Part shown: piece by piece, positions 1 to 64,000 of the stretch
How the letters are laid out: each line of letters opens with the position of its first letter
How positions within the stretch are numbered: position 1 is the first letter of the stretch
Assembly (NCBI GenBank): GCA_017404725.1
Contig: JAFRBS010000027.1
Location: forward strand, 349-64,348
Length of the DNA: 64,000 bases
Source of the DNA: Candidatus Saccharimonadota bacterium
Lineage (GTDB): Bacteria > Patescibacteriota > Saccharimonadia > Saccharimonadales > Saccharimonadaceae
Reading direction: 5' to 3'
Notes under the pieces: generated by a model
Databases searched by the model: none
Told to the model about the DNA's origin: nothing
The model's input: the letters and a program-made list of their open reading frames with translations, nothing else
Translations under genes and position numbers: made by a program

Positions 1-1194
1 AGTTACTCTATACTGGGAGCTGTCTCGGCTATCAGTTAGAACTTTACTTGCTCCGGATGGAGTGTTCTTACAGGTTTCTGGACCAAAGTCTTGCATATAA
101 GTAGCTGAATTTAGATCGGCTACGCCTAGAGCTGTGACACTGAAGTCTAGGGTACCGGTTTTGTTGGTATTATTGTTGGCTACTGTGATGGTTTGAGTAC
201 CTACCCAGTTTGTACCGGTATTATAGCCAGTACAGGTGAAGCCGGTTGGGCAGGACACGTTACTTAGATAGTAGCCTTTCGCTGGGGTTACTGTTATTGT
301 GGCAAAATCGCCATATGGTACGGAGAGAGTGGAAGTAGAAACAGTTAGGTTGTCTACTGCCGGGATGCTAACGGTAGACGGGAAGTATGGGTTTAGCCCA
401 TCGAACATCGTAGCGGTATAGGTTAAGGTGGTGGCATATTTGCCGGCGGGGTTGTCGCCGGAGGAGATGCCATAGGTTACTCTTGTGGTACTGCCGCCAG
501 AAGTTTCCATATCGTAGGCTCTAACGGTTTGGTCTTCTGCGGTTACTGCGGTCCAGGTATCTAGGTTAGAGTTGCTATCGCCTTTAATAGACCAAAGGTT
601 CTGGGCGCCAGGAACTACCCTGGTTCCGGATTGAGATCCGGTACCATCTACTTCAGTTAGAGTTCCGGCTGGGATAGATAGAGTATTATCTACTATATTT
701 ACTAAGTTAGAGCTTACATTGTCTGCGGAACGGACAGAAAGAGCATAGCCGTTAGGGCTGTTTGTATAGACGGTAACGTCGCTATAGGTACTAGAATAAG
801 TATTCGGTTCCATAGACAAAGTAGTGCAGGAGGTATTAGAGTTCACTTCATCTGCTCCGCCGGTTGTGCCATCGAAAGTATCAACTTGTTTACTGCCTTC
901 GGCGCCGTTAGAGGTTGCGTAGCGGTTAGCGGTACCATACGTTACGCCAACCGAGGAAGTACAGTCTGGGTTCGTATCGTTCGGAGAAGCGATCTTCATC
1001 GCAATCGCCGTGGCGACTTCAGCATTCAGGCGGACTGAACCGGAGGCGGAGGTTGCGGAAACAACTGAGCCAAAAACTGGGGCGGGGGCTAAAGCGACAA
1101 GCGCTGAGACGGAAATCCCGCTGAAAATTAAAAAGCCCGCGGAGCCGATAGGCGTAAGCGGAATTAGACGAATTTTATTGGATCTTTTTGACAT
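1..1194 (-). CDS. Secreted surface protein, N-terminal 398 aa (C-terminus lies beyond window start): signal peptide, WxL-like beta domain, then start of a lectin-like module
   Basis: Absent from ORF track because it runs off the window. ATG at 1192-1194 follows GGAGGT (1198-1203). My translation MSKRSNKIRLIPLTPIGSAGFLIFSGISVSALVALAPAP...VRLNAEVATAIAMKIASPND stays open to position 1. Paralogous to 14487..15596 and 60673..61521 (shared V.VEV..A.AMKI and TYGISSG...TLTYTAT motifs). Terminal LTDSRDSSQYRV resembles the start of Fibrobacter-type/DUF1566-related lectin domains. Confidence 0.6.
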   Translation of the reverse strand, partial: MSKRSNKIRLIPLTPIGSAGFLIFSGISVSALVALAPAPVFGSVVSATSASGSVRLNAEVATAIAMKIASPNDTNPDCTSSVGVTYGTANRYATSNGAEGSKQVDTFDGTTGGADEVNSNTSCTTLSMEPNTYSSTYSDVTVYTNSPNGYALSVRSADNVSSNLVNIVDNTLSIPAGTLTEVDGTGSQSGTRVVPGAQNLWSIKGDSNSNLDTWTAVTAEDQTVRAYDMETSGGSTTRVTYGISSGDNPAGKYATTLTYTATMFDGLNPYFPSTVSIPAVDNLTVSTSTLSVPYGDFATITVTPAKGYYLSNVSCPTGFTCTGYNTGTNWVGTQTITVANNNTNKTGTLDFSVTALGVADLNSATYMQDFGPETCKNTPSGASKVLTDSRDSSQYRVT

Positions 1195-1254
1195 GATACC
1201 TCCTTAGTTTTATAGATAGCACCATGTCCGTACTTGGTACAGGTGGCGCTACGA

Positions 1255-1396
1255 GAGATTACCACATCCTTTTTCACCTACCACCAGCTTAACGCATTAG
1301 CGATTGGCGCTCGCAACGCCACCAATATCCGCTAACGCATCGAAAACTTTAAAAATTGCTGGGGTTTTGGTTGTTAAAGGATGTGGTAATATTTTT
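1255..1396 (-). promoter_or_regulatory. Structured 5' leader (long rod-like hairpin) of the surface-protein gene
   Basis: A 13-bp perfect inverted repeat, ATTACCACATCCT (1258-1270) / AGGATGTGGTAAT (1380-1392), encloses nested stems (CCAGC/GCTGG; GCATTAGCG..CGCTAACGC). The outer stem starts at the predicted transcription start. Confidence 0.35.
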
Positions 1397-1407
1397 ATTA
1401 TAGCACA
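1397..1407 (-). promoter_or_regulatory. Extended -10 promoter TGTGCTATAAT
   Basis: Reverse complement of ATTATAGCACA. The same TGnTAnAAT box recurs upstream of many genes in the window. Confidence 0.45.
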
Positions 1408-1451
1408 TACATTTTGAAAAATGCGAAAAAATCCAGAAAACGTTGTAAATT

Positions 1452-3566
1452 TTACACGATTTTGTGGTTGATGTCGTCGATCAGGTCGCGCAAAGAGGCG
1501 GCGCGCTCGAACTCTAGGTTCGCGGCGGCGAGTTTCATCTCGCTTTCTAGCTGTTTTACTAGTTTCGGGATTTCCTCCGGCGGGACTTTCTTTAGGTCGA
1601 GCTGGTTTTTTTGCTCTTTTTCGGGGATAATCGCGCGCAGGCCGGCACTGACTTCTTTTTCAATTCCCTTCGGGGTAATACCGTGCTCCTCATTGTACTT
1701 CTTCTGAATTTCACGGCGGCGGCTGGTTTCTTCGATCGCGTGAGCCATACTCTCAGTAACATTATCGGCATACATAATCACTTTACCCTCGACATGGCGA
1801 GCGGCGCGACCGATCGTCTGGATCAAGGCTGACTCGGAGCGCAAAAATCCTTCCTTATCGGCATCCAAGATGGCGACCAGGCTTACTTCCGGCAAATCCA
1901 ATCCCTCGCGCAGCAGGTTAATCCCAACCAGTACATCATAAACCCCCGAGCGAAGGTCGCGCAAAATGTCGCCGCGCTCTAGAGTATCAATATCGGAGTG
2001 AACATAAGCAGTCTTGACACCACGCTCTTTTAGATGGTCTGTTAGATCCTCGGCCATACGTTTTGTCAAGGTCGTAATTAGGGTGCGTTGACCCTTCGCG
2101 ATGCGCCGGTCGATCTCTTCCATCAGGTCATCAATTTGGCCCTCGGAGCCTCTGACTTCGATTTCCGGGTCGAGCAGTCCGGTCGGGCGGATGACCTGCT
2201 GGACCGGTTCCGGAGAGTGTTCCAGCTCGTACTCGCCCGGCGTCGCCGAAACGTAAATCGCCTGATTGATGTGCTTTTCAAATTCGCCAAAAGTCAGGGG
2301 TCGGTTATCTAAAGCAGATGGCAGGCGGAAGCCATACTCGACTAGCGTTTCTTTCCTGGCGTGGTCGCCGTTGTACATCCCGCGGACTTGCGGCAGGGTC
2401 ATGTGCGACTCATCAACGAGAAGTAGAAAATCGTCCGGGAAAAAGTCGAGAAGCGTGGCTGGCGGCTGGCCTGGACGGCGGCCGTCGAGATGGCGAGAGT
2501 AATTTTCAATCCCCTTGACAAAACCGGTATTTTCCAGCATTTCCAGGTCATATTTTGTGCGCTGGGACAAGCGCTGGGCTTCGAGGAATTTTTGATTTTT
2601 CTCGAAAAATCGTAGGCGCTCGTCGAATTCGGCGCGAATGGTCACGAGCGCACGATCGAGCTGGTCCTTCGGGGTCGCGTAATGCGTGTTTGGGAAAATA
2701 TGAATTCTATCTGGCTTTTCGCGCACTTCGGCGGTTAAAGGGTCGATGATTTTGACTTCTTCTAGCGTGTCGAAGGCAAATTCGAAACGGTAGGCGTATT
2801 CGCCGGAGGCGGGAAAGAGGTCGACAGTGTCGCCCATCACGCGGAAGTTGCCGCGCTCGAAGGCGAGATCGTTTCGGTGATATTGCATCGCCACTAAATT
2901 GTAGATAAAATCTTGTTGAGAAATGGGAGCGGGGGCTTTTAGGTCTTCCGTCTCGCGCCAGGAGCTCGACGGGGGTGGGCACCCCACACCCACAGCCCGC
3001 GAGCTCTTGGGCTCGACTTGCTCGCTTTCGCTCGCAAAGTCAGACCTAAAAGCCCCCGCTCCCCATTTCTCACCGACTTTCCATAGCGGCAGAGACATTG
3101 CGGTGTAATGCTCGGGAGAGCCGATGCCGTAGATGCAGGAGACTGAGGCGACGATGATGACATCATCGCGAGTTAAAAGCGCCTCGGTTGCGCCGTGTCT
3201 TAAACGGTCGATTTCGTCGTTAATGGCGCTATCTTTTTCGATATAGGTATCGGACGAAGCGATATAAGCCTCGGGCTGGTAATAATCGAAATACGAAACG
3301 AAATAATGGACCTCGTTTTCGGGAAAAAACTCGCGAAATTCAGAATAAAGCTGGGCGGCGAGGGTTTTATTATGCGCCAGAACTAGGGTCGGGCGGTTAT
3401 AATGCCGAATTACGTTCGCCATAGTAAAAGTTTTACCGGAGCCGGTCACGCCGAGCAAAGTCTGCTCACGCAAATGATTATCTAGACCATCGCAGAGACG
3501 CTTAATCGCCTCCGGCTGGTCGCCGGTCGGAGCGTATTTCGAGTGGAGTTTGAACGATTTTGGCAT
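1452..3566 (-). CDS. uvrB: Excinuclease ABC subunit B, carrying an in-frame insertion of about 50 aa
   Basis: 704-aa ORF with GVTGSGKT Walker A, helicase motifs and a C-terminal UVR coiled coil ([14 protein letters not shown]). The extra segment [22 protein letters not shown]...DLKAPAP is encoded by the repeat at 2918..3071. Confidence 0.95.
2918..3071. repeat. 154-bp GC-rich palindromic element with 29/30-nt terminal inverted repeats, in-frame inside uvrB
   Basis: Left arm GAGAAATGGGAGCGGGGGCTTTTAGGTCT (2918-2946). The right arm 3042-3071 is its reverse complement apart from one extra G. The interior shares CGACTYGCTCGCYTTCG(G)CTCG with the mnmA copy. Confidence 0.85.
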
Positions 3567-3574
3567 AATATTAC

Positions 3575-3583
3575 ATTATATCA
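3575..3583 (-). promoter_or_regulatory. Extended -10 (TGATATAAT) 8 nt upstream of the uvrB ATG
   Basis: Reverse complement of ATTATATCA. No Shine-Dalgarno sequence lies between the box and the ATG. Confidence 0.4.
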
Positions 3584-3604
3584 CGTTTATGCTAAAAAGT
3601 CAAG

Positions 3605-4342
3605 TTATGTCCGATGATCCCGCTTATGGTCAACGCCTAACTTGTAATGGTCGTAATAATTCTCGGCAACTTTTGGATGGCCCATGTGTTCGGCAGCGGC
3701 GACGATTTCGTGGACATCATCGGTCAGTTTAAAGAGGTGAAGATCCTTCGCGCTAATTAAACCTTTCGCTAGCATCTTACTGCGATAGAACCTCTCGAGC
3801 GGCTTCCAGAAAGACTTGCCGAAGAAGAAAACTGGCATTTTCGGCATTTTGTTCTCTTGCATCAGAATGATGATCTCCGAAAGTTCGTCTAAAGTTCCGA
3901 AGCCGCCCGGGAAAAAGACGTAGACCTTCCCGGACATCGAAAGCATAACCTTGCGCGCGAAAAAGTAATGGAATTCCATGGTATCAGTAAGATAGGGATT
4001 CGGGAATTGCTCATGGTCAAGCTGGATGTTTAGGCCGATCGAGCGGCCGCCGTATTCGTAAGCCCCGCGGTTTGCCGCCTCCATAATCCCTGGGCCGCCA
4101 CCGGTAATGACCGCGTGGCCATGCTGAGCTAAAAGCCCGCCGAGCTCGCGCGCGGCCTTATAATACTTATCGTTCTCCGAGATACGCGCCGAGCCAAAAA
4201 CCGTTACACCCTGGGGATAGGTGCGGATCATGCGAAGACCGTACTCGAGATCCTTCGCGTAATTTAGCGAGCGCTCAATGTCCGGCTCTAAAACGCCGAG
4301 TTTTTCGAGACTTTTTAACCATTTTTTGGCTTCTTCTTCCAT
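3605..4342 (-). CDS. LOG/TIGR00730-family Rossmann-fold protein (lysine-decarboxylase-like)
   Basis: Motifs VTVFGSAR, ITGGGPGIMEAANRGA and PGGFGTLDEL. Confidence 0.85.
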   Translation of the reverse strand: MEEEAKKWLKSLEKLGVLEPDIERSLNYAKDLEYGLRMIRTYPQGVTVFGSARISENDKYYKAARELGGLLAQHGHAVITGGGPGIMEAANRGAYEYGGRSIGLNIQLDHEQFPNPYLTDTMEFHYFFARKVMLSMSGKVYVFFPGGFGTLDELSEIIILMQENKMPKMPVFFFGKSFWKPLERFYRSKMLAKGLISAKDLHLFKLTDDVHEIVAAAEHMGHPKVAENYYDHYKLGVDHKRDHRT

Positions 4343-5290
4343 TTAAACCTCCTGAATCGGCATTTGATGTAATCTTTCACGACCAGTCAAAATCCCAGTT
4401 TTTGCGCCAAGTTTAGAAACGACTGAGGTCGAATTCGCCGAAGCGAAAGTTAAACTGTCCCCAAACGATTTTCCGGCGGCAAGAGCGGCCAAAAAACCGG
4501 AGCCGAAAGCGTCGCCCGCCCCGGTCGTATCGACAACTTTCAGGTCTTCGTAAAGCCCGAAGCGGAAAGTCTTCGCGCCGTCGGTCGCGATCGCGCCCAT
4601 CTGGCCGTCGGTAATAATCACCATGCGCAAATAATTTTTCAGGCGAGAAAGTAGTTCTGTTAAAGTTTTCCCAGGGACGATTTCTGCCGCCTCGCGCTTG
4701 TTGACTAATAATACATCGACATATTCTAGCAGTTTTGTCAAGTTACGCTTATGTTTCAGCTCCAGTTCGCCAGGGTTAAACATGATTTTAATGTCGAGCT
4801 TCTTCGCCTTCTTAAAAAACCGCTCCAAAGTCGCCATATCGCCGCGCAGAGTCGTAACGTAAAGCCAATCTGGCGAAATCATATCAAGACATTTTTCCGA
4901 GATATTGTCAAATCGAGCGGAGGCGCCGCGATGGGTTAAAATCGTGCGTTCGCCGGATTTGCTATCGAGCAAAATAACCGAACAGCCGGTGCTGTCTTTG
5001 GAATAACAGAGGTAGCTATTGTCGATGCCTTCTTCGTCTAGGCACTTTAAGATCGCTTCACCGGCGATGTCGCGGCCGATGTTCGAAAGCAGGATCGCTT
5101 CGTGGCCGTGACGCACGAAAGTCGTCGCAGCGTTCGTCGCGCCGCCGCCAACTTCGTAGGAAACCTTATCGATATCGACTTTCGTTCCGATATGGATCCT
5201 CTCGTATTTGCCAGAATCAGAAACGAGGTCGTCATGATCGACGAGATAAATGTCCTGAAGCGAAGAGCCGAGCGCCGCGATTCTGGCCAT
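4343..5290 (-). CDS. PfkB-family carbohydrate kinase (ribokinase-like)
   Basis: C-terminal signature VDTTGAGDAFGSGFLAAL. About 315 aa, typical length for the family. Confidence 0.8.
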   Translation of the reverse strand: MARIAALGSSLQDIYLVDHDDLVSDSGKYERIHIGTKVDIDKVSYEVGGGATNAATTFVRHGHEAILLSNIGRDIAGEAILKCLDEEGIDNSYLCYSKDSTGCSVILLDSKSGERTILTHRGASARFDNISEKCLDMISPDWLYVTTLRGDMATLERFFKKAKKLDIKIMFNPGELELKHKRNLTKLLEYVDVLLVNKREAAEIVPGKTLTELLSRLKNYLRMVIITDGQMGAIATDGAKTFRFGLYEDLKVVDTTGAGDAFGSGFLAALAAGKSFGDSLTFASANSTSVVSKLGAKTGILTGRERLHQMPIQEV

Positions 5291-5946
5291 TAAAGCAGAA
5301 CTCCTTTCCTTTCGGCCTCTTTTTCGAGCTCTTCGAACGCCGCGGCTGGATTCTGGGAAGTCACCAGCGCCGCGCCGACGTTAATGACGTCTACGCCGGC
5401 ATGAGCAATCGCGCGGACGTTACTCATATTCGCGCCGCCATCCCAACCGATTTCGACATCCGGCTTAATCTGTTTGATTAGGGGAACTTTTTCAGTCTGG
5501 AGGATGTCGGCGGTCGAACCCTGTCGACCCAGAGCGCCGGCAAAAATCAAAACATGGTCCGCGGCTTCGATAAACGGCTTGACCCGCGGCGGGTAAGTCG
5601 GCTTCGCGAGGGCTACGCCGCATTTAATCCCGGCGCTCTTAAGTTGCGTGAACAGGGGCAGAAGATCCTCGCCGGTTTCAGCATGAAAAATCACCATGGA
5701 CGGCTTCATCGCGAGCAAATTCTGCATATGTTCCGAGGGGCGCACGACCATCATATGAATATCGACCGTCCAGCCCTCGGGCCAGCTCAGGCCGACCGCC
5801 GGGACGGTAACGGTCGGGGTGAACTGGCCATCGGAAATGTCAATTTGGACACGCTTCGCGAATCCCTGATAAGCGGCGACGAACTGTTGGTATTGTTCCG
5901 ACGAGGTCGTCAAGATAGTTGGTACAATTTCTATGCTGCTAGCCAT
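5290..5946 (-). CDS. rpe: Ribulose-phosphate 3-epimerase family protein (divergent)
   Basis: 218 aa with a TIM-barrel pattern: IDISDG.F, DIHMMV, FHAE, WDGG. Start and stop overlap the neighbouring pentose-phosphate genes. Confidence 0.6.
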   Translation of the reverse strand: MASSIEIVPTILTTSSEQYQQFVAAYQGFAKRVQIDISDGQFTPTVTVPAVGLSWPEGWTVDIHMMVVRPSEHMQNLLAMKPSMVIFHAETGEDLLPLFTQLKSAGIKCGVALAKPTYPPRVKPFIEAADHVLIFAGALGRQGSTADILQTEKVPLIKQIKPDVEIGWDGGANMSNVRAIAHAGVDVINVGAALVTSQNPAAAFEELEKEAERKGVLL

Positions 5947-6398
5947 TAATTTAGCTCCTTATCTTCGTCGAGGCGACGATTGCGACGGGCGTAGCGCTCA
6001 TCGGTTAATTTAGCGGTTTTTAGGAAGGTCTTGATAATCTCAGCATTATCTTCCTCAGAGGTGAAATCAGCGGAGAGGCAAAGCACGTTCGCATCTTCAT
6101 GCTGGCGACCGAGAGCGGCCAGCTCAGGGTTAAAGGCGACGATCGCGCGGATGCCCTTAAAGCGGTTCGCTTGCATCGCGACGCCGTGGGCAGTCCCACA
6201 GATTAAAATGCCGCGGTTTTCTTCTGGGTTTTCGAGGACTTTTTTGCTGATTTTGATCGCGGCGTCGTTAAAATCATCGTCTTTATTGTAATGATCTGGA
6301 CCTAAGTCTTCAACTTCGACGCCAGCGGATTTAAGCCCCAAGAAGAGGTTTTCTTTCTGGGCAAATCCGCGATGGTCCGAAGCGATGAAGACTACCAC
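5946..6398 (-). CDS. rpiB: Ribose-5-phosphate isomerase B
   Basis: IASDHRGF and GILICGTAHGVAMQANRFKGIRA motifs. GTG start preceded by AAGGAGG. Confidence 0.85.
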   Translation of the reverse strand: MVVFIASDHRGFAQKENLFLGLKSAGVEVEDLGPDHYNKDDDFNDAAIKISKKVLENPEENRGILICGTAHGVAMQANRFKGIRAIVAFNPELAALGRQHEDANVLCLSADFTSEEDNAEIIKTFLKTAKLTDERYARRNRRLDEDKELN

Positions 6399-6408
6399 CC
6401 TTTCCTCC

Positions 6409-7413
6409 TTAGGCGTCCTTGCCGAAGTCGGCGGTTAACTCGACGAGGCGGTTCGAATAGCCCCATTCGTTGTCGTACCAAGCGACGACTTTAATCAGAT
6501 TGCCGTCGACAACATCGGTAAGCGGCAAGTCGACGATCGAAGAATGGGAGTCGCCACGGAAATCGATCGAAACAAGCTCGTCGTGGGTAACCCCGAGGAT
6601 GCCCTCGTAATACGGCTCTTTCGCGGCCTTTTCGAAGACCTCGTTAATCTCCTCTTTCGTAACGTCGCGCTTTAAGACGGCGGTAATGTCCGCGAGCGAA
6701 ACAACAGGGGTCGGGACGCGGACAGAGAGGCCGTTAAACTTGTCTTTTAGGCTCGAGATCGTCAGCGCGGCGGCCTTCGAAGCGCCGGTCGTCGTCGGAA
6801 CGATATTCTCGGCGGCGGCGCGAGCCTCGCGGAGATCTTTCGCCGGGGCGTCCTGGAGCTTCTGGGAAGCGGTATAACTATGGACCGTAGTCATCATGGC
6901 TTTTTCGATGCCGAAATTATCCTCGAGGACTTTCATGACCGGGGCGATACAGTTCGTCGTACAGGAAGCGTTCGAGAGAATGACATCATCTTCGGTAATG
7001 TCGTCTTCGTTCACACCGAGAACGATCGTCTTCGCGCCCTCGCCCTTCGCCGGGGCAGAAAGGACGACCTTTTTCGCGCCAGCTTCGATATGGGCGCGAG
7101 CCTTCTCTGGGTCAGTGAAGAAGCCAGTAGATTCGATCACGACGTCGATCTCCAGGTCTTTCCAAGGGAGCGCGGCCGGATCTTTCTCCGACAATACGCG
7201 GATTTTTTCACCTTCGACGATGATGTTTTCGTCGTCATAATCGACGGTCGGGGTATAAGTCCCGTAGGACGAATCGTGTTTTAACAGATGTGCCAAGGTC
7301 TTCGTATCGGTCAAATCGTTGATCGCGATAATTTCTACATCGTCACGCGAAAAAGCGATTTTGAATGCGTTTCTACCGATGCGGCCGAAGCCATTGATTG
7401 CTATTCTTACCAT
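6409..7413 (-). CDS. gap: Type I glyceraldehyde-3-phosphate dehydrogenase
   Basis: INGFGRIGR, the active site SNASCTTNC, and WYDNEWGYS. Confidence 0.95.
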   Translation of the reverse strand: MVRIAINGFGRIGRNAFKIAFSRDDVEIIAINDLTDTKTLAHLLKHDSSYGTYTPTVDYDDENIIVEGEKIRVLSEKDPAALPWKDLEIDVVIESTGFFTDPEKARAHIEAGAKKVVLSAPAKGEGAKTIVLGVNEDDITEDDVILSNASCTTNCIAPVMKVLEDNFGIEKAMMTTVHSYTASQKLQDAPAKDLREARAAAENIVPTTTGASKAAALTISSLKDKFNGLSVRVPTPVVSLADITAVLKRDVTKEEINEVFEKAAKEPYYEGILGVTHDELVSIDFRGDSHSSIVDLPLTDVVDGNLIKVVAWYDNEWGYSNRLVELTADFGKDA

Positions 7414-7473
7414 TTTTGCCTCCTAAAAAATACTTATGTCTATTGTAGCATAAGTGAAAACGATTTACAAGGA

Positions 7474-7498
7474 AAAAGCCCGCTATAGTAGCGGGCTT
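7474..7498 (-). terminator. Rho-independent terminator
   Basis: Perfect 9-bp stem AGCCCGCTA/TAGCGGGCT, followed by a T-run on the minus strand directly after the stop at 7517. Confidence 0.7.
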
Positions 7499-7516
7499 GG
7501 TGGACGGGGTTGGTTT

Positions 7517-8251
7517 TTAATCTCTCCGGAAGATTCTGACTTTCTCCCGGTACTCCGGGTGGGTGAACTTGTTCTTGGCGTTTTCGAACGCCTTGATGAT
7601 CACATCTGCGCTTTCGCTCGTGCCACAGATGGAGATGCTAAGTTCTCCCGCCTTATCTCCGAGCATGCTCGGTTCGGCGTCCCGGAGAATCGCTGGGTAA
7701 ATCACGTCGACAGCCTCCTGCCAAATCTTTGCCGAATCTTCGGGCGCACGATACGCGCTTGAAGATGTGCGATCATACGAGAGAACCAGCTTCGGCTCTG
7801 CTGTGTAGCTCTCCAAGTAATGAACCTCGGCGTTCGTCCCGATCATCGGGCAGGTCGGTTCGCGCTTAACCAACGCCATCATTACCGCGTTAATGTCGCG
7901 GTTTTTCATGGGCTGTTCCGCGGGATAGTCCATGACCGCAATAATGTTGCGGTTTGGCCTCTTCGGCAGGTTTGAGCCTTCGGGCTTAACCTGCTTGACC
8001 ATCTCGATGAGCCTCCCCGCCGCCCAATCGACGCAGGGGGCTACGTAGCGGCCCCAAGTTCGAGAAAATAGCTCTTCCAGACTCATTATTTCCTTGTCGG
8101 TCAGAGATTCATTGGAGCGCTCGAGAATCGTGTTATTTAGCGCCTCGAGATATTTTATAACATCTCTTGAGGGTCTTAGCCGGGCATTGCCTTCTCCATC
8201 CCCACAGATATAACGAGCCAGGTCGAACCTCTCGAAAAACCTCGTTTTCAT
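7517..8251 (-). CDS. Hypothetical cytoplasmic protein (orphan, own transcription unit)
   Basis: Start moved to MKTRFFERFDL (ATG 8249-8251) behind TAGGAGGTGG. I recognise no domain. Confidence 0.6.
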   Translation of the reverse strand: MKTRFFERFDLARYICGDGEGNARLRPSRDVIKYLEALNNTILERSNESLTDKEIMSLEELFSRTWGRYVAPCVDWAAGRLIEMVKQVKPEGSNLPKRPNRNIIAVMDYPAEQPMKNRDINAVMMALVKREPTCPMIGTNAEVHYLESYTAEPKLVLSYDRTSSSAYRAPEDSAKIWQEAVDVIYPAILRDAEPSMLGDKAGELSISICGTSESADVIIKAFENAKNKFTHPEYREKVRIFRRD

Positions 8252-8321
8252 CCTACCACCTCCTAAAGTACTACGCTGATGGTTAAACAGCAAAAACCTC
8301 TCGCGCTATGCGATTGCTTCT

Positions 8322-8350
8322 ATTATATCATACTTATGGTTTGTTGTCAA
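8322..8350 (-). promoter_or_regulatory. Perfect consensus sigma70-type promoter TTGACA-17-TATAAT
   Basis: On the + strand, TGTCAA at 8345-8350 and ATTATA at 8322-8327, with a 17-nt spacer. Lies upstream of 7517..8251. Confidence 0.6.
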
Positions 8351-8353
8351 TAT

Positions 8354-10312
8354 TTAATTCTCGTCTGGCGCGACTAGGACGGCTTTAATGCGGCGAACGC
8401 CGGCGGAGGAAGACTCTTCTTTTTTGATCTTAAATTTCCCGCCGAGTTTTCCAGTACTTTCGACGTGCGGACCGCCGCAGACTTCGCGAGAAGCTGGATT
8501 TTCTGGGCCGCCGATTGTATAAACCGTGACTTTTTCAGGGTAGCGATCCCAGAAGGAACCGTGGGCCTTCAATTCGTTTTTAGCGTAATCTTTGTCGTAT
8601 TCGGCAAATTCTACTTTTAGATCCTGTTTTATCCACTCGTTGACCTGGTCCTCGACCTTCTGCTTTTCCTCGTCGGTCAGCTTATGGTCGACATTAAAAT
8701 CTAGACGCATGCGTTCAGGGGTGATATTGCTGCCTTTTTGGGCGATGTCCTTATCGACGTGCTTCTGGAGCGCGGCGAGAAGGAGGTGGGTCGCGGTATG
8801 ATATTTCGTCGACATATCGCTATGGTCTTCGAGACCGCCTTTAAACATGCCTTTACTGGCAGTTTTACTGCGGTTTCTCTGCTCCTCGAGCGCTTCGTCG
8901 AATTCTTTGCGCCAGTTTTCAGAGAGTTTAATCTCGTCGTGGTAGGCCTGCTCGACCGAGACCTCGACTGGAAAGCCATAGGTGTCCTGGAGCTTAAACA
9001 GATCGTAGCCTGTCAGGTCGGGGTCCTGACGCGGTGCATTCCGAAGGCAACCCCTTTGGGGCGCCTTCGGCTCCACCGCGCCACCCCTCCGGCTTAACTT
9101 TCGCATTTCCTTTAGGCCGCGGTTTAAGGTTTGGCGGAAGGCGCGCTCCTCTTTTTCAAGGATTTCCAGGGCGCCGGCGCGGTTCGTCAGGATGTTATCA
9201 GGGAGAGAGTTGTATTCCTCAGCGATAGGCGCGATGGTTTCTTTCAGGAAATCTTGGGCAATACCGAGATCTAGGGCCTTTAAGATTGCGCGGCGGATGA
9301 ACCGGCGTAGAGCGTAACCCTGAGCTTTGTTCGACGGACTCAAACCCTGCGCAGCCAAGAGGTAGGCGCCGCGCAAATGGTCCGCGATGATGCGCATCTC
9401 GTCGGTATTATTGTTGTAATCTTTACCGGATAATTCTTCTAGTTTGTCAATAATCGGGCGCATGAGGGAGATCTTAAAAACATCGAAGCTGCCGATTTTC
9501 GCCGCCGCCAGGCGCTCGAGACCGCCGCCAAAATCGACGTTTTTATGCTCAAGCTCAGAGAAAGTCCCGTCGTCGTTTCTTCGGTACTGCATGAAAACCT
9601 GGTTGCCGATCTCCATAAAGCGCGCGCCATCAGAGGCGGGATGGGACTGGCCGTATTTCTCGATGTCCTGCTTATCTTCGCCAAAATCGTAAAAAACCTC
9701 AGAATCTGGACCACAGGGGTCGCCTTTCGGGGTCGTTTCGATGCCGCCGCCACGACTCCACCAGTTTTCCTTGTCGTCGTAGAAGAAAATGCGTTCGCCG
9801 GGCTTAATTCCCCGTTTGTCCCCGTTCTCGGCGCTGCCGATTTCGGCGATTTTCGCCTCAATGCCGGCTTTTTTAAAAACTTTTTGCCAGATTTTTGCGG
9901 CTTCTTCGTCTTTCGGGATGCCGTATTTTTCGGAGCCGATGAAGCAAGTGACGTAAATCTTCGCAGGATCGAGGCCGATGACCTCTGTTAAGAATTCAAA
10001 ATAGTTGCTGATTTGTTCCTCTTTGAAATAATCGCCGAGCGACCAGTTTCCAAGCATCTCGAAGACCGTGGTATGGCGCGGATCGCCGACGTCGTCGATG
10101 TCCTGGAGCCTTAAACAGGGCTGGGAGTCGGTCAGACGGGTGCCCTCGGGATGTTTTTTGCCGAGAAGATAAGGGAGCAGAGGCTGCATCCCGGAGCCAG
10201 TAAACAGGGTCGTCGGGTCATTCTCGAGAACTAGGGGGGACGGCGGAATCTCCTTATGGCCCTTCGACTTTTGGAATTCTAGATATTTTTCTCTAATTTC
10301 GTTTGCGTTCAT
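8354..10312 (-). CDS. alaS: Alanine--tRNA ligase, short form (no C-Ala domain), with an in-frame insertion of about 23 aa
   Basis: Start moved to MNANEIREKYLEFQKSKGH (10312). Has the class II catalytic core, FKLQDTYGFP, and editing motifs HTATHLL and CGGPHV. The extra RRGGAVEPKAPQRGCLRNAPRQDP is encoded by 9020..9087. Confidence 0.9.
   Translation of the reverse strand: MNANEIREKYLEFQKSKGHKEIPPSPLVLENDPTTLFTGSGMQPLLPYLLGKKHPEGTRLTDSQPCLRLQDIDDVGDPRHTTVFEMLGNWSLGDYFKEEQISNYFEFLTEVIGLDPAKIYVTCFIGSEKYGIPKDEEAAKIWQKVFKKAGIEAKIAEIGSAENGDKRGIKPGERIFFYDDKENWWSRGGGIETTPKGDPCGPDSEVFYDFGEDKQDIEKYGQSHPASDGARFMEIGNQVFMQYRRNDDGTFSELEHKNVDFGGGLERLAAAKIGSFDVFKISLMRPIIDKLEELSGKDYNNNTDEMRIIADHLRGAYLLAAQGLSPSNKAQGYALRRFIRRAILKALDLGIAQDFLKETIAPIAEEYNSLPDNILTNRAGALEILEKEERAFRQTLNRGLKEMRKLSRRGGAVEPKAPQRGCLRNAPRQDPDLTGYDLFKLQDTYGFPVEVSVEQAYHDEIKLSENWRKEFDEALEEQRNRSKTASKGMFKGGLEDHSDMSTKYHTATHLLLAALQKHVDKDIAQKGSNITPERMRLDFNVDHKLTDEEKQKVEDQVNEWIKQDLKVEFAEYDKDYAKNELKAHGSFWDRYPEKVTVYTIGGPENPASREVCGGPHVESTGKLGGKFKIKKEESSSAGVRRIKAVLVAPDEN
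9020..9087. repeat. Short (about 68 bp) member of the GC-rich palindromic element family, in-frame in alaS
   Basis: Termini GGGGTCCTGACGCGGTG...CACCGCGCCACCCC match the termini of the ligA and desulfurase copies. The inner hairpin is CCGAAGGC-N13-GCCTTCGG. Confidence 0.7.
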
Positions 10313-10319
10313 ACTCTCT

Positions 10320-10346
10320 ATTATAACACATTGATATTGTGTTATA
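10320..10346 (-). promoter_or_regulatory. alaS extended -10 (TGTTATAAT, 7 nt from ATG) embedded in a 9-bp inverted repeat
   Basis: TATAACACA (10322-10330) and TGTGTTATA (10338-10346) are separated by 7 nt. No SD sequence is present. Confidence 0.4.
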
Positions 10347-10350
10347 GGCA

Positions 10351-10379
10351 TTGACTTTTTAGCATAAGTGTGCTATAAT
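10351..10379 (+). promoter_or_regulatory. Sigma70-type promoter TTGACT-17-TATAAT with TG extension
   Basis: TTGACT at 10351-10356 and TGCTATAAT ending at 10379. Lies upstream of 10462..11616. Confidence 0.6.
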
Positions 10380-10461
10380 GTAAGTAAGTCTGAGGTTTGG
10401 GTAACTAGTTGATTAACTGGGGCCCTGGCCCCATTGTACGTTTACAAAGGAGGTATTCGCT

Positions 10462-11616
10462 ATGGATACGAAAAAGTCAATCATCGTGGCTACCCTGGTG
10501 GTAGCATTAATCATGTCACTTATTATTCCGGTTACGACCGGCACCTCAGAGGCTCAGGCCGCTGAGACAGAAGTTAAGGCTGCCACCAATGGACTTTGGA
10601 CCTACTCGTATGACGAGTACGGGACGTTATTCACGTCGGCTACGCAGACGTCCAGCACGGTTGGAGTTAAGACTTCTGCGGGAAAGGAGATCAAGTTTGT
10701 GTCCTATCCAACGGCAGAAGGCATAAACTTTGACTTCACCGATGGCGAAGACTATTATTCCTACCGAACGAACACGTTGAATAATGTAGTTACGATTACC
10801 TCACGTATCAAAGGGGTTGTCCGCAACCAATCTGCGTACATCGAAGGTAAGGCTGCCGACGGCGTTGTCTATGTGGATAACTACGGCTGGATCACGGAGA
10901 GACATTACATCTCTCCAGAATCTTGGCAGATGGAAGAGTACAATTATAATGGACAAGTTACGAAGTCTGTTGTGAAAGTACTCGTACGCGACGGTTATAA
11001 CGCTTCGGCGTTCGTGTCAACGACAACCATGTCGGAAACACAGCCGACGACGCCGTCGAGTTCGCCGCAGCCGTTCTGGCCAACAGCAACTCCGTCAGCG
11101 ACACCATATAACCCGTACAACCCGTATCAGACGGCTCCGCCGTTTACGCCACCGACCATGCAGCCGACGCAGGCTCCAGTAGCAACACAACCGCCGGTAC
11201 AGACGCAGGTCCCGGTAGCAACAACGCCGCCGACACAGGAACCGCCGGTAGTGGTTGAGCCAACCTTAGCTCCAGCAACGCCTTCAAAATCTTTGTCGAA
11301 TTTAAAACGTTCGACAAAAATTGAGAAAAGGGCGTACAAGAGCCTGAAGAAGTTAAACAGGCTGGCAAAGAGCCACGGGTGGACCCTGCGTGAATATACG
11401 CGAAGGGCGTCAAATAAGCGGGTCGTTAAGACGAAGGTATATCTGGAAGGGTATGCCGGGTTCAAGGACGGCAAAGATTACTACGGCAAATTGTGGTTCA
11501 CCCACGTCTGCCAAAGATACGGCGGCAAGAAGTATGCCATCCGCTTTTGGCAGGACGGAAAATGGGTAAAAGGCATTAGGAAGAAAATTAAGTACCATCT
11601 TCTTAGTGTCATATAG
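10462..11616 (+). CDS. Secreted protein with a Pro/Thr-rich linker and a basic C-terminal domain
   Basis: AAAGGAGG RBS. N-terminal signal/TM segment (IIVATLVVALIMSLIIPV). A PT-rich tract of about 90 aa, then a Lys/Arg-rich C-terminus. No recognised family. Confidence 0.7.
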   Translation: MDTKKSIIVATLVVALIMSLIIPVTTGTSEAQAAETEVKAATNGLWTYSYDEYGTLFTSATQTSSTVGVKTSAGKEIKFVSYPTAEGINFDFTDGEDYYSYRTNTLNNVVTITSRIKGVVRNQSAYIEGKAADGVVYVDNYGWITERHYISPESWQMEEYNYNGQVTKSVVKVLVRDGYNASAFVSTTTMSETQPTTPSSSPQPFWPTATPSATPYNPYNPYQTAPPFTPPTMQPTQAPVATQPPVQTQVPVATTPPTQEPPVVVEPTLAPATPSKSLSNLKRSTKIEKRAYKSLKKLNRLAKSHGWTLREYTRRASNKRVVKTKVYLEGYAGFKDGKDYYGKLWFTHVCQRYGGKKYAIRFWQDGKWVKGIRKKIKYHLLSVI

Positions 11617-11633
11617 AAAAATCCTCAGACTTT

Positions 11634-11658
11634 GGGGCGTCCCTGACGCCCCATTTTT
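11634..11658 (+). terminator. Rho-independent terminator
   Basis: Stem GGGGCGTC / GACGCCCC with a 3-nt loop, followed by ATTTTT. Confidence 0.7.
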
Positions 11659-11663
11659 CATGC

Positions 11664-12833
11664 TTAAAATTTGATAATTCCGCCGCCGATGCAGGCGTCG
11701 CCCTGGTAGAAAACTGCAGATTGGCCGGCGGCGGGACGCTTGATTTCCTTTTTAAAAATCAGTTTGTTCCCTTCTAGGGTCGCTGGGATTAGCGGAGCGC
11801 GATGCCGAAGGCGCACGTCGATGCGAACGGGGCCTGTAGGCCTTCGGCCTTCCGCGTCCCAAGGGGCGGTCGCGTTGTATCGCCCATCCGACTCGCTCGC
11901 CTTCGGCTCGGAGCCGGCGGGACCCCTCAACGCGTCACCCGTTCGCTTGATGATATCTTCCAAATCGAGCTCGGTTGTCCAGAGGTCTTCCGCGTTCAAG
12001 TTGCGGGAGACGTAGACAATGTTTTTTGTAATATCTTTTTTGACAACGTAATACGGTAAGCCGGCGTCGGCACCTTTATTGGCAGAGCCAAGATCAAGGC
12101 CGTGGCGCTGGCCGATGGTGTAGAAAATCGCGCCTTCATGAGTACCTAGTTCGTGGCCGGTTTCAATTTCGATAATCGGGCCGGGATTAGGCTCAAAATA
12201 TTCTTTCAAAAAATCCTCCATGCCGACTTCACCGACGAAACAGACGCCCATCGACTCTTTTTTGTAAGCATTATCAAGGCCTTTTTCTTCGGCGAGTTTT
12301 TTGACGTCTTTTTTTAGCATATCGCCGATTGGGAAAAGAGTGTGGGCAAGGGCGTCTTCGCTGATGCGGTAGAGGAAGTAGGTCTGGTCTTTGTTCTCGT
12401 CGGCTGCTTTTCTCAGACACGGGTGGGGCGAGATCCTGGCGTAGTGGCCGGTTGCGATTAAGTCCGCACCCTGTTCGCGGGCGGTTTCGTAGAAAAGTTT
12501 GAATTTGATTTCCTGATTACACATGATGTCTGGGTTCGGGGTGCGGCCGGCTTTGAACTCGGAGAGCATGTAGTCGACGACTTTCTGTTTATACTCAGTT
12601 TCGAAATCAAAAACTCGAAAATCTATGCCGAGCTTTACGGCGACACGCTTCGCGTCGGCCAAATCTTCCGCCCAGGGGCATTTCATCCCGGGGAGATCCT
12701 TTGACCAATTCTTCATATAAACGCCAACAACGTTATAGCCCTGCTCTTTTAAAAGCACAGCGGAAAGCGAAGAGTCGACGCCACCAGACATGCCGAGAAA
12801 AACGGTCTTAGGCACAGCGGCGGGACTAGGCAT
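11664..12833 (-). CDS. mnmA: tRNA 2-thiouridine(34) synthase, with an in-frame insertion of about 38 aa
   Basis: PP-loop GMSGGVDSS, ATGHYAR, and C-terminal GQSAVFY. The extra TGDALRGPAGSEPKASESDGRYNATAPWDAEGRRPTGP is encoded by 11800..11945. Confidence 0.9.
   Translation of the reverse strand: MPSPAAVPKTVFLGMSGGVDSSLSAVLLKEQGYNVVGVYMKNWSKDLPGMKCPWAEDLADAKRVAVKLGIDFRVFDFETEYKQKVVDYMLSEFKAGRTPNPDIMCNQEIKFKLFYETAREQGADLIATGHYARISPHPCLRKAADENKDQTYFLYRISEDALAHTLFPIGDMLKKDVKKLAEEKGLDNAYKKESMGVCFVGEVGMEDFLKEYFEPNPGPIIEIETGHELGTHEGAIFYTIGQRHGLDLGSANKGADAGLPYYVVKKDITKNIVYVSRNLNAEDLWTTELDLEDIIKRTGDALRGPAGSEPKASESDGRYNATAPWDAEGRRPTGPVRIDVRLRHRAPLIPATLEGNKLIFKKEIKRPAAGQSAVFYQGDACIGGGIIKF
11800..11945. 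repeat. Composite GC-rich palindromic element in mnmA (core copy 11863..11940 plus an adjacent CCGAAGG/CCTTCGG hairpin module)
   Basis: The core GGGGCGGTCGCGTTGTATCGCCCATCC...GGACCCCTCAACGCGTCACCC aligns at about 80% with the ligA copy, in the same orientation and frame. The upstream module resembles the alaS inner hairpin. Confidence 0.8.
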
Positions 12834-14079
12834 TTTTTAGCCTTTCTAGCTCTTCTTTGACAGCATCAGCGATTAGGTTTGCGGCGGTTTTTACCTTCGC
12901 CTCATCGTTTAAGCGGCCGAAAGAGATGCGAAGGCTGCCGGCGATTTCTTTGTCGGTTAAACCTGCCGCCTTCAAAACATGAGATTTTTCGCCCTTTGAG
13001 GCGGCGCAGGCGGCGCCAGTACTAAGATAAACTTCTTTTTCTTCGAGTTTATAAACTAGGCGCTCAGCGTCTAGACCTGGAAAACTGACCGGGCAAAAAT
13101 TCGCGAGTTGGCGTTTTTTTGGCCCAAGGAAAACTGGCTCGATTTCGCCATTTAGTTCGTCGGTCAGGGAGTTTTTGAAAATTGTTTTTAAATTTTCGAA
13201 AGTCTTCGCGGCGGAGTTAAGATGGTCCTTAGTTTCTTTCATCGCCGCGGCGAAACCGATCGCGCCTGGTACGTTTTCGGTCCCGGAGCGCAGGTTTCTT
13301 TCCTGGCCACCGCCAGAAATTAGTGGCTTTAGTTTTACGCCGTGAGCAACGTAAAGTGCGCCGACACCTTTCGGGCCATAGATTTTTGCGGAACTTAAAG
13401 TCAGAAGGTCGGTCTTCATGCGGGCGACGTTAATATTCAGAAGGCCCAGCGCGGCGGAAGCGTCGGAATGAAGATAGAGCGGGCGAGGGTTTTTATTTTT
13501 GAGGCGGGCTTGGCGCTCGCTCTTGATAATTTCAGCGATTTCGGCGAGCGGTTGGATCGTGCCGAGCTCGTTGTTTGCCGCGGCGACGGAAATTAGAACC
13601 GTGTCTTTTGTGATTTTGCTTTTTAGATTGTCTAGATCGATCAGACCGGAGCCGGGCTTGACTTTGATCTTTCCGGCGCCATAATTTTCGGCGGTCCTGA
13701 GGACTGAGGCGTGCTCAGTCTCTAAGACGAGTACGAGGGGTGGCGCGTTGAGGGGCCCCGCCGCCCCCCGAGCCGACAGGCGAGCGGGGGTGGATGGGCG
13801 ATACAACGCGTCAGGACCCCGAGTGCTAGCGTTTAAGACCGAGAACGCCAAGTTCGTGGCCTCGGTTGCGCCGGAAGTCATGACAAGATCGTTGGCCTTA
13901 GCGCCGATAGTATGGGCAATTTCAGACTTCGCGTTTTCGTAAGCTTCCCTGACCCGCTTGGCCGGAAGATAAGGCGCCGAAGGGTTGAAAAAGTCATCCG
14001 CAAAAAATGGTTCCATAGCGGCTTTAGCCTTCTTAGACAGTGGCGTCGCCGAAGCGTGGTCAAGATAAATCATGGACAT
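12826..14079 (-). CDS. Class V aminotransferase / cysteine desulfurase (NifS/IscS-like), with an in-frame insertion of about 29 aa
   Basis: The ORF-track N-terminal extension is rejected. Real start is MSMIYLDHASATPL (14079) or, more likely, MIYLDHAS (14073). Overlaps the mnmA start. The extra STRGPDALYRPSTPARLSARGAAGPLNAPP is encoded by 13737..13820. Confidence 0.85.
   Translation of the reverse strand: MSMIYLDHASATPLSKKAKAAMEPFFADDFFNPSAPYLPAKRVREAYENAKSEIAHTIGAKANDLVMTSGATEATNLAFSVLNASTRGPDALYRPSTPARLSARGAAGPLNAPPLVLVLETEHASVLRTAENYGAGKIKVKPGSGLIDLDNLKSKITKDTVLISVAAANNELGTIQPLAEIAEIIKSERQARLKNKNPRPLYLHSDASAALGLLNINVARMKTDLLTLSSAKIYGPKGVGALYVAHGVKLKPLISGGGQERNLRSGTENVPGAIGFAAAMKETKDHLNSAAKTFENLKTIFKNSLTDELNGEIEPVFLGPKKRQLANFCPVSFPGLDAERLVYKLEEKEVYLSTGAACAASKGEKSHVLKAAGLTDKEIAGSLRISFGRLNDEAKVKTAANLIADAVKEELERLKNA
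13737..13820. repeat. 84-bp GC-rich palindromic element, inverted relative to the ligA/mnmA copies, in-frame in the desulfurase gene
   Basis: Its reverse complement GGGGTCCTGACGCGTTGTATCGCCCATCCACCCCCGCTCGCCTGTCGGCTCGGGGGGCGGCGGGGCCCCTCAACGCGCCACCCC is about 90% identical to ligA 17137..17215. Confidence 0.9.
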
Positions 14080-14088
14080 ATTATAACA
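14080..14088 (-). promoter_or_regulatory. Extended -10 (TGTTATAAT) 6 nt upstream of ATG 14073
   Basis: Reverse complement of ATTATAACA. This geometry implies a leaderless mRNA. Confidence 0.45.
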
Positions 14089-14105
14089 TATTTTGCTAAA
14101 TCTAT

Positions 14106-14113
14106 TGTATAAT
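14106..14113 (+). promoter_or_regulatory. Extended -10 (TGTATAAT) 6 nt upstream of ATG 14120
   Basis: Divergent partner of the desulfurase promoter, within a 46-bp intergenic gap. Confidence 0.45.
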
Positions 14114-14119
14114 AGAGGT

Positions 14120-14470
14120 ATGGAAAATAGACTTAAGGAATATGAAAAATTTATTTCAGAGGAGCTAGAGGACGGCAATCGCTCGTCGGAGCTCGTCGAA
14201 TATCATCGCGAGATGGTCGCGAATTTTCAGCACGAGCGGCTGGTCCATCTGATTATTACGCTGTTTTTCGCGCTACTCGCGATCGCGGCTTTATCTGTTT
14301 CGGGGCTAATCATGGGGAGCTTTCCTCTTTCCGAGTGGCTGATTTTCTCGCCGATTTTCGCGCTGGCTTTGATTCTGGCCGTTCTGACGGGATTTTATGT
14401 CCGGCATTATTACTTTTTGGAGAATCATATTCAGAAGTTGTACGATGTTTCACGAAAATTTTTAGAGTAA
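14120..14470 (+). CDS. Small membrane protein (two TM helices)
   Basis: Start moved to MENRLKEYEKF. Hydrophobic segments LVHLIITLFFALLAIAALSV and IFSPIFALALILAVLTGFYV. Confidence 0.6.
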   Translation: MENRLKEYEKFISEELEDGNRSSELVEYHREMVANFQHERLVHLIITLFFALLAIAALSVSGLIMGSFPLSEWLIFSPIFALALILAVLTGFYVRHYYFLENHIQKLYDVSRKFLE

Positions 14471-14486
14471 ATCGCGATTCCACAGA

Positions 14487-15596
14487 CTATTCGGCGAGGC
14501 AGACGACGCCGAGAGAGCTGCCAGAGGCGTATTCGTTGCCTGTGTAATCATGGAACATGTAAGTTTGGGAGCCGTTGACGAATATGCCCCAGGCGTTCGT
14601 GTCTTCGTACGGCGTCGAGGACCAGTAGCTGCCGGACCATGTCGTTGCTTCGCTTAGGCTCGAGCCGCTGTTATTATAGGCGGCGAGGATCGCCTCGAAC
14701 TCGTCTTTAGTCGGGAGACGCGAGCCGGATGGACAAGCGGATTTGGCGTTTGTCCAGGTCATAGTGCCGAGGCTAGTCTTCGTCCACCAATTTCCGTCCG
14801 CAAAGTATGTAAATTCTGCTTCGCCGAGGGTTTTAGTGTCTCCGACCTCTGGGGCTTCGCGCGAAAGTACTGGTTCTACTACGGTTGTGTTTTGGTCTAA
14901 GGCTGTCGCGGTATAGACGACGGTATCGCGGTAAGTGCTGAACTGGGAAACGCCGGAGGCGATCGCATAATTTACCGTGATTTCGCTGCTGTATGACAGC
15001 GGGGAGAGTTCGTTCGAAGCGGCCGAGCGGACCGTCAGCGGGGAGTCGTTGCTCGAGGTTATGGCTGTCCAAGCGGTAATTTCGCCACCTTTTATGGCCC
15101 AGCCAGCGGTCAGGGGCGAAATCGAGCCGTCCTGGCTTAAAGTTACGCCGGCGGGGATGTATTCGTTGGCGGTGGTGCTGCCGTTGCCGTCTCTTAGCGC
15201 GGTGTCGTCATCGGCGTCCTGGACCTCGAGCTTAAATCTGCCGGAATTCGAGCGGACTTCGACGTTCGAATAGAGCGTCGAAGTATCGACTTGGTTCGCA
15301 TTGAGCTGGAGACCGGTCGCCAGCGAAGGGCCGTTTACTGCCTCAGGGTCAGTCGACCCTTTAGCGGAAGCCGGCTGGTAACCGATAAAACCGTATTCAT
15401 CTTCAAGAGTTTGTTCATCTAAGTCTGCGTTAGAATGAATCCTTAGAGCAAGCGAAGAAATAATTTCGACCTCAATATAAACATTGCCAGAAATCGCGGG
15501 GAGATCGTCGTCAGCATGGACGGGAAGCTGGGCGTCAAAATAAATTCCAAGACTAAAGCCGAGCGCGGTTATAACTCCCAATAACACTCTTTTCAC
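14487..15596 (-). CDS. Secreted surface protein: WxL-like beta domain plus a C-terminal DUF1566/C-type-lectin-like domain
   Basis: Signal peptide MKRVLLGVITALGFSLG (GTG start). VYIEVEIISSLALRIHS and VNYAIASG...TVVYTATA are shared with the paralogs. The C-terminus carries SRLPTKDEFEAI and WSGSYWSST...VVCL, typical of DUF1566. Confidence 0.7.
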   Translation of the reverse strand: MKRVLLGVITALGFSLGIYFDAQLPVHADDDLPAISGNVYIEVEIISSLALRIHSNADLDEQTLEDEYGFIGYQPASAKGSTDPEAVNGPSLATGLQLNANQVDTSTLYSNVEVRSNSGRFKLEVQDADDDTALRDGNGSTTANEYIPAGVTLSQDGSISPLTAGWAIKGGEITAWTAITSSNDSPLTVRSAASNELSPLSYSSEITVNYAIASGVSQFSTYRDTVVYTATALDQNTTVVEPVLSREAPEVGDTKTLGEAEFTYFADGNWWTKTSLGTMTWTNAKSACPSGSRLPTKDEFEAILAAYNNSGSSLSEATTWSGSYWSSTPYEDTNAWGIFVNGSQTYMFHDYTGNEYASGSSLGVVCLAE

Positions 15597-15602
15597 AATT
15601 CT

Positions 15603-15611
15603 ATTTTAACA
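15603..15611 (-). promoter_or_regulatory. Extended -10 (TGTTAAAAT) 6 nt upstream of the GTG start
   Basis: Reverse complement of ATTTTAACA. Confidence 0.35.
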
Positions 15612-15627
15612 TAGGCGAAGTTCTAGC

Positions 15628-18713
<3,086 letters not shown>

Positions 18714-18733
<20 letters not shown>

Positions 18734-19586
18734 CTTCGATCCTCTTTATACGCTCTTCAATCGGCGGATGAGTAGAAAACAACTTCGAAATTTTGTTCTT
18801 TTTTAGCGGATTGTTAATATAGAGCGCCTCGGTCGCGGAATTTTGGCGACGCATCGGACGAGCGTGGGTATCGAGCTTTTTCAGCGCGGCGACCATTCCC
18901 TCCGGGTAACGCGTCAAATTTACTGCGCCGGCATCGGCAAGAAATTCGCGCTGGCGAGAAATCGCGAGCTGGGCGATAGAAGCGGCGAGCGGCGCAAAAA
19001 TCGCCGTAACAATCATGATAATCAGCCCGACTGGACTGCGGTCGTCATCGTCGCCGAGCCAAAGCATGCGAAGACCTAGGTCGGAAATAAAACCGATTAA
19101 ACAAACTAGACCGAAGGTAATCGTCGAAACGCGAATATCGTAATTTTTAACATGGGAAAGTTCGTGCGCCATGACGGCGGTCAGTTCCTTGTTGTCCATG
19201 ATGTCGAGTAGTCCCGTCGTCGCGGCAACGGCAGCGTGTTCTGGGTCGCGGCCAGTCGCAAAAGCGTTCGGAGCCGGATCGTCGATAATATAAACTTTCG
19301 GCATCGGTAAACCGGCGGTAATCGTCAGATTTTCGACCGTATTATATAATTTCGGATTGTCTTTTTTCTCGATTTCCTTCGCGCCGGTCATAGTCAGCGC
19401 AATCGAGCTAGCAGCAAAATACTGAAAAAGCGTATAAGCGAGCGCAATCCCGCCAAAATAAAACAATGTAGACCAGTTATTTAGCCAAAAAGCAAAAGCC
19501 GCGCCAATCGCAGCAATCAAAAGCACGAAACCGGACATAATCACGACGGTATGGCGCTTGTTTGCTGCGATTTGCTTCTGCATCAT
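18714..19586 (-). CDS. htpX: M48 zinc metalloprotease HtpX
   Basis: HELSHVKN zinc motif, N-terminal TM helices, about 290 aa. Confidence 0.9.
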
Positions 19587-19609
19587 AGGCGGCTATTCCT
19601 TTGTGTTTT

Positions 19610-20170
19610 TTAGAATTTGACTTCTGGAGCGTCTTTGATTTTAGCTTTTTCGGCTTCTTCTACCTCGTAGTATTCGCGAGCCTTAAACCCAAAACCTTTG
19701 AAGAGGTTCACTGGGAACATCTTGATTTTCGTGTTCAGCTCTTTTGCGCCGGCGTTATAGAAACGGCGAGCAGCTTGAATTTTGTCTTCCGTGTCGGAAA
19801 GCTCGGAAGATAGCTGTTGGAAATTCGCGTCAGCTTTCAATTCTGGGTAAGCCTCGGAAACGGCCATCAAGCGCGAAAGCGCGCCAGTAAAGCTGTTGTC
19901 CGCTTCGGCGGTAGCCTTAACCGAGCGAGCGCCCATCATCTTCGCGCGAGCTTCGGAAACTTCCTTAATCGCGGCGCTTTCATGCTTCGCATAACCCTTA
20001 ACCGTTTCGACGAGATTCGGGATCAGGTCGGCGCGGCGTTTCAACTGGACCGTAATGTCCGACCAAGCCTCGTTTACGCGCTCGTTTAATTTGACTAAGC
20101 TGTTGTAGCTGGCCCAGATAAACAGAGCGATAATAACTACGACGGCTAGAATGATGATTCCAATAATCAT
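19610..20170 (-). CDS. lemA: LemA family membrane protein
   Basis: N-terminal TM segment, then YNSLVKL...W.DI..QLKRR.DLIPNLVETVKGY, typical of LemA. The lemA-htpX pairing is classic. Confidence 0.85.
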   Translation of the reverse strand: MIIGIIILAVVVIIALFIWASYNSLVKLNERVNEAWSDITVQLKRRADLIPNLVETVKGYAKHESAAIKEVSEARAKMMGARSVKATAEADNSFTGALSRLMAVSEAYPELKADANFQQLSSELSDTEDKIQAARRFYNAGAKELNTKIKMFPVNLFKGFGFKAREYYEVEEAEKAKIKDAPEVKF

Positions 20171-20206
20171 ATTTTCTCCTTATATTATATATCTATTATA
20201 GCATAT

Positions 20207-21103
20207 CTAAGCGGTTTCGGGCGGTTCAAAAACGATTTCGGTAATTTCGCCTTTTTTCAGCATATTCAGATACTGAAGCGGCTTTTTTGCGCTGTAATGC
20301 GTAGCGATCATGCCGGAGTTAATAACCATGCTCGTGTCGTCTGAGATCTGTTTTGCGCCGCGGGCGACTTTCGGAAACGGTTTTTTATCTGGCGAAACTA
20401 GGCCGCCATGAAGATTCAGTTTGTCCATGATGAAATCAAGCCCAATCGGCACGCAACCGCCATGAGTATGGCCGAAACTTAGAACGTCAAAATTCTTCAG
20501 ATAGCGCTTCGTTCGCCTGGTCATCGACGGAGAATGTGAAACGAACCAGTTAATTTTATCTGGCTCCGGCTCCAGCTTTAAATCGGCTAATCTTTTTTCC
20601 ATAACCTCAGGATTATCGCGAAGCTCGCCGTCTTCCTGAATTGTGAAATCTTTATCTTGGAAAAAACCAAAGACGCGCAAGGTGTCGGTTTCGTACCACT
20701 CGTCCATCAGAAGATGGACTTTGCATTCTTCGCAGATTTCTTTCCAGAGCGGAATCACATCCATCAGCGCTGCCGGCTCGATCGGAATGATATAATCATG
20801 GCCGCCGAGCACCATGACCGTCGGGGCAATGCGGGCGCACATTTTTAGCGTATCTTTCAACTTCTTTACGGACTCTTCGTCAAAAAACTCGGTCGGGCTG
20901 TCGATCAGATCGCCCTGAAGAACGATCAGCTCGGGCTCTAATTTGATCAATCTTTTATAGGCTTCGTAATTCTGGCGACCTGTAACAATCGGACTGATAT
21001 GGAAATCGCCTAAAATCGCGACATTAACCCTGTCTTTGATTTTTGCCTCCGGCTGGATGTAGTAATGCCGGACCTTATAGAACGCGGTCTCCTTTAAACT
21101 CAT
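20207..21103 (-). CDS. Metallophosphoesterase
   Basis: Start moved to MSLKETAFYK (ATG at 21103). Motifs GDFH, GDLID, GGHD, GHTHGG. The 97-aa ORF-track extension reads through attL and is an artefact. Confidence 0.8.
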   Translation of the reverse strand: MSLKETAFYKVRHYYIQPEAKIKDRVNVAILGDFHISPIVTGRQNYEAYKRLIKLEPELIVLQGDLIDSPTEFFDEESVKKLKDTLKMCARIAPTVMVLGGHDYIIPIEPAALMDVIPLWKEICEECKVHLLMDEWYETDTLRVFGFFQDKDFTIQEDGELRDNPEVMEKRLADLKLEPEPDKINWFVSHSPSMTRRTKRYLKNFDVLSFGHTHGGCVPIGLDFIMDKLNLHGGLVSPDKKPFPKVARGAKQISDDTSMVINSGMIATHYSAKKPLQYLNMLKKGEITEIVFEPPETA

Positions 21104-21183
21104 ATTATATATATTATAGCACATTATAGCACAAACGGGATTTAGGGGTGCAAAAAACGAGGCGTTTGCCCCGGTTTTAGCGT

Positions 21184-21230
21184 GGTGCGGGCGAAGAGAC
21201 TCAAACTCTCGACCTCTTCCTTGGCAAGGG
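21184..21230. repeat. attL: displaced 3' portion of tRNA-Gly (47-bp exact direct repeat of 52130..52176)
   Basis: TGGTGCGGGCGAAGAGACTCAAACTCTCGACCTCTTCCTTGGCAAGG is identical at both sites and the flanks diverge immediately. It is also visible as the shared peptide CQGRGREFESLRPH in two artefactual ORFs. Confidence 0.9.
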
Positions 21231-21690
21231 TTTGGTCTAGAAAGAGACATTGTGAAGCTAATCGGAGTGTTTAAGCGACTGTCTAAACACTCGGACGGCT
21301 TCGCAATCGTGCTCTCAACGAAAATTCGATGATTAACAATTTGATAATTCTGCGACCAACAAACGAGCGGTTGCCGGAGCCAGGGAGTCAGCAATCATAA
21401 TTTTAGGACTCAACCGTGCGCCTCCGGCAGCCCGATTATTAACTAATTTCGTCCGCAGAGCTCCGAGCGCTAATGGCACCTTGACTGGCAATTTAATTTT
21501 CGAAGTGCAAAAATTTAGAACGTTATATGACCTTATAACTTTTTTGTGATTCAAGACTACAAAACTTGGTGTAATGATTTATTCATTACCCTCCTAATTA
21601 TTCAACGTGCGAACCCTTTTTATCGCACAAACGCCTAAATTCATTAGATTAGTGCACGGAGCCCTGCGGGCGACTAAAGGAGCAAAAATT

Positions 21691-21855
21691 ATGAAGGCAA
21701 TTTTTAAGAAAATAGCAGGATTTTTGGTGGTTCCTGCAATAACTTTGATTTTTTGTAAAGCCAACACTGGATTAGGCGTGCTAATCCAATTCGTAAGCGC
21801 AATATATGCGGTGTCATACATCTGCGTGAGATATAAAGGAGTAGAAAATGAGTAG
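21691..21855 (+). CDS. Small phage membrane protein (2 TM)
   Basis: AAAGGAG RBS, then ATG 21691 (MKAIFKKIAGFLVVPAITLIF...). Confidence 0.5.
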   Translation: MKAIFKKIAGFLVVPAITLIFCKANTGLGVLIQFVSAIYAVSYICVRYKGVENE

Positions 21856-21968
21856 GATTGGTCAAGAAGTTTTAAGACTTGAAGAAGAGGGGATGCTTAA
21901 ATACGATGAGCATCGAAGCATCTATGTCCGGATGCTAGAAAGTAAGGCGCAGAAGGTGGAGGTTAGAT

Positions 21969-22538
21969 ATGGCAGACGCTAAAGTGATTAAGAATGCCAG
22001 CCAAGGGTACGGGTACAAGTACTCCAGTTTGGCAGATCTAGCAGAAGCGGGGGTGGATATTCCAAAAATGAGAGTCAAGCCGACCGAGTTTGGCGAATTC
22101 ATCGAATATCTAGACAAAGATGGAAACTGGCAAACTGGAGCCAAAATCGTAGAATTTGAGGCCAAAGGAATGAACCGAGCGCAAATGTATGGTTCGGCCC
22201 TAACCTACGCCAGACGTTACACCGTCCAGATGGCCGAGCAAGTGGCCTGCGACGACGACAAGGGCGTTGAATCATCCAAGCCAGCAAACGGCGCTCAGAA
22301 GCGCTCTGGTGGCTTCTCAAGCGGTCCTACGGAAAAGCAACTAGGTTTCCTAGCGAAACTTTACCGCGAGGGCGGCATGAGCGAAGAAGATATTAAGAAA
22401 TACACGGATGTTGCGAAGACCAAAACCGCTATAGAAGTCGGCCAGACGATTAAGAATGCTAAGGCTAGGCTAGAACAAAAAAAGGCGGCTCAAGATGAGG
22501 TTCCAACAGAAGAAGAAGTGGAGGGGTTTGATGGATAA
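21969..22538 (+). CDS. ERF-family single-strand annealing recombinase
   Basis: GYKYSSLADL and MYGSALTYARRY resemble the conserved ERF motifs. Confidence 0.7.
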   Translation: MADAKVIKNASQGYGYKYSSLADLAEAGVDIPKMRVKPTEFGEFIEYLDKDGNWQTGAKIVEFEAKGMNRAQMYGSALTYARRYTVQMAEQVACDDDKGVESSKPANGAQKRSGGFSSGPTEKQLGFLAKLYREGGMSEEDIKKYTDVAKTKTAIEVGQTIKNAKARLEQKKAAQDEVPTEEEVEGFDG

Positions 22539-22806
22539 GCCAACGATAGCCCAAATTTCATTCTTCAAGCAAAATTGGTTTAGAATGACACGCTGCGAAG
22601 TCTTAGATGAAGAACTTTCTAAGCTCAAAACTAAATCAGATTTTTCCAGGGCCATTTCGAAGCTAAACGAAATTCGGCAAAGATGGCAAGCGGAACTTCG
22701 GGCAAAAATGAATGAGGCACAAGAAGATGCGCGAATTGGAATCGCAATGCGCGGTGCCAGAAGAGTGTTAACTGAAGACGAGAAAAAGGAGGTTTTAGGT
22801 CAATGA
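22531..22806 (+). CDS. Phage hypothetical protein
   Basis: Start at MDKPTIAQISFF behind GGAGGGG. Overlaps the ERF stop. Confidence 0.5.
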   Translation: MDKPTIAQISFFKQNWFRMTRCEVLDEELSKLKTKSDFSRAISKLNEIRQRWQAELRAKMNEAQEDARIGIAMRGARRVLTEDEKKEVLGQ

Positions 22807-23081
22807 GCAGTTTCAGAGACCGGTTCGGTGGGCTTACTGTTGAGCAAGTCCGGGAACTGAACGCGGCCGCACGTTGGATGTGCGACCATGAAATAACGGC
22901 GGCAGAATAGGAGTTAGTGGTGTGGCGAAGAGGCGCTACTAAGAAGGGCACCCAAGAATGCTGCTGCCACTAACTCCTAAAGTCGCCGGCGGTGGTAATT
23001 TGCCATCGCCAAGACGGGTCCGGCTCTGTTGAGGGCGGCCGGACCCACCAATAACAATTTAGGTGCATATAAGGAGTTAAA

Positions 23082-23432
23082 ATGAGCAGTTATGACAGAG
23101 TCGGGACAAAAGAGTTCCGCGAAATAAAAGATTATCTTAAGAAACACGGAGACGACTACCCGGGGGCGATGAAAAGATACAAGCGGTCTTTTACGACCGT
23201 TCGCAGAATCGACCTCAGCCCGGACTGGTGGGAATATCGAAGTCACAAGGGGCTGCGAGCGCTAGGCAACGAGCCAAGCAAAGCGCCATCTCGGAGACGA
23301 ATCCCATTTGAGGCAATTTCAAACAAGAAACTAGAACGGCAAATTCGGATGCTTATGATCGGCGGAATAGTCAAGGACGTCATCATCGTAGCACTGATTG
23401 GGCTGGGAATAGCTAAACTAATTGGAGGTTAA
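23082..23432 (+). CDS. Phage hypothetical protein with a C-terminal TM anchor
   Basis: AAGGAG RBS. The C-terminus is MLMIGGIVKDVIIVALIGLGIAKLIGG. Confidence 0.55.
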   Translation: MSSYDRVGTKEFREIKDYLKKHGDDYPGAMKRYKRSFTTVRRIDLSPDWWEYRSHKGLRALGNEPSKAPSRRRIPFEAISNKKLERQIRMLMIGGIVKDVIIVALIGLGIAKLIGG

Positions 23433-23433
23433 A

Positions 23434-23670
23434 ATGTTTAGAAGAAAGCAAGATTTCGTGCCGGATGCCGAGTGGCGGTTTCAAACCGTCCTAGACATCG
23501 TTAAAGACTTTGACAAGGCTAATTTTAAGAAATTCATGGGGGCAATTGAGCTGGCTTGGTCCGGCTACGACAAAGCACTGCGCGCTCCAACTCGGAGTGA
23601 AAAGGAAACCGGAGATATTGACGAAGCAGAAATAGGGCTTCTTGAAACTGAGAAAGGAGTTAGGAAATGA
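23434..23670 (+). CDS. Phage hypothetical protein
   Basis: GGAGG RBS, then ATG 23434 (MFRRKQDFVPDAEW...). Confidence 0.5.
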   Translation: MFRRKQDFVPDAEWRFQTVLDIVKDFDKANFKKFMGAIELAWSGYDKALRAPTRSEKETGDIDEAEIGLLETEKGVRK

Positions 23671-23828
23671 ACCCAAGACCAGCTTTTAGAATAGCACTAA
23701 CTTTGGCGGTGGTAGCGTTTATCGCTGCGATGATTTTAGCGTGGATGGAAGCACCAGGGCCAATGGCTCTGGTGACTGCAACGATGTTGATTAACTATTG
23801 GCTAAGCGAAATTAGGAAAGGATTGTGA
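23667..23828 (+). CDS. Small phage membrane protein (53 aa, below ORF-track cutoff)
   Basis: My translation is MNPRPAFRIALTLAVVAFIAAMILAWMEAPGPMALVTATMLINYWLSEIRKGL. Start and stop overlap the neighbouring genes. Confidence 0.4.
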   Translation: MNPRPAFRIALTLAVVAFIAAMILAWMEAPGPMALVTATMLINYWLSEIRKGL

Positions 23829-24214
23829 TGAGCGGAACGACTGAAGGCGGTAAGAAGGCCGCAAAAACCACTACCGCTATTAAAAGGTTGCCAAGCCAAA
23901 GCAAAAATGCAGACGACGAACAAACTGAAATTCGCGGAGATTTTAACAAAAAGTCAAAAAAAGGCATGGACGTAGAGGAACTTACACGACAGAATAGGAG
24001 TATGCCGTATCTGTTAAACATTTCGCAAGTCTGTAGCCTACTCAATATTGGCAGGTCTACACTATATGTTCTGGTAGAGAGGCAAGAACTCCCAGCGGTC
24101 AAAGTTCTGGGGCGCACCTTATTTAGACCAAACGAGATTGAAAATTTTATTAACAATTTACCACAATTTGAAGGAGGAAAAAATGAGTTTCACGGAGAAT
24201 CTGCTCACTTATGA
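23828..24214 (+). CDS. Excisionase-family helix-turn-helix DNA-binding protein
   Basis: LLNISQVCSLLNIGRSTLYVLVERQELPAVKVLGRTLFRPNEIENFI matches the MerR/Xis-type HTH pattern. The N-terminus is basic. Confidence 0.6.
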   Translation: MSGTTEGGKKAAKTTTAIKRLPSQSKNADDEQTEIRGDFNKKSKKGMDVEELTRQNRSMPYLLNISQVCSLLNIGRSTLYVLVERQELPAVKVLGRTLFRPNEIENFINNLPQFEGGKNEFHGESAHL

Positions 24215-24297
24215 TGAGCAGAGGAAGCGCAAAATTGACAAGGCGATTGACCAGCGCGATTTTGAAGAATTAACCAAATTAACGATAGGAGGATAGT

Positions 24298-24780
24298 ATG
24301 GCATTAACTAAAAAAGACGAAGAAAGAATTAGAGAAATAATCCGAGAGTGCGGAGCGGATATGACTGCCGTGGTACCAAAGATAAAGACTCAGACTTGGG
24401 AGCCGGGGCTGACATTATTGGTGATGGTGGACGGCGAGGAACACGAGGTCGCTATGAACCCATACTTTGAGTATGACGAGGACGGAGACAAGAAAACCGA
24501 GTTCACTTGGGACGAGGCAATGGAGGCCCAAAGCAAAATGCCGGACGGCTGGAGACTTCCGACTCGGCATGAACTTGTCGAGATTATTGAGCAGCGAGGG
24601 CAGGATGCAGATGGCGATATTAACAGCAGGTTATCCTCCGCTACCGGCTGGTCTGGCTACTACTGGTCGTCTACCGAGTACAATAGCAACGACGCCTACA
24701 CCCTGTTCGTCAATAGCTCCGGCGCCAACGTCTACGACTACTACAAGACGAATTCGTACTACGTAGTGTGCTACCGGTAG
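24298..24780 (+). CDS. DUF1566 (C-type-lectin-like) domain protein, no signal peptide
   Basis: GWRLPTRHELVEI and GWSGYYWSSTEYNSNDAYTLFVNSSG...YYVVCYR. The C-terminal 50 aa align with the host protein 14487..15596. Confidence 0.7.
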   Translation: MALTKKDEERIREIIRECGADMTAVVPKIKTQTWEPGLTLLVMVDGEEHEVAMNPYFEYDEDGDKKTEFTWDEAMEAQSKMPDGWRLPTRHELVEIIEQRGQDADGDINSRLSSATGWSGYYWSSTEYNSNDAYTLFVNSSGANVYDYYKTNSYYVVCYR

Positions 24781-24918
24781 TCTACCTTATTTAGGTTTGT
24801 GTCTCGCGCGAACCCTAAAGATGGGACACCAGAGAGGACAACCCGAAGGACCACAAAGTAAAGAAATCAGGCGCGTAGCGCAAAAAGGAGCAAGATGAGA
24901 TTAAAGATGAGGAGGAAA

Positions 24919-25362
24919 ATGAAATTAAGAAATAAGAAAACTGGGGATATACTCCAAATGGACGGCTTAATCCTGCCAGAACCGAGCCAGACGAATTATA
25001 ATTCTCTCGCCGAACTTACCGAGGAATGGGAAGATTACGAAGAACCGAAAGAGAACAAATTTTATTGGATTGATTATGATGGCGAAATCGTAAAGGATGG
25101 GACTACTCCATTCGATAATGACACTGAGGCAATGAAAGCTATTGGCAACTGGTTTGAAACCGAAGAAGAAGCAGAGCGAGCAGTTGAGAAATTAAAGGCT
25201 TGGAAAAGGCTAAAAGATAAAGGATTTAGGTTTCTCGGTTGCGATTGTGATGATAATTCTATCGCAATAGATTCGACCATAGGAGATATGAGAGAAGAAG
25301 ACTGTGCTGTTAATGCGCTAATAGCGCGAGATCTAAATTTGCTTTTCGGAGGTAGAGAATGA
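24919..25362 (+). CDS. Phage hypothetical acidic protein
   Basis: AGGAGGA RBS, then ATG 24919. Confidence 0.5.
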   Translation: MKLRNKKTGDILQMDGLILPEPSQTNYNSLAELTEEWEDYEEPKENKFYWIDYDGEIVKDGTTPFDNDTEAMKAIGNWFETEEEAERAVEKLKAWKRLKDKGFRFLGCDCDDNSIAIDSTIGDMREEDCAVNALIARDLNLLFGGRE

Positions 25363-25769
25363 AAGAGATGACAGAATCAGAATTACAAACCAAGGTCGCA
25401 GATTATATCAGATTGCAATACCCTAAAGTGCTATTTCACTCCGACTATGGCTCCGGAGTAAAACTCACGGCTCGCCAAGCGGCGATTCAGAAGCGTCAAA
25501 ATGGCGGATTGAAGGGCTGGCCTGATATGTTCATCGCCGAGCCGTTCAAAGAGTGGCACGGTCTATTTATCGAGCTGAAAAAGGATGGAACAAGGCTAAA
25601 AAAAAAAGATGGAACTTGGGCTTCAGGCCATATAGCAGAACAGGCGAAGATGATGGCAGAACTTGAAAAACGAGGCTATCTTGCCAAATTCGCCGTCGGC
25701 TTTGACGAGGCGAAGAGAATTATTGACGAATATCTTGATGGTCCGCAACCGGAAAGGGTGGAGTTCTGA
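25359..25769 (+). CDS. VRR-NUC domain nuclease
   Basis: GWPDMFI...GLFIELKK fits the PD-(D/E)xK VRR-NUC signature. Confidence 0.7.
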   Translation: MKEMTESELQTKVADYIRLQYPKVLFHSDYGSGVKLTARQAAIQKRQNGGLKGWPDMFIAEPFKEWHGLFIELKKDGTRLKKKDGTWASGHIAEQAKMMAELEKRGYLAKFAVGFDEAKRIIDEYLDGPQPERVEF

Positions 25770-25848
25770 AAAGACCCCTGATTGGGGTCTTGAGGTAGTT
25801 GGGAGATGTCGTATATAAATAATATCACAACGGAGGTAAAAAGTCAAG

Positions 25849-26151
25849 ATGGGCAAGTTTAAAGCGGAGGGGACAATCGTTCGCAGGCTAGATCGAATTA
25901 CGATCATATTTTGGAGCAAAGAGTCGATCTATGTTTATGAGAACGGCGCGGATGCTGGAGTGATCTTCAATAGATGGTTCACGCAGCGGCGGTCATATGA
26001 GTATTGGCGGGACTTCCGCAGAAAGATGTTACGATACAAAAATTTATCCGTAGTGCAGTGTTGCGAAATCGCGGCTACGTACGATATTAGTGTAGTCAGC
26101 ACCCGTAGGAAATTATCATTGAGTGGAAGGAAAATAATATATCGTGAGTAG
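25849..26151 (+). CDS. Phage hypothetical protein
   Basis: GGAGG RBS. Promoter-motif copy 1 lies in its 3' end. Confidence 0.4.
   Translation: MGKFKAEGTIVRRLDRITIIFWSKESIYVYENGADAGVIFNRWFTQRRSYEYWRDFRRKMLRYKNLSVVQCCEIAATYDISVVSTRRKLSLSGRKIIYRE
26098..26119 (+). promoter_or_regulatory. Phage promoter-like motif copy 1 (AGCACCCGTAGGAAATTATCAT)
   Basis: One of five same-strand copies. Lies upstream of the ParB-methylase gene. Confidence 0.5.
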
Positions 26152-26243
26152 AAAATGCGATTGTCCAAGAAGAACGCTGGCCGAGATTATACGAGGCGTA
26201 GTCTGGAAGCGTAAATTTAAGAAAGCGATAAGAATGGAGGAAA

Positions 26244-27489
26244 ATGGGGAGCATTAAAGACTTAAAGTTCGACAATAAGAACTTCAATAAGCATACTGAG
26301 TTTGGTATGTCACTCTTGGAAAAGAGCCTGCGCGAGAATGGTGCCGGTAGATCTATCCTCCTAGACAGAGACAATAACATTATCGCCGGTAATGGAGTAG
26401 TAGAAGCCGCCGGACAGATTGGCCTGGATAAGGTCAAGATTGTCGAAGCCAAAGGTGACGAGATTATCGCCGTAAAGCGCACTGACATCAGCTTGAACTC
26501 TAAAAAGGGCCGCGAGATGGCGCTGGCCGATAATGCTACGGCAAAGGCGGATATCGAGTGGGATGAAGAAGCGCTTCGGGACGAGTTCGATGATGATGAA
26601 CTCAAGAATTGGGGAGTAGAGTTAAAGCCCTATAAAGAAATTGAGGAAGATGAGCCAGCTCCTGTCGACCAAGATAATACCTATTCCGTAGTGGGGGATA
26701 TTTATCAGCTTGGAGATCACCGCATATTCTGTGGCTCTTTCGAAGATGATGAGAAAGTTATGGAACTGTTCGGAGACAAGAAGGCCACTTGCACATTTAC
26801 AGACCCGCCGTACAACGTTGCCTACAAGTCTGCCGATGGCAAGTCTATCAAAAATGATTCAATGGCTAGGGAAGAATTTATGGATTTTCTTAGTAGGGCA
26901 TTCGATACCGTATCTAAAAATACGGTACCGGGGGGGTGTGATTAGTTGGATGAGTGATAGAGAACTATTTACCCTATGGGGCGCGTTTAAAGTATCCGGG
27001 TTACAGTTTAGGCAACTTATCGTGTGGGTAAAAGACAGATTCACTTTAGGTCACGCAGATTTTCAATATGCTACTGAACCAGCAATATATGGTGTTTCTG
27101 AAGGAAAATATGATAAGGACAGCGTAGATGACGAAGGTGATGGTCAGGTAGCTCTATATGCTAGAGGTAATGGCAAATTTCAGAATAACCGCAAATTCTC
27201 GAATACTTGGTTCTTTGAGAAGCCATTGTCCAGCAAAGACCATCCCACGATGAAGCCTGTTGGTCTATGCGCAAAAGGCGTATTGGCTATGTCGGAAGTT
27301 GGTGATATAGTTTTTGACCCGTTCTCTGGTTCAGGCTCCACTCTTATTGCTTGCGAACAGACCGGGCGCAAGTGCTATGGGTGCGAGATTGACCCCAAAT
27401 ACTGCGATGTAATACGTAAACGCTATTGGAAGTTCAAGACCGGTAGCGAGGAAGGATGGCAAGATGGAACGAAAGCAATCTCCGCTTAA
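26244..27489 (+). pseudogene. ParB-like nuclease domain fused to an N6/N4 DNA methyltransferase, split by a frameshift at a G7 tract
   Basis: ORF 26244..26945 holds the ParB-N pattern and DPPY. ORF 26710..27489 holds FDPFSGSGST. The frames join at GGGGGGG (26930-26936): ...NTVPGG / VISWMSDRE... Confidence 0.8.
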
Positions 27490-27853
27490 AAATGGCAATC
27501 CCAAACATGATTTAACCGTGGATGAAGCGAGGAAAGGCGGGAAGGCAAGTGGAAACGCTCGCCGTCAGCGCAAGACTCTCGCTCAAATCGGCGATATGAT
27601 TGGCGGACTAGATATCAAATCAGATAAGAACCGGGAAATCTTGCGCAAGGCTGGTATTACTGATGAGGATATGATTAATGACGTTGGGATGATGTTTAGA
27701 CTGAATCTCAAGGCTCAGAGTGGCGATACGCGCGCCATAGAGCTGTTGTCGAAGCTGCGCGGTCAGTTCAAAGAGCAGATTAGCACTGAGGTGTCTGAGG
27801 TCAAGCCGTTGGTGGATCTAACGAAAAGGAGTAAAAATGGCGAAACAAACTAA
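27464..27853 (+). CDS. terS: Putative terminase small subunit
   Basis: LTVDEARKGGKASGNARRQRK is an N-terminal motif common in small terminases. The gene lies upstream of terL. Confidence 0.5.
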   Translation: MERKQSPLKNGNPKHDLTVDEARKGGKASGNARRQRKTLAQIGDMIGGLDIKSDKNREILRKAGITDEDMINDVGMMFRLNLKAQSGDTRAIELLSKLRGQFKEQISTEVSEVKPLVDLTKRSKNGETN

Positions 27854-27977
27854 GCTGGTAATGACTGGTGGGCTTATTGACTGCCCAAAATGTCGCAGTA
27901 TTGTTCACGAACTGCTGGATGATGACGGCGTCCGATACTGCGGACATTGCCACGCAAGGGTGTCGTATGATAATTGA
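27837..27977 (+). CDS. Zinc-ribbon protein (46 aa, below ORF-track cutoff)
   Basis: AAAGGAG RBS. My translation is MAKQTKLVMTGGLIDCPKCRSIVHELLDDDGVRYCGHCHARVSYDN (CxxC...CxxC). Confidence 0.45.
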   Translation: MAKQTKLVMTGGLIDCPKCRSIVHELLDDDGVRYCGHCHARVSYDN

Positions 27978-28599
27978 CCACAATCACCCCGCTTATCGTG
28001 CGCGATGGAATAATGCCGGCGCTGGCAAGTTTAATGGGGCGTTCTTTTACTCAAAAGAAATCGTCAAAAATATCATCCCGAACGTTCGGACGGACCGGAA
28101 TTGGGTCACAATTAATATCCCAGGTTTCGCTCCGGATCACTCCATCGTTTTTATCCATAATAACAAACATCCATGGAACTACAACTGGCTGGAAAACTAT
28201 GAAGATTTGATTCTCGTTTGTGGGGTACCAGAAACGTGCGAGAAGGTGGCTCATCTCGGCAAGACGATATATTTGCCGCTGTCAGTGGATGTAGAGGATG
28301 TCGCAAAATATCGATGCGAGAAAACTAAAGAGATTGCATTCGCTGGACGCCTTGATAAGGCACGCGGGTTATCTGGCGTTGATATGATCGGCGGATTGCC
28401 GCGGACTAAACTTTTGCCTGAGATGGCGAAGTATCGTAAGATTTACGCCGTCGGCAGAACCGCTATCGAGGCAAAGATTTTAAACTGCGAGGTTTTGCCT
28501 TACGACCAACGATTCCCTGATCCGAAACTCTGGCGGATCGTGGATAATTCAGAGGCGGCTAAAATACTCCAGAGGGAATTGGATAGAATAGATGGCTAG
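27967..28599 (+). CDS. Phage hypothetical protein
   Basis: Start moved to MIIDHNHPAYRARW (in frame with ORF 27868). Sits between terS and terL. I recognise no domain. Confidence 0.5.
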   Translation: MIIDHNHPAYRARWNNAGAGKFNGAFFYSKEIVKNIIPNVRTDRNWVTINIPGFAPDHSIVFIHNNKHPWNYNWLENYEDLILVCGVPETCEKVAHLGKTIYLPLSVDVEDVAKYRCEKTKEIAFAGRLDKARGLSGVDMIGGLPRTKLLPEMAKYRKIYAVGRTAIEAKILNCEVLPYDQRFPDPKLWRIVDNSEAAKILQRELDRIDG

Positions 28600-29755
28600 A
28601 ACAACGGCGCTGAATAAGATTGAAGCGGCAGTGTGCGAGCCGACCTTCTACAAGGTGATTCAGGGTGGTATGAGTGCTGGCAAGACTTTTGCCACCTTGA
28701 CGATTCTCGTCGGCTATTGCGAATCCTACCCTGATTCCCTAGTCACGGTGCTGGGCTTATCTTATCCGCACCTGTCAACCGGCGCCATAAGGGACTTCCA
28801 GCGCGTGATGAAAGAAACAAACCGCTGGGATGATTCCAGATGGTCTTCAACAACCCACATCTATCAGTTCCCAAACGGTTCTACACTTGAGTTCGTTTCA
28901 GTCGACAAAATGTCGGCTCGTGGTCCACGCCGTGATGTTCTATTCGTGAATGAGGCCAATGGCATCAGCTTCGAAGTATTCGACCAACTCGCAAGCCGTT
29001 CTCGCGATTTCGTTATTATCGACTACAACCCATCGGCTAAGTTTTGGGCTCATGAGGAGCTTGTGGAGCGGCAGAAAGACCAGACAACGTTCCTAGTGCT
29101 AACCTACAACGACAACGAGGCTCTGGGAGCGCGTGAGAGGGCTAATATCGAATCTCGCCGGCCAAAAAAAGGCGAAGAACCGTCAAACTGGTGGACAGTG
29201 TATGGTCTAGGCCAAATTGGAACGCTGGAAGGCAACGTCTATTCTGGCTGGGAAGAATCCACTGCCGAGGAAATCTCGGCAACTGGGAAACTGGTTCGCT
29301 ATGGACTGGACTTCGGGTTCTCGAACGACGAAACAGCCCTAGTGGCGATATATGAGATGGAAGACGGCAAACTTGGAGTCGTGGAAAAGTTGTATCGAAA
29401 AGGACTTTTGGGCTCAGAGTACCCGCTTATATTCCAAGAGATTGGCATTGACCAAAATGTGCTAATCGTGGCGGACTCGGCTCGGCCAGAAATTATCGCT
29501 GAAATTAAGGAAGCGGGTTTTAGAATCATCGGAGCTGATAAGAACCCAGGGTCAGTACTACGAGGGATCGATCGAGTTAGCCAGCGCCAGATTGTTTATT
29601 CAGGAAAAAATCTGAAGCGTGAGTACCTAAGCTACCCTTGGCGGACCAAACGTTCCGGGGAGGTGCTAGACGAGCCTCAGGACGGAAACGACCACCTTTT
29701 GGATGCTCTGCGATACGCTGTCGATGATTTGTCCAAAAAGCGGTTTGACTTTTAA
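28592..29755 (+). CDS. terL: Terminase large subunit (PBSX-like)
   Basis: Walker A GGMSAGKT, Walker B LFVNEA, and a C-terminal nuclease region with DHLLDALRY. Confidence 0.85.
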   Translation: MARTTALNKIEAAVCEPTFYKVIQGGMSAGKTFATLTILVGYCESYPDSLVTVLGLSYPHLSTGAIRDFQRVMKETNRWDDSRWSSTTHIYQFPNGSTLEFVSVDKMSARGPRRDVLFVNEANGISFEVFDQLASRSRDFVIIDYNPSAKFWAHEELVERQKDQTTFLVLTYNDNEALGARERANIESRRPKKGEEPSNWWTVYGLGQIGTLEGNVYSGWEESTAEEISATGKLVRYGLDFGFSNDETALVAIYEMEDGKLGVVEKLYRKGLLGSEYPLIFQEIGIDQNVLIVADSARPEIIAEIKEAGFRIIGADKNPGSVLRGIDRVSQRQIVYSGKNLKREYLSYPWRTKRSGEVLDEPQDGNDHLLDALRYAVDDLSKKRFDF

Positions 29756-29812
29756 AAAACCGAACAAAACCGGGCAAAAAGCCGCATTTTCGGCACATTT
29801 GTTCGGTTTTTT
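29754..29812 (+). terminator. Large hairpin terminator after terL
   Basis: 15-bp stem AAAAAACCGAACAAA / TTTGTTCGGTTTTTT with an inner GCCG/CGGC hairpin. Confidence 0.6.
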
Positions 29813-29855
29813 AGTCTATAAGTGGGTGCGTTAGGCACCTTTTTTTGTTGTTGCA

Positions 29856-29877
29856 AGCACCCGTACGAAATTATCAT
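29856..29877 (+). promoter_or_regulatory. Phage promoter-like motif copy 2 (AGCACCCGTACGAAATTATCAT)
   Basis: Its TATCAT ends 6 nt before the capsid-gene ATG at 29884, which implies a leaderless mRNA. Preceded by TTGTTGTTGCA, as in copy 4. Confidence 0.55.
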
Positions 29878-29883
29878 GTCGGT

Positions 29884-31821
29884 ATGATTACAGAATTTTC
29901 GAAAGCAACCACCATTACTAACGACAAAGTCCGCCGGGACGACAAGACGAATAGGCGCATGCGCCACATCGTCGCTAACTCCGGGCTTGAGATGGAGTCT
30001 GGCGAAGTTCGTGATCTAAATATTCTGAATGTCATGGGAACAGATGGAAAACTCTACAACGTTAATGACCTGCCGAAACCGGAAAAGCAAGACATACGCT
30101 ACACCGTTCAGTTGGCAACAAACCATGGACATGTTGACGAAGCGACAGGAGAATTGACCCTCGATGTAGAGGACATCATCGGTGATGCGCAAGTGTGGAT
30201 TCAGGACGGCGAATTGCACGCCTACATCTACTTTGCTGACGATGACCCGAAGGCAGACCACGCGTATGCGGTTTCAGATAACGCTAGTTATTCAATTGGT
30301 TCTGAATGGTATCCAGAGGGCTACTTCGGGGCTGGACTAGAAATCGAAGAACCTGTCGGAATCCTGCGCGAGATTTCGATGGTCAGTACTGGCAACGATC
30401 CGCGCGCTAAGACTATTGACTCCAAACAAAAAGACGAGGCAGATGGCGTTGATATGGCCGCTAAGTCTGATGATGGAGGAACAAAACAATTTAATTCGAA
30501 AGGAAATGAGATGACTAAGAAATTAGACGAACTCACCCAGGATGAGGGACGCGCTATGGCTGAGCGAATTCTCAACGTCGTTGAAGAGTTCACCACTGAC
30601 GCTCCTGAATCCGAAACTGAGCCAACTCGCCGCGAATCTAAAGATGAGGTCGAGGAAGCTCCAGCTGAAGAGCCAGCCAAAGAAGAGGCTCCAGCTGAAG
30701 AGAAAAAAGACAGCCTACATATGCCGGTTGTCATTATCAAAGACAAAGTAGCTAAGCAAGAGAAAACCGCTGACGCGGTCAAAGCTGACTGGCGCCTTAC
30801 CAACGACGCTCGCCAGACCTTCTCAAGACTTGCCGGTCAGTTCAAGAAGTTTGACGGCAATTTCACTGCTGCCTGGCAGAACGAACTCAAAGCCCACCGT
30901 GCTACCACCAATGATGGCATCACTGGCCTTGCGCTTCCTGTCGATACACGCCAAATCCTTATTGACGCGGTCAAAGCTGGCGAAGACGACTCTGTGCGCA
31001 TTCTCAACTGGTGTCAGCAAGTCGGCGGCAAGAGCCTTGCTGTCAAACTAATTGAAACTGCTGGCGAAGCGAACGCTGAAGGTTCCCGCGCTCATGGTCA
31101 CAAGAAGGGCGACACTAAGATTTTCCAAGAGCTAGCAGCTTCGAATCGTACCATCTACAACAAGATGATCTACAAAATGCTTGACCTCGATGCTCTCGAA
31201 GTTTACGAAAACCCAGAGCTTATCGAGTTCCGCTCCCGCGAATTAATCCGCATGCTTCTTGCTGAATATGCACGTTCCATCGTTATCGGCGACGGTCGTT
31301 CCGCTCCAGCTGAAGGTCAGCCAGACTACCGCACCTTTGATGGCACTCGCGGCTTTTACTCGATCCTCGGCGACGCTACGGCCGCTGAAGGCATCGGCAC
31401 CGAACTTGCCACCTCCATTACGGTTGCGGCTGGTAAAAATCTTTACGATGCATCCATCGAGGTAACTGGTGCGATTGACGCTCCTGGCGCTCTGATGTAC
31501 ATCGCCAAGAAGTCGGTTGTCACTTCTTACCGCCAAGCCACTAAACTTAACGGCGATTATGTCGTGGCTCCGGGCGCTTCCATCGAAGCTTCACTCGGGG
31601 CGGCTGAAGTCGTTACCCCTAAGTGGATGGACTATGCTGATGTTGACGTAATCGTTGTCGCACGCAACGCCTATAAGCTCATCGGCGATGCGAACGCAAC
31701 TATGCGCCCAGAGTTTAACGTGATGACTAACCAGAACATCCTTCTGGCTGAGGCTCCACGTGGCGGTTCGCTTGGTGAGCGCAACTCTGCGGTTGCTGTT
31801 ACCTTTGCAACTTCTGAATAA
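29884..31821 (+). CDS. Prohead protease - acidic scaffold-like linker - major capsid protein fusion (HK97-like)
   Basis: The N-terminus carries S78/U35-like elements (NHGH, ASYSIGSEW, REISMVSTGNDPRA). The middle is a Glu/Lys-rich linker. The C-terminal 330 aa or so are capsid-like by size and position. Confidence 0.6.
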   Translation: MITEFSKATTITNDKVRRDDKTNRRMRHIVANSGLEMESGEVRDLNILNVMGTDGKLYNVNDLPKPEKQDIRYTVQLATNHGHVDEATGELTLDVEDIIGDAQVWIQDGELHAYIYFADDDPKADHAYAVSDNASYSIGSEWYPEGYFGAGLEIEEPVGILREISMVSTGNDPRAKTIDSKQKDEADGVDMAAKSDDGGTKQFNSKGNEMTKKLDELTQDEGRAMAERILNVVEEFTTDAPESETEPTRRESKDEVEEAPAEEPAKEEAPAEEKKDSLHMPVVIIKDKVAKQEKTADAVKADWRLTNDARQTFSRLAGQFKKFDGNFTAAWQNELKAHRATTNDGITGLALPVDTRQILIDAVKAGEDDSVRILNWCQQVGGKSLAVKLIETAGEANAEGSRAHGHKKGDTKIFQELAASNRTIYNKMIYKMLDLDALEVYENPELIEFRSRELIRMLLAEYARSIVIGDGRSAPAEGQPDYRTFDGTRGFYSILGDATAAEGIGTELATSITVAAGKNLYDASIEVTGAIDAPGALMYIAKKSVVTSYRQATKLNGDYVVAPGASIEASLGAAEVVTPKWMDYADVDVIVVARNAYKLIGDANATMRPEFNVMTNQNILLAEAPRGGSLGERNSAVAVTFATSE

Positions 31822-31847
31822 TACACCTAGAAATTAACGGAGGAAAT

Positions 31848-32237
31848 ATGACACAAGACGATTACAAACTCTGGACAGGCGGAACCACCAACTTCGCCGA
31901 AGCAGATTGGGAACGCATTGTCGCCAATGCGGCCGGTCGCCTTGCGTCATTCCTCTGCCTGGATGTATTACCAATGGATGAGGACGGTGAACTACCTGAC
32001 GATTTGCAGGAAGTCTTAGCCGCGTTCATCTGTGGCACTTTAAAGCTTCAAGGTGGAACTCAAGAGGTCGCCTCGAAGCATATACGAAACTTTACAATCA
32101 GTTTCAGGTCAACGGCGGCGAGAAATGCCTTTGTCTCGATCCGAGAACGCTTTGGCGACGTGTTGGAAAAATACAGCCAGTGCGGGCTAGGGTTTGCGGC
32201 CGAGAAGTCGAAGAGGTGTTGCTGTGGACGTTTTTAG
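31848..32237 (+). CDS. Head-tail connector (gp6-like), by position
   Basis: GGAGG RBS. First gene after the capsid gene, 129 aa. Confidence 0.4.
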   Translation: MTQDDYKLWTGGTTNFAEADWERIVANAAGRLASFLCLDVLPMDEDGELPDDLQEVLAAFICGTLKLQGGTQEVASKHIRNFTISFRSTAARNAFVSIRERFGDVLEKYSQCGLGFAAEKSKRCCCGRF

Positions 32238-32604
32238 CGCATTCCCAAACGCTCTGGTGTCTAATGTTTGGGAAATCGGCGAGATGACTCGAGACACCGA
32301 GATAGGTAAGTCTTTTGCCGATCCGGCGCCACTCGATGTCATTATCGACGATGAAGAGCAAGCTTTTCTCGACACTTCGCCTCAGGCGGAATATCGAGAT
32401 AGCTATACGCTCGTCTTCGCTAAACCAGAGCAACTGCCGACGCTCAATACGAGCAAACTTCAAGGCGGCTATCTTTTGCGGAACACGGAGACTTGCGAAT
32501 ACTTTGAAATTCGCAAATGTTCTATCGGCAAGAACCAAGAGACTGGGCAAATTGAGCACGTCGAGTTCGAATTGCACCAAACGGAGGTCGATAATGAGCT
32601 CTAA
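32224..32604 (+). CDS. Head closure/adaptor protein, by position
   Basis: GTG at 32224 behind AAGAGG. Overlaps the upstream stop. Confidence 0.35.
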   Translation: MDVFSAFPNALVSNVWEIGEMTRDTEIGKSFADPAPLDVIIDDEEQAFLDTSPQAEYRDSYTLVFAKPEQLPTLNTSKLQGGYLLRNTETCEYFEIRKCSIGKNQETGQIEHVEFELHQTEVDNEL

Positions 32605-32968
32605 TGCTAACCAAACGCAGATAATCTGGTATGAAGACAGAATTGCCGGAATCAAGGACAGGTTTCGCAAGGGTCTGGTCGAAATGGGGTATGCGGTCGC
32701 CAATCAAGCACGCAACTCTGCGCCTTATAAGACCGGAGCGCTTAGGAACTCGATTCGAGTGACTACTCTCGGTTCGCAAGACGATGTTTACGTCGCGGCC
32801 GGTGGCACAGTCGGCGGCAAATCCGTTCCATATGCTAGGATTCACGAGCTTGGTGGCTATGCCGGACGGAACCATTCCGTCTATATCGCGCCGAAGCATT
32901 ATCTAGCAAATTCGCTAGATAATATCCTCCGCACCGACTGGACGAAATACTTCAAGGGGGTCGCATGA
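32594..32968 (+). CDS. HK97 gp10-family head-tail joining protein
   Basis: Start MSSNANQ behind GGAGG. ARNSAPYKTGALRNSIRV matches the gp10-family pattern. Confidence 0.6.
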   Translation: MSSNANQTQIIWYEDRIAGIKDRFRKGLVEMGYAVANQARNSAPYKTGALRNSIRVTTLGSQDDVYVAAGGTVGGKSVPYARIHELGGYAGRNHSVYIAPKHYLANSLDNILRTDWTKYFKGVA

Positions 32969-33393
32969 TCACCCTTGGGCTATTTCGCAAGATGGCAGAA
33001 GAGGGGGTAGCCGGCCTCTCGAAGAACCAAAACTTCTTCTGGGAAGAGGCGCCGCTTCAGCACGATGGCAAACCGGCGAAGGGCGTTTGGCTGGTGACTA
33101 GGGGCGGAGATATCACTTCGTCTCGCAAGGGGCTCAATCTTCGAACCACGGTTGACTTCTATGTCGCCTTTTCAAACAAGGCACAAACAGAGGCGGTGTA
33201 CGCGGAGATTCAAAAGTGGCTGCGCGAAAATAAGAGTATTTGTGAGCTGTCTGGGGCCGTCACCGGCACTGTGTACAGTTACGACTACTCAAATGTGCGC
33301 GTCAGGCCTACACAGAGCCCGCAGAACGCCGGTATAACCGAAAATGGACTGATTATAAAGGTAGCAAGCGTTTTGCTTATCTACGACGAATAA
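32965..33393 (+). CDS. Tail completion/terminator protein, by position
   Basis: 142 aa, lying between the gp10-like gene and the major tail gene. Confidence 0.4.
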   Translation: MITLGLFRKMAEEGVAGLSKNQNFFWEEAPLQHDGKPAKGVWLVTRGGDITSSRKGLNLRTTVDFYVAFSNKAQTEAVYAEIQKWLRENKSICELSGAVTGTVYSYDYSNVRVRPTQSPQNAGITENGLIIKVASVLLIYDE

Positions 33394-33417
33394 TTAATTA
33401 ATAAGAAAGGAATATGT

Positions 33418-34050
33418 ATGGCACAATCCATTAACATCACCCAGCCACACCGCATCGTTCTTCGCAAGAAAGCGAGTGCGGATGCTGAGTGGCAGACTCT
33501 CACTCTGAACCCGGACGACCTAGGTCAGGACACTCAGATGTCGGTCAACATCGCACCGATGACGAGAACTCGCGCTTCGTCTGCTGGCACGACTGAGACC
33601 CCAATTCCAGGTACGCTTGATGCGTTCTCTGGCACTATCAGCATCATGCTGGACAACTGGCATATCGTTGGCGAGCTTATCGGCAACTGGAAGGCCGCAA
33701 CTTACGAAGGCGCGGATATCAATGCGGGCCAGATCACGGATGGAGGCAACAATCTTTGTGGAGCTTCTGAGTATTGGTCTGTAATCTGCCAAGGTATCTG
33801 CGAAGACGGCTCCGAAACTGACATCGAACTTACTCGTTGCCAGCCGACCATTACTGACGATATCGAGATTGGCTCGAGTGAAACGGCAACCCAGACGATC
33901 GCACTTAATCCGATCATCTACAACCCGTCCAACCACTCGGCTGATGGTTACCCGCAGTCTAGCTACCGCTTCGGTGGTTACTCTACGACGCAAAATATGC
34001 GCCTTAACCCAACTACTGGTGAATACGTCGCCAGCGGCGAAAGCGAGTAG
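33418..34050 (+). CDS. Major tail protein, by position
   Basis: AAAGGA RBS, 210 aa, immediately upstream of the chaperone and tape measure genes. Confidence 0.5.
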   Translation: MAQSINITQPHRIVLRKKASADAEWQTLTLNPDDLGQDTQMSVNIAPMTRTRASSAGTTETPIPGTLDAFSGTISIMLDNWHIVGELIGNWKAATYEGADINAGQITDGGNNLCGASEYWSVICQGICEDGSETDIELTRCQPTITDDIEIGSSETATQTIALNPIIYNPSNHSADGYPQSSYRFGGYSTTQNMRLNPTTGEYVASGESE

Positions 34051-34057
34051 CTAGCAA

Positions 34058-34501
34058 ATGGCGAAGCCTGAGATTACCCTTGCAGAGGCGAAGAAACATC
34101 TTCTGCCGAAGAAAGGTAGTCTTCAGGCTTCCGACCTGATTGACACAGAAAGGTTGGCGGAGCTTCGAAAAAAGGCAAAAGCAGCCGAGAAGAAACGGAA
34201 AGCTGCTAAAAAAGCACGTTTTGATACGATCGACGCGTATTCTGCGGAAATAATCGCTCGTTTTGGGTACCGAGCGTACCTAGAATGGAATGATGGCGAA
34301 ATTGACGAGGCGCAGATGGCTAAATGGATCATGGCCGAACGAGCAAGAGATAAGGTCAACATCTTAAATCTTGAAGCAATAATCATATCGTTGGTTTCAT
34401 CCTGTGTACGTTATCAAAAAGGATCGCCAAAGCCGAAAGGACCGGCTCAGGCACAGAAAATCTATAAAGAAGAAGTGAAAATATCGAAAGGTGAGATATA
34501 A
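34058..34501 (+). CDS. Tail assembly chaperone, by position
   Basis: 147 aa, directly upstream of the tape measure gene. Confidence 0.45.
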   Translation: MAKPEITLAEAKKHLLPKKGSLQASDLIDTERLAELRKKAKAAEKKRKAAKKARFDTIDAYSAEIIARFGYRAYLEWNDGEIDEAQMAKWIMAERARDKVNILNLEAIIISLVSSCVRYQKGSPKPKGPAQAQKIYKEEVKISKGEI

Positions 34502-37275
34502 TGGCAACAGAAGTCGGACAAGCAGTCGTAAAATTATCGTTTGATACTAAATCACTCGATAAGAGTCAAGCGGAGGCAGAGCGCAAAATCACCAATGCCG
34601 GGACATCATCTGGCAGCGCTTGGGGCAATGCATGGACGGTTGCGGCTGGCAACCTTATCGCCAAGGGTGTGGAAAAGGTTGCTTCAGCGATCCAGAATAA
34701 TCTCGGGAACGCGATTAAGCGCGTCGATGTCATGAACAACTTTCCAAAGGTGATGCAAAACCTCGGCATTTCAGCTGACGCTTCTTCGCGCGTGATTAAG
34801 GATTTATCTGAAAAGCTGATGGGCTTACCAACGACGCTCGATAGTGCCACGCTGGCGGTTCAGCGGTTCACGTCTAAGAATGGGGACGTGGAAAAGTCTG
34901 AGCGTATATTCCTAGCGGTTAACAACGCCATCTTGGCTGGCGGGGCGAGCGCAGAAATCCAAGCCTCGGCGATGGAGCAACTATCACAGGCCTACTCTAA
35001 AGGTAAGCCTGACATGATGGAATGGCGAACAATTCAGACGGCAATGCCGGCTCAGCTCAAACAGGTGGCAACGCAGATGCTCGGAAATGTGGACGCACTT
35101 CAGAGCTACCTAAACAAGGCCCGGACGTTCGCTAAAGAGAATCCGCTCAATTCAGCGGCAAAAGAGCTAGTAGAACAGCTTGAGGCGGTGGCAGATGGCA
35201 CTGGTGATATGACTACGGCACTTGGAACAGCCTTGAGATCTGGGGTAATATCAATGGATGAGTTCACCGATACGATGATCGAAATGAACAAAACCGGGAC
35301 TAAAGGGTTTGCGAGCTTTGAGAAACAGGCAAGAAGCGCTACTGGCGGTATCGAGACGTCTATGACTAATCTGAATACGGCAATTTCGAGGGCGATTGCA
35401 AATGTGATTAACTCGATTGGGTCTGAGCGGATAAACAGGGCGATCCAAGGAATCATCGGGTTCATAAATCAGTTAGGGAATACAATTTCTGGAGTAGTCA
35501 ACTTTATTATAGACAACGGAGGAGTGATAGTCAGCGTATTAGCCGGAATTGGAACAGCTATGGCTACGGCATTTGTCGTAGATAAGGTCAAAGCGTTCAC
35601 AACTGCGATCCAATCGCTGACCTCTGCGTTCGTCAGCCCTACCGGACTAATAGCGGCAGCTGCTGGTCTAGTAGTCGGTCTAATTTCGGTAGTAAATGCG
35701 ACCGATGATGTCGAGTCTAGAATGTCGGAAACTAGCAAATTCCTAAGAGATATGGGCGACTCTTTGGCGGAAAATAAACGCTCGTGGGAAGAACTACAGG
35801 CCGCACAAGAAAAACAACTAAGCGCGGGTATGTCGGAAATGGCATACTATCAGTCGCTGGCATCCGAGTTAGACCGTATCGTAGACGAAAACGGCCGTGT
35901 TCAGTCTGGATACGAACAGCGTGCCGAGTTTATTGCGAGCAGGCTAAAGGACGCTCTGGGCGTAGAAATCAGCCTGCAAGACGGTGTCATAAAAGGATAC
36001 CAGGGCATAAAAGATAGCATAAATCAAGTCATCGCCCAGAAGAAAGCTAAAATTATCCTTGACGCCCAAGAGGCTGGATACACCGAAGCAATCAAACAGC
36101 AGCAGGTAGCCTTAGAACAAATGGGCAGCACACAGGAAGAAATTACGCGAAAACACGCCGAATGGATGAACGCCGAATATCAGTTAGAACAGCAGCGTTC
36201 TACTATGTCTCAGCAACAAATTATAGATGCCCAAAACAGAATATTTGCTCTGAAAAACGAGGAGCAGGCGCTTACGGATACTTTAAATGCACAGAAAACA
36301 CAATATGGCCAGTATACCTTCCAAATCGGCGTATATGAAGACAATATGGCTAAGTTCCACGCCGGCGAGTACGATGCAATGAACACTGCGACGTGGGGGT
36401 ATATTCAAAAGTTCTCCGAAGCGGAACAAGCGGAAAAAGCAATGCTGGAAGACCAGATTTCAACCACGCGTGGAGCGATGACTACGCTCGAAGAGCTTTA
36501 TAAACAGACAGGGGACGAGACTTACCGCATCCAGTATGAGTCGAACCAAAAGAAATATGATAAGCTAGTAGAGTCGCATAAGAAATATGAAAAAGCGACG
36601 CAAAATAATCAGGCGGCTACCCTGGCAATCTGGAACGAAGGGCTTGGTAATATTTTGTCTACTATTAGTGGCAAGCAAGTAGAGTTTAGAAAGGAAGGAG
36701 ACGGCTCTATCAGCCAGTATGTCAAAGGGGTTAAATCGCAAAGTTGGGAATCTGCGGCGGCCTTTAATGGCGCCATCGACCAAGCTTTGGGCCAAATCCA
36801 GCTTCGTGAAGGAGAGTTTTACTCGGTTGGGAAAAATCTCATGGCAGGAGTCATAAAAGGGGTTCGGGAAGGCAAAAACGGACTTGTTGACGGTATGGTA
36901 GATGCCATAATCAAAACGGCAGACGCTGCTCGCGCTGTCGCGCAGATTAAATCGCCTTCGCGTGTATTCGCCGAGATTGGTTACTATATCGATAAGGGGC
37001 TCGAACTTGGTATCCGTAATAATGCTGGCGGAGTTGCGGCGGCTGCCGAGAGTATGGTCCATAAGGCCGCTTCGGCGAGCGGCGAAGTTGGCGGGATTGA
37101 TATCGCAGCGAATATCCCAGATCACTCTAGCGTACTAGAGCAAGTCTATCGCGTGGAAAGCGAAGACAAAGCCGCGTCAGGTGATGCTGGACAACCGCTA
37201 GTCGTCAACCTTGAGTTGGACGGCCAACAAATACAAAGAGTAATTTTGCAAGATGAAAGGAGAGCAACGGTATGA
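34501..37275 (+). CDS. Tape measure protein
   Basis: 924 aa with the N-terminal tape-measure motif AMEQLSQAYSKGKPDMMEWRTIQTAMPAQL, a central hydrophobic segment and long coiled coils. Confidence 0.85.
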   Translation: MATEVGQAVVKLSFDTKSLDKSQAEAERKITNAGTSSGSAWGNAWTVAAGNLIAKGVEKVASAIQNNLGNAIKRVDVMNNFPKVMQNLGISADASSRVIKDLSEKLMGLPTTLDSATLAVQRFTSKNGDVEKSERIFLAVNNAILAGGASAEIQASAMEQLSQAYSKGKPDMMEWRTIQTAMPAQLKQVATQMLGNVDALQSYLNKARTFAKENPLNSAAKELVEQLEAVADGTGDMTTALGTALRSGVISMDEFTDTMIEMNKTGTKGFASFEKQARSATGGIETSMTNLNTAISRAIANVINSIGSERINRAIQGIIGFINQLGNTISGVVNFIIDNGGVIVSVLAGIGTAMATAFVVDKVKAFTTAIQSLTSAFVSPTGLIAAAAGLVVGLISVVNATDDVESRMSETSKFLRDMGDSLAENKRSWEELQAAQEKQLSAGMSEMAYYQSLASELDRIVDENGRVQSGYEQRAEFIASRLKDALGVEISLQDGVIKGYQGIKDSINQVIAQKKAKIILDAQEAGYTEAIKQQQVALEQMGSTQEEITRKHAEWMNAEYQLEQQRSTMSQQQIIDAQNRIFALKNEEQALTDTLNAQKTQYGQYTFQIGVYEDNMAKFHAGEYDAMNTATWGYIQKFSEAEQAEKAMLEDQISTTRGAMTTLEELYKQTGDETYRIQYESNQKKYDKLVESHKKYEKATQNNQAATLAIWNEGLGNILSTISGKQVEFRKEGDGSISQYVKGVKSQSWESAAAFNGAIDQALGQIQLREGEFYSVGKNLMAGVIKGVREGKNGLVDGMVDAIIKTADAARAVAQIKSPSRVFAEIGYYIDKGLELGIRNNAGGVAAAAESMVHKAASASGEVGGIDIAANIPDHSSVLEQVYRVESEDKAASGDAGQPLVVNLELDGQQIQRVILQDERRATV

Positions 37276-38183
37276 GCGTAAAAGATGTAGTTAGTGAATG
37301 CTGGATCCTGACTTTGTTTGTCAGGGAAGATGGGCAGAGGCTCTTGCTTGGGTCTGGGGATTATGCGTTCCGCTCAGATCAGCAACACTTCTCAGCGAAC
37401 TTAATTGTGAACGATACGGTCGACGTTCAGGGTGGCGATGGAACTTATATCATCGGTCAAGTTCGCCGGGCACAGCCACAAGTTTTCGAAGGCTATGTCG
37501 GTGATGGTAGCTATTCTAAGCAACAAGTTGAAGAGAAACGCCGAACTTTTATCGCCTTTTTCCAAAAGAACCACGTTTTTGAAGCGATCTATATATTCCC
37601 TGACGGTACGGCAATTCGGCGACAAAGAGGCTATATCACATCCGCACCTGAAGTTAAAGAGCTCTATCAGGTAGCGCCCGAGTACAGCGTTGCGCTGAAC
37701 TTTGAGGACGTCAACTACTATTCCTACGCTGAGGATGAGGATGGGAATGAGATTTATTCCCAATCCGCTATTATCCCGCTTTATGGTTCAGTTGGTGGTG
37801 GTCTTATTTGGGATAATACTGGTGCTGTCTTTGATAGCACTGGTGCCACTTTTGATGGTGGCCCGAATGGCGTTTCGACGCTTAATATCGCTACTATCAG
37901 TACTATTTATCCAGTTTGGACGGTCAGAGGCAGATCTGAATACCCGCAACTCTACAACGCTACTACTAACACTACAATTAAATATGACGGAATTGTGACT
38001 TCCACACAAACCTTGGTGGTCGATATGTCGCGTCGCACAGCAACGCTTAATGGCACGAACGTATTATCTCGCATTTCAGGTGAGTGGGTTTCGTTCGCGC
38101 CGGGTTATAACCGGATCCGCTACGACGCCAATAACGACTACGCGCCACACAGCTCCATTGAATGGCAGGAGGTGGTTGCTTAA
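37272..38183 (+). CDS. Distal tail protein (Dit-like)
   Basis: Position immediately after the tape measure gene; 303 aa. Confidence 0.5.
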   Translation: MSVKDVVSECWILTLFVREDGQRLLLGSGDYAFRSDQQHFSANLIVNDTVDVQGGDGTYIIGQVRRAQPQVFEGYVGDGSYSKQQVEEKRRTFIAFFQKNHVFEAIYIFPDGTAIRRQRGYITSAPEVKELYQVAPEYSVALNFEDVNYYSYAEDEDGNEIYSQSAIIPLYGSVGGGLIWDNTGAVFDSTGATFDGGPNGVSTLNIATISTIYPVWTVRGRSEYPQLYNATTNTTIKYDGIVTSTQTLVVDMSRRTATLNGTNVLSRISGEWVSFAPGYNRIRYDANNDYAPHSSIEWQEVVA

Positions 38184-39391
38184 TGATTAAAACTCCAGAA
38201 TATGAAGTGATGCTTTATCTAAACGGACAGATTATTGGCGATGTTCGGAAATTGGCTCAGAACCTAACTTGGTCTAAGAAAAGAACAAGGGTGGGGGTTG
38301 ACACTATTGACTTTATCGTCAACGACGTAATGCTGGCACAGTGGTGCGAAGGTCGAGGCACTAGTTTGGCTGAGATACTGAAGCCGATCGCACTTGAGTG
38401 CCGGCTTATACGAAACGATATTCCGGTCGTTGGTGGATTTCTAGCGACATTGCCGAGCTATTCACCAAATCAGGCATCCGCCAATTTATCACTAAAGTTT
38501 GATGGCTTTTTAAACCTTCTGGATGGCGTCTATCTTGCGCCTGGAGAAACTCAGAGTGGCAAGATGGGCCAACTGGTAGTTGACTGGATTAACGAAGCAA
38601 ATACGCGTTCTGAGAGCTATGGAAAAGGGTTTGGGCTCGTGGCTGGCACTGTTTCCGACATGGCAAGCGTCGACCAGACGTTCGAGAATTATTCCTCGGT
38701 CAAGCACGTCCTTGTCAACCGTTGTGACAATATCACTGGCGCAGGGCCGTTTGATGTTTATTTTCATCCGGATAAGACCTATGACGTGCTAAAAGACGAA
38801 GAGTTTGGCGATATTATCGACAGCTATATCATCTACTACCCTGGACGCCTGAATAATACCTCGGCGTCGAGTATATCGGCTCCAGAGGTAACTGGGTTCG
38901 CTTCGGCAGTTCTTGGGGTGGGGGCCGGTCAGATTTCAGAAGATGGTTCGTCGCAGTCGGAGGCCCCGACTAGTTTTCAAGTGAACGAAGATGCGGTAGC
39001 TGAGTTTGGGTATTTTGAGACAATTTATCAAGCGTCGAGTGTATCGGTTCAAGATACGTTGGATCAAAATACTGCTTCTAAGCTTGCGATTACTTCTTCT
39101 GGCATCTGGCAGCCGCAAGTTACGCTAATTGGATCGGAAATTGAGCCGACACCCGATGGTGATATTAAGATCTGGGTTGGAGATACCGTGACGGTCCAGA
39201 ACTCTGAAGATTTGACCGGCATGACGAACGGCCAATTCAGAGTGAACGCCTTGGTGGTCAAAGTTAGCGCTTCTAATGCCGAAACAGTTACCCCGACGCT
39301 AGCTCGAGGAGATGCTTCCGGGAACCAGACTTTTGCACAAGAGCTTGTCGATATCAAAAATGAACTTTTAGCGTTGAAAACTGCGCGATAG
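38183..39391 (+). CDS. Tail-associated/baseplate hub protein (Tal-like)
   Basis: Start MIKTPEYEV behind GGAGG. Position after Dit. Confidence 0.45.
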   Translation: MIKTPEYEVMLYLNGQIIGDVRKLAQNLTWSKKRTRVGVDTIDFIVNDVMLAQWCEGRGTSLAEILKPIALECRLIRNDIPVVGGFLATLPSYSPNQASANLSLKFDGFLNLLDGVYLAPGETQSGKMGQLVVDWINEANTRSESYGKGFGLVAGTVSDMASVDQTFENYSSVKHVLVNRCDNITGAGPFDVYFHPDKTYDVLKDEEFGDIIDSYIIYYPGRLNNTSASSISAPEVTGFASAVLGVGAGQISEDGSSQSEAPTSFQVNEDAVAEFGYFETIYQASSVSVQDTLDQNTASKLAITSSGIWQPQVTLIGSEIEPTPDGDIKIWVGDTVTVQNSEDLTGMTNGQFRVNALVVKVSASNAETVTPTLARGDASGNQTFAQELVDIKNELLALKTAR

Positions 39392-39426
39392 TACGCTATA
39401 ATTAGCTTATATTAAAGGAGTATACT

Positions 39427-40011
39427 ATGGCAGAAGAAAAAGCCGGCGAAAAATCAATTTTTAAGCGGGTGTGGTTTTGGATTACGCTTGGATCGGTTTT
39501 AGGAGTTGGGCTGATTGGACTGACTGCGTTTCTAGTAATTACTCAGCCGTGGAAAAGGCCAGATACTTCTCAAGTGCCCAAAATAGAAACTATCATTGCA
39601 CAAGGGAAGATTGGAACAGAAGAGGCAATAGTCAAAAAAGGAGTTTTATATATCATAGCCGCAGAACCATATATTAGACCATACACCGAATATTCGTATT
39701 GGAGTAGCCCTTCACATGATGAGGAGTATCTAGCGCTGAATGTGTTAATAGGATCAGGTGGTATTTTAGAAACGCATGAAGAGTCGTATGACGTCTCGCA
39801 TTTTTATTTAGTCGATAAGGATGATAACTTAATCTCCGGCTCAGTATATATGGGCGATGATGAAAAATACCTTGACAAGGGAGTAATAATGGGGCCTAAA
39901 GCGGTATCAGGCCTGGTAGTGTTCAAGATAGATAAGACACAAAAAATAAACGATCTGCGCCTCAAGTACTGGGATGCAGAAGCGGGTTTTCAGGCATACT
40001 TCTATTTTTAA
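39427..40011 (+). CDS. Membrane-anchored moron protein (N-terminal TM plus beta-rich ectodomain)
   Basis: AAAGGAG RBS and its own TATAAT box (CGCTATAAT about 30 nt upstream). TM segment VWFWITLGSVLGVGLIGLTAFLVI. Interrupts the tail module. Confidence 0.55.
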   Translation: MAEEKAGEKSIFKRVWFWITLGSVLGVGLIGLTAFLVITQPWKRPDTSQVPKIETIIAQGKIGTEEAIVKKGVLYIIAAEPYIRPYTEYSYWSSPSHDEEYLALNVLIGSGGILETHEESYDVSHFYLVDKDDNLISGSVYMGDDEKYLDKGVIMGPKAVSGLVVFKIDKTQKINDLRLKYWDAEAGFQAYFYF

Positions 40012-40013
40012 TA

Positions 40014-40035
40014 AGCACCCGTAGGAAATTATAAT
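40014..40035 (+). promoter_or_regulatory. Phage promoter-like motif copy 3 (AGCACCCGTAGGAAATTATAAT)
   Basis: Lies directly after the stop of 39427..40011 and 25 nt before ATG 40061. Confidence 0.5.
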
Positions 40036-40060
40036 TTCTCCATATAATAAAGGAGAAATT

Positions 40061-40372
40061 ATGGGTTTAAAGCTCAATAAATTGAAACCGATCGAATTCG
40101 ACGATGAGTTCACTTTGACGCCAAAAGTCACCACTGAGTTGAAGCTTCGGCTCAAGGAAATCAAATTCGATGATGAGGATGCTGTCGCCAATGGGATTGA
40201 CGTTATCAGCCGCTGTTTTGCTGAAGACGACAGGGAGAGAGTCAAGAATTTTTTGACGGACAACGCTACTTTGATGGCGCTGTATCAAATCCAGGCTTAT
40301 TTAGCCTATGGCATAGAAGATATGAACGAGCAAGTTCAAGCGGAGACTAAAAAGCTGTCAGAAGTCCAATAA
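40061..40372 (+). CDS. Phage hypothetical acidic protein
   Basis: AAAGGAG RBS, 103 aa. Confidence 0.5.
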   Translation: MGLKLNKLKPIEFDDEFTLTPKVTTELKLRLKEIKFDDEDAVANGIDVISRCFAEDDRERVKNFLTDNATLMALYQIQAYLAYGIEDMNEQVQAETKKLSEVQ

Positions 40373-40380
40373 TAAATCTT

Positions 40381-40406
40381 AAAAGACCACTTCGTGGTCT
40401 TTTTTG
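40381..40406 (+). terminator. Rho-independent terminator
   Basis: AAAAGACCAC-TTC-GTGGTCTTTT followed by a T-run. Confidence 0.75.
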
Positions 40407-40414
40407 TTGTTGCA

Positions 40415-40436
40415 AGCACCCGTAGGAAATTATCAT
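40415..40436 (+). promoter_or_regulatory. Phage promoter-like motif copy 4 (AGCACCCGTAGGAAATTATCAT)
   Basis: Lies immediately after the terminator. Preceded by TTGTTGTTGCA, as in copy 2. Confidence 0.55.
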
Positions 40437-40460
40437 TGGGAGGTAAAGAAAAGGAACATT

Positions 40461-40832
40461 ATGTCTCGAGAAATCTTATTATTATACCAAGACTGCCCGA
40501 TGTGCGGTGTTCATGCTGCTTGGGGAGCAAAACAGATGGAAATCGCTAAAAAAAATAAGCTTGTATTTAGAGAAGTTTCATTTATTACGCCTGAAGCTAT
40601 CAAAGCTCGTTATATGCAGAACGCAGTCAAAAAAGGAATCCGGAGTTACCCGTTCTTCACGGATGGTGTTAAGTTTAGTCGTTCGCTTGCTGATTTTATC
40701 GAAGAAAAACCTTCGGCTCCGCAGAAACCTGCAAAAAGTGTGAAAAAATCCACAAAAAAGGCTGCACAAAGCAAGAAAAGCACTCGCAAGAATAAAACCG
40801 AGGTAGCGGATGGGAATAAGGCAAAGAATTAG
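40461..40832 (+). CDS. Thioredoxin/glutaredoxin-like CxxC protein with a Lys-rich tail
   Basis: Start MSREILLLYQDCPMCG. The C-terminal tail is KPAKSVKKSTKKAAQSKKSTRKNK. Confidence 0.5.
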   Translation: MSREILLLYQDCPMCGVHAAWGAKQMEIAKKNKLVFREVSFITPEAIKARYMQNAVKKGIRSYPFFTDGVKFSRSLADFIEEKPSAPQKPAKSVKKSTKKAAQSKKSTRKNKTEVADGNKAKN

Positions 40833-42888
40833 CGACGCTATCTCTGGAAATCGGCGCAGAACCCGAGCCACACAAGAAACGAACAACGTTATTTCCGTTA
40901 ATGCGTTATGCTCGGCGTACGAGAATCTTTTTGCGCAAGTCCGCCCGCTTATCGACGAGATGAAAACGGTAATCCCTTACGGGGTCGGCCGCAACGGCGG
41001 TTCACTTGGAGTTGCTAGGACCCCTGAACTGGCAGCACTACAGGATCCAAACGAAGATATGGGATGGGGCGAGTTCGCAGATGCGATGTTTGCAACCTGG
41101 CTAACCGAAACAGAGCTAAATATCCACGTCCACAAGACCCCGCGTGGCAAAGTGTATGGTTATTCTGTTTTGCCTCCGGGATGTCGAACCACTAGAGCTG
41201 GTGGCGAGGTTATATTTGAGTTTTATGACGAAAAAGGCGGGATGGTCACGCTTACTCGAGACGAGGTGGCCACGCTCCGGTTTAGTCGTTCGCCGCGCAA
41301 TATTGACAAAGGAGTGTCGCCGGCATCATCTGTATTCACGTGGTCGCAAATTGACGATTTGATGGCGCAGTATCAAAAAGCATTCCTTGAGAACGGGGCG
41401 GTTCCAGCTTCGCTTACCATCATCAGAGCTTCATCAAAAGACAAGTTTGAACAAGCACGTAAAGAGATGGAAAAGCAGTACCGGGGGGCTGAGAACCGCA
41501 ACAAGACGCTTTACATTTGGCGCCAATTTGACAACGATGATGGGACGGAAAAAGATCAAGTAGAAATCAAGACAATTCAAGGTAATAACTCGACACTGGC
41601 GATTAAAGAACTTATCTCGGTGGTTAACGACCGCTTAAATAAGGCTGTCGGGGTCTCTAATTTCATCCTCGGCGACGATTCTAGTGCCAAATACGACAAC
41701 GCTGAGCTATCCGACTTACAATTTACGAAAAGACGCGTCTATCCGGCTCTGGTGAGCTTTTGGGGCCAATTTCAGCACGAACTAGACCGGATTGTCGGTG
41801 GGTTGGGATATGCCATCCAGTTTGACCTCGATGTTCCAGAATTAACGGACCGGCTTAAGACTAAGGCGGAGACTTCCCAAAAAAATGCGGATACCTTGAT
41901 TAATCTGATTAAGGCGGGCGCTAGGCCATCGGCGGCAGTAGAAGCGCTTGGATTATCTCAAGCCTGGCTTCCGGTAGCGAATGGTATTTTCAAAAGTGTG
42001 CTCCCTACTGATACAACTATTAACCCTACTCCAATTTTAAACAAAAATAGTAGCCTTCTCACACCAAATCAATCTCAACACTCTGAGACAAAAACTGAAG
42101 ATAAAAAAGAGATAGTAGGGAGCACAACAAAGGATGCGGCGATTGGATATCCGGTATTCAACGAAACTGAGATTAGGGAGAAATCAATTTATGACTCGCT
42201 CATGAAGATTGCTGAGGCGTATGCGAAAGAGTTCCAGGTCTCGGTTCAGGATGCGATTGACGCCATAATGGAAGTATTAGTACCGGAAGCGGATGACGGG
42301 GCGAACGCTGGGGCAGAGCGGATCGGTAAAATTACCGACGGCGAGGCAAGTGACTTTATTCAAGCGCAACTAGACAAGAACGGGTTTCATGTTTCGGAAG
42401 ATTTTCAGAAAGATTTAAATGATCGGGTTGCTGATTTGGTTTCTAATTATGACAAAGCTACAGCAGAAAGATTGCAAAACATCTTGTCATCTTCGCAAGA
42501 GGAAGGACTGTCTGCGAGCGAAATTAAGAAAAGGGTTCGGGAAGTGCTGCCGAAGGAAATGGCCGAAAGAGCCGCTCTGATCGCAAGAAATGAAACGGTG
42601 CACGCGTTCCGAGCTGGGCGCTTGTCTAATGACGAATACCTAGCGAATCGATTCGGACTGAAGCTAGGAAAGATTTGGCGTTGCAAGCATGATAAAGAGA
42701 CGTGCGAAGTTTGCGAAGCGATGGATGGGCGCATGGTCGAGTTGAAACAGGCGTTTCCGGATGAAATCGAGGACAAAGATGGAAATGTATTGAAGTGGGA
42801 TCACACCGTGTACAATCACTCAGGTGAAACTCCAGATGCGCACGTCAATTGCCGATGTTATTTTGATGAGGTAATACTAGATGATTAA
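40810..42888 (+). CDS. Portal protein fused to a MuF/SPP1-gp7-like head morphogenesis domain
   Basis: The N-terminal 400 aa or so follow a portal pattern. The C-terminus carries ALIARNETVHAFRAGR...W.C..D..TCEVCEAMDG...HVNCRCY, as in MuF domains. Confidence 0.7.
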   Translation: MGIRQRISDAISGNRRRTRATQETNNVISVNALCSAYENLFAQVRPLIDEMKTVIPYGVGRNGGSLGVARTPELAALQDPNEDMGWGEFADAMFATWLTETELNIHVHKTPRGKVYGYSVLPPGCRTTRAGGEVIFEFYDEKGGMVTLTRDEVATLRFSRSPRNIDKGVSPASSVFTWSQIDDLMAQYQKAFLENGAVPASLTIIRASSKDKFEQARKEMEKQYRGAENRNKTLYIWRQFDNDDGTEKDQVEIKTIQGNNSTLAIKELISVVNDRLNKAVGVSNFILGDDSSAKYDNAELSDLQFTKRRVYPALVSFWGQFQHELDRIVGGLGYAIQFDLDVPELTDRLKTKAETSQKNADTLINLIKAGARPSAAVEALGLSQAWLPVANGIFKSVLPTDTTINPTPILNKNSSLLTPNQSQHSETKTEDKKEIVGSTTKDAAIGYPVFNETEIREKSIYDSLMKIAEAYAKEFQVSVQDAIDAIMEVLVPEADDGANAGAERIGKITDGEASDFIQAQLDKNGFHVSEDFQKDLNDRVADLVSNYDKATAERLQNILSSSQEEGLSASEIKKRVREVLPKEMAERAALIARNETVHAFRAGRLSNDEYLANRFGLKLGKIWRCKHDKETCEVCEAMDGRMVELKQAFPDEIEDKDGNVLKWDHTVYNHSGETPDAHVNCRCYFDEVILDD

Positions 42889-43045
42889 GATTAAATGCCC
42901 AAATTGCGGAAGAATACTTGGTGAGACGGATCAGAGCCTCGACGCTCATATATTCTGTAAAGGTTGTAAGCATAAAGACCGAATTTCGATTAGGCACGTA
43001 AAATATAAGGCAGATTATCTGTCAGAAAGGAAAACTAATGATTAA
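42881..43045 (+). CDS. Com-like zinc-ribbon protein (54 aa, below ORF-track cutoff)
   Basis: My translation is MIKIKCPNCGRILGETDQSLDAHIFCKGCKHKDRISIRHVKYKADYLSERKTND. Overlaps both neighbouring genes. Confidence 0.45.
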   Translation: MIKIKCPNCGRILGETDQSLDAHIFCKGCKHKDRISIRHVKYKADYLSERKTND

Positions 43046-44024
43046 CCCTGATAATAAACTTGGTGTTAATGCGGCGTTTCAAGGGCGTACTACGCCCAAT
43101 ACGCTAAATCTAGGACTTCAGGTTCTATCCGGCCGCGGTATTATATCCGGATTCAGCGTCACTCCCGTTAGTGGTTTGACTGTCTCAATCGGCGCGGTTG
43201 CCGGAACTCCGGATGCGGCCATCGTTCAGGACGATATTGGCAACAGGCTCATTATGACTACGCGCTCCACAGTTCCTATCGAGCAAGAGTTATCTGCAGC
43301 GCCAGAAGAAGGCTCCAGAATAGATGCTGTCGTTATTTATACAAATAATCCACCGGAAGTATTGGAGAGCATTCCTACGGCCGACAACCCGACCGTTTGT
43401 GCTATGCTCGTCGTCGAAGGCGAGGCTTCGGCTTCGCCAGTAGCACCAGACGATACCGCAATTCGTGCTGCCATCACGGCTGATGAGGCTAGCGGTGCAA
43501 CTGCTTATTATGCCGTTTTGGCATATATCACGGTCGAGGCTGGGGTAACAGATATCACGGCTGGCGAGATCCAAGCTGGAGATGCCGTTGCGGCAACCGG
43601 TGGGTGGCAAGCTGGTAGCAATATCCAGATTAACGGAACGACTATTTCTGCGACGGATACTACATACACGGCTGGGACCGGTTTGAACTTAAACGGGACG
43701 CAGTTTGTAGCTGATACGAGCGTCCTGGCGACTCAGGCGAATCTTAACAGTAAGGCGGTGGGGACGACTGAAACGTACACAATTCCATATACAAGTTGGC
43801 TGACACAGTCGGCAATAGATCCGTTTAAATATAAAACCACAGTTAGCGCAGCGTATATCATCGGTAATAGTACGTTGGTCGAGCTCATAAATGACCAGGC
43901 GGTTCAATTCGCAAAATACGGACTTGCAATAGGTTCGGTCTCTGGTCAATCCATAACATTGTATTCCCTCGAGCAGCCAACATCGGCACTAACATTGTCA
44001 ATCAACTTCAAGGAGGTTGCATAA
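43038..44024 (+). CDS. Tail fibre/baseplate structural protein
   Basis: 328 aa, Gly/Thr/Ala-rich and beta-type, located in the fibre module. Confidence 0.45.
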   Translation: MINPDNKLGVNAAFQGRTTPNTLNLGLQVLSGRGIISGFSVTPVSGLTVSIGAVAGTPDAAIVQDDIGNRLIMTTRSTVPIEQELSAAPEEGSRIDAVVIYTNNPPEVLESIPTADNPTVCAMLVVEGEASASPVAPDDTAIRAAITADEASGATAYYAVLAYITVEAGVTDITAGEIQAGDAVAATGGWQAGSNIQINGTTISATDTTYTAGTGLNLNGTQFVADTSVLATQANLNSKAVGTTETYTIPYTSWLTQSAIDPFKYKTTVSAAYIIGNSTLVELINDQAVQFAKYGLAIGSVSGQSITLYSLEQPTSALTLSINFKEVA

Positions 44025-45415
44025 TGGCGTTGATTAAGAACCCTATGTGTGGAGGTGGTAGCGGTGGTGGCAGTATCGAAATTGTGAATGGGCTCATTAA
44101 ACAATACAAAGCTTCAGCTGGAGTCATCAGTGCCAACACTTTTGTGGAGTTTGTGGCAGACGGTGCTTTAAATGTTAGTGCATCCGAACAAATTGATAGC
44201 ACCGCGACGGTGCAGTCGGGTAATGATTATTACCCGACTGTTGTTAAATTAGATGACGAGCATGTTTTTGTCGCGTACGTTACGAACACCAGCGGTAGCA
44301 CAAATGACGTTTACGGTCGGGTAATCGAAATTGACCAATCCAATAATGAGATCAATCCAGGTCCACAAACACTAATTGCTAGTATTATGTCCCAGCCCAT
44401 GTTCGACCTCGAGGCTTTGTCGGCTAGTTCAGTTCTATTTTCTTTCCGCGGAGTCACGGACAATGCCCTCTCGTGTGCAGTGTTAAGTATTTCTGGGACA
44501 ACAATCACGACTGGTACAGAGACTGTTCTAGCTGGTGCCCCACAGGGGCTCTATGTTAGAACTGCCATGTTAACGAATGGAAACGTGTTTATCCAACACG
44601 CATATGATTCGACTAGCACTTATCTCTATGGAATGTCAGTTTCAATCAGCGGCAATACAATAACTATAGCCGCTCCAAATACAGCTATAGATACTAATTA
44701 TACTAATACCGGTAAGGGGATTAGCAGATGTAAGCCTGTCTTATTACCAGATGGTAGAATTGTGATTTTTTATGTGAGAGATACACACCCATATTGTATG
44801 ACATTGATAATTGGCTCAACTATAACTAAAAACTCAGCATATCAAATTTCAACAGTCGATAGTGTCCAAAGTGCCACGACAATTGTCATGAACCAAGAAG
44901 ACATCTTTTTTGGCTTTTCTTCTACCAGAGGCTACGAATCATATGGATCTATTATATCTGTTAGCGCCTCAGCGGTGATTACTGCTGGAACTTCGGTTTT
45001 ATTAGCAAGCCAACCGTATGATGATTCAAGCAACCAAGGTAATCAGCTTTGGGGACTATCCCGGATTACGGAAGAGTATTTGCTCGGGTTTTATTCTCTC
45101 AGTAATACACGCGCAATAGGTTATCTACCAATTTGGATCCAAGGCACAACTGTCACTATAGAGACGCTTGCTAGATCCACTATAGCTGGTTATGGCCCAG
45201 AAATCGTGCCACTTTCGAGTAGCGACACTTTCATGTTTTATCGCGGCACTGCAAATTCTTCTACAGGCATTTCAGCGGCTCTGATTGACCAATCTGAGGT
45301 TATTCGCGCGCAGACTGCTACTAATCCGGATTCCATCCAAGGGCTTACCGCCGACGCGATTACAGATCAGTCATCTGGAGGGGTTTGGGTATTAGATACG
45401 AGCCAAAGTGAATAA
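44024..45415 (+). CDS. Tail-associated structural protein (possible receptor-binding or propeller-like)
   Basis: 463 aa with a Gly-rich N-terminus (CGGGSGGGS) and repetitive beta-strand-like segments. Confidence 0.4.
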   Translation: MALIKNPMCGGGSGGGSIEIVNGLIKQYKASAGVISANTFVEFVADGALNVSASEQIDSTATVQSGNDYYPTVVKLDDEHVFVAYVTNTSGSTNDVYGRVIEIDQSNNEINPGPQTLIASIMSQPMFDLEALSASSVLFSFRGVTDNALSCAVLSISGTTITTGTETVLAGAPQGLYVRTAMLTNGNVFIQHAYDSTSTYLYGMSVSISGNTITIAAPNTAIDTNYTNTGKGISRCKPVLLPDGRIVIFYVRDTHPYCMTLIIGSTITKNSAYQISTVDSVQSATTIVMNQEDIFFGFSSTRGYESYGSIISVSASAVITAGTSVLLASQPYDDSSNQGNQLWGLSRITEEYLLGFYSLSNTRAIGYLPIWIQGTTVTIETLARSTIAGYGPEIVPLSSSDTFMFYRGTANSSTGISAALIDQSEVIRAQTATNPDSIQGLTADAITDQSSGGVWVLDTSQSE

Positions 45416-45435
45416 ATTAAAGAAAGGAGAAAACT

Positions 45436-45735
45436 ATGGCTAAAAAATATGTAATCACCACTAAAGAAGAAGACAGGATTATTGCCTTCGCAAAACAATT
45501 ATCAACTTTAGACAATGGCTATTGGCACTCGGTTTTAGCGGACACCGCTTACCCGAACACAACCTGCTATGCCTACGACGCGGATGGTCAGATCGCAGAA
45601 GTAGATGGTAGCAAGCCGGCAAAAATTGGCGAACCTATCGAGATTCCAGCCGAAGTTAAAATCGAACAGTACTGCTACACGACCGAAGACGGCTTCTACC
45701 CTAATCCGGATTATGTCGCGTCGGCTGAAGACTAA
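45436..45735 (+). CDS. Phage hypothetical protein
   Basis: AAAGGAG RBS, 99 aa. Confidence 0.5.
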   Translation: MAKKYVITTKEEDRIIAFAKQLSTLDNGYWHSVLADTAYPNTTCYAYDADGQIAEVDGSKPAKIGEPIEIPAEVKIEQYCYTTEDGFYPNPDYVASAED

Positions 45736-45757
45736 AGCACCCGTAGGAAATTAAAAT
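45736..45757 (+). promoter_or_regulatory. Phage promoter-like motif copy 5 (AGCACCCGTAGGAAATTAAAAT)
   Basis: Lies 22 nt upstream of the endolysin ATG. Confidence 0.5.
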
Positions 45758-45779
45758 TAGCACAAGAAAGGAGCACTAA

Positions 45780-46775
45780 ATGGATAAAAAACAGGTGGCA
45801 AAAGTTAAAATTGACAAGGTAACAGGAATTCTCGCGGCGGTCGGGATGATTCTAGTCGGAATCTTGGTCGGACTGGCCGGAGGCAAAATCACAGCGGTCT
45901 TCAATCCAGTTGAAAAAGAAGTAGAAATCTATGCCGAAACAGAAGGCTCCATCACTTTATCTGAAGAACAGCCAGAAGCAATTGTGGAAAATGAGAATGG
46001 CGAGCTTGAAACTGAGCAACTTCCGGTAGTCGAAGAGGTTTCCGGCAATGAATTCCCTGTTGAAGAAGAAGTTGACTTTGGTCAAGGTGCTTACTACGAC
46101 TTTTCTACGCCGGCAACGTTCAAGAATGCTACTCTTGGAAACTGCATAGATATGGACGGCAAATATGGGGCGCAGTGCGTAGATCTAGCAGCGGTTTTTC
46201 ACAAAGAATACACCGGACGCTGGCTCTCGACCTGCGGAACCGGTGCGGCTCGTGGAATCTGGGCGTGCCGTGGTGAAAATGCTGGCGAAGAATACGAACT
46301 TATCACGGATGTTACTAAAGTTCAGGCTGGTGACTGGTTAATCTTTGATGGCGGCAAATATGGCCATGTCGGAATGGCTATGGGCCCATACAACAACGGC
46401 TATGTCGCGCTTCTCGGCGAGAATCAGGGTGGTGCTAAATGTACTGGCGGCGGCGCGGCTGCTAACATCATCAATATGTCCACTAAGACCTTCCTAGGCG
46501 CCTTCAGACCGAAAATCTATATCGCTCCAGAACCAGAGCCTACACCAGCACCGGCGCCGGTGGCTGATAAATGTCAATCTTGGGACCTCAAAAAGGGCGA
46601 CACACTCGGTAAAATAATGAAAGAGTGCGAGGGTAGAATCGTCTGGGGGTCCACCATGGATGAATACGCGAAGACTTGGGCCGATAAGGAAACCGGTCAG
46701 GTTGTCTATGATGGCTGGTACAAATCGGAAAACGGTGTTGGTCTTTATGCTGGACACGAACTCACGAGGAAATAA
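45780..46775 (+). CDS. Endolysin: N-terminal signal-anchor, CHAP peptidase domain, C-terminal LysM-like module
   Basis: TM segment ILAAVGMILVGILVGLAGG. CHAP catalytic elements GAQCVDLA and KYGHVGMAM. The C-terminus has WDLKKGDTLGKIMKE. Confidence 0.75.
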   Translation: MDKKQVAKVKIDKVTGILAAVGMILVGILVGLAGGKITAVFNPVEKEVEIYAETEGSITLSEEQPEAIVENENGELETEQLPVVEEVSGNEFPVEEEVDFGQGAYYDFSTPATFKNATLGNCIDMDGKYGAQCVDLAAVFHKEYTGRWLSTCGTGAARGIWACRGENAGEEYELITDVTKVQAGDWLIFDGGKYGHVGMAMGPYNNGYVALLGENQGGAKCTGGGAAANIINMSTKTFLGAFRPKIYIAPEPEPTPAPAPVADKCQSWDLKKGDTLGKIMKECEGRIVWGSTMDEYAKTWADKETGQVVYDGWYKSENGVGLYAGHELTRK

Positions 46776-46777
46776 TA

Positions 46778-47149
46778 ATGGCTTGCCCAAACCAAAACAA
46801 CATCACGATGACGCGCGGAGATACTACGAAATGGTACTTCCAGCGCAAAGACAACGACGGAAATGTAATTACGACGCGCCCGAGCAAACTCTATTTCACG
46901 GTAAAATCGGACCCACGAAACTTGACCCCTGTATTCCAGATTCAGTTTCCGGAGATGACGCTTGACGAAGATGGGACAATCCACTTCACGATTCTGCCGT
47001 CTATGACAAACGGTCTGGACTGGCGGAAGCAATACTACTACGATATAGAGGTCATTGACGCTGGCGTTAAGACCACTATTTCATACGGCCGATTCACACT
47101 AAAACCAGAGGTTACTTGGGCGCAAAATGAGGAGGGAGAATCCGAATAA
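46778..47149 (+). CDS. Small Ig-like tail/baseplate protein (BppU-N-like)
   Basis: ITMTRGDTTKWYF...YYYDIEV pattern. Position next to the fibre gene. Confidence 0.35.
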   Translation: MACPNQNNITMTRGDTTKWYFQRKDNDGNVITTRPSKLYFTVKSDPRNLTPVFQIQFPEMTLDEDGTIHFTILPSMTNGLDWRKQYYYDIEVIDAGVKTTISYGRFTLKPEVTWAQNEEGESE

Positions 47150-48756
47150 TGGCCGCAGAAGAAACAAACATTCCGGTAATTCAAGAGGAGACTGAGCAGA
47201 CCGTTCCAATTCAGCAAGAGGCTATCAATATCACGAAACTAGATGGCGCGGTCAATTCTGTTAATGGGATGGAAGGTGATGTCGTCTTGACTGCGGCGGA
47301 TGTCGGAGCTTTGCCTGACGATACTTTTATTCCAACAACGACCTCGGAGCTTGAAAATGACGCCGGATTTATTACCGACGCAGATGTTCCGAGCCGAACC
47401 TCGCAGCTCGTGAACGATAGTGGCTTTATCACTAGTGCGGCAGTTCCGACCAAAGTTTCTCAGCTCACAAACGACTCAGGCTACGCTACAACCAGTTCAG
47501 TTGAGAGTTTGGTCGAGTCGGAAGAAACGGCACGTCAGAACGCCGACACGGAGCTCCAGACGGCAATTTCTAATGAAACTTCCGCCAGACAAACAGCCGT
47601 GTCAAACGAGGCAGAGGCTCGCGAAGACGCTGATAATACTCTGCACCAAGAAATCGTGACCGAGGCCAATACTAGATCTACCAACGACACCAGAATTGAA
47701 GATGCGCTTCAGGAGGAAGCTGAGACTCGCGGAATTGAAGATGCGACGATTTTAGCGGAAATTGAAAACGAGGCAGAGGCTCGCGAAGACGCTGACCAAG
47801 CCATCAGCGCTAAACTTGACGCCACAACCTATATGCAAGATTTGACCATGAGCGCCGACGCTAACTCAGTTAGCTTCGTAGAGCATAAAAAGAACCTTGG
47901 AACCGGAGAAACTTCTACCGAAACTGATACTATTCCGGCCGCTTCGGCTACTTCAGCCGGTATTTTAACTTCCGCCGCCTACCAGTCCATCCAGAACTCG
48001 CAGGACCGCTTAGACGCGCTGGCAAACGGCGCGGTTGCGATTACTGGGCTTCCGGCTGAACCGACGCAGGCGCAACTGACTGCCGCGTGGAAAACTGCGA
48101 CCGGGTTGACTGACTTAATCAACCGTGCGAGCATATGGGACAACACTAATCAGAAAACTTGGACTTATTTTGAAAATACCGAATCTTGGATTGTGACCGG
48201 AACCGCAACGGCTGAGGTCGTCGTCAATACGGCGACAAACAGCTCGCTTGGGGTCGTTAAGGGCGATGCTTCGACTTCTGGCAAGGTTTTTGTGGAACAG
48301 GACGGCTCAATGTCGGTCAACGGCTGGGATGATGCCCAGAGCGCCATTGCAAATAAAGCCAACCAGAGCGCACTAGACACGCTCAGCGGAACGGTGGCGA
48401 CCAATACTAGCAACATTTCTTCGCTTCAGTCCGCTATGGCTGATAAGGCAGACGCTTCGGCTATTCCTACGGCTACTTCCGAGCTGAATAACGATAGCGA
48501 TTTCGTTTCGGACGCTAACTACGTCCACACCGACAATAACTACACAACAGCCGAGAAAAACAAGTTGGCCGCAATGCCGGCGATTACTGGCGTGATTGAC
48601 AACTTGACTTCAACTTCCGCGACAAATCCGCTTTCAGCGAACCAAGGCAAGATTCTGAATGACAAGTTCGCTAGCTATTCTACGACGGCTCAGATGAATG
48701 CGGCAATTCAGTCGGCGATTGACAATATCACTGATTATGACGAGGAGAGCTTCTAA
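47149..48756 (+). CDS. Tail fibre protein with SxLxNDxGF/Y repeats and a coiled coil
   Basis: TSELENDAGFIT, TSQLVNDSGFIT, VSQLTNDSGYAT and TSELNNDSDFVS. A duplicated AACGAGGCAGAGGCTCGCGAAGACGCTGA occurs at about 47606 and 47768. Confidence 0.75.
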   Translation: MAAEETNIPVIQEETEQTVPIQQEAINITKLDGAVNSVNGMEGDVVLTAADVGALPDDTFIPTTTSELENDAGFITDADVPSRTSQLVNDSGFITSAAVPTKVSQLTNDSGYATTSSVESLVESEETARQNADTELQTAISNETSARQTAVSNEAEAREDADNTLHQEIVTEANTRSTNDTRIEDALQEEAETRGIEDATILAEIENEAEAREDADQAISAKLDATTYMQDLTMSADANSVSFVEHKKNLGTGETSTETDTIPAASATSAGILTSAAYQSIQNSQDRLDALANGAVAITGLPAEPTQAQLTAAWKTATGLTDLINRASIWDNTNQKTWTYFENTESWIVTGTATAEVVVNTATNSSLGVVKGDASTSGKVFVEQDGSMSVNGWDDAQSAIANKANQSALDTLSGTVATNTSNISSLQSAMADKADASAIPTATSELNNDSDFVSDANYVHTDNNYTTAEKNKLAAMPAITGVIDNLTSTSATNPLSANQGKILNDKFASYSTTAQMNAAIQSAIDNITDYDEESF

Positions 48757-49970
48757 TGGCAAAAGGGCTCGTATCAGATACCAACCTAACAGCCATCGCT
48801 AACGCTATTCGGGCCAAAAATGGCGAATCAGACGCTTATACTCCGGCTGAGATGGCGCAAGCGATTTCTGATATTCCGACTTCGCAGGTGGACCAAGAAT
48901 CCGCGCTAAAATATATGCTCGAAAATAAGACGGATTACACCGGAATCGCTGCTGGATTGACTACTCTGACGGAGTTACCAGAGTTCACCCAGCCAAGTGG
49001 GGTTAAAAATTTTTACGGCGCATTCTCGAACTGCCGTAGTCTGCAAAGAATAGAACATTTAGATGTTTCGTCTTCAAATTCTTCATTTCAGAATATGTTT
49101 TACTACTGCCAGAATCTAACTTATGTGCCCGACCTTGACACGGTTGGTTCTGGTTCTAGATCGGCAGAGAGCATGTTTTACTACTGCCAAAGCTTGGCTA
49201 ATTTACCCGCATTGAAATGGACTACATTTAACTCATGTCGCAACATGCTTTGTCGAGTGCCAATAATTAGTTTTGACGAAACGATTTCGGTTTCTGGAAC
49301 GTATAGTGGTATCGAGAATTTTGCGTCGATGTTCTCGGGTTGCACTAGTTTAAATTCTGTGACTCTGCGTGGGCGTGGTTTTAAGCCAACGGTTAATTTT
49401 GCGTCGATGTTCTCGGGTTGTACTAGTTTAACTTCTGTAGAATTTTTGCAACACCCCAGTGTATCGGCTTCAGCTTCCATAATTAAACCGACAACTAGTA
49501 CTAACTGCGCAAGTATGTTCTATAATTGCTCATCGCTGTCTAATATTTCCAGCAGTGTCACAGATATTGTTTTAGTCGCTGGGGTCCCAACAGTAACCAC
49601 TTCGATGTTCTCGGGTTGTACTAGTTTAACTAGCATAGCTCTCGGGTCTAATATGAATTCAGCTACTAACTGCGCAGGGATGTTTAAGGGTTGTGCAAAG
49701 CTAGTCGATGTGGCACAGATGAACTTATCAGCCGTTAGTAGCGATGAATATAGCACCGCGGGGTATGGCACTAGTGGTATGTTTCAAAACTGTCCAGCTC
49801 TATCCAGTGATGCGCTCAATAATATTCTTGCTTCCCTAACGACAGCGTCCAAAATTACGACAAATAAGACTCTCAAATACATTGGTCTCACATCCGCTCA
49901 AGCTACGACCTGCACTGGCTTGTCAAACTGGGCGGCACTATCAGCGGCAGGGTGGACAACGGGGTACTAA
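48756..49970 (+). CDS. BspA-type leucine-rich-repeat protein (DUF285-like), probable receptor-binding protein
   Basis: Repeats FASMFSGCTSLNSV, FASMFSGCTSLTSV, CASMFYNCSSLSNI, TSMFSGCTSLTSI, CAGMFKGCAKLVDV and SGMFQNCPALSS. Confidence 0.7.
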   Translation: MAKGLVSDTNLTAIANAIRAKNGESDAYTPAEMAQAISDIPTSQVDQESALKYMLENKTDYTGIAAGLTTLTELPEFTQPSGVKNFYGAFSNCRSLQRIEHLDVSSSNSSFQNMFYYCQNLTYVPDLDTVGSGSRSAESMFYYCQSLANLPALKWTTFNSCRNMLCRVPIISFDETISVSGTYSGIENFASMFSGCTSLNSVTLRGRGFKPTVNFASMFSGCTSLTSVEFLQHPSVSASASIIKPTTSTNCASMFYNCSSLSNISSSVTDIVLVAGVPTVTTSMFSGCTSLTSIALGSNMNSATNCAGMFKGCAKLVDVAQMNLSAVSSDEYSTAGYGTSGMFQNCPALSSDALNNILASLTTASKITTNKTLKYIGLTSAQATTCTGLSNWAALSAAGWTTGY

Positions 49971-49971
49971 G

Positions 49972-50271
49972 ATGAGCGATGCAGTAATTGTCGGAATTAT
50001 CAGCGTGGTCGGGTCAATCGTGGTCCAGCTTATCGTTTCGGCGTCCAAGACACGTGAGACAAACGCCACGCTGGCCACACATGAACAGAAACAGCAGGAT
50101 GCTATTGAAGACGTCAAGAAAGAGATGGTGGAAGTCAAGAAACGGCTAGATTCGCATAATGGCTACGCCGAGAAATTTGCCGACGCTAAGAAAGATATTG
50201 CCTTGACGCAAAGAGACGTGGAGTTCATCAAAGAGCAGCTTAAAAATATGCAGATGTGCAAAACTAAATAA
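49972..50271 (+). CDS. N-terminally anchored coiled-coil protein (holin/lysis-associated candidate)
   Basis: Start MSDAVIVGIISVVGSIVVQLIVSA (TM segment), followed by a charged coiled coil. Confidence 0.4.
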   Translation: MSDAVIVGIISVVGSIVVQLIVSASKTRETNATLATHEQKQQDAIEDVKKEMVEVKKRLDSHNGYAEKFADAKKDIALTQRDVEFIKEQLKNMQMCKTK

Positions 50272-50334
50272 TATGGACCGCTCCGGCGAGTAGCCGGAAA
50301 AGTCCACCAAAAAATTGCAAAGGGGGTGCACCTT

Positions 50335-50553
50335 ATGCTGGAACTAAGAGCTAAAATCATCGAAAAGGATGACGCGCGCCGGAATGAACTATTAAAAAGC
50401 CTTGGGCGGCATAGCGGAGTTGAGGTGGTTGTCGTAGATGACCAGATCCAAATTAGCCTGACCGGTGGCGCTAACGAAACTCGCGAATTTGCTGACTTGA
50501 TGCGGGTTTGCGAGATGTGCGAGTGCCATATGTTCCAACTCAGAAAGAGGTAG
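50335..50553 (+). CDS. Phage hypothetical protein
   Basis: AAGGGGG RBS, 72 aa, followed by the hairpin AGGTAGGC-TTCG-GCCTGCCT. Confidence 0.45.
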   Translation: MLELRAKIIEKDDARRNELLKSLGRHSGVEVVVVDDQIQISLTGGANETREFADLMRVCEMCECHMFQLRKR

Positions 50554-50580
50554 GCTTCGGCCTGCCTCTAATTTTACCTA

Positions 50581-50609
50581 TTGACTTTTTTGGAAAAGTG
50601 CGATACAAT
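50581..50609 (+). promoter_or_regulatory. Sigma70-type promoter TTGACT-17-TACAAT
   Basis: TTGACT at 50581-50586 and TACAAT at 50604-50609. Followed by a leader of about 190 nt before ATG 50800. Confidence 0.55.
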
Positions 50610-50799
50610 AGAGGTAGTTTAGATAGTCACTTAAACACTCCGCCGGAGAGATTTGGTGGGGTGTTTTAATCCCCACCGTAAACCGGATAATTTAGGTAAT
50701 ATGAGCCAGCTTTTCCGCGCTCTGGAAATGTTGACTCACTAACCGCCAAGAACCTGAAGAGCGGAGGTAATTTTGACGGCTAAATAAAGGAGGTAATTT

Positions 50800-51108
50800 A
50801 TGGGGATGGAAAGAATCCAATCAATGACATCAATGAGAATCAATGAAATTTTTCTTAAGAAAAATTCAATGAAGTCAATGATAGCCAATGAGAAAAAATC
50901 TGCTAGAGCAAGGTCAACAGAGATGACCGCCGACCGACTTGTGGAAATCTTTAACGCACCGCAGAGTCGAAACTTCTTCTTAAAATGTGCTTGGCACTTG
51001 AGTGAAGACCAAATCTGGACGGCTGTGGAAAACTCTCAAAGGAAGAAAATCAAGAGTCCAGTCAAATATTTCGTAGCCTGTTGCTCTAAAGAGCTAGCCA
51101 AGATTTAG
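50800..51108 (+). CDS. Phage hypothetical protein next to the integrase (regulator candidate)
   Basis: AAGGAGG RBS. The C-terminal KKIKSPVKYFVACCSKEL resembles the ends of DnaD/replisome-organiser-type DNA-binding domains; this is a weak match. Confidence 0.4.
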   Translation: MGMERIQSMTSMRINEIFLKKNSMKSMIANEKKSARARSTEMTADRLVEIFNAPQSRNFFLKCAWHLSEDQIWTAVENSQRKKIKSPVKYFVACCSKELAKI

Positions 51109-51158
51109 GATGATGCCCTTCCCGCCTTTATTAAATTAAAGGGTGGGGAGGAGTAAAA

Positions 51159-52025
51159 ATGAAAATCAGCGAGGCGTTTGCGGAATATCGTGAATCGGAA
51201 ATCATCGCGGCCAATTTATCAAGTAAGACTTTAGAGTCTTACTTTTATTCTGAAAAAAGAGCTATTGAATACTTCGGTGATGTCGGAATAGAAACTCTAA
51301 CGGCACCGGACGTCCGAAGCTATTATGAGCACTTATTAACATGGCAGAAACCCGATACGGCTCGTGGAAATATCGTTTGTCTTCGCGCCGTCGTGAAATT
51401 ATGCCGCCGAAACAATCTTGATGTTTTAGATCCGGAGCTGATTAAAGTTCCGAAACGCGAAAAGCGTATTATAAACTATCTAACAGAGCAGGAAGTTCAA
51501 AGATTTGTCGAGGTAGTCGGCGCACCACAACGTGGATATTCCCTACTAAACCGTCAGCGCAATGTCTTAATCGTGAAACTTTTGTACTCAACCGGACTTC
51601 GCGTAGGTGAGTTATGCCGGCTGAATCGGAACTCGTTTCGCAACCGTCAAGCGGCGATTTATGGGAAATCTAAACTACCGCGTCCGGTCTATATTCCCAA
51701 AGATGTGGAAAACTTGATTGAGCAATATCTAAAAAATCGTGATGACTCGGAGCCAGCGCTGTTGATTTCCGAGCATACTGGTAAAAGAATCACGCCTGGA
51801 ACAGTCCGTTTAGTATTCCGAAACGCTTGCGCAAGGTCTGAATTTGAAAACATCCATCCGCATACCCTCCGACATTCTTTCGCCACAAAAATGTTAGATA
51901 AGGAAGTTGACCTGCGCTATATCGCTGATTTGATGGGCCACGAGAGCCTAGACACAACCAGAATTTATACCCATTATACAAATCCAAAACTGAGGTCAAT
52001 ATACGATAGGGTGTGGAAAACTTAA
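51159..52025 (+). CDS. int: Tyrosine recombinase/integrase (XerC/D-like, 288 aa)
   Basis: Catalytic residues in TGLRVGEL, HTLRHSFAT, GHESLDTT and IYTHY. Adjacent to attR. Confidence 0.9.
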   Translation: MKISEAFAEYRESEIIAANLSSKTLESYFYSEKRAIEYFGDVGIETLTAPDVRSYYEHLLTWQKPDTARGNIVCLRAVVKLCRRNNLDVLDPELIKVPKREKRIINYLTEQEVQRFVEVVGAPQRGYSLLNRQRNVLIVKLLYSTGLRVGELCRLNRNSFRNRQAAIYGKSKLPRPVYIPKDVENLIEQYLKNRDDSEPALLISEHTGKRITPGTVRLVFRNACARSEFENIHPHTLRHSFATKMLDKEVDLRYIADLMGHESLDTTRIYTHYTNPKLRSIYDRVWKT

Positions 52026-52048
52026 CAAAAAATTAAGCGTAAAAAGTA

Positions 52049-52077
52049 TTGACTTTTTTGCGCTTATGGTGTATAGT
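52049..52077 (+). promoter_or_regulatory. Strong outward-facing promoter TTGACT-17-TATAGT between int and attR
   Basis: TTGACT at 52049-52054 and TATAGT at 52072-52077. Points across the att core, antisense to tRNA-Gly. Confidence 0.5.
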
Positions 52078-52129
52078 TTAGCTAGAATAGCACGTTGAAA
52101 TACCAACTAGCAACCAACTTAAATTGTCT

Positions 52130-52176
52130 TGGTGCGGGCGAAGAGACTCAAACTCTCGACCTCTTCCTTGGCAAGG
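52130..52176. repeat. attR core (47 bp, from the anticodon loop to the 3' CCA of tRNA-Gly)
   Basis: Exact copy of 21184..21230. Confidence 0.9.
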
Positions 52177-52206
52177 AAGCGCTCTAATCAACTGAGCTAC
52201 GCCCGC
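52130..52206 (-). tRNA. tRNA-Gly (anticodon GCC), intact copy at attR
   Basis: Reverse complement GCGGGCGTAGCTCAGTTGATTAGAGCGCTTCCTTGCCAAGGAAGAGGTCGAGAGTTTGAGTCTCTTCGCCCGCACCA folds as a cloverleaf. 7-bp acceptor stem, anticodon loop TTGCCAA, encoded CCA. Confidence 0.85.
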
Positions 52207-52216
52207 GTCTTTCTCA

Positions 52217-52245
52217 ATTATACTCGATTTTCGTTTCTTTTTCAA
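52217..52245 (-). promoter_or_regulatory. tRNA-Gly promoter TTGAAA-17-TATAAT
   Basis: On the + strand, TTTCAA at 52240-52245 and ATTATA at 52217-52222. The -10 box lies 10 nt from the tRNA 5' end. Confidence 0.5.
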
Positions 52246-52270
52246 GGGTTTTGTGATAAAATTGTGATAT

Positions 52271-52344
52271 GGTGCTATGGCGGAGTGGTTACGCAGCGGT
52301 CTGCAAAACCGCGTACGCCGGTTCAATTCCGGCTGGCACCTCCA
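52271..52344 (+). tRNA. tRNA-Cys (anticodon GCA)
   Basis: GGTGCTA...TGGCACC acceptor stem, anticodon loop CTGCAAA, encoded CCA. TGATAAAAT box 8 nt upstream. Confidence 0.85.
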
Positions 52345-52359
52345 AAATTACTTGAGCGA

Positions 52360-52444
52360 GCCCGAGTGGCGGAATTGGTATACGCGTTCGACTTAAAATC
52401 GAATGGAGCAATCCATATGGGTTCAAGTCCCATCTCGGGCACCA
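52360..52444 (+). tRNA. tRNA-Leu (anticodon TAA)
   Basis: GCCCGAG...CTCGGGC acceptor stem, anticodon loop CTTAAAA, long variable arm, encoded CCA. Confidence 0.85.
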
Positions 52445-52448
52445 AACA

Positions 52449-52474
52449 AAAATCCTCTTGAGGAGGATTTTTTA
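52449..52474 (+). terminator. Rho-independent terminator after the tRNA pair
   Basis: AATCCTC-TTGAG-GAGGATT followed by a T-run. Confidence 0.7.
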
Positions 52475-52789
52475 GTGGGTTTGTTTTTGTACAACGAAAA
52501 ACGCGCCGAGTTTTGGGCGCATTTTTCAAAGTTCTTTCTAGGCTTTTAACAACCTAGCCAGAAACACTCCTTACTCAAGTATCGGGCGGCTCTCAACTTC
52601 GTCCGATCCTTAACTTTATTTTAGCACACCTGGAAAAAATGTCAACATTGATTTTTAACTTTTCTCATGTTTTTATAAAAAGTTTTCCACAGGTCTTTTC
52701 GTTAGGTCGTAACAGAGGAAAACCGAACACTTTTCTCTTGACAATTCCCCGAAATATGTTTATATAATATAGACACGGCGCAAAAAATT

Positions 52790-52798
52790 TGCTAAAAT
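52790..52798 (+). promoter_or_regulatory. Extended -10 (TGCTAAAAT) 6 nt upstream of ATG 52805
   Basis: No SD sequence. A second possible promoter, TTGACA-17-TATATA, lies at 52738-52766. Confidence 0.4.
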
Positions 52799-52804
52799 AG
52801 GTTC

Positions 52805-53479
52805 ATGATAAAGCGAGGTAAAAAGTTTTCTTTCGCCAAGTGGCTTGACGAGTGGGGGCTTGCCGCACGCGGAATTTTACTGGCGACGAAGGCGCCGAGA
52901 TTTTGGGCATTTTTTGTCCCAGTATTTCTAATTTTCGGGACGCTACTTAATCTTCTCTCCGGCGGAACGGCGGCGTTTTCTCTCATGGGCGCGTCGGATT
53001 TTGGCGGGGTTCTGAAAATTATTTTCGACGCGATGCTTGGGCTTTTCGGGGTAAATTCCAGCGGTTTTTTGGACTGGCTGCTGATATTCTCCGTTGCGCT
53101 TCTTCAGGCGACGCTAATCGGGATGATCGCGATCGTCTGGAGGCATAATAAGGAGCAGGCGGCAAAGCAGAAGGCGGAAAATCCAAACTCCGAGGCGATA
53201 TCTGGGCTGCAGAATTCAGGAATCGTGGCTGGGCTGGCGATTTTAGGGAGCGGCTGCCCGACCTGCGGGACGGCGCTTCTGACCCCGATTATTAGCGCAA
53301 TTTTTTCGGGCGGAAGCGTGGCGATCGCGGGGGCGCTGTCCGGAATTGTGACGGCGATAGCAATTATCGTGGCGATTTTTGCTTTAAGGAAGGTTGGGCT
53401 AGATATATATGCTATAATAACTACTAAGAAGCGTGAAAAGCGCAAGAAGGAGGAACATGAAGGCGAAAAAAGTAATTAG
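52805..53479 (+). CDS. Integral membrane protein with an intramembrane CPTC motif (possible redox partner of the downstream DsbA-like protein)
   Basis: About 5 hydrophobic helices. The only two Cys residues lie in GSGCPTCGTALLTPI. Its end overlaps the next gene. Confidence 0.6.
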   Translation: MIKRGKKFSFAKWLDEWGLAARGILLATKAPRFWAFFVPVFLIFGTLLNLLSGGTAAFSLMGASDFGGVLKIIFDAMLGLFGVNSSGFLDWLLIFSVALLQATLIGMIAIVWRHNKEQAAKQKAENPNSEAISGLQNSGIVAGLAILGSGCPTCGTALLTPIISAIFSGGSVAIAGALSGIVTAIAIIVAIFALRKVGLDIYAIITTKKREKRKKEEHEGEKSN

Positions 53480-54164
53480 AATCGTGGCGCTAGTCTTAAT
53501 CGGGGCAGTAATTTTAGCGTTGATCGTTTTTAGCTCGCTTAAAGGCTCGTCTAATGAAGAAAAAGTTTGGGACGCGCGGACGACAATCGGCGAGATGAAC
53601 GCGAAAAATTATTACGTCATGTATACAGACCTGGCTTGTCCGTATTGTAGCGTTTTTTCGCGAAGTATCATGGAGAATGAGGAGGAGTTTAAGCGCGATT
53701 ACATCGAGGGGGAGCATATTCTTTTCGAGGTGCGCGTGACGGATTTTCTGTATGAATATGGCGAACATCGGACGGGGATGTCGCGTTGGGGGGCGACGGG
53801 GACGTACTGTGCGACGCAGAAAGACAAATTCTGGGACTATTATCATCAAGCGCTGAAATCCCTCTGGGAAGATTACCATTCGAAGGGTATCGGCACGTCG
53901 AAAACCGCGCCACAAATCGAGGGGATGACAAAAGATTACTGGGTTACGATCGGGGAGAAAGTCGGCATGGACGGCGCAGAGCTAGCGAGCTGTATGGATT
54001 CCGGCGAAACGGCCGAGGCGGTTGAGAAGATGACCGCGAAAGCGGCGAAAGCTGTCGATGGGATGCCGTATTTTGCCTTTAACAACTTCAAAACCGGCGG
54101 GTTTAACGACACCTGGGGCTGGGACTACGTCAAACAATATCTTGATGCGGGTCTGAAGAGGTAG
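53457..54164 (+). CDS. DsbA-like thioredoxin-fold thiol:disulfide oxidoreductase, membrane-anchored
   Basis: Start MKAKKVIRIVALVLIGAVILALIVF behind AAGGAGG. Active site DLACPYCSVF. Confidence 0.75.
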   Translation: MKAKKVIRIVALVLIGAVILALIVFSSLKGSSNEEKVWDARTTIGEMNAKNYYVMYTDLACPYCSVFSRSIMENEEEFKRDYIEGEHILFEVRVTDFLYEYGEHRTGMSRWGATGTYCATQKDKFWDYYHQALKSLWEDYHSKGIGTSKTAPQIEGMTKDYWVTIGEKVGMDGAELASCMDSGETAEAVEKMTAKAAKAVDGMPYFAFNNFKTGGFNDTWGWDYVKQYLDAGLKR

Positions 54165-54168
54165 GCGC

Positions 54169-55452
54169 TTAAAGCGGTTTTTCTTCGCCGGTCTCAAAAT
54201 CTTTGATCTTTAAGTTGCCGGATTTTACTTCTTCTTCGCCTATGACAATGCCGGATTTCGCGATTTTTGCGGCGTGGGTTAATTTCTGGCCTAATTTCTT
54301 ATCGGTCAGGATCACGTCGGTAGCATAACCCTTCTCGCGCAAGGCTTTCGCGAGTTTCAGGGCATAGCCGTGTTCATTTTCGGAAATCGGGACCAGAGCG
54401 ACGTCGACTGAGCTTTTTAGATTTTTCTCGAGTAAGCCGTTTTCGTCTAAGATAGAAAATAGCCGAGTTAGGCCGATCGAGCCGCCGACGCCTGGGAATT
54501 TCTGGTCGGAATAATGCGCAGTCAAGTTTTCGTAGCGGCCACCGGAGCAGACCGAGCCAAGTTTCAGATAATCTGGCAAGAAAGTTTCAAAAACCGTGCC
54601 GGTATAATAATCTAGACCGCGGACGATTAGCATATCGCCAATCGCCTCGACATTTTCAGATTCGAGCGTGCCAAGAACTTCGGAAAGCTCGTCTACGCCC
54701 TCTCTAAAGATCTCATTTTCGATATTTAAGGCGTTCAGCTTTTCTATGACCTCAGATTTTTGACCCTTGATAGCCATAAACTTATTTATTAAATCTATTT
54801 GACTTTCTATCAAGTTTATTTCGTTTAGGGATTGCTGGGTCTTTTCTGGGGCGACCTTCTCGGAGTGGTCGATAATACTAAAGACGTCTTTCGCCTTCTC
54901 TTGGAGGTTTTGAGAAGCGATTAGGCCGCTTAAGATTTTACGGTTCGAGAGGCGGATGACCATTTTTGGCTTCAAGAAGGTTTTAAGCGCGTCATACAGG
55001 GTCGTGATGATTTCTGCATCATATGCGACCGGCAGACTCTCGCGGCCAAGGATGTCGATGTCTAGCTGGTAAAATTCGCGGAAACGGCCTTTTTGGGCAC
55101 GCTCGCCACGAAAGTTCTTCCCTGCCTGAGCGACCCGAAACGGAAAACTGAGATCGCTTTCGTGCTCGGCGATGTAACGGGCGAGCGGAACGGTATGATC
55201 GAAGCGCAAAGCCTGGTCCGCATCCTCGGCAGTTTCGTTAGTTTTAATAACCTTATAAATCTGTTTTTCGGTATCGCCGCCGGCTTTGGCGAATAAAATT
55301 TCGCTGCGGTCGATCGTCGGGGTTTCGATCCTTAGAAAACCATGTTTTCTGTATACTTCCTCGATTTTCCGCTTGATTTCGTCAAAAACCAGCTGCTTCT
55401 CGGGCAGAAGTTCCTGCATCCCAGAAATTGGCGAGGTATTTAACTTTTTCAT
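54169..55452 (-). CDS. hisS: Histidine--tRNA ligase
   Basis: Class II motifs GMQELLPEK, FLRIETPT, FRGERAQKGRFREFYQ, RGLDYYTGTVFE and GGRY. Confidence 0.9.
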   Translation of the reverse strand: MKKLNTSPISGMQELLPEKQLVFDEIKRKIEEVYRKHGFLRIETPTIDRSEILFAKAGGDTEKQIYKVIKTNETAEDADQALRFDHTVPLARYIAEHESDLSFPFRVAQAGKNFRGERAQKGRFREFYQLDIDILGRESLPVAYDAEIITTLYDALKTFLKPKMVIRLSNRKILSGLIASQNLQEKAKDVFSIIDHSEKVAPEKTQQSLNEINLIESQIDLINKFMAIKGQKSEVIEKLNALNIENEIFREGVDELSEVLGTLESENVEAIGDMLIVRGLDYYTGTVFETFLPDYLKLGSVCSGGRYENLTAHYSDQKFPGVGGSIGLTRLFSILDENGLLEKNLKSSVDVALVPISENEHGYALKLAKALREKGYATDVILTDKKLGQKLTHAAKIAKSGIVIGEEEVKSGNLKIKDFETGEEKPL

Positions 55453-55458
55453 AGATAT

Positions 55459-55467
55459 ATTATAACA
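55459..55467 (-). promoter_or_regulatory. Extended -10 (TGTTATAAT) 6 nt upstream of the hisS ATG
   Basis: Reverse complement of ATTATAACA. No SD sequence. Confidence 0.45.
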
Positions 55468-56040
55468 TTATTTTTTGCCGAGAGCTTTTTTGAAATTTTT
55501 GGCGAGATCGTTTAGGTTATGTTTTAGGACCGCCATGTCGACGAGGTTCGCTGCGCCGTAAATGATCATCATAATACCCGAGAAGACCATAATCGCGACT
55601 TGGCCACCCCAAGGGTTTAAGATCATCAGGATGCCACAGATCAAGGACAAGATCGAAGTTACGAGCGCGTATGTCCCGGCGCTTGTGCCGCGTAGGCCAG
55701 CGGAGAAGCGAACAGAGGCCACGCCAGAGATGACGAACCAGGCGCCAATAACGATCGGGAAGATATCCATGATTCCTGGGTTAGCCGCAAAAACCAGCCC
55801 GAGGATTAAAAGCACTACGCCGACCAGGGTCGTGCTGAACATGACCGGGGCTTTGCGGCGAATGTCTGAAGCGAGCATGTAGGCGCCGGCCGCTAAACAG
55901 AAGATAGCGATGGCCCAGCGGATAATATCGAGTAAGGTTCCCGGCGCGATCAGGCAAATGATGCCGAGGACGATCAAAAACACGGACGAGCCGAGCTGGA
56001 TGTTGATAAAACTGTCAATTTTCTTTTGTAAATCTTTCAT
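55468..56040 (-). CDS. HdeD/DUF308-family membrane protein
   Basis: Start MKDLQKKIDSF behind GGAGG. Six hydrophobic helices with a repeated DUF308-like pattern. Confidence 0.65.
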   Translation of the reverse strand: MKDLQKKIDSFINIQLGSSVFLIVLGIICLIAPGTLLDIIRWAIAIFCLAAGAYMLASDIRRKAPVMFSTTLVGVVLLILGLVFAANPGIMDIFPIVIGAWFVISGVASVRFSAGLRGTSAGTYALVTSILSLICGILMILNPWGGQVAIMVFSGIMMIIYGAANLVDMAVLKHNLNDLAKNFKKALGKK

Positions 56041-56123
56041 TAAAAACCTCCTTATGGTTATATTATAGCACAAAAACTAGCCTATTCCATTTTTTAATAA
56101 AATATGATAAAATGTTCTTATGT

Positions 56124-56200
56124 GGACGATTAGCTCAGTTGGCTAGAGCGTCTCATTGACGTTGAGAAGGTCGGGGGTTCGACTCCCTCATCGTCCACCA
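56124..56200 (+). tRNA. tRNA-Val (anticodon GAC)
   Basis: GGACGAT...ATCGTCC acceptor stem, anticodon loop TTGACGT, T-loop TTCGACT, encoded CCA. Confidence 0.85.
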
Positions 56201-56249
56201 CGTTTACATAGCTAAAACGTCGAACCCCCGGAACGTCCCAAGGGGTAAA

Positions 56250-56279
56250 CGGGGGTTCGACTCCCTCATCGTCCACCAC
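56250..56279 (+). repeat. 30-bp exact duplicate of the tRNA-Val 3' end (T-arm to CCA+1)
   Basis: CGGGGGTTCGACTCCCTCATCGTCCACCAC occurs at 56172-56201 and 56250-56279. An inverted 12-mer, GTCGAACCCCCG, lies at 56219-56230. Confidence 0.9.
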
Positions 56280-57075
56280 TTACAGGCTTTTTCGCCTGTT
56301 TTTTTGTTGTCATAATAATCATCACGAGCGAAAAGACGAAGAGTCCGAGGCTGATAACCTGGGAAGTCGAAAACGGGCCGAGAAAACCGCGATAAAGGTC
56401 GCCGCGGAAAAATTCATCGACAAAACGAATAACACTATAGCTTAGAAGATAGATAAACATCAAATTCTGGCGGCACTTCCCTTTTCTCTGGAGATAATAT
56501 AAAACGCCAAACAGGATGAAATTCGCGCCAGATTCAATCAGCTGGATCGGGAGGCGCGAAACGCCGTTTGCGAGTTCGATCGGAGAATGATGGAAAGTAA
56601 TGCCATGCTCAACTTCGATTCCGTAACAACATCCGCCGAGAAAACAACCGATTCGTCCAAAAGCGTGAAAAAGTGGAATTAGCGGCGCGGCGATATACAT
56701 ATAGAGGTCGACGTCTTTTTTCGTCTTCTTTAAATAGAGCCAGGCGGCGATCAGGCCACCGATTAGGCCCCCGTAAAAAACCTGCCCGCCAAAAATATAA
56801 ACCAGAGTATTCCAGAACACACCAAAAGAGGTAACTTGGTCGAGATGCTGGAACAGATAGATGATTTGATTAAAATTTGTGAGGCCATAGACAAGATGAC
56901 CGCCGACTACTACGCCGACCGCCGCCCAGAGCCCCATAACGAGCAGATTATTGCTGTCAACCTTCAGGCGTTTACAGATACGACTACCGACAAAAAGCAT
57001 CGCAAAAACCCCCAGGCAAGCCATGATGGCGTACATGGAGAAATCTTTACCGAAAATATTAATCGTAGGCAACAT
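56266..57075 (-). CDS. lgt: Prolipoprotein diacylglyceryl transferase
   Basis: HAFGRIGCFLGGCCYG and overall TM layout. The last 4 codons and the stop lie inside the duplicated tRNA-Val fragment. Confidence 0.85.
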   Translation of the reverse strand: MLPTINIFGKDFSMYAIMACLGVFAMLFVGSRICKRLKVDSNNLLVMGLWAAVGVVVGGHLVYGLTNFNQIIYLFQHLDQVTSFGVFWNTLVYIFGGQVFYGGLIGGLIAAWLYLKKTKKDVDLYMYIAAPLIPLFHAFGRIGCFLGGCCYGIEVEHGITFHHSPIELANGVSRLPIQLIESGANFILFGVLYYLQRKGKCRQNLMFIYLLSYSVIRFVDEFFRGDLYRGFLGPFSTSQVISLGLFVFSLVMIIMTTKKQAKKPVSGGR

Positions 57076-57131
57076 AATAATTCTGCTAGAAAAACTGCCC
57101 TAGCGCGGGGCCAGGGCAGCGAATTTCTGTA

Positions 57132-57446
57132 TTAGTAGCCAATCGTCTGGATGACGGTTGGGGTGCTGGCGATGATACCGACCGCGCAGATAGCGCAAAC
57201 GATACCGACACCGCCGAGACAAGTACCAATAATGGAAAGCACCAAGCCGGCCGTAGACATGTTCGTCTTCGCAACCTTGCGAGCTTTTACGGCAAGGATG
57301 ATACCGACGATGCTAGCGGCAAAGCCGAGAATGCTTAGGAAGCCGAACCAGCAAGTAGCAACACCAACGATACCCAAAACTAGGGATGCAGTAGCGAGGT
57401 TCTTGACAGATTCTGCGCCTTTAGTGGTTTTCTTATCTTCGCTCAT
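57132..57446 (-). CDS. Small membrane protein (DUF4190-like)
   Basis: AAAGGAGAC RBS and a TGTGCTACAAT promoter upstream. Three hydrophobic helices. Confidence 0.6.
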   Translation of the reverse strand: MSEDKKTTKGAESVKNLATASLVLGIVGVATCWFGFLSILGFAASIVGIILAVKARKVAKTNMSTAGLVLSIIGTCLGGVGIVCAICAVGIIASTPTVIQTIGY

Positions 57447-57529
57447 TTTAATGAGTCTCCTTTTAAGTTATATTAAGGAAATTGTAGCACATTTTAATAA
57501 AAAAGAAAAGTACTTATGGCCAAAAACTT

Positions 57530-57566
57530 TAAAAAGCGTCCCTCCTCGCATAGGGACGCTTAAAAA
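57530..57566. terminator. Bidirectional hairpin terminator
   Basis: 10-bp stem AAGCGTCCCT / AGGGACGCTT flanked by A- and T-runs. Confidence 0.7.
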
Positions 57567-57596
57567 GTGTAGCCAAAAACAAACTGTGTAGATATT

Positions 57597-58520
57597 TTAT
57601 CGCTTGCCGCCGCGTTTCTTAAGCGCGCGGACTGCGAAGATCGTAGCTAGTCCAAACACAATCAACCCCGTTATTAAATAATCTGCTCGACTGATATTTA
57701 GATTGCCGAGAAGGCCACCGGTTTTTGGAACTTCCGGAGCGTCTGGAGCCTTATAGTCGACCTTCGTAGAAGCTTTTTGGCTCTTTATGGCCGCGCCACT
57801 GCTGTCCTTACCGGTTACGGCAACTGTGTACTCACCGGTCGTAGCGCCGTAGCTCGCGAACGGAAGCGTAATTCTCTGCGTACAGACATTTTCTTTGCAG
57901 CCTGTCGCCTCGTAACTTAACGGATTATCGAAGAGCAGGTAGCCCTGGTCATCGTAAGCCTGAATCTCAAACGACGAAAGCTTACTCGAATATTCGACCT
58001 CGACGATCGGATCGCCGTTTTCAGCCTCGCCAACGGTCGTGATTTTTATCGGGACGTACTTAAACGACACTGTATCTTCGACCGTGCCAGAGCCACTATG
58101 GTTCACGACGCGCAAAACGTAGTCGCCAAACCCGAGCTTTGGATCGGAGTCTAGATCGAATGTGAAGGCACGCTCGCCAGATTCTGGACTGGTCGTCGGA
58201 ATATATGTGGCATATTCGCCCAATGATGCGCAGTACTGGTCTGCTGTACCGTAGTTCTTACAGAGCTGGTAATCCAGCTGGTCGGCTACGGCGTAAATCA
58301 CACCGATATTTATGTTGCTATCTAGGGTTACTTCGCCGTCTTTGATCGAAGTGATCCTGACTTCTGGATCTTCCCCGTAAACATTGACGGAAATTTTGAC
58401 CTGACCGCTGACGCTGGTCGCCCCAGTGTCTTCGGCAGGGATAGTTATGGCATAGGCAAAAGCGGCGGTAACCAGCGCCAACCCACCTAAACCAAGCAGA
58501 TGTTTTTTGCGTATTTGCAT
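57597..58520 (-). CDS. Surface protein with a C-terminal LPxTG-like sorting signal
   Basis: Signal peptide. The C-terminus has PEVPKTGG, then a hydrophobic segment LITGLIVFGLATIFAV, then KKRGGKR. Confidence 0.6.
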   Translation of the reverse strand: MQIRKKHLLGLGGLALVTAAFAYAITIPAEDTGATSVSGQVKISVNVYGEDPEVRITSIKDGEVTLDSNINIGVIYAVADQLDYQLCKNYGTADQYCASLGEYATYIPTTSPESGERAFTFDLDSDPKLGFGDYVLRVVNHSGSGTVEDTVSFKYVPIKITTVGEAENGDPIVEVEYSSKLSSFEIQAYDDQGYLLFDNPLSYEATGCKENVCTQRITLPFASYGATTGEYTVAVTGKDSSGAAIKSQKASTKVDYKAPDAPEVPKTGGLLGNLNISRADYLITGLIVFGLATIFAVRALKKRGGKR

Positions 58521-58585
58521 ACTCTACACTCACTTTTTTATGTTTTTATTTTGGCCTCGCAACGGGCGTACTCGCATTTTCAAGT

Positions 58586-59581
58586 CTAGACTAAGCGTCT
58601 GGACTTGCGCTCACTGCGCTTCCTAATAAGGATTATAACCCATAGGACGATAAATGTCAATAGGATTATGCTAATAATTATCATCCAGACCGGCATAATT
58701 ACGACAATTTTCGTATCTTCCCTGGCAGTTTCACCGTTTAAGGCGCTGACGCGGTAATGGACTTTATAGAAACCCATCATCGGCGTCTCGTCCCATTCCA
58801 TGTCTACGCGACGCGTCGTATCAGGAAGAATATTATAAGCGTTCGTTTTCGCGAAAAGTTGTTTTCCGAAAATCGAGCTAATTTCGAAATTATAGACAGC
58901 CTCGAAATCCGTGTTGCCGCCGTTTTCTACCTTAGATGTGGCGGAGATTTTGCCTGAGGTCATAAAAGTCGGGATTTTAAAATCGGTAATGTTCGCGACT
59001 TCTTCGGTATTGCCTTCGGTCCGACCGTAGACGATCAGGCCAACGCGAGAAACAGTTTTAATGCCGGACCCGGTCAAATCGCCTTCGGTTTCATCGGATT
59101 CGGCGAAAATCGTGGCGTATTGACCGCCGTCAGGGACGTCTTTAGGTACTTCGATGCGGTAATTGACGACTTTTTTCGCGCCGCTCTCGATCTTAAAACT
59201 GGCTTTATCAACTAATTTCCCTTCATCGTCGTAGAATTTAATCCAGCGCGAAATCTGGGTTCGATTTGTTTCGTTACTAAAATTAACGTTATAATCTTCG
59301 TCGCTAATCGAATAAGGGGCGGCATAAACATGAAAACCGAAAGTTTCCGAACCGATATTCGATACGGTAAAGCTATAATCGTTGTTTTCGCCAGCGATAA
59401 GAGTGACCTTGTTGCTGACCGGGGAAATCTGGAGCCAGACCGCAGGAGTTGTATTCGTAAACTCCTCAACCTCAGCTCCGTCCTCCGCATGGGCGGCGGG
59501 GGCGAAGGCGCCTAGGGCGCCTAAGCCGATAACCGCCGCAGCAAAGATGCTAGATAGACGTAAATTAGTCTTTCTTCTCAT
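58586..59581 (-). CDS. DUF916/DUF3324-like cell-surface protein (signal peptide plus C-terminal TM anchor)
   Basis: Start MRRKTNLRLSS (59581). LQISPVSNKVTLIAGENNDYSFTVSNIG. C-terminus MIIISIILLTFIVLWVIILIRKRSERK. Paralog of 59565..60566. Confidence 0.6.
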   Translation of the reverse strand: MRRKTNLRLSSIFAAAVIGLGALGAFAPAAHAEDGAEVEEFTNTTPAVWLQISPVSNKVTLIAGENNDYSFTVSNIGSETFGFHVYAAPYSISDEDYNVNFSNETNRTQISRWIKFYDDEGKLVDKASFKIESGAKKVVNYRIEVPKDVPDGGQYATIFAESDETEGDLTGSGIKTVSRVGLIVYGRTEGNTEEVANITDFKIPTFMTSGKISATSKVENGGNTDFEAVYNFEISSIFGKQLFAKTNAYNILPDTTRRVDMEWDETPMMGFYKVHYRVSALNGETAREDTKIVVIMPVWMIIISIILLTFIVLWVIILIRKRSERKSRRLV

Positions 59582-60566
59582 CTTTCTTAGCTCTCCCGGA
59601 TTTCCTATCTTTCGGGGCCTCGCCGTTCGCGGCGCGCTTGCGGGCACGGATGCGGCTGACCAGCCAGAAGATGAGGAAGAAGATCACTGCGATGATGATG
59701 AAGAGCAACCAGAGCGGACAGATAATTACCAGCTTCTTGTTCGTAGAAGTCTGGCCGAGGTAATCAATAGTCTGTTCGACCCAGAAGATACCGAGTTTCG
59801 GAGCGCCATCCCAGGTAATCGTGCCGAAGCGCTTTGTGCCTGGCATGATGTCTAGGGTACCTTTTTTGTCTTCGTTATTATAAACGGTCTCTTTGTCGAA
59901 GAGCTTCCAGACCTTAAAGGTATATTCGGCGGTAGCTTCGACGTTACCGGTATTCTCGAGGAGAGAAGTAACGGTCATCGGAGGGTTTAGAATAAACCCA
60001 GGGATTTTGTTCTCGATAACCGAGCCTTCGCGCTTGGTTTCGCCAGCGATCGACGCGTAAAGGATCATGCCGACGCGATTAACCGTGCGGATGTTGTTCG
60101 CTTCGCTACTACCGTCGGAGGTCTCAGCCATAATCGCGGCATACTGACCGCCAGCAGGAGCGTCCTCAGGGACTTTAACGGTAAAGTTTACCGTCGCTTC
60201 GGTATTAGGCTCGAGGGTACCAGTTTCGGTCGCGGGGTCGAAAGTTACCCAATCTGCGATTTTGCTGTAGGTGCCACGAGTGCTATAGTCGGATGTATAG
60301 TTCTCGTCGGTTACGCTAAACGGAGTCGCGTAAGCTTTGTATGAGAAAGAACCTTCCCCAATATTCTGGACCTTGAACGAAGAGTTATAATCGGATCCAG
60401 GTTCGAGAGAGATTCTCTGTTTAGTCGGCGAAACCTGCAGGAAAGCAGGGAGCGAGTTACTCGCAGCCACCGCCCTAAGCGGAGCAGCAATAACCGCACC
60501 GACAGATAGAGCTGCAAAAAGTGCAGCAACGATAAGTTTTGTACGTTTTATACGTTTTTTAATCAT
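59565..60566 (-). CDS. DUF916/DUF3324-like cell-surface protein (signal peptide plus C-terminal TM anchor)
   Basis: Start MIKKRIKRTKL behind AAGGAGG, with a TGTATAAT box upstream. LQVSPTKQRISLEPGSDYNSSFKVQNIG. C-terminal TM segment plus a basic tail. Confidence 0.6.
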   Translation of the reverse strand: MIKKRIKRTKLIVAALFAALSVGAVIAAPLRAVAASNSLPAFLQVSPTKQRISLEPGSDYNSSFKVQNIGEGSFSYKAYATPFSVTDENYTSDYSTRGTYSKIADWVTFDPATETGTLEPNTEATVNFTVKVPEDAPAGGQYAAIMAETSDGSSEANNIRTVNRVGMILYASIAGETKREGSVIENKIPGFILNPPMTVTSLLENTGNVEATAEYTFKVWKLFDKETVYNNEDKKGTLDIMPGTKRFGTITWDGAPKLGIFWVEQTIDYLGQTSTNKKLVIICPLWLLFIIIAVIFFLIFWLVSRIRARKRAANGEAPKDRKSGRAKKDEKKD

Positions 60567-60628
60567 TAGCCTCCTTGTTATGTACCTAATTATACACGAG
60601 CGGGAAAGCAAAATCAACCCCAAAATCT

Positions 60629-60655
60629 AAAAATCCCCCAAATTGGGGGATTTTT
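60629..60655. terminator. Bidirectional hairpin terminator
   Basis: AAAAATCCCCCA-AAT-TGGGGGATTTTT. Confidence 0.75.
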
Positions 60656-60672
60656 AGGACTTTAGCCGCTAA

Positions 60673-61521
60673 CTATTGGGTCGTAGCAGTGTAAGTGATG
60701 ATGTCGCTGTAGACGCCAGTCTTGGTCAGACCAGAAGCGATACCGTAGTTAACACGTTTCGCAGCGCTGTAAGCGAGCGGGTTGGTGGTGTTGGTGCCAG
60801 AAGCGAGGACCGTCAATGGGGTCTCAGCAGCAGTACCAGTACCCTGTTCAGCATCGTAGTCAGACGAAGCGCCAGCCGGGACAGCTACCCAGGTAGTGCT
60901 GTCGTCAACGCTAACAGCCCAACCAGCAGTCGCAGCTACAGGTTCACCGCTCTGAGCAGGGATGAACTCGTTGGCCGTGGTAGAAACACTAGCGTTGCGA
61001 AGAGCAGTGTCATCGTCGGCGTCGTTCAACTCAATCTTGAAGCTACCAGTGTTCGAGCGAACATAGATGTCAGACCAGAGGGTCGTAAGATCAGCTTGGT
61101 TAGCGCTGAGCTGGAGGCCAGTCGCAAGCGACGGACCAGCGTTTGGAGCTAAGTCGCCAGAAGCCTGAGCCGAAGCCGGTTCATAACCGACGAAACCGAA
61201 GTTACCGCCATCGATTTGTTCGTAGTAAGTAGTACCAGGCTGAACCGTCGTATCTTCAGAAGCGACGTAGTCGCCGTTGTCTAATACGTACCAACCTTCT
61301 TCACTTGGATTCTCGCTACCTTCAGGCGTAACCGCATTGTAGGTGTAGTTGTTCTGGTCGTTGTTCGAGTGGATCTTCATGGCGATAGCCGGAGTGATCT
61401 CGACCTCAACTTTTACGTTACCGCTGACCGAAGTGTCAGCAAAGGTTAGGGCTGGCATAGCAGCGACACCGAGGCCGGAGACAACGCCAAGCGCAGCAAT
61501 GATTTTTGTAGTTTTGGACAT
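60673..61521 (-). CDS. Secreted WxL-like surface protein
   Basis: Signal peptide MSKTTKIIAALGVVSGLGVAAMPALTFA. VKVEVEITPAIAMKIHS, and a C-terminal VNYGIASG...DIITYTATTQ. Paralog of 14487..15596 and 1..1194. Confidence 0.65.
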   Translation of the reverse strand: MSKTTKIIAALGVVSGLGVAAMPALTFADTSVSGNVKVEVEITPAIAMKIHSNNDQNNYTYNAVTPEGSENPSEEGWYVLDNGDYVASEDTTVQPGTTYYEQIDGGNFGFVGYEPASAQASGDLAPNAGPSLATGLQLSANQADLTTLWSDIYVRSNTGSFKIELNDADDDTALRNASVSTTANEFIPAQSGEPVAATAGWAVSVDDSTTWVAVPAGASSDYDAEQGTGTAAETPLTVLASGTNTTNPLAYSAAKRVNYGIASGLTKTGVYSDIITYTATTQ

Positions 61522-61691
61522 ATTTATTTTTCCTTTCTTTTTTATTATATGACCTTTTTACCTTTCCCATTATAGACCATTAAATCGCTTATGTCAATAC
61601 TTTTTTAGGACTTTTTAAAAAAAGTTTTCCACAGGTTTAACAGGGGTGCGGCTAAATTAAGCTAAAAAATCTCCGAAAATTCGTCTAAACA

Positions 61692-61700
61692 TGCTATAAT
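61692..61700 (+). promoter_or_regulatory. Extended -10 (TGCTATAAT) upstream of tRNA-Leu
   Basis: Ends 17 nt before the tRNA 5' end. Confidence 0.45.
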
Positions 61701-61717
61701 ATAAAAGTACTTTAAAT

Positions 61718-61806
61718 GCGCGCGTGGTGGAATTGGTAGACACGCTACCTTGAGGTGGTAGTGGCGATTTTAAGCTGTGCTGGTTCAAGTCCAGTCGCGC
61801 GCACCA
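61718..61806 (+). tRNA. tRNA-Leu (anticodon GAG)
   Basis: GCGCGCG...CGCGCGC acceptor stem, anticodon loop TTGAGGT, long variable arm, encoded CCA. Confidence 0.85.
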
Positions 61807-62863
61807 TAGAATCCGCACTGGCCCTTTCTAGCAGTGCGTTTTTTGTTTCATCTAATAAATTGGCTACGTCCCAGGCTCCATCGATCGTGATTTCGTTTAT
61901 ACTATTTCCGCAGGCATTAGTTTCATATATTATATAGATATTCCTGCCGGCAAGCTTTTCGGAAAGTTCCGCTAGGTTTCCATCCGTAACTACGTCCTTA
62001 TAAAGTTCGCGGCCGTGAGAAAGCAGCTGGGCATACGGCTCGAACGCATAGCTGATTTGTGCCGAAGCGGGGAGGATTACAGAGTTTTCCGGAAGCTCGT
62101 TAAAGATGTCGGCGATGACCTTAGTATCGCTGACCGGCGAGGTTAAATCGTGGATCGAGGCGAAAACGGCATTCGGAACCGAGAGAAAAATGAAAATCAG
62201 GCAAAGCGAACGAACCGAAACGCGATCTTTTATTAATTTATAGGTCTCCATGCGGCCGATAATCTGATCGAGGCGATTTTTTCCGCGACGCTTCCCTGAA
62301 AAAGTCAGCGCGATAAAGAATACTGCGAGGGCGATCAGGGGCGCGGTCATTTCGCCAGATAAAGACGGCGGGGCGAAGAAGTATAGCGCGCTAAGATATA
62401 GGCCGAAGGACAAAAGTGCGGCAAAAAAGAGTTTTAGGTACCTGGCCCAGAGATAAATTAAGAGGAACGCTAACCCTAACTCGAAAATCGGGATTAGCAT
62501 ACCGAAAAGCGACTCGTTCAGCTGTTTCGAGAACTCGAGGTAATCCATTTTTGCGCCGGGGAAAAATGTCCCGAGGCCAAAGCCGGAATGGACATATGGG
62601 AAATAGAGGAACCCGGAAGAAAGCGTAATCAGAACTTTCTGCCACTTAGAGAAACGCGAAAAAGTGCAGAGTAAGAAAACGGCGACGGAGACGAGCGCAA
62701 GGCTAATATAGCTCCCAGCCGCGTAAGATAAACCGAGGTGCGAGAAAACGGAGTAAACTTCGTTCGGAATCGGTTCGTGGCTCATGATCAAAAGCACCCC
62801 AACCCCAGCAAAAATAACCGTGACTATTAACGCAAACAGGGGAGTTCTTTTTTTACCTCGCAT
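61745..62863 (-). CDS. Polytopic membrane protein with a C-terminal soluble domain; its 3' end overlaps tRNA-Leu on the opposite strand
   Basis: 372-aa ORF with at least 7 hydrophobic helices. The last 20 codons or so run antisense through the tRNA, so the true C-terminus is uncertain. Confidence 0.55.
   Translation of the reverse strand: MRGKKRTPLFALIVTVIFAGVGVLLIMSHEPIPNEVYSVFSHLGLSYAAGSYISLALVSVAVFLLCTFSRFSKWQKVLITLSSGFLYFPYVHSGFGLGTFFPGAKMDYLEFSKQLNESLFGMLIPIFELGLAFLLIYLWARYLKLFFAALLSFGLYLSALYFFAPPSLSGEMTAPLIALAVFFIALTFSGKRRGKNRLDQIIGRMETYKLIKDRVSVRSLCLIFIFLSVPNAVFASIHDLTSPVSDTKVIADIFNELPENSVILPASAQISYAFEPYAQLLSHGRELYKDVVTDGNLAELSEKLAGRNIYIIYETNACGNSINEITIDGAWDVANLLDETKNALLERASADSMVRATGLEPAQLKIATTTSR
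61814..61844 (+). terminator. Rho-independent terminator after tRNA-Leu
   Basis: CGCACTG-N11-CAGTGCG followed by TTTTTT. Confidence 0.65.
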
Positions 62864-62880
62864 ATATAATATATATTATA

Positions 62881-64000
62881 CTACGGCGTGCGGTTTTTGG
62901 TAACTTTTTGGGTGGACCAGAAGGAGACATCCTCGAAGCGGTCGATCGCAGTTACGAGGTGGTTCTCGGCGGAGAAACTGCGCACATTCTTATTGACGTA
63001 ATAAGACATATTCGCCTGGTAAATGCCGATCGCCGGCGCATCGTCGACCCAGAGCTTTAAGAAGGCGGAATACTTAGCGTTTCTGATTTCCTGGTCCATA
63101 GTCCCGCGCGCGGCAAGAAGCAGATCCGAGGCAAGAGCGTTATTATAATTCGAGAGATTTAAGCCGCCGGCCGTCGCCTGGGAAGAATGATAATAAGCGA
63201 AGAGATCAGGGTCGGCGCCAAGTCCAATTTCTTGGACGAGAATGTCATAATCGCGCGGACGAATGATGGTCAAGAGGAAATCTTGGTCGAAATCGTAAAT
63301 ATGGAGTTCAACCTTAAAGCCGAGCTGTTCGAGCTGGTATTTCAGATTTTCGGCCACGGCTGGAATATAGCCAGTATTCACGGCTACGAGATTAATCGGC
63401 CGCTCGACGTTCGCGCCCTCGACCGCCTCTTTTGCCTCTTTCGGGTTATAATCTGGCAAGGCGGGGTAATCTTTTTCCGGAATCGTAGTCTGGCTTTTTA
63501 GGAGTGGATAGCTTAGCGCTACCTCTTCGCCAGTCGGGGCGCGCAGCGAGCGCATGTCTAGACCCATCTGGACAGCTTTTCTTAAGGATTTGTTGTTAAA
63601 AATATCACCCGTAGTATTAAAGAAAGCATAGACGCCGCTAGAAATGGCCGCCTGGCGCTCGGTAATTGTGTTCGTGATCAGCTCCTCGGCATCGGTCGGC
63701 GAAAGTTCGGCGGTCGCGGTAACCAGGCCCGTCTTTACGGCGTCGACAATGTCTTCTTCGGTCGTAAAGGCATGGATCGCAAAGCTATCTAAGAGCGGCG
63801 CGCCGCCGAAATACGACTTATTCGGGGTCAGATAAACGATTTTTTCACCCTCAGTACCGACATTTTGGCTGGCGTTATAAGAGAACGGCCCAGAGGTAAC
63901 CGGCGAGAGGCTAAACGAATCTTCGAGGAGCAGGCTCGGCTTCACATCGCCCAGAATATGCTCTGGTAAAATTGGAAAATCTAGCGCCGAAGGAAAATTC
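62881..64000 (-). CDS. ABC transporter substrate-binding protein, family 5 (peptide/nickel type); N-terminus lies beyond the window end
   Basis: The frame stays open upstream of the ORF-track start all the way to position 64000 (..NFPSALDFPILPEHILGDVKPSLL..). The C-terminal part has the typical SBP_bac_5 layout. Confidence 0.7.
   Translation of the reverse strand, partial: NFPSALDFPILPEHILGDVKPSLLLEDSFSLSPVTSGPFSYNASQNVGTEGEKIVYLTPNKSYFGGAPLLDSFAIHAFTTEEDIVDAVKTGLVTATAELSPTDAEELITNTITERQAAISSGVYAFFNTTGDIFNNKSLRKAVQMGLDMRSLRAPTGEEVALSYPLLKSQTTIPEKDYPALPDYNPKEAKEAVEGANVERPINLVAVNTGYIPAVAENLKYQLEQLGFKVELHIYDFDQDFLLTIIRPRDYDILVQEIGLGADPDLFAYYHSSQATAGGLNLSNYNNALASDLLLAARGTMDQEIRNAKYSAFLKLWVDDAPAIGIYQANMSYYVNKNVRSFSAENHLVTAIDRFEDVSFWSTQKVTKNRTP

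Follow-up and report, generated by a model that had tools for sequence, protein, structure and literature searches.

An in-frame palindrome in uvrB of a ruminant-gut Saccharibacterium and its relation to a dispersed family of coding palindromes

How a palindrome of 154 bp comes to lie within the coding sequence of a conserved gene, and what keeps its arms complementary, is the question raised by uvrB in a 64-kb stretch of DNA (hereafter, the window) from a ruminant-gut Candidatus Saccharibacteria (TM7). The best-known examples of selfish palindromic DNA lying in frame in genes come from Rickettsia. An analogous family in Saccharibacteria, if true, would mean that this way of colonising essential genes evolved a second time, in an unrelated lineage of reduced genomes, ultra-small and host-dependent.

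The host gene (1452..3566, minus strand) is an intact ORF of 704 aa, for whose identical product the Pfam UvrB domains are recorded; its best homologues are proteins named UvrB from Candidatus Saccharibacteria, and both sides of the insert align to solved UvrB structures. The first-pass annotation, made from the letters alone, had described an in-frame insert of about 50 residues just before the QY.RND segment of an otherwise canonical UvrB, and this was borne out: codons E166–S216 are read without stops, the added length is 48 residues relative to the canonical SCIYGIG-to-QY.RN spacing, and the element ends 15 residues before QYHRND. By alignment to a solved structure, the insertion point falls between residues 161 and 162 of B. 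subtilis UvrB, in a strand-strand turn at the start of domain 2 (UvrB_inter region). The length of this loop is invariant among ~65 other UvrBs, and the ortholog comparison that had been suggested revealed that it is hypervariable throughout a single Saccharibacteria subclade, ranging from 0 to ~70 extra residues (+9 to +58 aa in the orthologues available at DNA level, up to ~+70 aa in the protein alignment). The G-x-W start of the loop is conserved and beyond the W there is no peptide conservation, the loop sequences of the subclade being unrelated; conservation of the inserted peptide across UvrB homologs, which together with a lack of other copies would have spoken against an inserted element, is thus absent. 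The AF2 model shows the insert as coil, at the lowest confidence (pLDDT 23–38), and we used the model as weak support because its overall quality is poor (mean pLDDT 58.6).

The element occupies positions 2918–3071 (minus strand). Its arms are those previously reported, of 29 and 30 nt: 2918–2946 (GAGAAATGGGAGCGGGGGCTTTTAGGTCT) is the reverse complement of 3042–3071 with one extra G. The repeat is perfect over 22 nt (2925–2946 / 3042–3063, with a spacing of 95 nt) and is the strongest local inverted repeat within the window; by chance, judged from 100 shuffles, the arm pattern would turn up 0.01 times. On the mRNA, the 5′ arm (3042..3071, minus strand, 30 nt) codes for 10 residues, and its outermost 9 nt, GAGAAATGG, are the mirror of the native I-S-Q codons at the far side. 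The 3′ arm (2918..2946, minus strand, 29 nt) codes for (E)DLKAPAPIS, and its outer part, CCATTTCTC, overlaps the native ATT TCT CA(A) codons, which are also found in insert-free orthologues; the insert-free orthologue L004, for instance, has ...CAGCAGATTTCTCAA at this position. The window-type arms read GGGGCTTT...AAGCCCCC, also written GGGGCTTTTAGG / CCTAAAAGCCCC. Between them lies a GC-rich core of 95 nt (2947..3041, minus strand), which holds an inner hairpin (2958..3010, minus strand, arms 2958–2979 / 2989–3010) whose tip is the quasi-palindrome GGG[G/T]GTGGG-CAC-CCCACACCC. The reported GC-richness was confirmed, with a GC content of ~0.64 for the element vs ~0.50 in the surroundings, and so was the expectation of a stable RNA fold: the fold energy of the transcript strand is −109.4 kcal/mol, whereas shuffled sequences give −63.3 ± 4.2 (z = −11.0), and the DNA fold is −59.6 kcal/mol (z = −10.8). 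The mirror frame on the opposite strand of the element is open as well. No promoter-like or terminator-like site was found inside the element, and Rfam gave no match over it, a scan of 2700–3300 returning one sub-threshold match to SECIS_2 that falls outside the element.

Palindromes can be artefacts in metagenome assemblies. Five independent assemblies, obtained from different samples and with different assemblers, carry the same 154 bp, identical except for one SNP and always in frame in an intact gene, and therefore the palindrome is not an assembly artefact; a fold-back chimera produced by assembly or amplification has a practically negligible probability. The SNP, the only one in uvrB among the five assemblies, lies at 2974 (G in the window, T in L102–L105), and the T makes the 9-bp tip of the inner hairpin perfect. 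The two polymorphisms seen in the population both fall inside the element and both change an amino acid.

The window also holds a multi-copy family of ~85-bp palindromes, with four copies placed in unrelated genes and in either orientation. They lie in alaS (9012..9095, minus strand, 65.4 bits with the covariance model), in mnmA (11862..11949, minus strand, 64.4 bits), in ligA (17128..17224, minus strand, 91.6 bits) and in an iscS-like cysteine desulfurase gene (13729..13828, plus strand, 89.4 bits); this last copy lies in the opposite orientation to its gene and is still in frame. A further copy is found in obg of L002. The family signature [CG]GGGTG[AG]...[CG]AGGACCC[CG] occurs, in 1.38 Mb, only in the alaS, iscS-like and ligA copies and in the uvrB-loop inserts of three other Saccharibacteria lineages (L003, L098 and L100); these copies have in common stem 1, a 2-nt 5′ bulge, stem 2, a 5-nt 3′ bulge and the reading frame. 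In the basal stems, 6 of 12 pairs show compensatory changes. All five sequenced uvrB hairpins and every family copy in six other genes are in frame. The family copies, too, are without a match in Rfam. Since every copy is in frame without a stop and the element has no room for a product of its own, an intron, an intein or a translational bypass was set aside. In the extra flank available from L102 there are two more GC-rich inverted repeats, the interiors of which read as ordinary coding sequence.

Whether the window's own uvrB element belongs to this family is a separate matter. It had been proposed to be a longer, MITE-like relative, and this held in part: clear family copies occupy the same loop in L003, L098 and L100, but the window element itself is not clearly recognisable as one of them, whether with a profile HMM or with the covariance model, and the classical marks of a MITE are missing. 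Run with a profile of the four family copies, nhmmer gave no match to it, the covariance model (R1) scored 9.3 bits over 2921–3067 on the plus strand (E = 4.5 in the whole window, 0.016 when the locus is taken alone), and the regular expression for the family termini is not found in it. The sequence block said to be shared with the mnmA copy does exist (CGACTTGCTCGCTTTCG at 3014–3030 and CGACTCGCTCGCCTTCG at 11889–11905) but is near chance, since its agreement at 19 of 22 positions with one gap was matched or bettered by 9 of 300 shuffles; the shared peptide ASESE..EPK did not survive, because the match arises from different reading frames in the two genes. The link of the window element to the family is positional: it has the insertion codon and the outer stem in common with the copy in L003.

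The repeat census that had been advised, here covering the 64-kb window, ~8.5 kb of extra flank and ~1.4 Mb of related loci, gave no second copy of the arms or the core. Searching the element and its core with blastn-short against the window and all loci returned orthologues only. Across 185,579 representative genomes, among which the window's own genome is not included, no multi-copy arm match was found; the arm pattern GGRGCGGGRGYTTYTAGGYC gave 13 single matches, which we regard as chance level because a rough estimate predicts a few tens in 596 Gb, and the one match in Saccharibacteria is a uvrB orthologue of the L002 type. Other in-frame copies were also sought at the protein level. A peptide word-index search gave no candidate, a result that is uninformative for this 52-aa query since UvrB itself was not recovered, and phmmer against 1.84 billion representative proteins found none, a weak negative because a cluster representative may be the one without the insert. 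Direct target-site duplications were not found around the element (plus-strand flanks ...CTTGTT | element | ACCGAC...), and a search of 20 ORFs of the window for a transposase returned phage genes and an integrase but no transposase.

Among 13 types of uvrB insert with DNA sequence, six are strong hairpins (z from −5.7 to −11) and the remaining seven are not. We could reject the simple rule that every insert at this site is a hairpin, as those of L039, L023, L018, L020-type, L019 and L106 are not, as well as the rule that every hairpin is a family copy, as the covariance model fails to recognise those of L107 and L108. The ~85-bp family clearly includes the inserts of L003, L098 and L100, and the L098 copy has a twin in gatB, 97% identical and 5 kb away, which is absent from L003 and L100; therefore a dispersed family, similar to MITEs or to Rickettsia palindromic elements (RPEs), does occupy the uvrB site. 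The flanks of the L098 twins are site-specific inverted repeats, GAATG|..|CATTC in uvrB and GAAGTAGCT|..|AGCTACTTC in gatB. In L003, 90% identical to the window at the amino acid level, the family copy scores 68.8 bits and sits at the insertion codon of the window. More generally, the inserts of the window, L002 and L003 (90–93% aa identity) lie at one shared codon and have a common outer stem, with one compensated change (GAGAAATGG/CCATTTCTC in the window vs GGGAAATGG/CCATTTCCC in L003).

The L002 insert has lost one arm while the gene stayed intact, and its right arm is homologous to the 3′ arm of the window (39 of 46 nt); it derives by deletion from an element like that of the window. Since L002 keeps the right arm, the hairpin must be older than a split with a divergence of 0.48 at 4-fold sites, and despite this age the arms of the window are perfect across 22 bp. 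The arm motif recurs only in uvrB of the distant L108, at the same site. Some close relatives have no insert in the UvrB loop, and insert-free alleles are found in three separate sublineages (L004, L099 and L101). Their loops have exactly the canonical length and are unrelated in sequence; simple insertion or excision was accordingly rejected for the presence/absence pairs.

Several known systems resemble these palindromes in part. REP/BIME elements, which come with RAYT transposases, and the GC clusters of yeast mitochondria are likewise short, palindromic and rich in GC, and they multiply inside their genomes. REPs are 20–40 nt long, extragenic and have a GTAG head, and yeast GC clusters can lie inside coding regions, their hosts being AT-rich organelle genomes. 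No RAYT was seen here. Closest are the RPEs, palindromic repeats of ~100–150 bp that form long hairpins in frame in unrelated housekeeping genes of Rickettsia, where they are translated, occupy permissive sites and have no known transposase (PMC10969869). The ~85-bp family, with the uvrB copies of L003, L098 and L100, behaves exactly alike, and the window element is similarly one long hairpin in frame in an intact conserved gene. The comparison is one of features. The present host belongs to the Saccharibacteria (candidate phyla radiation) and the elements are GC-rich within a genome of ~50% GC; moreover, the uvrB copy of the window is single-copy as far as searched, whereas several dispersed copies are expected of an RPE-like element, and its stem (22 + 7 bp) is far more perfect than those of the rest of its family.

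The Coxiella MITEs QMITE1/2, which are classical prokaryotic MITEs, consist of a core between terminal inverted repeats; their transcripts fold at ~−110 kcal/mol, their size varies, and truncated copies and occasional in-frame gene fusions occur (PMC10969869, PMC5896051). The likeness extends to the terminal repeats, the fold energy, the wide variation in size with truncated copies and the in-frame fusion; unlike MITEs, the present elements are neither AT-rich nor mainly intergenic, no parent IS was identified for them, and instead of direct target-site duplications they have the site-specific inverted repeats as flanks. Long perfect inverted repeats are also found in coding genes of Nematomorpha mitochondria, still translated and functional (PMC6649704), but there the arms encode conserved regions under amino-acid selection, whereas those of uvrB encode a non-conserved extra loop and only their outermost 9 nt overlap native codons. 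Finally, hairpin arms arise by template switching, which also preserves them and makes them alike (PMC8794818, PMC8604942). The correction of quasi-palindromes brings arms to perfect complementarity, extends stems into their flanks and produces, in a single step, symmetric indels and double changes that look compensatory (PMC8794818, PMC8604942, PMC7202029). Such a process agrees with the arms that are perfect over 22 bp, with the mirror image of the native flank and with the SNP at 2974; being a mutational mechanism and not an element family, it leaves unexplained the termini common to copies in other genes.

On balance, we lean towards deriving the uvrB element, much remodelled since, from a family of selfish GC-rich palindromes; functionally, it would be equivalent to RPEs. 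Such a family would colonise the housekeeping genes of a clade of ruminant-gut Saccharibacteria, its copies surviving only as in-frame, stop-free inserts in permissive surface loops, which in UvrB would be the tip of the first β-hairpin of domain 2. The element would be transcribed and translated with uvrB into a loop of ~48 residues, probably disordered. Its hairpin character would be a property of the DNA, with the arms kept complementary, and even improved, whenever replication switches template within the strand at the quasi-palindrome, a process that would also let the stem extend outward into the native flank. The interior may turn over by deletions at the hairpin and possibly by nested insertion, and alleles with and without the insert may be swapped between related strains by recombination. 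Against this reading stand the window element's lack of a clear match in the sequence tests for membership, the lack of a second arm or core copy where searched, and the want of both a direct target-site duplication and a transposase among the 20 ORFs; the inverted flanks of the copies count against it because known cut-and-paste transposition does not predict them, and the insert-free alleles of L004, L099 and L101 because simple insertion or excision fails to explain them.

The same observations can be read as a local origin with no mobile element, which we consider unlikely. A short loop extension would have become a quasi-palindrome by inverted duplication of the native I-S-Q codons, then been grown and re-perfected by template switching, any family resemblance being secondary, for example through gene conversion. 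The arms and core, of which no second copy was found where searched, agree with this, as do the composition of the outer stem (native codons plus their mirror image, ATTTCTCAA being already present in the insert-free L004), the +9 aa form of L019, which is a mini-palindrome of the same outer stem, the SNP at 2974 that toggles the perfect tip, the lack of clear recognition by the covariance model and HMM, and a documented mechanism (PMC8794818, PMC8604942, PMC7202029). Against it are the facts that the L003, L098 and L100 inserts agree, in their complete termini and in architecture, with a family present in six other genes, that one orthologous insert has a near-identical twin 5 kb away, that the insertion codon and outer stem are common to the window and L003, and that the GC-rich composition is foreign to uvrB. 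A cis-acting structure under selection, be it an mRNA element slowing or gating translation between UvrB domains 1a and 2, a target of double-strand RNase, or a DNA cruciform bound by a protein, would account for six sequence-unrelated inserts at one site all being strong hairpins, for the compensatory changes in basal stems and for the arm motif that the window and distant L108 have in common at the uvrB site only. We judge it improbable, however, given the seven same-site insert types that are not hairpins, the close relatives without insert, the intact gene of L002 with one arm missing, the absence of an Rfam family and of terminator-like or promoter-like sites, and the occurrence of the hairpin family in unrelated genes in either orientation.

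It is very improbable that the selected feature is the protein, namely an adaptive, fast-evolving loop that, for example, tunes or shields the UvrA-binding domain 2, the DNA palindrome being incidental. The position in the UvrB_inter region, the hypervariability after a conserved G-x-W start and the two population polymorphisms, both amino-acid changes within the insert, are in its favour, but the W is encoded within the mirrored outer stem, no peptide is conserved past it, the sequence is of low complexity and predicted as coil with the lowest pLDDT of a model poor overall, and insert-free alleles persist in each sublineage. A bolder variant of the selfish-family reading, which we put forward tentatively and regard as rather doubtful, is that these are an undescribed class of GC-rich coding palindromes of Saccharibacteria, which would spread among essential genes by a hairpin-templated process leaving flank duplications that are inverted and not direct. 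The domain 2 loop of UvrB could then be a long-lived landing and growth site, where unrelated hairpins replace one another and are re-perfected by template switching, while insert-free alleles coexist and move from strain to strain by recombination.

Whichever reading is followed, the locus offers material for study: the near-identical uvrB/gatB twins of L098 with exact borders, the presence/absence alleles and the deletion derivative of L002, together with a natural range of hairpins, all at a single fixed site, on which the creation and maintenance of coding hairpins by template switching can be tested. The inserts also inflate and diversify conserved marker proteins and can mislead gene callers. 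An example is the database entry P0121, in which the same UvrB is annotated as a protein of 548 aa with its start at M157.

No other local inverted repeat in the window is as strong as the 154-bp palindrome at 2918-3071, embedded in uvrB. As the first-pass annotation had claimed, it ends in inverted repeats of 29/30 nt, 2918-2946 of the + strand being the reverse complement of 3042-3071, one extra G apart; a repeat finder returned the arms as a perfect 22-nt inverted repeat (2925-2946/3042-3063) with 95 nt between, and the window held 2 matches to the arm vs 0.01 in shuffles. The RNA fold that had been proposed as a check gave -109.4 kcal/mol for the sense strand, compared to -63.3 +/- 4.2 for shuffles (z = -11); folded as DNA, the element gave -59.6 kcal/mol (z = -10.8). 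The in-frame insertion was also confirmed: the element corresponds to codons E166 to S216 of an intact 704-aa ORF (minus strand, 1452-3566), and stops interrupt every frame across it except the coding frame and the mirror of that frame on the opposite strand. Since the gene with its element is the same in five independent assemblies, with one SNP, the element is not an artefact. One public annotation of the same UvrB (P0121, NCBI MBQ3306380.1) is limited to 548 aa, its start being placed at M157, immediately ahead of the insert. The full 704-aa ORF is open in the window, and the shortness seems to reflect gene calling, not a true truncation.

The closest proteins are UvrBs of Candidatus Saccharibacteria (TM7) from metagenomes; among genome records, a MAG from goat jejunum (L017) comes closest. 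B. subtilis UvrB, one of the solved UvrB structures, is matched over residues 3-161 by residues 1-161 of the window's protein and over residues 161-239 by residues 209-286; the ~48 extra residues thus lie at one point, where domain 2, which interacts with UvrA (Pfam UvrB_inter), begins. In an AlphaFold model based on 30 orthologues, poor overall (pLDDT 58.6), the insert is coil of the lowest confidence (pLDDT 23-38). We compared this loop in 81 UvrB loci by the distance between SCIYGIG and QY.RN, which was exactly canonical across a varied set of ~65 bacteria as well as in part of the Saccharibacteria. In one Saccharibacteria subclade the loop is extended by 9 to 48 residues (55 and 58 in later loci), reaching ~70 in the protein alignment, and the inserted peptides are unrelated except for a G-x-W start. 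The suggested comparison of orthologues revealed a hypervariable loop specific to this clade, with a peptide that is not conserved and an insert that is absent in close relatives. Insert-free genes stand beside insert-bearing ones in three sublineages, at amino-acid identities of 95.7% (insert-free L004 vs L003), 97.9% (L099 vs L098) and 98.9% (L101 vs L100); in all three pairs the entire loop segment is swapped, rather than cleanly inserted or excised.

Strong hairpins were found in six insert types at this site, namely those of the window (-109 kcal/mol, z -11), L003 (-83, z -7.6), L098 (-60, z -5.7), L100 (-71, z -6.4), L107 (-108, z -6.3) and L108 (-85, z -7.0), whereas seven types (L002, L106, L039, L023, L018, the L020 type and L019) lack one, so that the hairpin shape is common at the uvrB site, but not obligatory.

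The window also carries four GC-rich palindromes of ~85-100 bp, each in frame in a housekeeping gene: alaS (9012-9095), mnmA (11862-11949), an iscS-like gene (13729-13828) and ligA (17128-17224). Three use one common reading frame and one is inverted, and all have in common stem 1 (CGGGT/ACCCG), a 2-nt 5' bulge, a 7-bp stem 2 and a 5-nt 3' bulge NCAGG. Within 1.38 Mb of fetched DNA, the signature of their termini is confined to three of the four copies and to the inserts that L003, L098 and L100 carry in the uvrB loop. An alignment of seven family sequences showed compensatory changes in 6 of 12 basal pairs, and the covariance model built from it, whose E-values are rough, detected two additional copies, in obg of L002 and gatB of L098. 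The uvrB and gatB copies of L098, at 10501-10624 and 15263-15386 of one genome, are 97% identical from ACGGGT to ACCCGT and encode the same peptide; gatB of L003 and L100 has no family copy and is empty at the L098 insertion point. The family is thus dispersed within genomes, the UvrB loop being one of its sites. The flanks of the twins are site-specific inverted repeats (GAATG and CATTC in uvrB, GAAGTAGCT and AGCTACTTC in gatB), a pattern not accounted for by target-site duplication of the ordinary kind, and the 8-nt palindrome GTAGCTAC adjoins the gatB copy on either side. In ligA (15859-15952, minus strand) the ALIL pseudoknot of Rfam gave a match below threshold (28.5 bits, the gathering score being 50; E = 2e-4), probably by chance.

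By sequence, the window's uvrB element is not recognisably a member of this family, of which it had been proposed to be a longer relative. The nhmmer family profile did not match it, the termini signature is absent from it, and the covariance model scored it at 9.3 bits (rough E-values: 4.5 for the window, 0.016 for the locus by itself); in the model's alignment its arms correspond to stems 1 and 2, minus the two bulges. The block said to be common with the mnmA element exists as a 22-nt best local similarity, but 9 of 300 shuffles reached it, and uvrB and mnmA do not read it in the same frame. A repeat census had also been suggested; no second copy of the arms or core was found, and with ~72 kb of this organism's genome read the single-copy status is provisional. 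What stands of the proposed kinship is a positional link: family copies occupy the UvrB loop in L003, L098 and L100, and that of L003, a clear one, sits at the same codon as the window's element, and the two outer stems match save for one compensated change. The one other place where the arm motif GGGGCTTT...AAGC[CT]CCC occurs is the hairpin in uvrB of L108, whose lineage shows 79% aa identity.

The history of the element can partly be read from its relatives. Of the window's element, the insert of L002 matches the right half (39/46 nt); it has neither the left arm nor the core and forms a weak hairpin. This insert arose by deletion, thus the hairpin is older than the split of the two lineages, whose divergence at 4-fold sites is 0.48. 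That the window's arms are still perfect over 22 bp despite this divergence points to concerted change of both arms. Moreover, the 3' half of the outer stem is native I-S-Q coding sequence, found also in the insert-free L004, and the 5' half (E-K-W) is its mirror image. In the window's population, the only SNP in the 2115 nt of uvrB is at 2974, G in the window and T in the four other assemblies (L102-L105); with T, the commoner allele, the inner-hairpin tip GGGTGTGGG-CAC-CCCACACCC becomes a 9-bp palindrome without mismatch. Protein P0122 has a second amino-acid variant, R204H, also within the element. Hairpin arms are known to arise, lengthen and become homogeneous through template switching, in coding DNA too (PMC8794818, PMC8604942, PMC7202029). 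We infer that it acted here: replication template switching at quasi-palindromes fits the L002 derivative, the perfect arms, the mirrored stem, the inverted flanks and the SNP at 2974. The element has presumably also been mobile.

The hairpin could serve as a regulatory RNA, or the peptide as an adaptive protein loop; both roles are possible, but we disfavour them. The insert is dispensable in close relatives, its peptide is not conserved and the loss of one arm is tolerated with the gene unharmed; no Rfam family matches the element or the family copies, no terminator-like or promoter-like site lies within the element, and no transposase occurs among the 20 ORFs scanned. On these grounds we regard the element as selfish or neutral DNA that UvrB tolerates in what is probably a surface loop and that is presumably translated with it. 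Tolerated, translated palindromes have precedents in Rickettsia palindromic elements and in Nematomorpha mitochondrial coding palindromes (PMC10969869, PMC6649704). The Rickettsia elements are in-frame palindromes like those described here, so this kind of element is already known and we rate as new its occurrence in another phylum; full-text literature searches found nothing on palindromic, in-frame or miniature inverted-repeat elements in Saccharibacteria/Patescibacteria, and nothing relevant on MITEs in the candidate phyla radiation. The features most deserving pursuit are the inverted flanks and the turnover of hairpins at one site.

Other features of the window were also observed. A very strong promoter-like motif, ATTGACTTTTT..N..TATAAT, recurs upstream of genes (10350-10386, 50580-50616, 52048-52084 and, on the minus strand, 3571-3603), one copy being directly upstream of uvrB. 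A siphovirus-type prophage of ~31 kb (21183-52206) is integrated between two perfect direct repeats of 47 nt (21183-21229 and 52130-52176), which overlap the 3' part of tRNA-Gly(GCC) (52130-52206). It encodes a terminase (28592-29755), tape measure (34501-37275), Dit (37272-38183), portal + Mu-F (40810-42888), CHAP lysin (45780-46775), tail fibre (47149-48756) and tyrosine integrase (51159-52025). Direct repeats at 78-nt spacing (49090-49636) lie within an LRR_5/DUF285 gene (48756-49970) of the prophage region. Five copies of a AAGCACCCGTAGGAAATTATCAT-like sequence (37-nt matches at 26083, 29841, 39999, 40400 and 45721), all within the prophage and mostly upstream of genes, may be phage promoter or regulatory sites.

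Follow-up and report, generated by a model that had tools for sequence, protein, structure and literature searches.

Tyrosine integrases, in work by Williams in Nucleic Acids Res in 2002, reportedly insert elements into tRNA genes, with the anticodon loop as one sublocation. An element on one side of an attachment site can control genes on the opposite side only when the DNA is circular, or only when it is integrated, as in the circularisation-dependent expression of Tn916 and the sib retroregulation of lambda int. Saccharibacteria prophages and phages are known from metagenome-based catalogues (Shaiber et al. 2020, bioRxiv 10.1101/2020.04.29.069278; Liu et al. 2023, mBio, PMC10746230). As these accounts describe them, TM7 prophages are integrated tailed-phage genomes of tiny hosts, with integrase, terminase, portal and tail genes and with insertion sites confirmed against prophage-free relatives; the genomes are mostly oral or human-associated, and regulatory anatomy is not given in the passages that describe them. 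Mycobacteriophage BPs and its relatives provide an example of integration-dependent immunity (Broussard and Hatfull 2013, PMC3694055; PMC4557955).

Here we analysed a 64,000-nt window of a Candidatus Saccharimonadota contig (JAFRBS010000027.1, assembly GCA_017404725.1). It holds, with a probability of about 0.8, a genuine temperate siphovirus-type phage of ~30.9 kb, which a Saccharibacteria bacterium carries integrated in its single-copy tRNA-Gly(GCC) and which is by appearance essentially intact. The host belongs to the Saccharibacteria type, in line with the original suggestion of a Patescibacteria-type organism: the flanking gene finds its nearest named relative in ‘Candidatus Saccharibacteria bacterium’, and the genome measures 0.74 Mb (97.9% complete). 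The phage is a fresh example of the prophages already published for this group, with the same kind of gene set, host and relative-confirmed insertion site. Its value as a Saccharibacteria temperate phage is weaker than first claimed because such prophages had been catalogued earlier.

The element is bounded by a single pair of exact 47-nt direct repeats (21183–21229 and 52130–52176 by repeat search), spaced 30,947 nt apart. This 47-mer occurs at only these two sites in the whole 738,871-bp genome, and chance alone would not be expected to produce such a repeat. The left copy, read from the bases, begins one position before the 21184–21230 originally given. ARAGORN and Rfam place the intact tRNA-Gly(GCC), the sole GCC glycine tRNA of the genome, at 52130–52206 on the minus strand, so the right copy, which forms its 3′ 47 nt, corresponds by coordinate arithmetic to tRNA positions 31–77. 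These run from the last one or two bases of the 5′ anticodon stem through the anticodon loop to the encoded CCA, which bears out the predicted extent. The left att copy is a displaced partial tRNA-Gly(GCC) on the minus strand, the 3′ 47 nt with the 5′ half absent, and ARAGORN calls no tRNA there. It is followed on the same strand by a terminator-like hairpin (21158–21173, read 21173 to 21158; six pairs, five of them GC, and a T-run), which probably served tRNA-Gly as terminator originally and no longer adjoins the intact tRNA.

Ordinary chromosomal genes flank the prophage (HisRS, Lgt, LemA and M48 peptidase). In the congeneric genomes G066 and G004, the LemA gene, a phosphoesterase gene, tRNA-Gly and the right-flank gene all lie inside ~2.8 kb, and the 30.9-kb interval is therefore an insertion. 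Repeat, ARAGORN and Pfam Phage_integrase results agree on the predicted prophage, bounded by a duplication of the tRNA-Gly 3′ part and with a tyrosine integrase adjoining the intact tRNA. The identity block from anticodon loop to 3′ end, the rebuilt tRNA and the integrase beside att are those of anticodon-loop integration, and nothing unusual sets this element apart. The right-end integrase recombined the host tRNA with a phage site bearing the tRNA anticodon-loop-to-CCA segment, rebuilding the tRNA at the right junction and leaving the 47-nt fragment at the left.

All 41 chained ORFs lie on the plus strand, in keeping with the co-orientation first proposed, and GC skew and AT skew are both positive over about 21–50 kb. 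The order is early and recombination genes, packaging, head–tail, a displaced portal module, lysis and fibres, and finally orf102–int. Half of the ORFs (20/40) fall into a PHROG family at E ≤ 0.01. Pfam domains above curated cut-offs are Terminase_6N/3C, Phage_portal, Phage_Mu_F, TMP_3, SPP1_Dit, HK97-gp10_like, CHAP and Phage_fiber_rpt. Of the functions first assigned, recombination (Erf and a resolvase-like nuclease), packaging, head, tail, fibre and lysis were recovered by PHROG or Pfam, but not replication: profile searches of the element with both libraries recognised no replication initiator, helicase, primase or polymerase.

A syntenic record with terminal repeats in IMG/VR (IMGVR_UViG_3300028797_000077, here G001; 30,566 bp, 127-bp terminal repeat, CheckV 100% complete) confirms the reality of this phage type. 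Its match to the prophage covers 27 plus-strand ORFs at 24–74% identity, with nearly equal lengths for TerL (387 aa in the prophage and 388 in G001), portal (692 and 687) and lysin (331 and 331). G001 shares the size class, the single gene direction, a late motif of like layout and the orf102–int cassette with its twin promoters. It differs in that its portal module occupies the canonical position, flanked by TerL and the capsid gene, that it lacks a methyltransferase and that its late motif has another sequence. Its integrase is only ~25% identical to that of the prophage and should therefore use another att site.

The early region opens with a 54-aa hydrophobic protein (21691–21855) that has an AAAGGAG ribosome-binding site and no Pfam match; a small hydrophobic ORF resembling it by eye, though not by BLAST, occupies the equivalent position in G001. 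An Erf-type single-strand annealing protein follows (21969–22538; PHROG 2324/155; Pfam ERF 33.1 bits, cut-off 25; 36% identity to its G001 counterpart). Further along, an HTH_17 (MerR/excisionase-type) DNA-binding protein (23825–24214; Pfam 2.3e-11, 44.2 bits, cut-off 27) matches PHROG 66, ‘excisionase and transcriptional regulator’, at 2.4e-9. It is a candidate recombination directionality factor and/or regulator, and the likeliest excision factor. The next gene, for an Lcl_C (DUF1566)-domain protein (24298–24780; 1.2e-12), sits within a strain-variable stretch, with breaks and variants in public-run contigs at 23906–24838. Beyond it are a resolvase/endonuclease-like protein (25359–25769; PHROG 824 1.9e-22; PHROG 5702 ‘Holliday junction resolvase’ 6.9e-12) and, directly upstream of the packaging genes, a 100-aa ORF (25849–26151) with no PHROG or Pfam match. 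The latter has 39% identity to G001 19266–19574 at the same position, and by position it is a candidate late-gene regulator.

A ParB-like/N6-N4 DNA methyltransferase gene (26244–27489; Pfam N6_N4_Mtase 3.5e-26) changes frame at a G7 run (26930–26936) and so reads as two ORFs, on which positions 40–272 and 277–426 of PHROG 498 respectively land; congener G049 has an intact 420-aa homologue matching both halves. A conserved 129-aa protein (27464–27853; PHROG 2412 1.1e-13, function unknown; 38% identity to G001) is a small-terminase candidate upstream of TerL (28592–29755), which has ATPase and nuclease domains (PHROG 2 8.3e-31; Terminase_6N, Terminase_3C) and 74% identity to the 388-aa G001 protein. 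The head maturation protease/major capsid fusion (29845–31821; PHROG 3270 1.6e-19 and PHROG 7080; Pfam L_lactis_ph-MCP at 22.2 bits, short of its cut-off of 27; 71% identity to G001) likely starts at an in-frame ATG at 29884. Contigs of all four public runs, which come from one study and of which one run may be the source of the present DNA, bridge the TerL/capsid junction (29841–29877) without differences.

Five to six head–tail connector and tail ORFs (31848–34501; PHROG 5; HK97-gp10_like) keep the G001 order at 42–57% identity. They are followed by the tape measure protein (34501–37275; PHROG 1686 1.6e-59; TMP_3 2.1e-22) and by the distal tail protein Dit with a conserved 409-aa tail-tip gene (37272–39391; PHROG 33; SPP1_Dit; 54% identity to G001). 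The portal module (40061–44024; PHROG 2662 2.1e-37; Phage_portal and Phage_Mu_F) comprises two small ORFs, a portal–MuF fusion (40810–42888), a 54-aa ORF and a 328-aa ORF; here it lies behind the tail genes, whereas the homologous G001 block (23503–27237) lies between TerL and the capsid gene. A CHAP-domain endolysin (45780–46775; PHROG 7887/8781; 65% identity to G001) precedes a tail fibre with Phage_fiber_rpt repeats and a BspA-type LRR_5/DUF285 protein (together 47149–49970), both receptor-binding candidates. A small membrane protein (49882–50271; weak DUF7442 match; homologues in G001 and G049) is holin-like.

A late-promoter-like motif, GCACCCGTAGGAAAT plus TATCAT, occurs five times in the element and nowhere else in the 739 kb, with an 8-nt element, a 7-nt spacer and a −10-like hexamer. 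These phage-specific copies would head the late modules. They lie before the methyltransferase and packaging genes (26083–26119), before the capsid gene (29841–29877, preceded by a terminator-like hairpin at 29824–29840), at the left edge of the displaced portal module (39999–40035), at 40400–40436 (hairpin at 40381–40403; 97% identical to the second copy over 37 nt) and before the endolysin (45721–45757). The portal module sits between motif copies. In G001 the homologous modules are preceded by another motif, GTTCCGAY-N7-TAnnAT, which keeps this layout.

The late/lysis unit is closed by a strong terminator-like hairpin (50546–50569; ten pairs, six GC), and then comes P1, a sigma-70-type promoter-like site (50581–50609, TTGACT-17-TACAAT) ahead of orf102–int. 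A second such site, P2 (52049–52077, TTGACT-17-TATAGT), lies past the int stop codon but short of the att core, and points outward from the prophage, across the att site. The two share the 14-nt TATTGACTTTTTTG; all promoter calls are consensus matches whose region-wide number is not above shuffled expectation. P1-type sites are found in 4 of 8 related loci. In 5 of 9 loci a P2 equivalent (≥10/12 matches) occurs no more than 25 nt from the int stop, against a background of eight such sites per 30,994 nt of element plus strand. Between them, orf102 (50800–51108) encodes a small protein of an unannotated family and adjoins the tyrosine integrase (51159–52025; Phage_integrase 1.1e-33; PHROG 1 1.4e-53), whose TGLR, HTLRH, GHES and RIYTH motifs are visible in translation and whose gene stops 104 nt short of the tRNA 3′ end. 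The orf102 family has 46 homologues, with 315 clusters in a representative library, and is always next to int (G001, G049, G059, G102, G202 and G464). None of 70 members has a credible Pfam match, and orf102 itself gave no Pfam, PDB-sequence or clear fold match. We regard it as a candidate lysogeny regulator.

Transcription would be organised by these near-twin promoters, one before orf102–int and one after int, and lysogeny would be kept otherwise than by a lambda-type divergent cI/Cro module. As predicted, no cI, Cro or XRE repressor was recognised: HTH_3/XRE, Cro and S24 families are absent from Pfam scans of 50 ORF queries, four of them minus-strand. Phage_CI_repr gives no better match than E 0.085, and that within the HTH_17 protein, which carries the only clear HTH of the element. 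Tentatively, the orf102–int cassette, with its own terminator and promoter, could be the lysogeny unit, orf102 acting on the paralogous P1 and P2. A more doubtful step is that integration would sever P2 from the co-oriented early genes, then 31 kb away at the opposite prophage end; the stretch from the left att copy to the first ORF contains no flagged plus-strand promoter-like or terminator-like site. P2 may instead yield a short RNA rather than early mRNA, because G001 has a strong terminator-like hairpin ~190 nt after its P2-type promoter and G049 has two between tRNA and early genes.

Like Tn916 and sib, this would be control across an attachment site; Tn916, however, is a conjugative transposon and sib an RNA-processing site, whereas the present case is a reading of predicted promoters. 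The likeness to BPs lies in a compact switch at int/attP, the lack of lambda-type circuitry and integration itself altering expression, here as a proposal (PMC3694055). The repressor gene of BPs contains attP, and BPs also has cro (PMC3694055), whereas here neither repressor nor cro is recognisable, and the proposed cut falls on a promoter–operon link rather than a protein tail. In the circular form of the present phage, no ORF spanning the att core exceeds 87 aa.

A serious possibility, though short of probable, is a conventional repressor too diverged for profile libraries, a small early ORF silencing lytic genes by ordinary operator binding, with co-orientation incidental. This overlaps with the role proposed for orf102 and differs solely in which protein does the job. 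The 20 of 40 ORFs without a PHROG family leave room for unrecognised regulators, and the HTH_17 protein, a solid DNA-binding call, could be a Cox/Apl-type dual repressor–excisionase. The other candidate is a 116-aa ORF (23082–23432), as a lead a possible N-terminal HTH with a C-terminal hydrophobic helix. Its Atlas structure search returned HTH-family clusters in 8 of 10 rows, but at TM-scores of 0.39–0.52, under the bar, with a feature score of 0.78 and a query-model pLDDT of 0.61. It has no Pfam or PHROG match and no homologue besides itself, none in G001, and so is not a conserved part of a switch. Both candidates, moreover, lie inside the early operon rather than in a separately expressed unit.

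It is unlikely that the element is a cryptic, non-inducible prophage, fixed in the lineage and decaying, with the frameshifted methyltransferase and shuffled portal module as first signs. The G7 frameshift shows no indel difference in contigs of any of the four runs, the resolvase-like gene has lost a further nucleotide, at 25598, in one run, and replication genes were not recognised. At the equivalent site congener G049 has a decayed remnant, with an in-frame stop in its orf102 homologue. Yet the recognisable core genes are all full-length open frames matching G001 counterparts, the methyltransferase is only an accessory gene, and the att copies are still 47/47 identical. The displaced and retained modules each keep a promoter-like motif, two of them preceded by terminator-like hairpins, so the portal move need not disable expression.

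Far less probable is a mis-threaded assembly, in which a free phage circle (attP) was wrongly joined through the 47-bp core to a tRNA-Gly locus that is in fact empty (attB). The integrated threading rests on the assembly because the k=31 contigs of all four runs break inside the repeat, where attL plus attR has the word content of attB plus attP; neither an excised circle nor an empty site was seen. Phage-side and host-side word depths, which are not copy numbers, are nevertheless of the same order in every run, common assemblers in general use words longer than 47 nt, and the independent genome G049 has a related prophage integrated at the same tRNA, whose orientation relative to int is there reversed. 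The setting is familiar, as prophages in Saccharibacteria are already known; the new leads here are the orf102 family beside int and the twin promoters bracketing the cassette.

Two exact copies of a 47-nt direct repeat (21183-21229 and 52130-52176), the one exact pair of this length returned by a repeat search, delimit the element. The original prediction gave the repeat correctly as 47 bp and exact, while its left coordinates, checked by reading the bases directly, were one base too high. ARAGORN and Rfam place tRNA-Gly(GCC) at 52130-52206 on the minus strand, and the right copy therefore corresponds to tRNA positions 31-77, running from the last part of the 5′ anticodon stem through the loop to the encoded CCA. 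The left copy is without the 5′ half of the tRNA; behind it, on the minus strand, stands a terminator-like hairpin (21173-21158), most simply the original terminator of tRNA-Gly. The 47-mer is absent outside these two copies in the 738,871-bp genome, where this tRNA is the sole GCC glycine tRNA of the 45 tRNAs found. A tyrosine integrase (51159-52025, plus strand; Pfam PF00589, 1.1e-33), with the R, HxxR, H and Y motifs present in its translation, adjoins the att site. Duplication of the 3′ part of tRNA-Gly, with an intact tRNA at one junction and a tyrosine integrase beside it, thus holds as predicted. At gathering thresholds, Rfam returned five tRNAs and nothing more from the window and from G001, a related IMG/VR record (IMGVR_UViG_3300028797_000077). 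Elsewhere in the window, the last 30 nt of tRNA-Val(GAC) (56124-56200) recur exactly 48 nt farther on (56250-56279), with a terminator-like hairpin behind the second copy; this duplication (56124-56279) looks like a gene-free att-type scar or mini-insertion.

The contig that holds the window is 71.5 kb long and belongs to a 0.74-Mb genome with a completeness rating of 97.9%. Genes of an ordinary chromosomal kind flank the element, with LemA, an M48 peptidase and a metallophosphoesterase to its left and a DsbA-like protein, HisRS and Lgt to its right. In the genome-contig search the sole named relative of the left-flank phosphoesterase was that of 'Candidatus Saccharibacteria bacterium isolate RGIG2422' (65% identity), which adjoins the same tRNA-Gly/Cys/Leu cluster. 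The host is of Saccharibacteria type, in line with the Patescibacteria-type organism suggested earlier from the flanking genes. Saccharibacteria are obligate episymbionts with genomes of ~0.7 Mb, and the prophage makes up 4.2% of the genome. In two congeneric genomes, G066 and G004, which are distant comparators (phosphoesterase 43-44% identical, orientation differing), the LemA gene, phosphoesterase gene, tRNA-Gly and right-flank gene all fall within ~2.8 kb. In the window 31 kb separates them, and this stretch is therefore inserted. Relatives differ in how the phosphoesterase gene is ordered and oriented with respect to the tRNA-Gly/Cys/Leu cluster (loci L006, L008 and L009 against window 19610-21103 and 52130-53479), and this neighbourhood is a rearrangement hot spot. 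Separately, depth spikes, indels, joints and many loose ends mark window 16668-17450, around 17137-17368, in all four public sequencing runs.

Gene content was assigned from 41 chained plus-strand ORFs, of which 40 were sent to PHROGs (20 with a family at E ≤ 0.01), and from 50 Pfam queries comprising all ORFs and four minus-strand ORFs. The plus strand encodes, in order, Erf (21969-22538), an HTH_17 or excisionase-type protein (23825-24214), an Lcl_C-domain protein (24298-24780), a resolvase-like nuclease (25359-25769), a ParB-like N6/N4 methyltransferase in a split frame (26244-27489), TerL with both domains (28592-29755), a protease-capsid fusion (29845-31821), connector genes (31848-34501), the tape measure (34501-37275), Dit (37272-38183), a portal-MuF fusion (40810-42888), a CHAP endolysin (45780-46775), a fibre-repeat protein (47149-48756) and a BspA-LRR/DUF285 protein (48756-49970), with the integrase last. 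The packaging, head, tail, fibre and lysis functions claimed originally are all represented, by TerL, portal, protease-capsid fusion, connector, tape measure, Dit, fibre and CHAP lysin, with tail tube, holin and small terminase assigned from position only. Of the claimed replication and recombination functions, the recombination genes stand, while no replication initiator, helicase, primase or polymerase was recognised. A satellite or ICE is ruled out by the full set of virion genes.

A strain-variable spot surrounds the Lcl_C (DUF1566) gene: the contigs of all four runs break at 23906-24838, variants cluster in two places (24000-24052 and 24816-24837), and loose ends fall at 24636-24687. A diversity-generating retroelement (DGR) was considered here and rejected, as no reverse transcriptase family occurs in the scanned ORFs, no repeat pair lies at 24.3-24.8 kb and the variants listed are not adenine-specific. 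In run X3, position 25598 within the resolvase-like gene shows a 1-nt deletion at full depth, and the gene may be frameshifted in that population's copy.

Two blemishes mark the gene map. The methyltransferase reading frame breaks in two at a G7 run (26930-26936), and its homologue in G049, another congeneric genome, is a single 420-aa protein matching both halves. The portal module (40061-44024) comes after the tail genes; the homologous block of G001 is in canonical position, with TerL on one side and the capsid gene on the other. Contigs from all four public runs, which belong to one study and one of which may be the source of the window DNA, span both the TerL/capsid junction and the G7 run and show no difference there, so the frameshift and the portal displacement are real and did not arise in this assembly. 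On either side of the displaced module stand copies of a motif of 23-37 nt, GCACCCGTAGGAAAT plus TATCAT, which has five copies, all on the plus strand and at the heads of modules, and none elsewhere in the genome; terminator-like hairpins precede two of the five. G001 has a different motif in the same layout (GTTCCGAY, 7 nt, TAnnAT) ahead of homologous modules. We read the five copies as putative phage-specific late promoters. The whole portal module appears to have moved between late-motif copies, presumably by recombination between them. A contig joint from 26120 to 29841 reflects the 23 nt that two motif copies have in common (side 23, under 30) and is not a deletion. The loose ends at 21229 and 29877 likewise mark where the att repeat and the motif have their other copies.

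The capsid gene led to one IMG/VR record, G001 (30,566 bp, 127-bp terminal repeat, rated 100% complete), in which 27 plus-strand ORFs of the element are matched at 24-74% identity, core proteins are near-equal in length and all genes lie on one strand. In the genome-contig library the capsid protein gave 60 pattern matches and no confirmed relative, in 40 related genomes it had no match beyond the window's own genome, and among GenBank phages it matched seven Streptococcus phages only (27.6% identity over 36% of the query). The non-coding leader at the att site gave no alignment with the G001 leader (best 17 nt, E 0.036), and the G001 non-coding region had no att-like match in the window's genome or in 151 genus genomes, an empty answer that is uninformative by itself. 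At its tRNA-Gly, G049 carries a decayed remnant as well as a prophage that is related but mosaic, and this tRNA is therefore a recurrent target. There (G049:C22:27879-59911, loci L046/L047) a decayed integrase-cassette remnant, tRNA-Gly, the full related prophage and a second partial tRNA-Gly copy lie in tandem; the remnant has an in-frame TAA within its homologue of the ORF preceding the integrase gene (int), and the att core is oriented oppositely to the window with respect to int.

In the sequencing runs, k=31 contigs break inside the 47-bp repeat, where word content is identical for the integrated junctions (attL/attR) and for the empty and circular sites (attB/attP). The integrated threading therefore rests on the original assembly, the recurrence in G049 and the similar word depth of the two sides. 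Word depth inside versus outside the element, which is not copy number, was about 34 versus 30, 15 versus 15, 13 versus 9 and 12 versus 9 in the four runs. The element is a real and well-delimited prophage that is probably functional.

As originally noted, no repressor was recognisable: the HTH_3/XRE, Cro, S24 and antirepressor families were absent in the 50 Pfam queries, a highly diverged protein being possible, and Phage_CI_repr scored only E 0.085, inside the HTH_17 protein. The predicted co-orientation likewise stands, as no minus-strand gene is supported (the four minus-strand ORFs had no credible Pfam match), and in the element no divergent HTH repressor opposite a cro-like gene, of the lambda cI/Cro type, was recognised. 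A 116-aa ORF at 23082-23432 shows weak, sub-threshold structural likeness to HTH_28/HTH_Tnp_1 proteins and has no homologue except itself.

Directly upstream of int lies a 102-aa ORF, orf102 (50800-51108), which is kept next to int in G001, G049, G059, G102, G202 and G464. Of 401 family genomes searched with its profile, 7, the window's own included, hold the orf102-int cassette, and in IMG/VR the profile finds G001 alone. The orf102 family comprises 46 close homologues and 315 clusters at 50% identity in the representative library. No member among 70 had a credible Pfam match (two stray matches at E 0.002-0.008), sequence comparison with the PDB gave chance-level rows or none, Foldseek returned nothing at E ≤ 0.001, and the best VIA-align hits (Z 6.4) were to unrelated helical proteins. 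Atlas neighbours at 0.77-0.78 offer a DnaD-like domain as a lead only, VIA-align placing DnaD-domain chains at Z 4.6-4.8 (ranks 23 and 33), within the noise of helical models. The profile also matched P0049, a 3694-aa protein of the representative library, in 19 stretches; these may reflect a polyprotein-like array, or else an artefact of repeats or low complexity.

Two predicted sigma-70-type promoters bracket the cassette. A strong terminator-like hairpin (50546-50569) closes the lysis/fibre unit, and P1 (TTGACT-17-TACAAT, 50581-50609, plus strand) follows ahead of orf102-int; P2 (TTGACT-17-TATAGT, 52049-52077, plus strand) comes after the int stop and before the att core and is directed out of the prophage. 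A 14-nt stretch is common to both, and G001 has the same twin arrangement. In five of nine loci a P2-type site (at least 10/12 matches) occurs no more than 25 nt from the int stop, against a background of 8 sites per 30,994 nt, and a P1-type site occurs in four of eight loci. Circularisation would turn P2 towards the early genes; in the prophage these are 31 kb distant from it, and no promoter-like site was flagged ahead of them.

One possible reading, with a probability of roughly one in five, is that integration itself is the lysogeny switch. P2, as a strong host-type promoter, would drive the co-oriented early genes solely in the circular genome, and integration into tRNA-Gly would carry them 31 kb away from it, so that no cI-type repressor would be needed. 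The orf102-int cassette would be the sole unit still expressed, with the orf102 protein tuning the twin promoters, and rare excision would re-join P2 to the early operon and commit the cell to lysis. The transfer genes of Tn916 are controlled in this way, a promoter at one end reading across the joint so that expression comes from the circle only. The switch considered here would follow that logic, as a phage genetic switch in minimal-genome bacteria, with a predicted promoter suitably placed and oriented. Against a simple reading of P2, terminator-like hairpins lie after the P2-type promoter in G001 and between the tRNA and the early genes in G049. In G001 (locus L004, 13237-13440) the hairpin is strong, has a T7 run and lies ~190 nt after the post-int promoter, and the unit, without a match in Rfam, could give rise to a small RNA. 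Among published switches the closest in logic is integration-dependent immunity of the BPs type (PMC3694055), in which the 3′ end of the repressor gene, adjacent to int, contains the attP core. This was rejected here, the core-crossing ORFs of the computed circular junction reaching at most 30-51 aa (plus) and 87 aa (minus), all through tRNA sequence.

Prophages of Saccharibacteria are already catalogued, and this one is not a first: Shaiber et al. (bioRxiv 10.1101/2020.04.29.069278) describe nine groups of prophages in oral TM7 clades, whose insertion sites were verified by comparison with relatives free of the prophage, and Liu et al. (PMC10746230) describe 120 prophages in Saccharibacteria genomes and 440 spacer-matched phages. 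Among the titles and abstract openings listed by a literature search on such prophages, none dealt with their regulation. The exact ends, the att site in a single-copy tRNA-Gly(GCC), the compact integrase cassette and the candidate host-type promoters are raw material for integration vectors and host-range work. The part worth closer study is the regulatory layout common to the relatives, namely genes that all run one way, a family of small unannotated proteins tied to int, twin predicted promoters bracketing the cassette, one of them pointing across att, and a phage-specific late motif.
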